From IMG/VR virus record IMGVR_UViG_3300032243_000020, positions 1-32,164 of that record: a stretch of DNA of 32,164 nucleotides; one strand, 5' to 3'. Source of the stretch: a virus. Taxonomy: Duplodnaviria; Caudoviricetes. The notes beneath the pieces are model-generated. The model did not search any database and was not told the DNA's origin. It saw nothing but the letters and a program-made list of their open reading frames with translations. Within the stretch, counting starts at the first letter, position 1. Each line of letters begins with the position of its first letter. This document shows positions 1 to 32,164 of this stretch, piece by piece. A program made the position numbers and the translations under genes.

Positions 1-1
1 A

Positions 2-1111
2 ATTAATGAAGAGTCAGGCACAGGTAAATCAACGGTACTTAAAATGTGCAACAGCGTTTGGGGGCATCCGGAAGAACTAATGCTTCAATGGAAAGATACA
101 ATGAACACGATGATTCACAGGCTCGGCATTATGAACAATCTTCCTGTGACAATTGATGAGATTACTAAACTGAGTGGCGATAGCTTCTCGGATTTAGCTT
201 ACAGTATTTCGCAAGGTCGTGGTAAGAACCGAATGATGCAACACGAGAACGCCGAGAGAAAGAACGATACCAAATGGGCGACGATAGCCTTATGTAGTTC
301 TAACGCATCGTTTGTAGATAAGCTTGCTGCGCTTAAAGCTACACCTGACGGCGAGTACATGCGTACATTTGAGTACCGTATTGATACTACAAACAACTTA
401 ACTAAAGAAGAAGCCGACAATATTTTTAACGGATTGTATACCCATTACGGGCATGCTGGTCTTGAATACGCTAAGCACTTGGTAGCTAACTTAGAAAGCG
501 TTATTGATACAGTTGTACAAGTCCAACAAAAGCTAGATGCTGAAATTGGATTAACTAGTCGTGAGCGGTTTTGGTCTGCTACTGCCGCATGCAACATAGC
601 AGGGGCCCTTATTGCCAAGGATTTAAAGATTCTTCCTGACTTTGATATTGGTAGAGTTTATCGTTGGCTAGTTAAAGAATTAATCAAAATGCGTAGTGAA
701 GTAAAGGCCCCGACTAAAACAAACCAAGCTAGTGTTATTGGTGAGTTTATGAACGAGCATAGAGGCTCTACTTTAGTTATTAACGGTAATGTAGATGCAA
801 GATCAGGTATGGAGCAGTTGCCGATAGTTGAACCAAAGTTCAATGACTTGTTGGTGCGTATTGAGCCCGATACTAAGTTGCTATTCATTAATGCAAAACA
901 CCTACGGGTTTATTGCGCTAAACATCAGATTGATTTGAAGAATACTTTGAAAGGTTTAGAAGCCGATAAGATTTATTTAAAGCAGATGAAAAAGCGTTTG
1001 TCTAAAGGCACTAAGCTTCAGTCACCTGCCGTCGACGTATACTTATTTGATTTGGATAATGACCACTTCTTAGACGCAGAACAATACATAAATGTTGATA
1101 CACGGGATTGA
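2..1111 (+). CDS. Primase/helicase, C-terminal P-loop ATPase region (DUF927-like); 5'-partial
   Basis: The frame is open from base 2, upstream of the ORF-track start at 44, and reads INEESGTGKSTVLKM (Walker A, nt 14-34). It is followed by a Walker B-like VTIDE, then SQGRGKNRM, LCSSN and HYGHAG, which are typical of phage DUF927 primase-helicases. Confidence 0.8.
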   Translation: MNEESGTGKSTVLKMCNSVWGHPEELMLQWKDTMNTMIHRLGIMNNLPVTIDEITKLSGDSFSDLAYSISQGRGKNRMMQHENAERKNDTKWATIALCSSNASFVDKLAALKATPDGEYMRTFEYRIDTTNNLTKEEADNIFNGLYTHYGHAGLEYAKHLVANLESVIDTVVQVQQKLDAEIGLTSRERFWSATAACNIAGALIAKDLKILPDFDIGRVYRWLVKELIKMRSEVKAPTKTNQASVIGEFMNEHRGSTLVINGNVDARSGMEQLPIVEPKFNDLLVRIEPDTKLLFINAKHLRVYCAKHQIDLKNTLKGLEADKIYLKQMKKRLSKGTKLQSPAVDVYLFDLDNDHFLDAEQYINVDTRD

Positions 1112-1289
1112 GTTTAAGATTAATTGGGCTAAGTTTATTGTCGGGGCATCTTTTTTTGTGCCCTGCTTAGACACAGAATATGCAATTACCCAGGTCAAAA
1201 GAACGACAAAAAGATTACGTTACGCTATAGAAATACGTGTGGTTATCGAGCAGGGCATTCAAGGCTTGCGTGTTTGGCGTATAAAGTAG
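1092..1289 (+). CDS. Small conserved phage protein (W..F.VG.SFFVP...GLRVWR type), function unknown
   Basis: 65 aa, overlaps the helicase stop by 20 nt. The motifs VGASFFVPC and C-terminal GLRVWRIK are recognised from small phage proteins. Confidence 0.7.
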   Translation: MLIHGIEFKINWAKFIVGASFFVPCLDTEYAITQVKRTTKRLRYAIEIRVVIEQGIQGLRVWRIK

Positions 1290-1295
1290 TATAAT
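1266..1295 (+). promoter_or_regulatory. Sigma70-like promoter
   Basis: TTGCGT (1266-1271), 18 nt spacer, then perfect TATAAT (1290-1295). Predicted start about G1302. Confidence 0.6.
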
Positions 1296-1301
1296 GGCTT
1301 T

Positions 1302-1371
1302 GGTGATTGATGGTTTCGATTACCCCTTTCTCGAAGTTATTATTGCCCCACCTCACCGGTGGGGTTTTTTT
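1302..1371 (+). ncRNA. Candidate ~70 nt small RNA
   Basis: Starts 7 nt after TATAAT. 5' hairpin GGTGATTGA/TCGATTACC (1302-1324, two G-U pairs), then a pyrimidine-rich linker CCTTTCTC, then an intrinsic terminator. No credible ORF inside. Confidence 0.45.
1345..1371 (+). terminator. Rho-independent terminator
   Basis: CCCCACC-TCACC-GGTGGGG stem-loop (1346-1364) followed by T7 (1365-1371), located between convergent genes. Confidence 0.85.
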
Positions 1372-4300
1372 ATCTGTAAAGCGCATCAAGTTCTGAGTAA
1401 AGTTTTTTATTAATATTAACCCCACCATGCAAGTTAGCTTTGGTTATATCTGAGTAATGTTTTTTAACTGAGTCAATTAAGTTATCAGGCAATATTGGAT
1501 ATGCAGGGTGAGCCTTGTTAAATTTACGTACTCTTTCAATAGCTTTTTCTAACATATCTGAATCTCCAGCTTTTATAGCTAAATAAAAACCATTAGAAAT
1601 GTTTGCTCTGGTTAAATCAATTTGTACTGCAGCGTTCTTTTTACCAAAAGCTTTTTTCTGTGCTAATGCAATTTCTTCTGGTGTAAATCCCAACATTTGA
1701 GTAAGAGCTTGTGCAGGATTAACCTCATCGACTAGCGTTGCACCGGTTAAAGTTTTTGCTTCACCTTCAATTAAATAGCGTGTACCTACCATAACGTTTT
1801 TAATAGCTGATGGCATTATAGTTTCAACCGCACGTTCAGTATTTCCATCTTTATACTTATCAATAGCATCAGCTACTTTTAGTCCTACGCTTACTGTTGG
1901 CCCCATCAAACTAACTAATCTATTTGTAACAGATGTAACTTCATCATTACTTGGTCTAGCATCTGGGAACCACATACTACTTAAATTTGTGCTCATACGA
2001 TCAGCAAAGTTTATTCCTGTTGCAGTAGATAAAACACCACGTTTTATAGCATGTCCTAACACCCCACCAAAAGTGTCATCACACCAGTTTTTAAACCAAT
2101 TATCCACATCAAAATCTTCTTCGTCGTCATCATCCCCAAAAAGAGCTTGCATTGCTTTAGCTATGCCCACAAACAAAAACCACATAGGTAAACCCGTCAT
2201 ACCTGTAGTAACAAAAGTTGTCGCCATCATACCCATAAACTGTTGACGAGATTCTTTGCGCATTTGTTCTAATTCAGCTTTTTTCTTAGCTTTAAGTTCA
2301 ACTTGCATATCTTTGGGAGAGTTTGCAATCTGACGTGCATACCTAGCCATTTCACCGTCAATACCACTTATCCAAGCTTTTTCAAATGTTCTCCATAGCA
2401 ACACAGTCATATGCTGGGGATACTGTTTAAATTGCAAAATAATGTTTCTGTAGTTACCACGGAAGTAGCGAGGTTTATTACTAGTCTCGTAGTTAAACAT
2501 TGTTTCTTGGACTAAGTTACGTGCGTCCATTACTGCAGCATCATAAGCATTTTCTTTAGTGTACCCTTTGCCCCCTTTAGCTACGGGTGTAAGGTACTTT
2601 CTATACGCCATATCAAAAGTAGCCATGAAAGTAGTTTCACGGTTGTATTTTTCTGCTGCATGAAATGGCAAACTTGCATAGTACATAATTTTCTGCGCAC
2701 GTCCAGTATATTTATTTGACGACATTTCAGCCATTGCAGCGTTATCATGCGCTAAAGTTGTATCAATAGCATTTAGCCTAATTCCTGCATCGTATACATC
2801 AGCAAGACTTTTTCCTGCGGGTAAATCAATTTTATCTCCTACAGATGTGATACCGTCTAAATTGCTTCGGGCTAAGGATGGCAGTAAAGTCCATCTACCA
2901 GTCTTCTCATCTGTAAGCCTTTCTTTACCTTTTGCTGTAGCAAATAATAAACGGTTATATTTAGCTAACGATTGTGTTACATTAGCCATGCCATATTTAG
3001 GCGCAGCTGCGGGTATGTAAATACCAGGAATAGCCATGAAATTAACTATTGCTGAAGCAGGGGCTGTTAGATAATATAAAAACCCAGCCTGAGTTGCGTA
3101 AGTTGTTAACATACTTTGCTTAGGTGGTTCAAGCACCGCAGTTTTAAGGTTAAGTTCTAACTCTCGTACATAATCTCGCCATTTAATTTGCTCTTTTAAA
3201 GGCATAAATTTTAATGCGCCATTAGCTGCTTTAATGTCTGCAAACAATTTTGGTAAATGTTCAAACCTAGAACGTTGGTATGCTATACGCTGACGTGATT
3301 CATTAAACGCTCTAAACATATCACCACTTAAGCCGGGTACGTTTTTACGATGAATAAACATTTTTCTAATACTTTGTGATGGCATCATTTCTAGATACCA
3401 TTGATTAAACCCATCAATTAAATTTTCACGTAAATCTTCTACTTTATCTACGGCATTTCCTACTTGTACTTTGTCTGTAGTCTTGTTAATTAATTCTTTT
3501 ATTCCTTCTAACTGTAGCGCATCCGATAATTTAGTATTAAGGTCTGTGCTAAATGAGTTCCCCGCTGAAAGTTCACCTTCCGCTGCTTCCATTGCTTGTT
3601 CTTCACTCAATGCGCCATTAGCTGCCATTTTTTCTTTTGTTATGCGTTTAACTTCAGCTTCAATAGCCATGTCGCGTGAAGCCGCATCTTCAAATTGCAT
3701 AAATATAATGTTGCCTTTAGTATGACCAATTTGTAACCAAAACTCACCAAAACGTTTAATTGGAAAATACGGTTTAATAATGTCAGCACTAATGTCGCCA
3801 AATCTTTTTTGAATACGTTCTTTAATTTCATCATTAGTTGCACCATCTGCTTTTAAACTTATTGCTAACCGTTTTAATACTATGGTTATATACTCGTTCA
3901 TTCGTTTTTCGTAAAACTTACGGACTTCACGATAAATTTCTATTGCCTCGGCACCGTTAGGGTCTGCCATAACTGCATCCCAAGCAGCTTGCGCCTGTTT
4001 ACCCGCTTTTGATTTTTTTAATTCATTAGCATCATGCCCTTGGCCTTGCGGATCAGGATCAACTTTAGCAAAAGTTGCTTCAATCATAAGCATGTCAAGC
4101 ATACGGGCTAGTTTAGGGTGCTTAACCGATAAATTTTGCCATAAAGAAACAGCTTTTTCGCTTTCAGTAAGAATTTTATTGCGTGTATTTAACATCGCAT
4201 CTTTTTCATTTCTGTACGCTTTGAATTGTGGTAATGCTTCGCCCACCATATCGGTAAGTTGGTCTAGTGTAAACAGCCCAAGGTAGTGTTTTCTAAGTTG

Positions 4301-7300
4301 ATCAGGAAGACTACGCAACAATTTAATTAAATTTTTCTTGTTTAAATTTTTCCATGTCACACGACCTGCAATTGCATTGTTAATAATGGCGTTGCCAAAG
4401 TTTTCTTTATTATTTACTTTAGTTGTTGCTATAGGCTTAGGTGTTTTAGGCGCATTTTTTCTTGGCCTACCCATTGGAGATATGCTTAAACTTGGGCCGG
4501 ATTTGTTAGCGGAAAACAATACTTCGGTATTAGCAAGGGTATAAAACAAAACGTTTTTAGTACCCATTAACTTACCAACAATTTGCATGAATCTAGACCA
4601 AATTGTTTTTGGTCCTTCCATTTCGTACTTTAATGTTTTAAGAAAATTTTGAAAATCTTTATTAGAAAATGCTTCCGCTATAAATTCAGAAACGTCTGTA
4701 AACCCATACTCTGAACCATCTTTACTACGTTCTTTAGCATAGTTAAACAATGCAGTTAGCTCGTCTAATGCGTAAATTTGTTCTTTAGTTAACTCGTTTC
4801 TGTGGGTTAATGCCCACTGCGTAGCCGCATGGAGTATTTCGTGTAATAGATTATGGTTAGTTGTGGTGCCAAAATAATAAGGTATTTTAGTACTAATGTT
4901 AATTGAGTCTACGCTACCACCGATATAAAATGCAGGATTTTTTCTGCCATCGTATACACTAGCTGCTTCTGTGTATTTATCAATAACTGAACTTAAAACT
5001 AGCTCCATTCCCGCAAAGTTTACGCCTGATTTTTGTAAAAATTTATACGCCTCGGCAGTTTCTAGTATAGGGTTAGCCATAAGACTTTGATCTATAAAAA
5101 GTGCAGCGTTAGGGTAAACACTTTTTACATAGTTTTCTAGAGCAATACGTTCTATGTCAACTTGGGCAACAAATTTGTCAAGAATAACTTTTTGGTTGTC
5201 AAAAAATATTTGGGTGTTTAAATTCAACTCGAGTAAACGTTGCGCTAAACTACGTGTGTACCCAGAGCTTGTTTTAAATAAAGCGTTAAGCACGCCCTTT
5301 ATATCGTTGTTTTTAATTGCCTCATATACCGTAGGGTGTATGTCGCCGGAAACATCCGAAGTTACACCAACTCTATTAATAGTATTATCAGGGTTTAGTT
5401 TTTTTGCTTGTTTAATTAAATCGTCAATGCCTTTTTGTATACGACCACGTGCATCTGGATCGTCAACGCTTTCTAGTTGATTTTTTAATTCTTTAATTTG
5501 AGACAATACTTCATTAAAAGCTTTTTCTTTAGCTTTATCCGCAGCAGATTTTTTATCTTTTTTCTTGTTCTCAACTACAACTTCTTTGTACGCAGCTGGA
5601 TGGTCTTGTGGTAGCTCTTGTTTAGCCTCGGCTGTTTTTGTGCGTAAAGCGTTTACTGTATCAGTATCTGAACCATCTTCTTTAGCTTTTACCCAATCAT
5701 TAAAAGCAGCATGATATTTTTGTACTGCTGGGTTATCCTGCAATTCTTGCGGTAACTCATTAATATTAGGTGTTTTTTGAACGAGTCTAAGTTTTTGTTC
5801 TTCCTCAGACATTTCAGGCGCAATTTTTGTTTTTTCTACTTCTTTAACAAGTGCTTCTTGTACTTTATTCTGCTCTTCAGTAGACACTTCGTAGTCATTA
5901 CGGTACTCGTCCATAAGCTCTTCGATAGCAGTTTCTTTTGCCTCTTCAAGCTGTTCACGGATAATATCTAGCACATCGTATGCATCTACTTCTCTATCAC
6001 TAAGGGCTTCACGGATATCCGATACATCGTCTAGCGTTCCGTCTTTTTCTAGTTTATTTGTAAATGCACGTAGTTGGGCTTTAGTCTCGGTACGGTCTTC
6101 ATCTTCAATTCGTTGCAATGCTTTGCCGACATCTGACTCGCTTAGTTCAGCTTCAGCCTTTTCCCTAAACTCATTTTCACGCTCTTCTTCTAACTCTTCT
6201 TCAGTTTTTGGGGTAGTTGAAACTTCTTTAATTTTTTCTTTTGGTTTATACCCAATAGCCTGTTTAATTTGGTGTAATGCCTCAGCATTACTTACATCCA
6301 TGTCGATGTTTAGCCCTAATTTATACGCAATTGCATTTATCTGTGCTCGAGATGGTTTAATTGTGCGATCTACTATACTGTCAATAAATTCAGTTGCTTT
6401 TTCTTTTGCTTGATTAAGTTCTTTTTCTTCTTTAACCCCTTTTTCGGTAAGGTAATCATGGATCTTAAACATGACATTATTTTTAATACCGCCTTTAGTT
6501 AATGCTTCTAATTGCCCAATAATTGCTTCTCGGGTCAATCCTCTTTCTAGCCCATCATCAATAGTTTTAAGTATCATTTTCCTTAGAAGAACTGCATCTT
6601 CATAAGGTATTTCCTCGTTTTTAGCGTTTTCTCTTGCCGGCCCTTCTGGCAAACCAATTTGATCAAAAAGAGGATGGCCGATTTCAGGACTATAGTCAAC
6701 TCCTTCTAGTCTGCTTTTAGCTTTAGGTTCACGCACCATGTAGTCGCCAGCTTTTCTAAAGCCATTGCGTCCATACCAAGCTTTTAATTGTTCTTGGGTT
6801 AACCCACCTGATGCCGCAGGACTTAATGCTAAGCGTTTATCGTTTGTATCTGCCCATTCAATAATAGCGTCTAAAAGTTTTCGTCCGTAACCTTTACCTT
6901 GCAAGTCTGGCTGAACTTCAAAACCTGTTATAAATGTAGCATCACCAACTTCATCATGCACATCAGTATCGGGTTCAGTCTGTCTAAACCCAGCAAAAGC
7001 AGGCATTAAATCGTTATTTGTAGCACCTCGTATAAAAGCACCTTTATCGCTTACTATTGGAGCTTTTTCTGTTTTAGTTGTTTCTTGAGTTACTTTGCTT
7101 TCACCTACCACCCTTTTTAAATCTAACGCTGAAATAAATTTTAGCCATAAGGAATCGTCTTTTTTTTCATCTCCAGTAAGGTATGGTTTAAGATATTCTT
7201 TTACTGCTTCGCTATACCTACGAAACGCCATAGTAGCATTACGTTTAGTTGAGCCGTAGTTCCACCCACTAGCTTTTTTATCTGCTGCAGAAACTTTTTC

Positions 7301-9901
7301 AGATAGTTCAAACAATTTTTTAGGTGCGTTAGCTACTAACGTATCAATGTCTGGCGTTGTTGGTTGTGCTGTTGTAGTAGCCTCGGTAGTATTACCGGCA
7401 GAAGTTTCTTCTTTTTTTGGGAATTTAAGCTGTTTAAGCTGAATAAGTAAAGAATCAAGTTCGTTACTATAGTTATTTTTTTGTTCTTCTAATGCGTTTA
7501 TTTCATTTTCGTATTTATGGGCGTTTCCTTCCATAATACCTTTGTGCCGTAATTCGTCAATTTGATTTTTTGTAGCATAATAAACTTTTTCAATTTTATC
7601 ATACTTATTATCAAGTTCAATTTTTGCATCAAAATATTTTTCTTGTTGGAGTTGCTCTTCAGTTGCTTTAGGCGGTCCGGCCTCAGTAGTATTACCGGCA
7701 GAAGTTTCTTCTGTTTTAGGTGTTTCTTGAGTTGAACTTGTTATTTTTCCTGCTCTTTTATTTTGCCTAATTTTAAAACCTTCATAAAAAAGGTCTCCTT
7801 CAGCTTCTATTTTTTTTCTTTGTTCCTTTAATTTTTTTTCTTCTTCTGACCCTACTTCTACTTTTTTAAGTTTTGTTAAAACAGTTTTTAATCTTGCAAC
7901 AAACTTTTTTTGCATTTCAAAATCTTCTTCGGCTGTTGGCTCAACAGCTTCAGTTGTTCCGGCTTCGGTAGTATCATTAAGAAGTGTTTTTTGCTTTATA
8001 AGCGTATATAATGTTTTAAGACCATTAAGTAATTCACGGCGTCTAATACCTACAGGTTTAAATTTGTTATCTTCATTACGAAGAATAGCTAATTCTTCGG
8101 TATATTTTTTTCTAATTTCAATTAATTCTTCATATGATTTTTGACTTAATTCTTTTTCGGTAAAAATTTGAGTTTGTGTTGGTTTGGCCTCGGTAGTATT
8201 ACCGATGGGAGCCTGCTCAGACTGATTGTATTCTTGGTACGCATTGTTTGTTGCATTACGCTGGTCTTCGATATCTTTTAATCTAGCGGCTTCTTGCTCT
8301 TCTTGGGTATCATTCTTAGCTCTGCCTTCGTATTCCCGCACTAACTGATTAAACTTATCAATAGCCGCGTCAGCTACTGCTGGGTCTTTAACACCTTGCT
8401 CATTTAAAGTATCAATTAAGTTTGTAAGTGCAGAATCAAAAGCTTGTTCAGGGCTTTCATACTGATTCATTTGCTCAATAGCTTGAGCAAAGTTTCCTTG
8501 TGCATATACTTCTACAGTTTTAATTAATTCTTGGCGTTTTTTGTCGGCTTCTGCTAATGCACTAGACTCATCATTTTCTCGATTTCCAGTTCCTGCAGGA
8601 ATTGATCCAGTTGCAGCCATGTCTGTAGCGGTATTTTTTCCAGCCCCTGTGGTGGGGACTGATCCTGTCTGGTCTTGAGATACAGGAACGCTTGGCTGAT
8701 TTGTTCCGACGTTAGTGCTAGTGTTATCTCCTGAGACATTTTGTTGGTTTTCCTGTTTAGGCGGGGTGGTTAAAATATTTTCAATAAAAGCATCTAGTTC
8801 AGCATCACCAACAACAATATTTTTTTCTTGTAAATCTTCTTTAGCAATATTTTTAATATTTTCTTTAACAACTTCTTGACTAGCTGGATCAAGCCGGTTT
8901 ACTTCTTGTTTAGCTTTATACGCAGTTCTCGCCCCAAGCCCCGCACCCATACCAAACCCAGCAAGTCCTTCAAGTACAGCATTACTAATAACCCCACGCA
9001 TTAATGGAGTATCAATACCTTCCCGTTGTAATGCAAGATTCCCTGCAACTTGTTCTTGCCCAGCTTGTAATGATTCAGTACCAAACTCTGTTAAACCCTC
9101 TTTAGAAGCATATTTTCTAATACCTTGCTTTGCAATTTTTTTAGTTTCTTCCGCAGCTTTTTCTTTAGCTGTTTTTTGAATAATGTTTTTAGATAAGACC
9201 TTAGCAATTGCTGGCTCAATACCTGTACTAGCCCCAAGCGTACCAATAGCCGCACCGGTTAAAATCATGTCTAGGTTTTTGCCGCCGTAATCTTGAGCTA
9301 ATTTTGCTCTTGCCTCAACTTGATCTTTAGGCATGTCAGTTTTACTAAGCTCTTCTTTAACGGCATCATAGATACCACCTTTAATAGTACCTGCACCCAT
9401 AGCAGCGCCAATACCCGCCCCAACTGCACCCACAGCTAAAGCAGGTGCGCCACCAATAGTCGCAACTAACCCGCCAAGAATAGCTGGTGCTGATGTACCA
9501 AATGCATTTACAAGGGTATCAACAGGGGCTACGCTTAAAGCTTTAACACCAGCAATAACCTGATCAAGAACACCTTTATCTTCGGCGTCTTTCATAATGC
9601 GTGCTATTTCTTTAGAATCTTGTTTAGACTGCGCACTCATTAAACCAGCAAGGTAGTCTTCCCCACCTTTTAATGTTTTGCTTGTTTCGCTACCAGCGCC
9701 AAATGCATCAGCAATCATACGCACACCACTAACCACGCCTTTACCAAGTTGTAAAGGAACGTCGGCTATCTGTCTAAGCGTAGAAAAGCTTTCTGTTTCT
9801 GGTGTAGGTTCAGGTTTAGCATCAAACTGATCAAAAAAATTACCAGTAACTTTGCTTTCTTTTGCCGGAGCTGGATCAAACTGATCAAAGAAATTTGGCA
9901 T
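1370..9901 (-). CDS. Giant polyvalent internal virion (ejection) protein: Gly/Ala hydrophobic N-region, variable helical modules, GNAT domain, HExxH zincin-like metallopeptidase, C-terminal PLxRFG-type domain
   Basis: 2843 aa and last gene of the virion operon. GNAT motif A FEVQPDLQGKGYGRKLL plus WYGRNGF (~6720-7040). LLHEILHA (4829-4843) with downstream EFIAEAFSN. YFPIKRFG (PIKRFG at 3746-3763). Confidence 0.8.
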   Translation of the reverse strand: MPNFFDQFDPAPAKESKVTGNFFDQFDAKPEPTPETESFSTLRQIADVPLQLGKGVVSGVRMIADAFGAGSETSKTLKGGEDYLAGLMSAQSKQDSKEIARIMKDAEDKGVLDQVIAGVKALSVAPVDTLVNAFGTSAPAILGGLVATIGGAPALAVGAVGAGIGAAMGAGTIKGGIYDAVKEELSKTDMPKDQVEARAKLAQDYGGKNLDMILTGAAIGTLGASTGIEPAIAKVLSKNIIQKTAKEKAAEETKKIAKQGIRKYASKEGLTEFGTESLQAGQEQVAGNLALQREGIDTPLMRGVISNAVLEGLAGFGMGAGLGARTAYKAKQEVNRLDPASQEVVKENIKNIAKEDLQEKNIVVGDAELDAFIENILTTPPKQENQQNVSGDNTSTNVGTNQPSVPVSQDQTGSVPTTGAGKNTATDMAATGSIPAGTGNRENDESSALAEADKKRQELIKTVEVYAQGNFAQAIEQMNQYESPEQAFDSALTNLIDTLNEQGVKDPAVADAAIDKFNQLVREYEGRAKNDTQEEQEAARLKDIEDQRNATNNAYQEYNQSEQAPIGNTTEAKPTQTQIFTEKELSQKSYEELIEIRKKYTEELAILRNEDNKFKPVGIRRRELLNGLKTLYTLIKQKTLLNDTTEAGTTEAVEPTAEEDFEMQKKFVARLKTVLTKLKKVEVGSEEEKKLKEQRKKIEAEGDLFYEGFKIRQNKRAGKITSSTQETPKTEETSAGNTTEAGPPKATEEQLQQEKYFDAKIELDNKYDKIEKVYYATKNQIDELRHKGIMEGNAHKYENEINALEEQKNNYSNELDSLLIQLKQLKFPKKEETSAGNTTEATTTAQPTTPDIDTLVANAPKKLFELSEKVSAADKKASGWNYGSTKRNATMAFRRYSEAVKEYLKPYLTGDEKKDDSLWLKFISALDLKRVVGESKVTQETTKTEKAPIVSDKGAFIRGATNNDLMPAFAGFRQTEPDTDVHDEVGDATFITGFEVQPDLQGKGYGRKLLDAIIEWADTNDKRLALSPAASGGLTQEQLKAWYGRNGFRKAGDYMVREPKAKSRLEGVDYSPEIGHPLFDQIGLPEGPARENAKNEEIPYEDAVLLRKMILKTIDDGLERGLTREAIIGQLEALTKGGIKNNVMFKIHDYLTEKGVKEEKELNQAKEKATEFIDSIVDRTIKPSRAQINAIAYKLGLNIDMDVSNAEALHQIKQAIGYKPKEKIKEVSTTPKTEEELEEERENEFREKAEAELSESDVGKALQRIEDEDRTETKAQLRAFTNKLEKDGTLDDVSDIREALSDREVDAYDVLDIIREQLEEAKETAIEELMDEYRNDYEVSTEEQNKVQEALVKEVEKTKIAPEMSEEEQKLRLVQKTPNINELPQELQDNPAVQKYHAAFNDWVKAKEDGSDTDTVNALRTKTAEAKQELPQDHPAAYKEVVVENKKKDKKSAADKAKEKAFNEVLSQIKELKNQLESVDDPDARGRIQKGIDDLIKQAKKLNPDNTINRVGVTSDVSGDIHPTVYEAIKNNDIKGVLNALFKTSSGYTRSLAQRLLELNLNTQIFFDNQKVILDKFVAQVDIERIALENYVKSVYPNAALFIDQSLMANPILETAEAYKFLQKSGVNFAGMELVLSSVIDKYTEAASVYDGRKNPAFYIGGSVDSINISTKIPYYFGTTTNHNLLHEILHAATQWALTHRNELTKEQIYALDELTALFNYAKERSKDGSEYGFTDVSEFIAEAFSNKDFQNFLKTLKYEMEGPKTIWSRFMQIVGKLMGTKNVLFYTLANTEVLFSANKSGPSLSISPMGRPRKNAPKTPKPIATTKVNNKENFGNAIINNAIAGRVTWKNLNKKNLIKLLRSLPDQLRKHYLGLFTLDQLTDMVGEALPQFKAYRNEKDAMLNTRNKILTESEKAVSLWQNLSVKHPKLARMLDMLMIEATFAKVDPDPQGQGHDANELKKSKAGKQAQAAWDAVMADPNGAEAIEIYREVRKFYEKRMNEYITIVLKRLAISLKADGATNDEIKERIQKRFGDISADIIKPYFPIKRFGEFWLQIGHTKGNIIFMQFEDAASRDMAIEAEVKRITKEKMAANGALSEEQAMEAAEGELSAGNSFSTDLNTKLSDALQLEGIKELINKTTDKVQVGNAVDKVEDLRENLIDGFNQWYLEMMPSQSIRKMFIHRKNVPGLSGDMFRAFNESRQRIAYQRSRFEHLPKLFADIKAANGALKFMPLKEQIKWRDYVRELELNLKTAVLEPPKQSMLTTYATQAGFLYYLTAPASAIVNFMAIPGIYIPAAAPKYGMANVTQSLAKYNRLLFATAKGKERLTDEKTGRWTLLPSLARSNLDGITSVGDKIDLPAGKSLADVYDAGIRLNAIDTTLAHDNAAMAEMSSNKYTGRAQKIMYYASLPFHAAEKYNRETTFMATFDMAYRKYLTPVAKGGKGYTKENAYDAAVMDARNLVQETMFNYETSNKPRYFRGNYRNIILQFKQYPQHMTVLLWRTFEKAWISGIDGEMARYARQIANSPKDMQVELKAKKKAELEQMRKESRQQFMGMMATTFVTTGMTGLPMWFLFVGIAKAMQALFGDDDDEEDFDVDNWFKNWCDDTFGGVLGHAIKRGVLSTATGINFADRMSTNLSSMWFPDARPSNDEVTSVTNRLVSLMGPTVSVGLKVADAIDKYKDGNTERAVETIMPSAIKNVMVGTRYLIEGEAKTLTGATLVDEVNPAQALTQMLGFTPEEIALAQKKAFGKKNAAVQIDLTRANISNGFYLAIKAGDSDMLEKAIERVRKFNKAHPAYPILPDNLIDSVKKHYSDITKANLHGGVNINKKLYSELDALYR
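7067..8204. repeat. Dispersed direct repeats encoding linkers (EETSAGNTTEA / TQETxKTE / GNTTEA) within the giant gene
   Basis: 7380-7412 vs 7680-7712 match 32/33. 7067-7091 vs 7709-7733 match 24/25. 8187-8204 is identical to 7380-7397. A degenerate copy lies at 7962-7978. Confidence 0.85.
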
Positions 9902-9904
9902 CGT

Positions 9905-12283
9905 TTATTTTAAATAGTCAGCGGCTTTTAAGCCAGGATATTTTGTTTCAAATTGTTTTGCTAAAGTAGGATCTTTCTTTAAAGCATCAATAGCAGCTTG
10001 TGGTACTCCACCTGTTGGCGCTGTTTCTTGTTTTGGTATAAGCCCCGCAGCTTCCCTATACTCGTTAATTTTAGTTTCCCGCATTTTTTTAGCTCTTGCT
10101 TGATCCTCGGGATTTTTACTGCCAAGAAGTTCCATATACTTAAGCCCTTCTGCCCCACTATTTAAAGCAGTATCCGCTTTACTTATTGCCTCAAGATCCA
10201 ATCTTGATCTTTCAATACCAAGTTTTTCGTCTTTATTCATAGCATTTTTTTCTAAATAAGCATATGCAGCTGCTGGTGTCATATTGTTTTCTTTAGCATA
10301 CTGCAAAATCATATTTTGCCCAAATATTTCTTTAACCCTAGATGCAGCTGCGTTAATTTGAGCAGTTTGAAGATGCGTTTTGTTAGTTGCAGCATTGTTT
10401 CTTTCGCTTGACTCATTATTCATCTTAGTTGTTGTAAGTTGATTAGCCAATGTAGCGTTTTTATCCATTGCTTCTGCTTTAGCTTTAGCTGCATTAGCAT
10501 AGTGTGTTTGAGCTGCAGTCATATCGCCTCTAGCTTCAGCACGCTGACCTTTTTGCATTTCAGCAGCTTCTTTAGCTAGGCTAACATCTAAGTCTTCATA
10601 AGTTTTTTGAATTTCAGCTTGACCTGTCATATAGTTTTTACCGCCCTGTATAGCACCAGCTGCAATTCCACCAGGGGTACTAGCAAAATCTAACCATGCT
10701 TTAGCTTCATTCATTTTTTCTGCTCGGCGTTGTTTATCTGCTAACCCAGCACTACGTTCTTTGTTTTTGTTTTGATATGCTATTTCTTCAGGAGAAAGGT
10801 TTTTCTGTGTATTAGCTAATGCAGATCCGAGTAACGCTTGTTGTGTTGCCATAGCTTCTTCAGGCGTTGAATATCCTTTAGCTCTTTCTTCTGCAGCTGC
10901 TATTAATCCATACGGGTCTTCTTTAACTTCAGTACCTGCAGCAAACCGAGGGATAATTCCACCTTCAGCCATGTTCATGCCTAAGTCACCAGTATTGCCA
11001 GCGGCAACGCCAGACATGTTTTGCCCCATTTGATCTTCAGCTTGTCTACTTGCAATCATCTGCTTAATGCCCGGACTCTGTGTTTGTTGCATCAGTTTAG
11101 GTAATTCTTTTTGGCTTGGTGATGCATACGCATCTGATTGTGCAATGTCATCAATCTTATCCTCGAGCCCAACTAATACGCCTGATTTGTATCCGGGAAT
11201 AACATCTGCAATACCGCCCTTAGCCATAGCCTTAATCGTGCCACCTTCTTTTTTGCCTGTGTATGCGTTGTATGCACCGAGTAACCCAGCAGCTTGTTGC
11301 GCAACCGGTGCTTGAGCCTGGTATGATTGGACGGCTGTAGACTGCATAGGCAAACCACGTAACATATTAGACATTAAACCTAATTGCATCATTGGGTACT
11401 GCTGAGCCGTACCGTAGTCTTGAACGGCTTGGTTAATCTTGCTTTGTTCTAAAGCCTGCTGCTGACCCCCCATCTGGTTCTGCATATTAATAATGCCTTG
11501 TTGAGCCCCAAGTTCTTGCCCACCAATACCAGCTAATGCGTTAGCACCTTGAATACCTGCTTGAGCGCCTTGCAATCCTAGCTGAGCCCCGGTATTCATT
11601 TGATTTTGTGCGTTATTAAATGCAGTGTTGTAACCTTGACCAATTGCTTGGTTCATTGCCATATTCTTGTTGCGTTGATTTTCAGCCGCCATAATAGCGT
11701 CTCTACTACCACCAAACGCACCGGCTTGTGTAGCTTGCCCAGCTTGTTGGGCTCCAGTAATACCATACTGGCGTTGCATTTCTTCTAACTGCGGCTGTAA
11801 ACTATTTTGTAAGTATGGGTTCATATAGGCACCAACCGCATTAGGGTTAGTTGCCATGTTTTGGAAGTTCCGTCCTGCGCCCAACGCCTGCATTGTACCT
11901 AGACCAGCCGCTCCTGTAGCCGCTCCATATTGCCCCGGAGTTTCAAGATTAGCTGCACCAGATTGTGCTTGTTGTTGCATTGGGCTAAACCCCGCATAAT
12001 AATCAGACGGGTTAGAACTATAAGGCGTATAAGGTTTAAATCCAGTTATTTCTGTATTGCCATCTGCCCCAGGAGCAGTATTAAATAATTGGTTTTGTGT
12101 AGCGTTAAGCATGTTTTGTACATAAGGCTTAGCGTACTCAGGTACATTCGTTTGATATGATGTAGCCGTTGTTGGAGCCGGTGTTCCACCTTTACCCCCA
12201 CCTTCTAAGGTCGCCGGCGCATTGCTAAATAGCTTTTTTGTAAACGCCCGTTCAGGCAACATTGACTCTAAATCGTATCTCAT
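9905..12283 (-). CDS. Internal virion / DNA ejection protein (P22 gp7-like N-half joined to a helical C-half)
   Basis: 792 aa. Leader followed by GGGKGG, Gln/Gly/Ala-rich region with AGAFGGSR, charged helical C-half. Sits between the GNAT gene and the giant protein. Confidence 0.7.
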   Translation of the reverse strand: MRYDLESMLPERAFTKKLFSNAPATLEGGGKGGTPAPTTATSYQTNVPEYAKPYVQNMLNATQNQLFNTAPGADGNTEITGFKPYTPYSSNPSDYYAGFSPMQQQAQSGAANLETPGQYGAATGAAGLGTMQALGAGRNFQNMATNPNAVGAYMNPYLQNSLQPQLEEMQRQYGITGAQQAGQATQAGAFGGSRDAIMAAENQRNKNMAMNQAIGQGYNTAFNNAQNQMNTGAQLGLQGAQAGIQGANALAGIGGQELGAQQGIINMQNQMGGQQQALEQSKINQAVQDYGTAQQYPMMQLGLMSNMLRGLPMQSTAVQSYQAQAPVAQQAAGLLGAYNAYTGKKEGGTIKAMAKGGIADVIPGYKSGVLVGLEDKIDDIAQSDAYASPSQKELPKLMQQTQSPGIKQMIASRQAEDQMGQNMSGVAAGNTGDLGMNMAEGGIIPRFAAGTEVKEDPYGLIAAAEERAKGYSTPEEAMATQQALLGSALANTQKNLSPEEIAYQNKNKERSAGLADKQRRAEKMNEAKAWLDFASTPGGIAAGAIQGGKNYMTGQAEIQKTYEDLDVSLAKEAAEMQKGQRAEARGDMTAAQTHYANAAKAKAEAMDKNATLANQLTTTKMNNESSERNNAATNKTHLQTAQINAAASRVKEIFGQNMILQYAKENNMTPAAAYAYLEKNAMNKDEKLGIERSRLDLEAISKADTALNSGAEGLKYMELLGSKNPEDQARAKKMRETKINEYREAAGLIPKQETAPTGGVPQAAIDALKKDPTLAKQFETKYPGLKAADYLK

Positions 12284-12711
12284 TTTTTAAACTCCCTAAT
12301 CCATCTACAATCGGCTTTATCCATATGTAGGACTACTAAATCGCCGTCATCTTCATGCATACCGTTAAACCTTAAAGCTTCTTTAAAACCAAGCTTTTGA
12401 TCGTACTCCATAGCTTTAATATTCTTACTATTTACTATGCCGAATACTTTTTCTAAACCGCAATAGTTAAATGGAAAATCAAACGCACTAAACAATAACG
12501 CTCTAGGGGTATACCCCCCTTTAAGATTAACCATGTGTATTTGACATGTCTTACCTATAAACGCTGTGTAGCCAACAACCCATTCAATTTTATTATTTGC
12601 ATCGACCCAAAACAACGCTTGTAAATCACCACAAGGTTGAACACCAATCTCTTTAAGCAAAATATTAGCCGCAACTTGTTTAGCGTCTAATGATTGCGCA
12701 AACTGTAACAT
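12280..12711 (-). CDS. GNAT-fold acetyltransferase-like protein (positional equivalent of P22 gp14 / T7 gp13)
   Basis: 143 aa. FDFPFNYCGLEKVFGIVNSKNIKAMEYDQKLGFKE matches the RimJ/RimL-like GNAT C-terminal motif (N..A....KLGF..E). Lies immediately upstream of the ejection protein. Confidence 0.8.
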   Translation of the reverse strand: MLQFAQSLDAKQVAANILLKEIGVQPCGDLQALFWVDANNKIEWVVGYTAFIGKTCQIHMVNLKGGYTPRALLFSAFDFPFNYCGLEKVFGIVNSKNIKAMEYDQKLGFKEALRFNGMHEDDGDLVVLHMDKADCRWIREFKK

Positions 12712-14265
12712 TTAGGTAGGTAAAAACTTATTAGGGTTGATTTGTTTACCCTGCGCTTTACGACCAGTTCTTGCTTTACGAATCTTATCCATCATGCTAT
12801 ATAGTTTTTTAGCACCAGCTTCAGTCGAACCATTACCTAAATGACTAACTACATCAGCTGGCACCACAAATTCGCCGTCGGCTAAACGTGCAGGTTGATG
12901 CTTTCCAATCTGTGCAGGTATATTGTCGCTCATCCCATCGCCGGGCCCCTTAAGCAAGCGTCCACCATCTGAATAAGAACCTAGTGTTGCAATACCACCT
13001 GATGCTCCAGTATCAGAAAAGTCACCACCTAGTTTTTCTATTCCTGTCTTAGGTAAGTTACCTGTTTTAACATTCGATCTTTTTGCTATCTGCTTGTACC
13101 CAGCTTGAGCTGCGTTCCAACTTGGTAAGCCTTTAGTTGTTAAATTAGTATCGTGGTAAATGCCCGTGTCAGGAATACCCGCAGATGAAGATAGGTGCCC
13201 ACCAGAAGCCATTTTCATAGACCCAGTATATGTATCAGTCATTGTATCGGTAGGCGAAATTATGCTACTACTAGTTGGAATACTTGTTGCGCTTTGAAAT
13301 TGATTATACCCAGACGCATTGTTTAGTCCAGATTGTTGAAATGAAGAGTTGTTATTAGCAGCGTTCTCGTTAGACATTTGCTCAACTGGGCCTTGTGTAC
13401 TAGGATCGGCTAACCCACCCTCTGCCATTGTTTTTGGCGCATATGGATTTTGAGAGTAGTCTTGGTACTGTGCTTTATAGTATGGGTTTGGCTGTTCCGG
13501 AACATACCCTTTAAAGTCTTTTGACAACCTAGCAAACCCCATTGGGTTACTGTCGGTAGACCCTAGTTGAGGTACACCTTGTTGTGGTGTTAAAGCATTA
13601 GCAATACTGTAACCAGCAGCAGGTAATGTTCCTTGTGGCATTGCAGCCATAGCTGCACTACGTCCTTGAGAATTACCAAGTTCGCTTAAACCCCGTTGAG
13701 CATTGGAAAAAGATGGCTCAGTAACCGCTGCTGTTCTAGCTGTTGCATTACCACCTTCTTCAATTGCTTGTTGCTTAATTGCGTCTAAAGCTGTTTGATC
13801 TGTTATGCCTTGTGTAGCAGCTTGTTGTGCAGCTTGTTGACCAGCAGTATCTGCTGCTGTTTGTGCTGCGGTTTGAGTTGCTGTATCTGCTACTGCGCTT
13901 GCGCCTGCCCCAGCTAGTCCCACCCCTAGTCCTGCACCGCCGTAAGCCCCAAGTCCCGCCATTAAACCTGCGTTTAAATCATGTTTAGCTACACCATAGC
14001 CAAGCCCAGTAATACCTGCGGCCATTAACGGAGATAACGCCCCACCCGTAGCAATAGTTAAACCAGCTCCAATAACCATAGGTAAAATAGAATCAAGGAA
14101 CCCGGCTTCGGGTAAACCTGTATGAGGATTGATAGTTAGAGAACCACCATGCGCCTTAGCTACTTGTTGAAGCCCACGCAATTCATTGGATGACATGTGC
14201 ACAAGCTGGTCATCTGGACCACGCCCATGTTGTTTTAAGTATTCTGCCGTATGCGACAAACTCAT
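12712..14265 (-). CDS. Probable internal virion / ejection protein with membrane-type Gly/Ala segment and C-terminal GPGDGMSD...LADGEFV domain
   Basis: 517 aa, RBS GAGAGG. N-domain GRGPDDQLVHM...TINPHTGLPEA, hydrophobic residues ~55-125, C-domain GPGDGMSDNIPA..RLADGEFVVPADVVSHLGNGS. Confidence 0.65.
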   Translation of the reverse strand: MSLSHTAEYLKQHGRGPDDQLVHMSSNELRGLQQVAKAHGGSLTINPHTGLPEAGFLDSILPMVIGAGLTIATGGALSPLMAAGITGLGYGVAKHDLNAGLMAGLGAYGGAGLGVGLAGAGASAVADTATQTAAQTAADTAGQQAAQQAATQGITDQTALDAIKQQAIEEGGNATARTAAVTEPSFSNAQRGLSELGNSQGRSAAMAAMPQGTLPAAGYSIANALTPQQGVPQLGSTDSNPMGFARLSKDFKGYVPEQPNPYYKAQYQDYSQNPYAPKTMAEGGLADPSTQGPVEQMSNENAANNNSSFQQSGLNNASGYNQFQSATSIPTSSSIISPTDTMTDTYTGSMKMASGGHLSSSAGIPDTGIYHDTNLTTKGLPSWNAAQAGYKQIAKRSNVKTGNLPKTGIEKLGGDFSDTGASGGIATLGSYSDGGRLLKGPGDGMSDNIPAQIGKHQPARLADGEFVVPADVVSHLGNGSTEAGAKKLYSMMDKIRKARTGRKAQGKQINPNKFLPT

Positions 14266-14271
14266 ATCATA

Positions 14272-14298
14272 CCTCTCTTAATTTACCATATATTAACA
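14272..14298 (-). promoter_or_regulatory. Possible extended -10 promoter and RBS for the ejection-protein genes
   Basis: The 59 nt AT-rich gap (14266-14324) is the largest in the operon. The minus strand reads TGnTAATAT (14298-14290) and GAGAGG (14277-14272). No good -35 element. Confidence 0.4.
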
Positions 14299-14324
14299 TT
14301 TAAACTGTTGTTCCACTAGCATTT

Positions 14325-15638
14325 TTACCCTATTTGTACCCAAGCATAAGCATTGGAAGAGTTTTTAAGACACACATAAAGATGGTTTGCAACCCCGCTA
14401 CCATTTTGCAAGGTTAACATATTTCCTTCATATACTGCACTAGCTGTTGGTAATGAAGCTACTAAGTTTGAACCTAAATTTGATACTTTTGTAATAGTTC
14501 CACAATTAATAAATTTAAAACTTGCCAATAATGTTGCACTTACATACTGCTCAAGCAAATACGTTGGAGTTGTATTTTGATAATAATTACATATAACACC
14601 ACTTGCACTTGTATCAAAAATTAATGTGTAGTAAGGAGCAGTTGTGCTTAAATTAGTAATATTTACATCAGACAAATTAATGTTTGCACTACCTAAATTA
14701 ATTCCATAATTGCATTTAGAAGTTTCTACATCTATTAAAGTAATATTTTGTGCATTTAAAATAGCATTAAATTTCAAAGCAGTTGTTGTAATAGGTGAAC
14801 TTGCGTTTATAGTTTCTATTACAAAACCATTAACTAAACCAAAAGGATCGCTAATAAAACATACACCATCAGTAGTAATGTTTGTATAAACACTTCCAGC
14901 CTGAGACATATAAATTGCCCAAGCAGTATTTGTTATTCCTGTTGCTTCGCAATGATCAAACTCGTTGTATGCACCACCATTTGAATAAAATCCATATTGA
15001 GTTACATTTCCTGTTACTAAAATATTAACAAACCTATTACTATAAACAGTATTTCCAGCTCCAGAATTTATGTAAACACCAGAAGTAGCATCTTGAATCC
15101 AAATATTTTCAAAAACCATTCTTGTAATTGGATAAATCGCAGTTGATACTAATTGAATACCCTTACAAGTGCTATTGCAATTTATTTTAAGATTGAATAT
15201 TCCACCACCTAAAATTACAAAAGCAGTTGAATCAACATTAAACGCCGGTACCTCAGTAACAGAAACTAAATTAATAATAGTTGTAGAAAATGATTGACCA
15301 ATTATAGAAATTGCTTTTGTTATGCTTAATGATGACGTTATCTTAAAAGTTCCTACAGGAAAATAAACTGTAGCAGATGTTCCATTCGTTAAAGTTTGAG
15401 CATAATTAATTGCCGCTTGAATAGCCGCTGTATCATCAGTAACACCGTCACCTTTAGCCCCATAATTTTTAACTGAAATTATTCCTAAATTATTTTGATT
15501 TTGCAATATCCCAAAGATTGCATTATCCACAGTATTAAAATACAACCCCAATACTTGCTCGAGCTGATCCATAAATAGCTTGTTGTATTCAAGCGGTGGG
15601 GCTGGTAGCCTTGGATTTTTAGTATTTATAATTGTCAT
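14325..15638 (-). CDS. Tail spike/needle with pectate-lyase-like right-handed beta-helix (probable polysaccharide-binding or depolymerase)
   Basis: 437 aa. SVKNYGAKGDGVTDDTAAIQAAIN and VYFPVGTFKI (Pectate_lyase_3-type N-cap), Asn/Ile-rich beta-helix, N-terminal PRLPAPPLEY anchor. Directly follows the nozzle gene. Confidence 0.8.
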   Translation of the reverse strand: MTIINTKNPRLPAPPLEYNKLFMDQLEQVLGLYFNTVDNAIFGILQNQNNLGIISVKNYGAKGDGVTDDTAAIQAAINYAQTLTNGTSATVYFPVGTFKITSSLSITKAISIIGQSFSTTIINLVSVTEVPAFNVDSTAFVILGGGIFNLKINCNSTCKGIQLVSTAIYPITRMVFENIWIQDATSGVYINSGAGNTVYSNRFVNILVTGNVTQYGFYSNGGAYNEFDHCEATGITNTAWAIYMSQAGSVYTNITTDGVCFISDPFGLVNGFVIETINASSPITTTALKFNAILNAQNITLIDVETSKCNYGINLGSANINLSDVNITNLSTTAPYYTLIFDTSASGVICNYYQNTTPTYLLEQYVSATLLASFKFINCGTITKVSNLGSNLVASLPTASAVYEGNMLTLQNGSGVANHLYVCLKNSSNAYAWVQIG

Positions 15639-17836
15639 TATCGTTTACCGTCAGGTCTAACTTCCATCCTAGGAACACCTAGCTGCCACTGCGTTCCTAC
15701 ATCGTTTGAAGTTACTAAAAATGACATTTGGCGCCCACGAATCCTGCAGTACGCATATTGAGTAAATTGCTGAACATCGTACGTACTTTGCCCTACATAG
15801 TTTTGTCCACTAGTCACAACCGGTAAATCAGCTGAGCCATAAAGAGCCCCTGGATTTTGCCTAGGGAGTGCAGTAAAAGTAACTTTTGGGTTGTTAACAG
15901 TAGACCCGTTAAAGCTAATATCAGGAATAATTCTCCATACAAACCCAAAGTTATGCCCATCGCCAATGTCAAAATCAGACGATTGAATAAACGCATCTAA
16001 CGCAACCGGTGGATTTGCTGTGCCGTTGTCGACACCGCTTTCATGGTAAATAATCCCTGATTGAACTACACCAATATCCGTTACTGTTACACCTGTAGGA
16101 TGAACTGAAGCTGTTGTGCCATACGCACCTCTTGAGCATCCTGTTAAGGTCGTACTTGTAGACCCAGTATAAATAATACGCTCGGCTTCAATCTCCACTA
16201 CACCAGCCGTAGGAAAGTCTCCTTTGCTTGCTATATTAATTGTAGAATCTGTTAGCCCAATTGCTTGTGTAACTGTTGTAACAGGTGCATATCCTGCTGA
16301 TGTTGGAAAGCCTCTAAGTGGTGTGTCAGACCAAGCCGTTCTAGTTAAATTACCGTAATACCAAGTTTGTTCTAAATGATTATAAATTACATACTTATCA
16401 ATCACGCTTGAGTTTGCTGAACAATAAAACCACCAAATCTCGCTAAATCCTTCGTTAATGCCCGAAAAAAATTGGTAAGATTGACTTTGATTAATGTCTT
16501 GAAATACATATTCTCTTAACGTACATGGTAGTGTTTGAACTTGTCCAGAGTACATAAAAAATTTATCTTTGCCCATCCAGTAAGTAACGTTGTTAACCGC
16601 CGCTGCAACGTTAGGGCCCATAATTGAAATGTTGTCACCAAGAATATTAAAACCCCATACATACGGTGCGCCTAAGTATTGCATAGAATATATTGCAATA
16701 TCAGTAAATACTACAATTTCTTGTCTAGTTTGCACCGCCGATATAATCTGTGAGCCACGGCTTAATGTATAGCTACCTGCTTGGTTAGTTATAGCAGGGT
16801 ACCATGTAGTAATATTTTGTTGATCCGACCAACTAATTAACATTGGATTTTGAACCCCATTACCTAGTGTATCTGTACCAAATGCAATAACAAACCGACT
16901 AGCATCTGAAACCATAACAAAATTACAAATAGTAGGGCATGCAGCTGTACCAGCATCTGTTCTCCAATACGCAACAGTATTTTGAGTGTTTGTATTAGTT
17001 GGAGATAAAACTTGTCCTACGTTATATACGTTAGGGTTTGTATCTACAACCCAGTAATAAATAGGCCCACCACGAGGGTTAAATACTAAATTTTGCCCGT
17101 AGTTTGCTTGGCTCCACAAACGCAACTGAGACCCAATACCCAACCCAGCGGGAGCGGAAATACCCCATCCTGTATTAGAATACCCGGTATTAACTCCACC
17201 CCATCCCCCAGCACCCCATCCAGCATTTTGTGTGTAAAATGCACTACCTGTTGTAATTTGATATGTCGCAATTGTAGAACCGCCACCATTTCCAGTATCG
17301 CTTGAATTGGCTGTAACTGAAACTGTAATTGAATACTGTGTTCCAGAAATGTATGTAATTTGATACCCTTGAGCCTGATTTAAAATTGCCGCAGTAACAT
17401 TACCACCTAGCGATGTGGCACTTGTAAATGTTACAAAGTCCCCAGATTGCGCACCATGTCCAGTTTGAGTAACAGTAATGACAGAAAAACCATTGACCGC
17501 TGCAAATGTTGCTGCACCAGCTGAAGATACAACACGGATAGGTGTAACATCATAAATAACTCCTCCGGTACCTTGCTGAATATAAAACTTTTGGTTAGTA
17601 CCAATACCTAAAAAGTTATACCCGTTAAGCGCTATCCAATTTTTTAATGACCTAGCAACACCAACATATGCATTACCTGTACTTACTGTGCCACTATCTA
17701 GTGTCCACCCACCAAGTTTTTCTACTTGCCCAGAACGAAACCTAATTTTGTCGCAAGCATACCAGCCACCCTCATTAGCAAGGGTAGTACCTTCTCTATT
17801 TACGCCCGGTCTAAATTGTAGTTTCTGTAATGACAT
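15638..17836 (-). CDS. Tail nozzle / packaged-DNA stabilization protein (P22 gp10 / T7 gp12-like)
   Basis: 732 aa. Start FRPGVNRE..GGWYACDKIRFR, beta-propeller-like segments (ISWSDQ, TYWMGKDKFFMYSG, FSEIWWFY), end RIRGRQMSF...WQLGVPRMEVRPDGKR. Gene position fits. Confidence 0.75.
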   Translation of the reverse strand: MSLQKLQFRPGVNREGTTLANEGGWYACDKIRFRSGQVEKLGGWTLDSGTVSTGNAYVGVARSLKNWIALNGYNFLGIGTNQKFYIQQGTGGVIYDVTPIRVVSSAGAATFAAVNGFSVITVTQTGHGAQSGDFVTFTSATSLGGNVTAAILNQAQGYQITYISGTQYSITVSVTANSSDTGNGGGSTIATYQITTGSAFYTQNAGWGAGGWGGVNTGYSNTGWGISAPAGLGIGSQLRLWSQANYGQNLVFNPRGGPIYYWVVDTNPNVYNVGQVLSPTNTNTQNTVAYWRTDAGTAACPTICNFVMVSDASRFVIAFGTDTLGNGVQNPMLISWSDQQNITTWYPAITNQAGSYTLSRGSQIISAVQTRQEIVVFTDIAIYSMQYLGAPYVWGFNILGDNISIMGPNVAAAVNNVTYWMGKDKFFMYSGQVQTLPCTLREYVFQDINQSQSYQFFSGINEGFSEIWWFYCSANSSVIDKYVIYNHLEQTWYYGNLTRTAWSDTPLRGFPTSAGYAPVTTVTQAIGLTDSTINIASKGDFPTAGVVEIEAERIIYTGSTSTTLTGCSRGAYGTTASVHPTGVTVTDIGVVQSGIIYHESGVDNGTANPPVALDAFIQSSDFDIGDGHNFGFVWRIIPDISFNGSTVNNPKVTFTALPRQNPGALYGSADLPVVTSGQNYVGQSTYDVQQFTQYAYCRIRGRQMSFLVTSNDVGTQWQLGVPRMEVRPDGKR

Positions 17837-17837
17837 A

Positions 17838-18266
17838 TTAAACGTAAGCCCTTGTCCCTGTTTTGTCGATGATTAATGCTTGCTTGCGTGGTTTACCATC
17901 AGGGCTATTAGGGATAGAAATATGTGTCCAACTATCAAACTCACGAATGATTTGATCATATTCAAGTCCTGAAGCAATTATTGCTTGGACTACTTCATCA
18001 GGTTTCATACCTGGTACACGGATATCAGCCGCACAGCCAACCCTATGTTGAGAACTGTCTTTTGACCCAACCGCATCATTTACTTGCTTGGATCGGAACG
18101 CTGAGTTAATCATAATTGGTTTACCACGAAGCACAATCTTTACTCGCTCAAGAAACTCAGCTAAACGTTGTAGGTTTGCAAGTTCTGATTCATTAGGTGT
18201 GTTATCAAACTGACGATGGTCAGTATGCGTAAGTTCTTCTAACGTAAAGTGTTCAGTTAAGTTCAT
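17838..18266 (-). CDS. Endolysin, peptidase M15A family (D-Ala-D-Ala metallo-carboxypeptidase-like fold)
   Basis: HFTLEEL, INSAFRS..VN.AVGS...SQH..GCAADI and WTHIS give the Zn ligands H, D, H of M15 peptidases. Confidence 0.9.
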   Translation of the reverse strand: MNLTEHFTLEELTHTDHRQFDNTPNESELANLQRLAEFLERVKIVLRGKPIMINSAFRSKQVNDAVGSKDSSQHRVGCAADIRVPGMKPDEVVQAIIASGLEYDQIIREFDSWTHISIPNSPDGKPRKQALIIDKTGTRAYV

Positions 18267-18760
18267 TGTGGTGTACTCCTATGTAACATTTCAGTTTGTT
18301 TTTCAGAATGAGCGGAACTGCCAAAGTAAAAATTTAAAACTAACAACAAAGAAGCATCTAAAGTTCCTAATATCCTAGCAACTAATTCACGCATTTCTTG
18401 AGCAATCACATGAGTTAATAAAAAATATTGTATTAGTACCCAAGCCGTAACTACTAAAACAGACAACAACGCAGGTACAAACGACTTTGTTGACATCTGC
18501 ATTTCACGAGCTGACTTGCGGTCATCTACTGCTAATTTTTCAAAATCAAGACCTAACTCCTGTGCCTTGGCTTGTAAATTTATTTCGGCTTGTTTAAGAG
18601 AAACCATCTGTTCAGCAGATAACTTACCTGTTTCAATGGTCTTTTGAACGTCTTTTTCGTCTATACCTAAAGCCTTAGATATAGCAGTCACCGCAAGACC
18701 CGCTAGTGGTCCACCAAGCGCAGTTGCTATACCGGGGGCTATTTGAGTAAGCCATTCCAT
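18263..18760 (-). CDS. Putative holin (3TM/GTA-type)
   Basis: 165 aa. IAPGIATALGGPLAGLAV, DDRKSAREMQ, two hydrophobic segments, NFYFGSS. Overlaps the endolysin start. Confidence 0.75.
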   Translation of the reverse strand: MEWLTQIAPGIATALGGPLAGLAVTAISKALGIDEKDVQKTIETGKLSAEQMVSLKQAEINLQAKAQELGLDFEKLAVDDRKSAREMQMSTKSFVPALLSVLVVTAWVLIQYFLLTHVIAQEMRELVARILGTLDASLLLVLNFYFGSSAHSEKQTEMLHRSTPQ

Positions 18761-19038
18761 TATTGTTTTCCTTCTTCAAAAATATTTACAAATACAGTAT
18801 TATCTTCTAGCGCTTCAATTGAGTGCCATTCATCCGCAGGTAAATTTAAAGGCTGGCTATTTTTGTCAATTGTATAACTACGACCTTCTAAACTTACTAA
18901 ACAAGATCCACTATGGCAAACTGTTGCGTGTGAATATAAATGTTGGTGTTTTGGCAACCCTTCTCCCACATTTGCATGGAAAACATTAACCTGAGCAGAT
19001 GCATAAGTAAAAGAATGGGCAGGCGCAATATTAACCAT
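18760..19038 (-). CDS. Cupin (RmlC-like) domain protein
   Basis: 92 aa. LPKHQHLYSHATVCHSG and LPADEWHSIEALED match cupin motifs 1 and 2 with His metal ligands. Confidence 0.85.
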   Translation of the reverse strand: MVNIAPAHSFTYASAQVNVFHANVGEGLPKHQHLYSHATVCHSGSCLVSLEGRSYTIDKNSQPLNLPADEWHSIEALEDNTVFVNIFEEGKQ

Positions 19039-19337
19039 TATGCAGTTTGTAGACCAGTTGAAATAGGTTGTTTAATTAATGAAGTTTGAGGTGGTGGTAA
19101 AGGTGGAGTCCACGCATTCCAAACAGCTACACAAGCATTAGCCCAGTCAGGCAATATTGTAATTATTTCATTTGGTGGTTTTGGTACACCATCAAACTCA
19201 ATTTCACCTTCTGTTTCATACCACTGCAAAGCGTGAATATCTTGTGGTATTCCGCAAGTAGATAAATCTAAAGGACGGTGTGAACTATCCCCATCTACTG
19301 ATACAAAAGAATCGCTAGGAATAATTGTTAATTTCAT
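19038..19337 (-). CDS. Hypothetical protein, possibly tail fibre assembly chaperone
   Basis: 99 aa. MKLTIIPSD..V.VDG, IHALQW...GEIEF and a Pro-rich tail. Downstream of the fibre and translationally coupled. Confidence 0.55.
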   Translation of the reverse strand: MKLTIIPSDSFVSVDGDSSHRPLDLSTCGIPQDIHALQWYETEGEIEFDGVPKPPNEIITILPDWANACVAVWNAWTPPLPPPQTSLIKQPISTGLQTA

Positions 19338-19648
19338 TTGTCATTCTCCAAAATTAAAGTGTGCATTTGTTGCGGTATGTTTGCAGCGGCTAATAATACT
19401 TTTTGACTCGTTTCATTAGATTTAACCATTTCATTTCTAAAACTTTCAACAGCAGCGGCTGTACTATGTTGTTGCCTTGCGTTTTCAATTAACATCATTG
19501 GCATCATAGACATAGCGCACCCCCAATCTTTTAATGGTTCACCTGTATTTGGATGGGTACCGTGAATTTCAATAAACCAAGCACAATCAAGTTGTTTGCA
19601 AGGGGCAAAATTATTTAATGGGCAATTATTTTTAGGCTCAAGTTTCAT
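19334..19648 (-). CDS. Cys-rich conserved hypothetical protein
   Basis: 104 aa. CPL-x5-C-x4-CAW...WGCA followed by helical AAAVESFRNEMVK. Directly follows the fibre gene. Confidence 0.7.
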   Translation of the reverse strand: MKLEPKNNCPLNNFAPCKQLDCAWFIEIHGTHPNTGEPLKDWGCAMSMMPMMLIENARQQHSTAAAVESFRNEMVKSNETSQKVLLAAANIPQQMHTLILENDK

Positions 19649-19656
19649 AAATAACC

Positions 19657-20691
19657 TTAGTTTTTAGTGCATAAAATATGGTTTTGATATAACACATTTA
19701 AAGTTATAGCAGATGATGTTGCAGAACCTGAAAGAGAGTGAGTGTGTGAACCCCCGCCACCTTGTGCATCAGTATTACCGCTATATGTACTAGTCGCATT
19801 ACTTATATATTGAACCCCAGTACCTGCCCCGCAAGTACTACCCCCATTTAAAACTATAGTGTGAGAGTGCGAAGGTATTTGAGAAGTTGAAAGAGTTGTT
19901 GCTCCTACAGATAAACCTGATGTGGTAATTGTTGGAGTTTGATTAGCAAATACAGTGCTAAAAGCAGTTGTACCCCCTGTTGTACCCCCTACACCACTTA
20001 CAATACGCATAGCGTAATCATTCATTGCTGTTACTTGTGTCCATCCAGTTGGGGCTGCGGATTGATAAAAGTTAGTAACTGATCCTGATGGTATTGATAC
20101 AGGGCTTGCTGCTACTGCCGTTGCTACATAAGCAGTTGTTGCTACTTTTGTGCTATTATCTCCAGCCGTTTGGGTAGTTGCTGTTACGCTGCTTGCAATT
20201 GTTCCACCAGACAAAAGATTAGTAGCATTTGTAGCATTTGCAATTATAGTTTCCGCGTTATAAAAGTTTGTACCATCACCATAAATAATCATGCTATTGC
20301 CGTTTGTAACAGTAACTCCAGTGCCTGTAGCGTATTTAATCTGGATACTTTGTCCACCAGTAGTAGAGTTTTTAATGATGTATACTTTACTTGCTGATGC
20401 TGGAGCAATGACGTTGCGTGTAGCCGTTAAACTTCCGGAACTTGTTACCACTAACACAGCACTTCTAGCTTGGTCTACTGAGCCGTTATTTGCAGTTAAA
20501 GTAATGTCAGCATCGGTTGGAAAATTTACTGCTGGGTATGTGCCACTAATGTATGGCCCGCCTGATACGCCAGCAACGGCTTGTTCTAAAATTGAACCTA
20601 AAGTGGTATTAGTCGTGTTGCCCCAAGTACCAGCTTGATCTCCTGTACCGATAAGTTCAGTTCGTAAATTTGTTGAGTAAGTAGATGCCAT
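19657..20691 (-). CDS. Tail fibre protein with collar-like domain and HxH needle tip
   Basis: 344 aa. N-terminal anchor MASTYSTNLRTELIGTGDQAGTWG, TQTAGDNSTKVATTAYV fibre repeat, collar IPSGSV..F...AAPTGW, TLSTSQIPSHSH and GSHTH motifs. Confidence 0.85.
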   Translation of the reverse strand: MASTYSTNLRTELIGTGDQAGTWGNTTNTTLGSILEQAVAGVSGGPYISGTYPAVNFPTDADITLTANNGSVDQARSAVLVVTSSGSLTATRNVIAPASASKVYIIKNSTTGGQSIQIKYATGTGVTVTNGNSMIIYGDGTNFYNAETIIANATNATNLLSGGTIASSVTATTQTAGDNSTKVATTAYVATAVAASPVSIPSGSVTNFYQSAAPTGWTQVTAMNDYAMRIVSGVGGTTGGTTAFSTVFANQTPTITTSGLSVGATTLSTSQIPSHSHTIVLNGGSTCGAGTGVQYISNATSTYSGNTDAQGGGGSHTHSLSGSATSSAITLNVLYQNHILCTKN

Positions 20692-20700
20692 TTTTTATCC

Positions 20701-23301
20701 TTATTGACTATTATTTATAGGTGACCATACTGTAGATACGTTATTGTTTATTGGGCTCCAAGTTACAGATTGGTTATTGTTAATAGTCACCCACCCGCTT
20801 GTAGTATTAATATCCGATAATACCAAATTTTCAACAATATTAACAGCATAATCTATTCCTGTAACACCGATACGTATATCAAATACAGAAATATTTTCTG
20901 TTACAGATGCAGTATAAGATGCACTAGTCGATGCAGTTGCGATATCAGCTAAACTAATGTTTTCAACTACATTCTGTGAAGAACCAGCGCTAATAGTTTG
21001 AGAATTAGCAGGGGCAAAGTTTTCAACAGGGCTAATCTTATACGCAGAAACTATTATTTGACTATCTGCTAACCCAGTATTTTCATTTACAGGAATACTA
21101 AAAACAGACGCAATAATTTGAGAATCAGCGGAACCAAAATTTTCAGTAACACTTGCAGTAAAGTAACCGCCAGCATATGCATTTGAAGTTTCAGCCGCCC
21201 CAATATTCTCTACTACTGCACCAGAATAAGTGACATTAATAGTTTGAGAATTGGCAGAACCAATATTTTCAGTTACAGAACCTGAGTATGTAACATTTAT
21301 TGTTTGACTATCAGCAGAACCTAGGTTTTCAGTTACAGAACCTGAGTATGTAACATTTATTGTTTGACTATCTGCAGAACCAATATTTTCTGTTGTAGAA
21401 CGTGAATAAGTAGATGTAACAGTTTGAGAATCTGCTAGACCTGTGTTTTCAGTTATAGAACCTGAGTATGTAACATTTATTGTTTGAGAATCAGCGGAAC
21501 CTATGTTTTCTACTACTGCACTAGAATAAGTAACATTAATAGTTTGAGAGTCAGCGGAACCAATATTTTCAGTTACAGAACTTAGATATGCTGGGCTAAT
21601 AGTTTGACTATCTGCTAAACCGGTGTTTTCAGTTACGGCGCCAGAATACGTTACACTAACAATTTGACTATCTGTTGAGCCAACGTTTTCAGACGCAAAC
21701 CGTGAAGAACCGGCACTTATTGTTTGAGAATCAGCAGAACCTATGTTTTCAGTTACAGAAATTCCATAAGTAGCTCCAATAGTCTGACTGTCCGCTACAC
21801 CAACATTTTCAGTTACAGCGCCAGAATTAGCCGAATTATTAACCGCAGTTGCGGTATCATCTAAACCAATGTTTTCAGCTCTACTAACTGAATAAGTTGT
21901 AATAACAGTTTGACTATCAGCTGAATTAATATTTTCCGCAATTGAAATACTAAAAACAGATGCGATAGTTTGAATATCTGCCGAACCAATATTTTCAGTT
22001 ACAGGAAGGGAATAAGCACTATTATTATACCCACTACCCCAAGTATCACGGCTCCAAGGCCCAGACCCCCAGCCATTATTAAGCCCACTAGTATTGGTAT
22101 CCGCTAACCCAATATTTTCAGTTACTGAAGCAGTATAAGAACCTGTAGTTGATGCAGTTGCAGAATCAGCAGAACCAATGTTTTCAACTACAGAACCTGA
22201 GTATGTAATGCTTACTGTTTGGGAATCTGCTAGACCGGTGTTTTCTGTTACAGACCGTGAAGAACCTGTACTTACTGTCTGAGAATCAGCAGAACCAATA
22301 TTTTCAGTTACAGAACCTGAGTATGTAACGCTTACTGTTTGAGAATCAGCAGAGCCAATGTTTTCAGTTACGGTGCCAGTATAAGCACCGCCGCCTGTGG
22401 TGTAAGTGAAGATAATAAGACCTGCACCACCAGCACCTGATGTTGAGCCTGATCCACCACCGCCACCATATGCCCCGCCAGCGCCCGCTGTTGCGCCAAA
22501 CCATGCGCCACCACCGCCACCACCAGGACCTGCTGTTCCACCAGCAGTTGCAGTATAGATATTTCCTGCGCCACCATTACCACCTGTTCCTGGAGAACCA
22601 TATCCTGAGCCACCACCGCCCCCTGCTGTACCTGCACCACCACCACTTGACCCGTTTATACCAGCAGTACCCGCACCCGCCCCACTACCGTTATTACCGC
22701 CAGCAGCACCAGCACTAGCAGTACCAGCCGCCCCAGCATTTCCAGCACCTGCTATTGTGGCTGCCCCACCGCCCCCACCGCCCCCACCGTTGTTTGAACT
22801 TACTGCACCGCCTGCTCCACCAACACCACCAGGACCTGCCGCAGCACCACCCCCAGGGTAACACCCAGTAACAGGACCAATGTTAGCACCGCCATTACCA
22901 CCTGAAAAATTTGTAGTACCTACACCAGATGCGGATGCTCCACCAATACCACCTGTAGAACCTGTAGATGTTGAACCACCTTTTGCAAAAGCACCATCAG
23001 TTGATGCTCCCGGTGGAAGAGTAGCCCCTGATACAGCGTTAAACCATGTATCACCGCCTGAAACAGTAGCACTACCCCCCGCTCCAATGTTAACCTTAAC
23101 AGTATTATTGGCTGCAAGATTACTAGCAGTTATAGATGTAGTTTTAGCATACGCACCGCCACCGCCGCCACCGTTATAACTTGACCCTGCACCGCCGCCG
23201 CCCGCACCACCTCCGATACACTCTACGGATACTAAAGAACTAAAGTCCGATGGTATTGTATAAGAAGTGCCCGAAGTGATGAATACGACTTTAGTTGCCA
23301 T
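20701..23301 (-). CDS. Fibre/whisker-like structural protein: N-terminal glycine-rich adhesin-like domain plus ~25 x 20-aa repeats
   Basis: 866 aa. VFITSGTSYTIP..VECIGGGAGGGG...GAGGAGLIIFTY Gly-rich domain, repeats SVTENIGSADSQTINVTYS, C-terminal W-x-x-I-N-N triplet. Confidence 0.75.
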   Translation of the reverse strand: MATKVVFITSGTSYTIPSDFSSLVSVECIGGGAGGGGAGSSYNGGGGGGAYAKTTSITASNLAANNTVKVNIGAGGSATVSGGDTWFNAVSGATLPPGASTDGAFAKGGSTSTGSTGGIGGASASGVGTTNFSGGNGGANIGPVTGCYPGGGAAAGPGGVGGAGGAVSSNNGGGGGGGGAATIAGAGNAGAAGTASAGAAGGNNGSGAGAGTAGINGSSGGGAGTAGGGGGSGYGSPGTGGNGGAGNIYTATAGGTAGPGGGGGGAWFGATAGAGGAYGGGGGSGSTSGAGGAGLIIFTYTTGGGAYTGTVTENIGSADSQTVSVTYSGSVTENIGSADSQTVSTGSSRSVTENTGLADSQTVSITYSGSVVENIGSADSATASTTGSYTASVTENIGLADTNTSGLNNGWGSGPWSRDTWGSGYNNSAYSLPVTENIGSADIQTIASVFSISIAENINSADSQTVITTYSVSRAENIGLDDTATAVNNSANSGAVTENVGVADSQTIGATYGISVTENIGSADSQTISAGSSRFASENVGSTDSQIVSVTYSGAVTENTGLADSQTISPAYLSSVTENIGSADSQTINVTYSSAVVENIGSADSQTINVTYSGSITENTGLADSQTVTSTYSRSTTENIGSADSQTINVTYSGSVTENLGSADSQTINVTYSGSVTENIGSANSQTINVTYSGAVVENIGAAETSNAYAGGYFTASVTENFGSADSQIIASVFSIPVNENTGLADSQIIVSAYKISPVENFAPANSQTISAGSSQNVVENISLADIATASTSASYTASVTENISVFDIRIGVTGIDYAVNIVENLVLSDINTTSGWVTINNNQSVTWSPINNNVSTVWSPINNSQ
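20800..22380 (-). repeat. Degenerate 60 bp tandem coding repeat (~25 units)
   Basis: Recurrent plus-strand unit such as gtttgagaatcagcagaaccaatattttcagttacagaacctgagtatgtaac. The 60 bp period is visible in lines 21241-21600. Confidence 0.9.
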
Positions 23302-23304
23302 TAT

Positions 23305-23517
23305 TTACTCTGGGATTTGTGGTGTAGGAGGCAACGGTTCAGGAGGGTTTGGATTAATAAAATTTACACCATTCCAAAAATACCCCGGACCTGCGTAGTT
23401 TCCGTCCGCATCGGGGTATTCTATAAGGTACATGCCCTCTGGGGCGGGGTCAGTAGGTTCACATACAATGATGTTAACTACTAACCCTGTAGAATCGACA
23501 ACTGCACAGGTAGTCAT
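23305..23517 (-). CDS. Small protein, probable chaperone/partner of the Gly-rich adhesin domain
   Basis: 70 aa. CAVVDSTGLVVNIIV...AGPGYFWNGVNFINP pattern, which is commonly adjacent to Gly-rich fibre genes. RBS GAGGG. Confidence 0.6.
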   Translation of the reverse strand: MTTCAVVDSTGLVVNIIVCEPTDPAPEGMYLIEYPDADGNYAGPGYFWNGVNFINPNPPEPLPPTPQIPE

Positions 23518-23535
23518 TTGCCGCCCTCATAAAGA

Positions 23536-24147
23536 TTAACTTGTTGCGGTTGTAGAGTATGTAACAGTTAATGTATCGCCTGAAACAACAGCTTTTGAAC
23601 CGCCTGAGAAGTTACCTTCAGAATATAATGTACCACTTGTTGAACTTTGTGTATTTACTGCACCTGAACCAGTAACTAAGAAACAACCATAAACTGTACC
23701 ACCAGCACCTGTAATTGTGTAGACAATTGCCGTAGCAGCAGAAGTTGTTACGTTAGATGGAGTTGATCCTGATGATGTAGACACCGCAAATGATGCTGTA
23801 CCACGAACTGCTGAACCACCAACTGTATAGTTAATAAACTCACCAGCATTGGTAGTAACTAAAGTAGTCATTGTGTCAGTTGCTACAGGTGTTAAACTTA
23901 CCTTGGTCAAGCCTAAAAACGGACCAACAACGCTATATGCAGAGCCTCTTAATAAAGTATCTAATAGCAACTGTTTTCCAATTGCTACAACTAAATTTGG
24001 AACTTCATCTTCCCATTTAAAATTACCATCTTTGTCATGGCAAATAACGTTATACACGCCTTCCATACCAAATGGCTCACCTGATTTTTGATTGCGGGAT
24101 ACAGTTACTACTGCGTTGTCACCAAAACCTGCTAATTCGTTACTCAT
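23536..24147 (-). CDS. Virion structural protein (fibre base/adaptor-like)
   Basis: 203 aa. G.Y.V.C.DKDG..KWED...NLVV..GK..LL start and GDTLTVTYS end, Thr/Ser-rich beta protein. RBS AGGAG. Confidence 0.65.
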   Translation of the reverse strand: MSNELAGFGDNAVVTVSRNQKSGEPFGMEGVYNVICHDKDGNFKWEDEVPNLVVAIGKQLLLDTLLRGSAYSVVGPFLGLTKVSLTPVATDTMTTLVTTNAGEFINYTVGGSAVRGTASFAVSTSSGSTPSNVTTSAATAIVYTITGAGGTVYGCFLVTGSGAVNTQSSTSGTLYSEGNFSGGSKAVVSGDTLTVTYSTTATS

Positions 24148-24155
24148 AATTACTC

Positions 24156-24581
24156 CTAAGAAATTGTTATTACTGCTGTCGTTGAACTAGCAGTGGGAAA
24201 TGTTACTGTAAAAGTTTTACCGCTTGTTACATCATTACCAAAATTTAACACAAAACACGCCGCATTTGTAGTGCCATTATAGATTAAAGCACCTCTTGCG
24301 GTAAGGGCTGAAGTCCATGTAACGTTATTAAAAGACAACCATGCTATGTTATTTAATGTATCGGCTGTTGGGCGGTTACTAATTGTTAATGCTTGCCCAC
24401 CTGCGGTATAACCACTTGCAACAACTTCATTCGTTAAAGTGTAAATCGTAGTTGTATTATTTAAGTTAGCATTGGCGGTATACAACGCAATTTTGTAAGT
24501 ATAGGGGGTACCAACAGCAAAGTTTTCTAAACCACTTAGCAGATTAACTTTAAATTGTGTTGTTTGCCCTTGGGTTATCAT
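24156..24581 (-). CDS. Virion structural protein (head/tail fibre base-like)
   Basis: 141 aa. FKVNLL, YKIALYT, NEV..SGYTAGG..LT, TARGALIYN and VLNFG.D....FTVTFP motifs typical of this phage structural family. Confidence 0.7.
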   Translation of the reverse strand: MITQGQTTQFKVNLLSGLENFAVGTPYTYKIALYTANANLNNTTTIYTLTNEVVASGYTAGGQALTISNRPTADTLNNIAWLSFNNVTWTSALTARGALIYNGTTNAACFVLNFGNDVTSGKTFTVTFPTASSTTAVITIS

Positions 24582-25306
24582 GTAACGGTGTTACCTTTAA
24601 TATTTGCATTAAGCTTAGTCTGCCCATCTCGATACGCATCGCCTCGTTCTAGAGCATTACATAATCTGATTAACTCGCCCATTGCTTCATCATACTTAGC
24701 TTTATACATAGTAATCATATCTACTTCAACTTTCATGTATATCGCAGCTTCTAATAAAGCGCCGTATAAAAGTATTGGGTCGTAGTTATTCCCAAGCCAA
24801 GACTCGCTTGCTGTTGTAATGGATTCTGGGTAATAAAAATAGTGCATCTCAACTAAGTAATTAGCATCAGGCGTCGGCCCTAAAATACAAGACAAAGACT
24901 TAGGATAGCTTAATTGCGAGCCAAATAAAGAGTAATATTTAGGCGTACCTGTTGCTGTTGGTGTTGGGTATGCTTCACGAATAAAGTTAACATCTTTGTT
25001 AAGTAGGTATGTAAAAGGAGTTGCATAGTCTGCAGTATAAATAGCAATAGAATAAGCAGCTAACCAATCAGACGGTAAAGATAAATACTGATTACCGCTG
25101 GTCAATGTTCCTGTTACATTCTTTCTTAGCGTTGGGATGTTTACTGTGTTGTAAATCCGTGTTTCCGCTTGTGTAATAAATGTATTAACTTGTGTAGCAC
25201 TAGTAGTTGTTACAGCCGTAGTTCCATCCGTCCCAGTAAAGGTAGTAGATGGAAACTCGTTTTCACAGTAGTTTTTTACTGTCTGAAACAACGTAGTGTA
25301 GTTCAC
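24578..25306 (-). CDS. Head-tail adaptor / tail tubular protein A-like
   Basis: 242 aa. MNY..L...VK.Y.EN, FI.QAE.RI, LPSDW, GTPKYY, LGPTPDANY.VE.HY and LLYGALLEA..YMK motifs of podoviral adaptors. Confidence 0.8.
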   Translation of the reverse strand: MNYTTLFQTVKNYCENEFPSTTFTGTDGTTAVTTTSATQVNTFITQAETRIYNTVNIPTLRKNVTGTLTSGNQYLSLPSDWLAAYSIAIYTADYATPFTYLLNKDVNFIREAYPTPTATGTPKYYSLFGSQLSYPKSLSCILGPTPDANYLVEMHYFYYPESITTASESWLGNNYDPILLYGALLEAAIYMKVEVDMITMYKAKYDEAMGELIRLCNALERGDAYRDGQTKLNANIKGNTVT

Positions 25307-25581
25307 GCCATTGGTCCTCTAGACATACGACCTTTAGTAGCAGCTCCCGCACCACGCATTTCAATACCTGATGTTTTAGGTTCTTTAGACACGCCGTAAC
25401 TAACACCATTTCTAACGGGGTCTTTTAAATCAGCATCTTTAGCCGATTTTTCGTAGGCGTACGTTCTTGAGTCTACTTTCTCTTGCCCTGTAATTTTTTT
25501 ACCATCCATTGTATGTGGCTCTGCATAGACAGCAGCGCTGCCTGTCTCTTTGCCCATAGTTTTGCTAGAATATTTAGCCAT
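25303..25581 (-). CDS. Small basic hypothetical protein
   Basis: 92 aa, Lys-rich, ends GIEMRGAGAATKGRMSRGPMA. Coupled to neighbours by overlapping start/stop codons. Confidence 0.75.
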   Translation of the reverse strand: MAKYSSKTMGKETGSAAVYAEPHTMDGKKITGQEKVDSRTYAYEKSAKDADLKDPVRNGVSYGVSKEPKTSGIEMRGAGAATKGRMSRGPMA

Positions 25582-25763
25582 TATTTGCCCCTCTGGTTAT
25601 TAGCCCGTGCAATGTTTCTGCCAACGGCTTTATAAGCAGCGTTTAACCCACCACCTTTTTTAGCCTTTGCGTTATTTATTACTTTAGGCCCGTCAGTAGG
25701 AAAAACTTGTGCGTCAGTTTTACCTTTTTTAACTACACCATCAGCACCTGATTTATATCCCAT
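25581..25763 (-). CDS. Small basic hypothetical protein
   Basis: 60 aa. YKSGADGVVKKGKT...GRNIARANNQ. RBS AGGAG upstream. Confidence 0.7.
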   Translation of the reverse strand: MGYKSGADGVVKKGKTDAQVFPTDGPKVINNAKAKKGGGLNAAYKAVGRNIARANNQRGK

Positions 25764-25772
25764 TTTAAACTC

Positions 25773-26201
25773 CTAAGTTGTACTTACTGTTACGCTATTA
25801 ATTCTACCAATTGCAACTAAATAATTTGGGGTTAATACCCTATCAAATCCACTAGCCCCACCTACAGGATACCAACCCCATTGAATTTGCCTACTACCAT
25901 CAGATGGGTACCCGCTTTGGTTTATACTTGTTCCGTTACCATTTAAAATCTGTAACCCGGTTAGTCCAGAACCGTAATAACTATTATCCGGTCTTGGTTC
26001 ACGTACAGCCTGTGGGTCATTTACAGGGTACATACCTAATTGTAACTGAGGTTGATCTGGTTCCCAACACTCTCTACATACTTTAATGCTAACCTGTTTA
26101 GTCTTAATTGTTAACTTTTTTAAATCTTTAAGCTTATAACGTTGCCCACACCGATCACATTCGGCAATCGAGTGTTTACCGGAAGCAAAATTACTAGGCA
26201 T
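25773..26201 (-). CDS. Zn-ribbon (CxxC...CxxC) virion-operon protein
   Basis: 142 aa. ECDRCG and VCRECWEPDQPQL, then DPQAVREPRPD. Confidence 0.75.
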   Translation of the reverse strand: MPSNFASGKHSIAECDRCGQRYKLKDLKKLTIKTKQVSIKVCRECWEPDQPQLQLGMYPVNDPQAVREPRPDNSYYGSGLTGLQILNGNGTSINQSGYPSDGSRQIQWGWYPVGGASGFDRVLTPNYLVAIGRINSVTVSTT

Positions 26202-26203
26202 GA

Positions 26204-27157
26204 TTATCTCGAGTAAAACAAATTACGTGGAACAAATCTAATTGGCGCTTTTTCTCTATCTTCATCAGCTGCTAATTGGAATTGTTTATCGTATTCTTGT
26301 TGTAAATACATAATTCTGTTTGGGTCTACGCCTTGAATTTTAATGCTTAACATGGCTGATAGCCCCGCCACAAAACAATTAATAAATCTAAACGGAATAT
26401 CTTGGACATTGACACCATTTCCTGCGTCTTGAAGCCTACGCATGCGCCAGTACACAAGTGTGTAAGGCCCGCCACCACCATCAGGTGTAGGCCAAATGTT
26501 TAAGCAAGGAAGGTATTGCACAGTAATTGCATCATTTGTTGCATGGGTAGCCGCTACAGTATTGTTCTGACCTCTCCAACAGTTTTGCAGTTGGTTTCCT
26601 ACAATGTTAGTGTAGGTAATAGTCTCTGTACCAATCTGAATAAACCCTGTTGAGCGCAGATTTAAATTAGTAATATTTGCGTTAGTTGCAGTTTTTAAAG
26701 TAATCGTTGTATCCGTTGCGTTAATACTAGACGACAGCAAGTATTCCGATAAATTACTATTGCCTGACTGCCTATTAACATAAACTTGTATTGGCCTACC
26801 CGGGGTTAACTTGTTGGGTATAGTAGCATAAGTAGACTCAGATATGCGGTTAAGATTGAGGTCGGTTTGATTAGAAACGTTTGCATTATTAGTACGAGTC
26901 TCGAGGTCAAGTACATCTATCGTATCCACAGGAATTGCGTATATACCTAGATTAGTAGTCAGCTGAATACTTACCTCTTCAACAGTCCAAAGGTTGATGC
27001 CTCTGTTTACCCAATCAGTTGTCATCAAGTTAATAGACCTACGCGCAGTGCGCAAGTCATATCCGGAACGTACCTGTGAACCACAGCGTTCAAACGCTTC
27101 CTCGACCATCTCGGTGAGGTCTAGGTTAAATGTACTAATTCCGGATGTTGATGCCAT
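26204..27157 (-). CDS. Second adaptor / neck ring-like protein with inserted beta domain
   Basis: 317 aa. EEAFERCG..YDLRTARRSINL..W.NRGINLW, Y.TIPNK...GRP.Q, IWPTPD and DIPFRF..C.VAGL motifs. Confidence 0.75.
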   Translation of the reverse strand: MASTSGISTFNLDLTEMVEEAFERCGSQVRSGYDLRTARRSINLMTTDWVNRGINLWTVEEVSIQLTTNLGIYAIPVDTIDVLDLETRTNNANVSNQTDLNLNRISESTYATIPNKLTPGRPIQVYVNRQSGNSNLSEYLLSSSINATDTTITLKTATNANITNLNLRSTGFIQIGTETITYTNIVGNQLQNCWRGQNNTVAATHATNDAITVQYLPCLNIWPTPDGGGGPYTLVYWRMRRLQDAGNGVNVQDIPFRFINCFVAGLSAMLSIKIQGVDPNRIMYLQQEYDKQFQLAADEDREKAPIRFVPRNLFYSR

Positions 27158-27480
27158 TATTTAGCAGACTTTTTTGTTGTAGGTTTAGCAACTTCTTGTA
27201 CAGCCGGCTCAACAACCTCTTCTACAACCGGCTCAACAACCTTTTCTACAACCGGCTCAACAACCTTTTCTACAACCGGCTCAACAATCTCTTCTACAAC
27301 CGGCTCAACAACCTCTTCTACAACCGGCTCTATAGGGGTTAAGTATTTTTCTAACATTTCAGCAATTTCTTTTGTTTGTTCATTTGCTGCGCCAAATGCT
27401 TGTTCTTCTTGGTGTACTACACGTTTAAACATGTTTAACATATGTTCTGCGTGTTTTTCTAAATCTTGAAATAAACTCAT
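27157..27480 (-). CDS. Acidic hypothetical protein with (EPVVE[EK]VV)n repeat
   Basis: 107 aa, RBS AGGAG, coupled to both neighbours. Confidence 0.75.
   Translation of the reverse strand: MSLFQDLEKHAEHMLNMFKRVVHQEEQAFGAANEQTKEIAEMLEKYLTPIEPVVEEVVEPVVEEIVEPVVEKVVEPVVEKVVEPVVEEVVEPAVQEVAKPTTKKSAK
27187..27330. repeat. 24 bp tandem repeat, ~6 units
   Basis: ccggctc recurs at 27204, 27228, 27252, 27276, 27300 and 27324. Unit ctacaaccggctcaacaacct(c/t)tt. Confidence 0.95.
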
Positions 27481-27728
27481 TTAATACTCCTGTATGTTTT
27501 AACTTTATTTTTAATACTTTTTGGTTGTGCTACAAATTGTTTACCTTTTGCTTTGCCTTCACGTTTAGCTTTAGTAGTTGCAGCATATTCTTGAGGGCTT
27601 AATGCTTTTATTGCTTTTTCTGGTAAATACCGTTCTCCAGTTTCGGAGGATTTTTTACCCGATTTTGTAGTCCACTTTTGATCTCCCCAAGCTTTCAAAG
27701 ACTTCTGAGATTTTGCTAGACCACTCAT
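27477..27728 (-). CDS. Small basic protein (DUF5872-like, C-terminal half)
   Basis: 83 aa. QKSLKAW..QKWTTKSG..SSETGERYLP.KAI..LS..EY..TT.AKR....GKQFV.QP. Family name recalled from memory. Confidence 0.65.
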   Translation of the reverse strand: MSGLAKSQKSLKAWGDQKWTTKSGKKSSETGERYLPEKAIKALSPQEYAATTKAKREGKAKGKQFVAQPKSIKNKVKTYRSIK

Positions 27729-28000
27729 TTATACCCACCACCAGATGCTTTATACTTTTTTGCTACTAACTGTGCTTTACGTGCTGACCACTGCCCTGCA
27801 CCTGTACCTTGCACTGCCGCTGCTTTTACTTGCGATACAATACGTTTTCTAAGGCTAGGTTTAGTGTAGTTACCAGCGGCGTTAACTTTTCCACCTTTAG
27901 CATACATCTCTACATCTTGCGGCTTGTCTTTCCGCTTAATGATTTTTTTACCTGGCATTTTAGATGGGTTAATATCTCCCATACCACGTGAGGCTTTCAC
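27725..28000 (-). CDS. Small basic protein (SRGMG N-part plus YTKP...GQWSARKAQ domain)
   Basis: 91 aa, GTG start. NYTKPSLRKRI...GQWSARKAQLVAKKYKASGGGY. Confidence 0.7.
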   Translation of the reverse strand: MKASRGMGDINPSKMPGKKIIKRKDKPQDVEMYAKGGKVNAAGNYTKPSLRKRIVSQVKAAAVQGTGAGQWSARKAQLVAKKYKASGGGYK

Positions 28001-28296
28001 TTTTTAGCTTTCATCATACCGCCACCGCACATAACTATAGTACCTTTGGTTTTACCTTTTGTGCAGCAACCATCAGCACGAGAAGAAGCCGAACCACCTT
28101 TAGCCATTTTTTTAGGTGGCTCTGTAGTTTCTTTAGGTGGTTTTTCTTTTTCTTTTTCTTTTGCTCTACGTATTTTAGACTCTTCACGAGTTTCACCACC
28201 AAGTTCTTCATTGATGACTTCAACCGGATTAGCTAATCCTAAAGTATCAAAATAGTTAGTAGCCTTGTCGTTGTACTTTTTAATCATTTCTTTCAT
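27997..28296 (-). CDS. Small basic hypothetical protein ending MAKGG..SSRADGC..KGKTKG
   Basis: Start reassigned from 28479 to ATG 28296: AAGGA lies 7 nt upstream and the reassignment removes the overlap with the next gene. 99 aa. Confidence 0.7.
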   Translation of the reverse strand: MKEMIKKYNDKATNYFDTLGLANPVEVINEELGGETREESKIRRAKEKEKEKPPKETTEPPKKMAKGGSASSRADGCCTKGKTKGTIVMCGGGMMKAKK

Positions 28297-28306
28297 TTGA
28301 ATATCC

Positions 28307-28828
28307 TTAGCACATTTTGCCTTTAGTTTTGCCACGTTGAGCGCAACCATCCGCACGAGAAGAAACTGAACCACCAGCTTTGTAAGACCTATTTGGAGAT
28401 TTAGTAGTAGTTTTTTGCGCTTTAGCTTTACCTGAAGGACCTGCCTTAGCTTCTTTTTGAGTAGGAAAGTTGCTTTCAAACGGCTCTACTGCTCTACGAT
28501 AAGCTTCCGCAGACATTTTTGTATCTTCTTTATCAGCTTTAGGTGCTGGTTTAGATTCAGCTTTAGGTGCAGAAGTTTCAGTTTTAGGCGCTGGTTTAGC
28601 TGCTGGTTTAACTTCAGAAGCTAACTTAGTACCGTAAGATTTGCCTTTCCATGTAAATGTAGAATCACCCGCAGCTCTTGCAGATTTAAACGCATCACCA
28701 AAAGAGTTAGAATCTAGCCCTGCTTGTTTTTGTTCGGGCGTTACCGTTCCACGATCACTTTCGTCTTCGATAACTGATTCGCCATCTTCACCACTATAGC
28801 GTTTAACTTTTTTCATTGGGCGTTTCAT
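28307..28828 (-). CDS. Hypothetical protein with F..AF..AR..G...FTW.GK.Y.T motif, PAK-rich linker and YKAGG..SSRADGCAQRGKTKG tail
   Basis: 173 aa, RBS AAGGAAG, coupled to the upstream gene. Confidence 0.75.
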   Translation of the reverse strand: MKRPMKKVKRYSGEDGESVIEDESDRGTVTPEQKQAGLDSNSFGDAFKSARAAGDSTFTWKGKSYGTKLASEVKPAAKPAPKTETSAPKAESKPAPKADKEDTKMSAEAYRRAVEPFESNFPTQKEAKAGPSGKAKAQKTTTKSPNRSYKAGGSVSSRADGCAQRGKTKGKMC

Positions 28829-29385
28829 ATTGTTCTTCCTTTCATTTTAGGCATCATACCTTGAGTTTTACCTTTAGAAGCAACACCGTTAGCTTTAGAT
28901 AATTGGCTAGTTTTACCGCCCATAGCCATTTTCTTCATAGCCATACCGCCTTTTTTAAGCTTAGCTAAATCAGTACCTTTGCCGCCTTTATGTTCTTGCT
29001 TGTCATGCATGCTAAAAGCTTTTTTAATCATGGCTTTGTCTTGGGCTTTGTCCATCTTTGTATCTTCTTTAGCCATACCGCCTTTAGCCATTTTTTTCAT
29101 TGCAACTCCACCACGTTTCATACCGCCCATACCCCCCATAGGAGCTGGAGCTGCTGCGGCAGCTGGAGGCATTGCAGGTTGTCTAGCAGACATTAACGCT
29201 GCCATCATCTTTGGGTCCATTTTTTTCTTAGTAGCCATCTCTCCACCTTTTTTGAATGTTTTGCCTTTATCGGCATCATTAAAATCTTTCCCCACAGATT
29301 GAGGAACTCCTACCTTCTTAGCAAAAGCTGGGTTATGAGCTATCGCCGCCATAAAATTATGTTGCTTTTTACTTGTGCTCGGCAT
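28825..29385 (-). CDS. Lys/Met/Gly-rich basic hypothetical protein
   Basis: Likely start is ATG 29385 (MPSTSKKQHNFMAA), 186 aa. Contains five [MFL][AK]xGG motifs. Confidence 0.75.
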   Translation of the reverse strand: MPSTSKKQHNFMAAIAHNPAFAKKVGVPQSVGKDFNDADKGKTFKKGGEMATKKKMDPKMMAALMSARQPAMPPAAAAAPAPMGGMGGMKRGGVAMKKMAKGGMAKEDTKMDKAQDKAMIKKAFSMHDKQEHKGGKGTDLAKLKKGGMAMKKMAMGGKTSQLSKANGVASKGKTQGMMPKMKGRTI

Positions 29386-29569
29386 CTTTTTTACCAATCA
29401 ATTTTTGAACTGTCTTTGTTTCAAAAATACGAATGCCCGTCCATATAATAGTAAACAAAGCGGCTATAGATGGCAACATATCTGTCAAAGTTCCTAAAAC
29501 TGTTACAACAGAAAAAGCATCCATAACGTGCTTAGACGCTTCATCCATATTTATAAATGGGTCTTTCAT
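29369..29569 (-). CDS. Small membrane protein (holin-like)
   Basis: Start reassigned to 29569 (TAATG coupling). Hydrophobic VVTVLGTLTDMLPSIAALFTIIWTGIRI followed by a basic tail. Confidence 0.55.
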   Translation of the reverse strand: MKDPFINMDEASKHVMDAFSVVTVLGTLTDMLPSIAALFTIIWTGIRIFETKTVQKLIGKKDAEHK

Positions 29570-29829
29570 TAGCATTTCCACCTTTTCAAACTTGCAGCCT
29601 TTCTAGTAGGTTTACCATTCTCATCTTTCATTGGGCCTGGCATTCCGCTCATCCTAGCACAAAATGACTTTTTGCGAGGCCCGCCTTCAGGTTGTGGCGC
29701 TTTTAAATTCGACCCAGTCGCCGCATTATACTTTGCCCTACCCTTAGCAGTAAGTCCAGCCCCTTTAGAAACCGGGAGTTTTTCGCCTCTTCCAACTGCA
29801 AGGTTGGGTCCTTTCTTCTTAGTAGCCAC
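29569..29829 (-). CDS. Small basic conserved phage protein (DUF6321-like)
   Basis: 86 aa. GLTAKGRAKYN..TGSNLKAP, RKKSFCARMSG and SLKRWKC. Family name recalled from memory. Confidence 0.65.
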   Translation of the reverse strand: MATKKKGPNLAVGRGEKLPVSKGAGLTAKGRAKYNAATGSNLKAPQPEGGPRKKSFCARMSGMPGPMKDENGKPTRKAASLKRWKC

Positions 29830-29830
29830 A

Positions 29831-32164
29831 TTATGCCTGCGCTTCCTTCCAAGACAAACGCGCGTAAACGTCGGTTGCCGTACCAGTTAAAGACGTTACA
29901 CAAACATATAAAATGTCTGGGCCGTCCGGATAAAAACCTGACTGAGTAGTTGGCAACGTATTAGTTGTGCCCCCACCTAAAATTGAATTACCTAAGTCAC
30001 GAACTTGTGATAAATCTAAAGTTGTTTGCCCGTTTGTATTAGTAAACGCAGCTGCTACAGACTCACCGCCAATTACAGTTACAGTATTCGTAGCATTTGC
30101 AGCAACTTGAGATAGTGAAGATGTAAACGACCCGCCCGCAGTAGTAACAGGGGCAGTAAATGTACCACTAAATGTACCGGTAGTAACGCCGTTTAACACC
30201 AAATTAACTAGCAATGGGCCAGTTGAATATATACCTAATTCAACTAACTGTAACTGCATACGGTTAACAATCTCACGTACGCCAAGTAGCCCTGTTATAC
30301 CATTATCTACTGCTGGAGCAACCCGAATAGCTAATACAGGCGTCAACGCAGTAGTAGATACAGTTGTTTGTAATTTAGGCGTACCGTAGTTAAAAATTAA
30401 CGATTTATCGTCATTGAACAAGCCATCCATAATTGCAGATGAACCCCAATGGGATAAAGCAGGTACTGAATCAGGTGTAGCTAATTCAACAGAAGTTGTT
30501 GTGTCGCCAACAAATGCTACAGCACTTGCTTGCCCCCCAGTTTGCGCCCTAGTTAGCCCCCAAATAATTCCAGAAGAAGTAATACCTGTGTAGTTAATAT
30601 ACTCAGTATTTCCGTTGGCATTTTGGCATTTAATAGTTAATGTGTTTCCACCAATTGCTAACGCTGATGTTGGAAAACCAACAGAATTAGCAACAGTAAT
30701 AGATGATGGGCTGATAGTTGTACCAGAAACTTGATCATCTGCCGCAGTTCCACCAAAACCACGAATACACCCAGTTAAACTGCCCGCTCCTGTAACAGTT
30801 GATAAACTAGTATAGTAAATATACTCGTTAGACATTTTAGCAACACCACCACTGAGATTAAATACTGCTGTACTTGTTACTGGGATAGTATCTGCCAAAC
30901 TTGTTACATCAGCACTAGTAGTAGTAGTTGAGCCAGATAAAGGCGCTACTGGATACGTTAATGGGGAAATACCTGATACTTCATAGTGGGCTGACATATT
31001 ACCAGACCGCATATATGCTTCAAATTGTTTATTATTGTTTTGTATTTGGTTTACATACGTAATTAAACCGTTAGTTCCACGAATACCAAAACGAATATAA
31101 CCCGCACCATACCAAGAATAATCAATGTACCACATTTGCATACGTGTTAAATCAAGGTTATACCCAGATGAACCTGTTCCATTACATGGGTCTAACCATT
31201 GTGATTGCGGAGTTTTAGTATCAATCGTTAAAGAAACAATAGCATTAGCAATTGTTACGCCCCGATATTCTGGAGTAATTGATAAAGATGTATCAGAAAC
31301 AATTTGGAGTACACGGTAAGATTGCCCACGAATAACAATAAATTGCCCAGGCTGTAATTGAGTTAAAAATGCAGTGCCCGATCCTGTTACTGCAGCAGAG
31401 TTATTAGTTACACTTACTGTGCCGCTAATTTGGTTTGTGCTATTACGTAAAACCGTATAAAGAGTTTGGCCATCAAATTCAAAAAACATACCATTTTGTT
31501 GGTCAAAGAAACCAATACGGCTAGAAGCTCCATACCAAGTTGTTGGAGTTACTCGGAATAAACCTGTAGCAGTAACAGTATTACTTACGTTAATTGTGTA
31601 TTGAAATGATGTTGGGGTTACATTTGCGCTATTAACAGTAAAGTTACCGTTAAAATATCCTTGGTTACATCCAGCAACTTGAAATTGCGCACCAGCTTGC
31701 AAATTATGATTAAACCGAGTTGTTACAGTAACCGTACCAGAAGCATTAATAATTGATGTTACAAATAATGCTGGTTTTAATGATGACCCAGTAGAAAACT
31801 GAATACCTTTACCTGATTGGTAACGGAAATAGCGTCTTGTTTGACGAATTAATTGTTGGTTTGGAACGTTAGCTCCAGCAGAAAATGCTACCCCACCATC
31901 AAAAGAACGTGGTTCTACATACCCAGCTGGACGCGCATATACGTTTGTATTTCCAGCGGTATTGGCAATGGTTGTAGAAGGTGTTCCATTTACGTTTACA
32001 AAAGTAAAAGTATTATAAGAAGGGATAGTTGCAACTACTTGGGCCGCATTAACTGTTGTTGCAGTAGATGGTCCTGTTGTGCCAACAACATAAATTAAAC
32101 TACCTTTACTTAGTCCATGAGCCCCTGTAGTTGTTACAGTAACTGTTGATCCAACAAAAGTAAG
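29831..32164 (-). CDS. Large beta-rich virion structural protein; 5'-partial
   Basis: The frame stays open from 31702 to the window end (154 more codons, including IRQTRRYFRYQSGKG). Core motifs RIGFFDQQNGMFFEFDG and LDLTRMQMWYIDYSWYGAG.IRFG, with several inserted Thr-rich beta domains. Confidence 0.75.
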   Translation of the reverse strand, partial: LTFVGSTVTVTTTGAHGLSKGSLIYVVGTTGPSTATTVNAAQVVATIPSYNTFTFVNVNGTPSTTIANTAGNTNVYARPAGYVEPRSFDGGVAFSAGANVPNQQLIRQTRRYFRYQSGKGIQFSTGSSLKPALFVTSIINASGTVTVTTRFNHNLQAGAQFQVAGCNQGYFNGNFTVNSANVTPTSFQYTINVSNTVTATGLFRVTPTTWYGASSRIGFFDQQNGMFFEFDGQTLYTVLRNSTNQISGTVSVTNNSAAVTGSGTAFLTQLQPGQFIVIRGQSYRVLQIVSDTSLSITPEYRGVTIANAIVSLTIDTKTPQSQWLDPCNGTGSSGYNLDLTRMQMWYIDYSWYGAGYIRFGIRGTNGLITYVNQIQNNNKQFEAYMRSGNMSAHYEVSGISPLTYPVAPLSGSTTTTSADVTSLADTIPVTSTAVFNLSGGVAKMSNEYIYYTSLSTVTGAGSLTGCIRGFGGTAADDQVSGTTISPSSITVANSVGFPTSALAIGGNTLTIKCQNANGNTEYINYTGITSSGIIWGLTRAQTGGQASAVAFVGDTTTSVELATPDSVPALSHWGSSAIMDGLFNDDKSLIFNYGTPKLQTTVSTTALTPVLAIRVAPAVDNGITGLLGVREIVNRMQLQLVELGIYSTGPLLVNLVLNGVTTGTFSGTFTAPVTTAGGSFTSSLSQVAANATNTVTVIGGESVAAAFTNTNGQTTLDLSQVRDLGNSILGGGTTNTLPTTQSGFYPDGPDILYVCVTSLTGTATDVYARLSWKEAQA

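Follow-up and report, generated by a model that had tools for sequence, protein, structure and literature searches.

Prohead proteases such as T4 gp21, phiKZ gp175 and SPN3US gp245 cleave after Glu, and the capsid-targeting sequence of T4 internal proteins is an N-terminal tag that occurs once in every protein to be loaded. To our knowledge, podoviruses are usually assumed to mature without proteolysis. The lambda tape measure gpH is cleaved to gpH* and gpHC of ~14 kDa, and both the manner and the site of the cut were stated to be unknown in 2025 (PMC12617516). T5 pb2 is processed to pb2* and pb2C, with the cut reported after R1127 (PMC10038345), although this site is disputed, since an earlier study places the cut after V1148 +/-1 and trypsin, too, can cleave at R1127 (PMC11937520). 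In P22, the leader of gp7 is removed by the host peptidase OpdA (PMC8402733). In crAss001, the portal-bound density of cargo protein C1 (gp45; PF25725, crAss_CARG1) comprises residues 425-552, and the part of that report available to us treats gp45 as one uncut chain and mentions neither a motif nor cleavage (PMC10172136).

In this study, we found that a short motif, [MYFL][AKS].GG, recurs in six proteins encoded on the minus strand of the window, the whole 32,164-nt stretch of viral DNA analysed, and our analysis suggests that it may well be a maturation cut site of the form x|A-x-G-G. Translation of the minus strand confirmed all 13 copies listed in the initial annotation at their positions, and the eight coordinates given for single copies yield the named pentapeptides (Table 1). 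The window carries SU10-type adaptors, a nozzle-type gene and ejection genes. Among the sequencing runs listed as matches, none is of RNA. Among the six carriers, only the 792-aa protein is placed inside the virion by its family (PHROG 4287, DNA ejection protein); the 517-aa protein is assigned to the ejection cluster by gene position, and family searches of the window proteins gave no tape-measure match to its body.

Table 1. Carrier genes, motif copies and related features (all on the minus strand; aligned relatives that keep a copy are given as fractions)
Feature	Coordinates	Remarks
2843-aa giant ejection-type protein	1370..9901	LPD39, internal GNAT; without motif, internal control
792-aa ejection protein	9905..12283	P22 gp7-like body (about residues 30-345) and second module; PHROG 4287, E 4.6e-6
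FAAG (variant)	10934-10945	792-aa protein; 9 residues after M438-AEGG
M438-AEGG	10958..10972	792-aa protein; 17/23
M353-AKGG	11213..11227	792-aa protein, end of gp7-like body; 23/28
K344-KEGG (variant)	11240-11254	792-aa protein; 9 residues before M353-AKGG
143-aa GNAT-like helper gene	12280..12711	between 792- and 517-aa carriers; without motif; PHROG 4470
517-aa protein	12712..14265	opens ejection cluster; three motifs; C-terminal Asp/Glu module
Asp/Glu module	12715..12975	C-terminal in 517-aa protein; GG..GPG..SD.IPA..L.DGEFV..A and two helices
Glu465	12871-12873	module; invariant
Asp447	12925-12927	module; invariant
Y431-SDGG	12961..12975	opening element of 517-aa module; 33/35 relatives
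M352-ASGG	13198..13212	517-aa protein, low-complexity linker; 10/23
M280-AEGG	13414..13428	517-aa protein, low-complexity linker; 13/29
91-aa basic protein	27725..28000	motif Y33-AKGG at 27890-27904
99-aa basic protein	27997..28296	M64-AKGG at 28093-28107, then basic ADG..KGKTKG tail
173-aa basic protein	28307..28828	Y149-KAGG at 28370-28384, then basic tail like that of the 99-aa protein
186-aa basic protein	28825..29385	five motifs: 28915-28929, 28945-28959, 29077-29091, 29107-29121, 29242-29256

The minus-strand genes (n=30) contain 16 matches to the motif, whereas 1000 shuffles within each protein gave 3.4 on average and 10 at most; thus Lys/Met/Gly composition, the explanation to be excluded according to the initial annotation, does not account for its frequency. 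Thirteen matches lie within the six proteins, and the other three are FAKGG in the 866-aa fibre (N-terminal part, 36% Gly), YSNGG in the 437-aa tail protein and LAIGG in the last, open-ended gene. When shuffled singly, the 91-, 99-, 173- and 792-aa proteins are each borderline (p 0.04-0.05), and the 517-aa (p 0.006) and 186-aa (0/5000) proteins are clear. Matches in the Gly-rich fibre, as well as a conserved FRxGG at the terminase end, were regarded as chance.

In the relatives, counted over 151 loci that are non-independent samples and of which L001-L071 were selected by the 517-aa protein, the motif is enriched 3.5- to 27-fold in the carrier families (observed vs shuffled: 517, 139 vs 17.7; 792, 121 vs 34.5; 186, 233 vs 10.3; 91, 57 vs 2.1; 99+173, 78 vs 4.3). 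As had been judged by eye, adaptors (0 vs 2.4 and 5 vs 6.3) and nozzle (3 vs 12.6) show no excess, nor do capsid (0 vs 1.1, 21 sequences), portal (0 vs 0.7, 13) and scaffold (0 vs 0.1, 14); the giant ejection protein has 3 motifs vs 10.7 expected in 21 relatives. The structural regions of T7, P22, SU10 and Bcep22 contain neither an excess of the motif nor the module described below.

The conservation of positions is uneven: the 91-aa copy is kept in 41/41 relatives and the last 186-aa copy in 59/60 aligned relatives, but fewer than half of the aligned relatives keep either linker copy of the 517-aa protein. All copies are internal, the earliest at residue 33, and tandem copies 8-9 residues apart make up 100 of 481 spacings. 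The placement at domain boundaries proposed in the initial annotation could be stated more sharply, as the motif marks module joints and replaces the stop codon upon fusion. None of the 107 proteins of the 517 family that end at the module has GG in its tail, whereas 26 of the 27 extended past it carry a closing copy where the stop would be; the pattern holds in at least two lineages (19/19 extended vs 0/101 module-terminal). In the 517-aa protein itself, the module is terminal and opened by YSDGG. In the 792, 186 and 91 families, the pieces flanking the motif occur elsewhere as separate proteins. For example, the two modules of the 792-aa protein are frequently separate genes in relatives (split forms of 280-360 aa), residues 34-91 of the 91-aa protein match a stand-alone 63-aa family (PHROG 17747, E 1.7e-22), and residues 1-42 of the 186-aa protein match stand-alone phiKZ gp165.1, the match stopping at the first motif. 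Together with the link to lambda gpH, family-specific enrichment, positional conservation and fusion joints uphold the earlier idea of one shared code. This code is at the protein level because the copies differ in synonymous codons, and a DNA-repeat reading was dropped on the same grounds.

As in the lambda and T5 tape measures, x|A-x-G-G is followed by a G-E/E-V element ~20 residues on; unlike there, its copies are distributed among six separate proteins in a short-tailed phage without a tape measure. Lambda gpH (J02459) contains F733-ATGG, RGEFV and Y778-ATGG, as stated in the initial annotation, and a cut at F733|A734 would give 79.8 and 12.5 kDa, near the ~14 kDa of gpHC. In T5 pb2, residues 1128-1131 are AEGG, directly after the reported cut at R1127. 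In crAss001 gp45, the portal-bound density starts at A425, the Ala of N|AFGG, and F|A560YGG is the motif that follows; the tail-bound piece 214-245 falls between motifs at 207 and 261. Six A-x-G-G sites span residues 207-826 of gp45, and its homologues (n=36) contain 135 sites vs 39.6 expected. The likeness to C1 is that of a cargo protein whose A-x-G-G sites bound the resolved pieces, although a domain can start at the motif without any cut.

The putative cut and its position are thus deduced from T5 pb2, crAss001 gp45 and the sizes of lambda gpH products. The predicted bond lies directly before Ala or Lys (x|A-x-G-G-x-V/I), and trimming during head assembly would separate leaders and fused modules. 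The predicted products are 37.1, 8.9 and 38.3 kDa for the 792-aa protein, 28.3, 7.5, 7.9 and 9.1 kDa for the 517-aa protein, and mostly basic peptides of 1-6 kDa along with one 16 kDa piece for the small proteins. Of the two uses proposed in the initial annotation, cleavage gains from T5 pb2 and crAss001 gp45, whereas the absence of the motif from the largest ejection protein weakens the case for loading.

As in prohead-protease systems, one short sequence code is found on many internal proteins, and the gene of the 517-aa C-terminal module sits in the post-portal slot in the cultured marine podophages HTVC103P, HMO-2011 and CRP-1. In contrast to these systems, there is no copy in capsid, scaffold and portal, and the conserved residues follow the putative cut instead of preceding it. 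Moreover, no family of the HK97/T5, T4 gp21 or phiKZ gp175 kind was found in two complete relatives (G001 and G005): Pfam found no known maturation protease in 117 of 125 ORFs of at least 90 aa, ORFs cut at stretch borders being incompletely covered, and the only peptidase-like matches were an M15 endolysin and a DUF2201_N putative metallopeptidase in the early region. In the gp7-like 792-aa protein, LEGGGKGG at residue 26 resembles P22 EKGGKGG; however, the OpdA site is single, N-terminal and different in sequence, and the P22 ejection proteins lack the motif. Unlike the T4 capsid-targeting tag, the copies are internal and absent from the giant protein.

The module of the 517-aa protein matched no Pfam or NCBIfam family, although its own family comprises ~35,000 clusters at 50% identity. 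Its Asp and Glu are both present in 99/99 rows. It is homologous to modules, ~50 residues in size, of tape measures from Douge (gp16 type, E 3.4e-16) and JBD30 (gp46 type, E 1.4e-7), and the corresponding lambda gpH region scores weakly on its profile (13.9 bits; best reversed control 2.6 bits). Of the 21 PHROG families matched, 17 are named tape measure and one endolysin, the rest being unnamed. In contrast, T5 pb2C has no significant similarity to the module profile. The nearest named Atlas cluster is crAss_CARG1 (score 0.83), which is a lead only, as the reverse Atlas search returned unnamed clusters only, there was no Pfam match between the two, hhalign gave 0.1-0.5% and the profile link was not significant. 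Nor was a fold link seen: 7qog_M is absent among the matches listed, in a comparison that used low-pTM module models with an ill-defined N-terminal half. T5 pb2C and CARG1 therefore share with the module the motif register only. The two AlphaFold2 models (mean pLDDT 68 and 74; pTM 0.47 and 0.54) show a hairpin and two helices; Foldseek gave no match in the PDB at E<=0.001, the best VIA-align Z values were 2.5 and 2.6, and unnamed phage relatives were matched in a viral structure library.

Among 408 module copies, the motif is the first element in 311, at a fixed 22 residues from the Glu, and a second copy closes the module in 283. Ala directly follows the putative cut in 333/404, and the preceding residue is variable (F, Y, K, L, R, A), as would be expected if the site were recognised from its downstream side. 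In many podophage modules, FPRRxG takes the place of AxGG at the start. The module is present once per genome in 5/5 relatives with a completeness of at least 90%. In Caulobacter phage RW, it is present with no clear motif copy in the other proteins.

The module is the best candidate cutter, albeit a doubtful one. More speculatively, it would cut its own opening motif in cis, and a module oligomer would cut the remaining copies in trans. In the boldest form of this proposal, which we likewise hold to be unlikely, the module would represent a new miniature self-processing peptidase family, responsible for the maturation of lambda gpH and its relatives among the tape measures through cleavage at the module's own x|A-x-G-G. 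Many podoviruses would have put it to a new use, with a single copy in each genome and at times in the prohead-protease slot, on ejection and basic core polyproteins.

Within the cleavage reading, the somewhat more probable case is that the cut is made by a peptidase of the host or by some unrecognised protein of the phage, the module serving only for binding or oligomer formation. The trimming of P22 gp7 by host OpdA (PMC8402733) provides a precedent, the module is small with no protease-like fold seen in the structure searches, and the residue before the site differs among phage groups. On the other hand, the downstream signature is constant across hosts of several phyla, and the module co-occurs with the motif and keeps its Asp and Glu invariant. 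Cleavage as such has several observations against it, namely the poorly kept 517-aa linker copies, the FPRRxG openings, the small module and phage RW, and the tandem spacing suits a binding or structural repeat equally.

A rather less probable view than cleavage is that the motif stays uncut and serves for docking: it would bind to the module, the portal or the scaffold and thereby load prohead cargo or set its order, tandem copies giving avidity. The 8-9 residue period, the five copies within one 186-aa protein, the adjacency of module and portal genes in three podophages and the crAss001 domain with the motif at its start, which sits on the portal wing (PMC10172136), are in line with docking. 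Yet the motif is missing from the giant ejection protein, although that protein has to be loaded, tape measures of tails have it, and its gain exactly at fusion joints would be superfluous for loading, because the fused protein already has copies. Still less probable is a structural joint, a short strand and tight turn or an unfolding hinge on mobile cassettes, neither cut nor read. Its fixed place at the start of most modules, the mostly low-complexity carriers and the need to unfold for ejection would fit such a joint, but plain Gly-rich linkers could provide flexibility, unrelated, tiny basic proteins and linkers remote from any module show the same sequence preference, and the T5 cut is reported at the motif. 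Chance or a DNA repeat, suggested by the four proteins borderline alone and the three matches outside the carriers, is refuted by joint and family-level shuffles, positional conservation and synonymous codon variation.

Returning to cleavage at x|A-x-G-G, this reading names a candidate bond for lambda gpH maturation, F733|A734, and a candidate catalytic pair, the module Asp and Glu, and it brings to attention a large family without a Pfam entry. If it is true, many podoviruses and crAss001 would be predicted to cut their own cargo proteins, which could be tested in lambda, T5, crAss001 or HMO-2011 by standard methods. No description of the motif or module was found in full-text literature, where coverage of subscription journals is thin, and the available parts of PMC10770324, PMC12724387, PMC11972413 and the preprints on F-pyocin (10.64898/2026.02.24.707460) and phi24B (10.64898/2026.04.10.717836) do not mention the motif. 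A search for stand-alone module genes gave 2301 short matches, and those listed lie mostly on short contigs and are probably fragments.

Short peptides of the form Met/Tyr/Phe-Ala/Lys-x-Gly-Gly recur in six proteins of the window (792, 517, 91, 99, 173 and 186 aa, the last four small and basic), and they constitute a real, conserved junction code. All 13 copies reported in the initial annotation were found where it had placed them, and its pattern, [MYFL]-[AKS]-x-G-G, yields 16 matches in 30 genes, where 1000 shuffles gave a mean of 3.4 and a maximum of 10; 3 of the 16 matches lie outside the six carriers. Codon usage varies from copy to copy. Among 151 related IMG/VR loci (71 found via the 517-aa protein and 80 via an adaptor), non-redundant observed/shuffled counts in the carrier families were 139/17.7, 121/34.5, 233/10.3, 57/2.1, and 78/4.3, which are not independent because the sequences share ancestry. 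For the adaptor, nozzle, capsid, portal, scaffold, and giant protein families of these loci, counts were at or below chance. With a slightly wider pattern in four near-complete relatives, the counts were 49/5.7 in carriers, whose families are partly defined by the motif itself, 6/9.6 for the remaining virion proteins, and 10/8.5 for everything else. The extended consensus is K-[MYF]-[AK]-[KES]-G-G-x-[VATI].

The junction character of the motif is evident from fused proteins. When the Asp/Glu module of the 517-type protein (residues 431-517 in the 517-aa protein of the window) lies at the protein end, GG follows in 0 of 107 cases; when the frame runs on, a GG motif occupies the would-be stop position in 26 of 27, mostly as two or three tandem copies, and the single exception resembles a frameshift. 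In a quick tree of 120 modules, where the extended forms fall into two groups and well-supported branches force at least two changes, the motif was present in 19/19 modules with an extension and 0/101 without. The 792-aa protein consists of a gp7-like body, encoded alone by a 280-360 aa gene in many relatives, and a second module, with motifs at their junction. In the 91-aa protein the match to a stand-alone family begins at the motif's Ala, residue 34. Over its first 42 residues the 186-aa protein shares 79-81% identity with stand-alone phiKZ gp165.1, the match ending at the first motif. The latter similarity is unusually close for unrelated phages. Some long relatives have N-terminal extensions without any motif copy, indicating that the motif is not used in every fusion.

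The four small proteins carry net charges of +8 to +28, and their position, basic charge, and the fusion of pieces to PHROG-structural proteins suggest that they enter the virion. Of 152 related small proteins, 80 carry a second, basic motif, [AG][DN]GxAx[KR]GKT[KR], after a GG, mostly 6-12 residues on.

The module matches no family in Pfam or NCBIfam, and its models, of moderate confidence, no solved fold. At E≤0.001 its profile retrieves 35,120 representatives of clusters; it also matches the Douge and JBD30 tape measures in the PDB sequence set and many tape-measure PHROGs. Among 408 copies from the best 150 proteins, GG lies upstream of Glu in 404, partly because the profile itself contains GG; Ala stands two positions before GG in 333 of these 404, preceded by a variable residue, and a second motif closes 283 of the 408. 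Across 99 rows, no columns other than those of Asp447 and Glu465 are invariant. One copy per genome was present in all five relatives at least 90% complete, and 12 of 21 records matched overall, the non-matching ones being at most 55% complete. Two matching proteins of about 7,800 aa, P0258 and P0302, contain 11 and 9 copies.

In the cultured podophages HTVC103P, HMO-2011, and CRP-1, the module gene comes after portal and before scaffold and coat, the usual position of the prohead protease, and further late proteins of HTVC103P and HMO-2011 also bear the motif. MinM2 and DSL-LC04 have the module and the gene arrangement of the window; Caulobacter RW has the module and little else, and its gene in the portal-scaffold slot is annotated GroES-like. 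Neither module nor motif excess was found in the fetched regions of T7, P22, SU10, and Bcep22, nor a known maturation protease among 117 ORFs from two complete relatives. In the 792-aa protein, LEGGGKGG at residue 26 follows a 25-residue leader, which resembles the leader that OpdA trims from P22 gp7.

The lambda gpH motifs named in the initial annotation are indeed there (F733-ATGG, GEFV, and Y778-ATGG), and gpH scores 13.9 bits with the module profile, while the best reversed control reaches 2.6. A cut at 733/734 would yield 79.8 and 12.5 kDa; the available text of PMC12617516 reports a fragment of ~14 kDa and gives site and enzyme as unknown. T5 pb2 was placed as cut after R1127 from intact mass (Linares et al., PMC10038345, in the portion available), directly before AEGG, a site disputed in the accessible part of PMC11937520 by an older study's V1148 ± 1 and by R1127 being also a trypsin site. 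In crAss001 gp45, with A-x-G-G sites at 207, 261, 330, 425, 560, and 826, excerpts of PMC10172136 describe portal-bound density for residues 425-552 and a tail-bound helix at 214-245; the resolved domain thus begins on the Ala of an A-x-G-G site. The authors assume one continuous chain. Between the gp45 sites lie small basic cassettes, one of them visually similar to small stand-alone genes of the window's relatives. The JBD30 module is flanked by F|ASGG and H|ATGG; as far as the available text of PMC11445458 goes, a cut at R1066 was proposed from prediction alone and no peptidase motif was found. phiRIO-1, a podophage without protease, is reported to have shown no processing in the part of PMC4819975 available. 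T5 pb2C and crAss CARG1 show no detectable homology to the module; by eye, they have in common with it the x|A-x-G-G register and a GE/EV element further on.

Of the single shared code initially proposed, the conserved junction code stands, and it may well mark maturation cut sites. Such a system would work like tape-measure maturation, yet is no tape measure, and it fails the tests of classical prohead-protease systems. The motif could instead be a docking tag, a less probable reading which the common 8-9 residue spacing of tandem copies would suit too. The boldest extension of the cut-site reading, that the Asp/Glu module itself is the cutter, is unlikely. A structural joint, which the same spacing also suits, is more doubtful still. 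The new elements comprise the fusion test, the module's size, its invariant residues and its location behind the portal in cultured phages, the correspondence in crAss001, and the T5 site dispute.

The window covers the whole record of 32,164 bases, the late-gene half of a short-tailed phage whose complete relatives measure 60-65 kb.

Location and arrangement of features in the window and in related phages
Feature	Location	Strand	Remark
Small basic genes	window	minus	in a run
Two SU10-type adaptors, fibres, lysis genes, nozzle-type gene	window	minus	
Ejection cluster	window	minus	in order: 517 aa, GNAT, 792 aa, 2843 aa
2843-aa protein	window 1370-9901	minus	GNAT domain inside (residues 975-1049), in addition to LPD39
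LEGGGKGG of 792-aa protein	window 12185-12208	minus	
N-terminal 55 residues of 517-aa protein	window 14100-14265	minus	GRGPD..LVH..INP.TGLPE; kept in relatives, matching no PHROG family
60-aa protein	window 25581-25763	minus	opens with a string similar to the second basic motif
107-aa acidic protein	window 27157-27480	minus	tandem 8-residue repeat VEPVVE[EK]V
Second basic motif	window 27997-29385	minus	
First 42 residues of 186-aa protein	window 29260-29385	minus	
'623-aa' ORF	window 29831-32164	minus	open to window end, 777 codons; matches structural PHROG 5838
HTVC103P module-bearing gene	L316:6136-7431		directly behind portal, annotated hypothetical
HMO-2011 module-bearing gene	L317:13998-16286		directly behind portal, annotated hypothetical
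CRP-1 module-bearing gene	L318:9757-11904		directly behind portal, annotated hypothetical
crAss001 gp45	L254:19988-22516		
Small gene in portal-scaffold interval of relatives	L301:12528-12938 (locus of a relative) and equivalents
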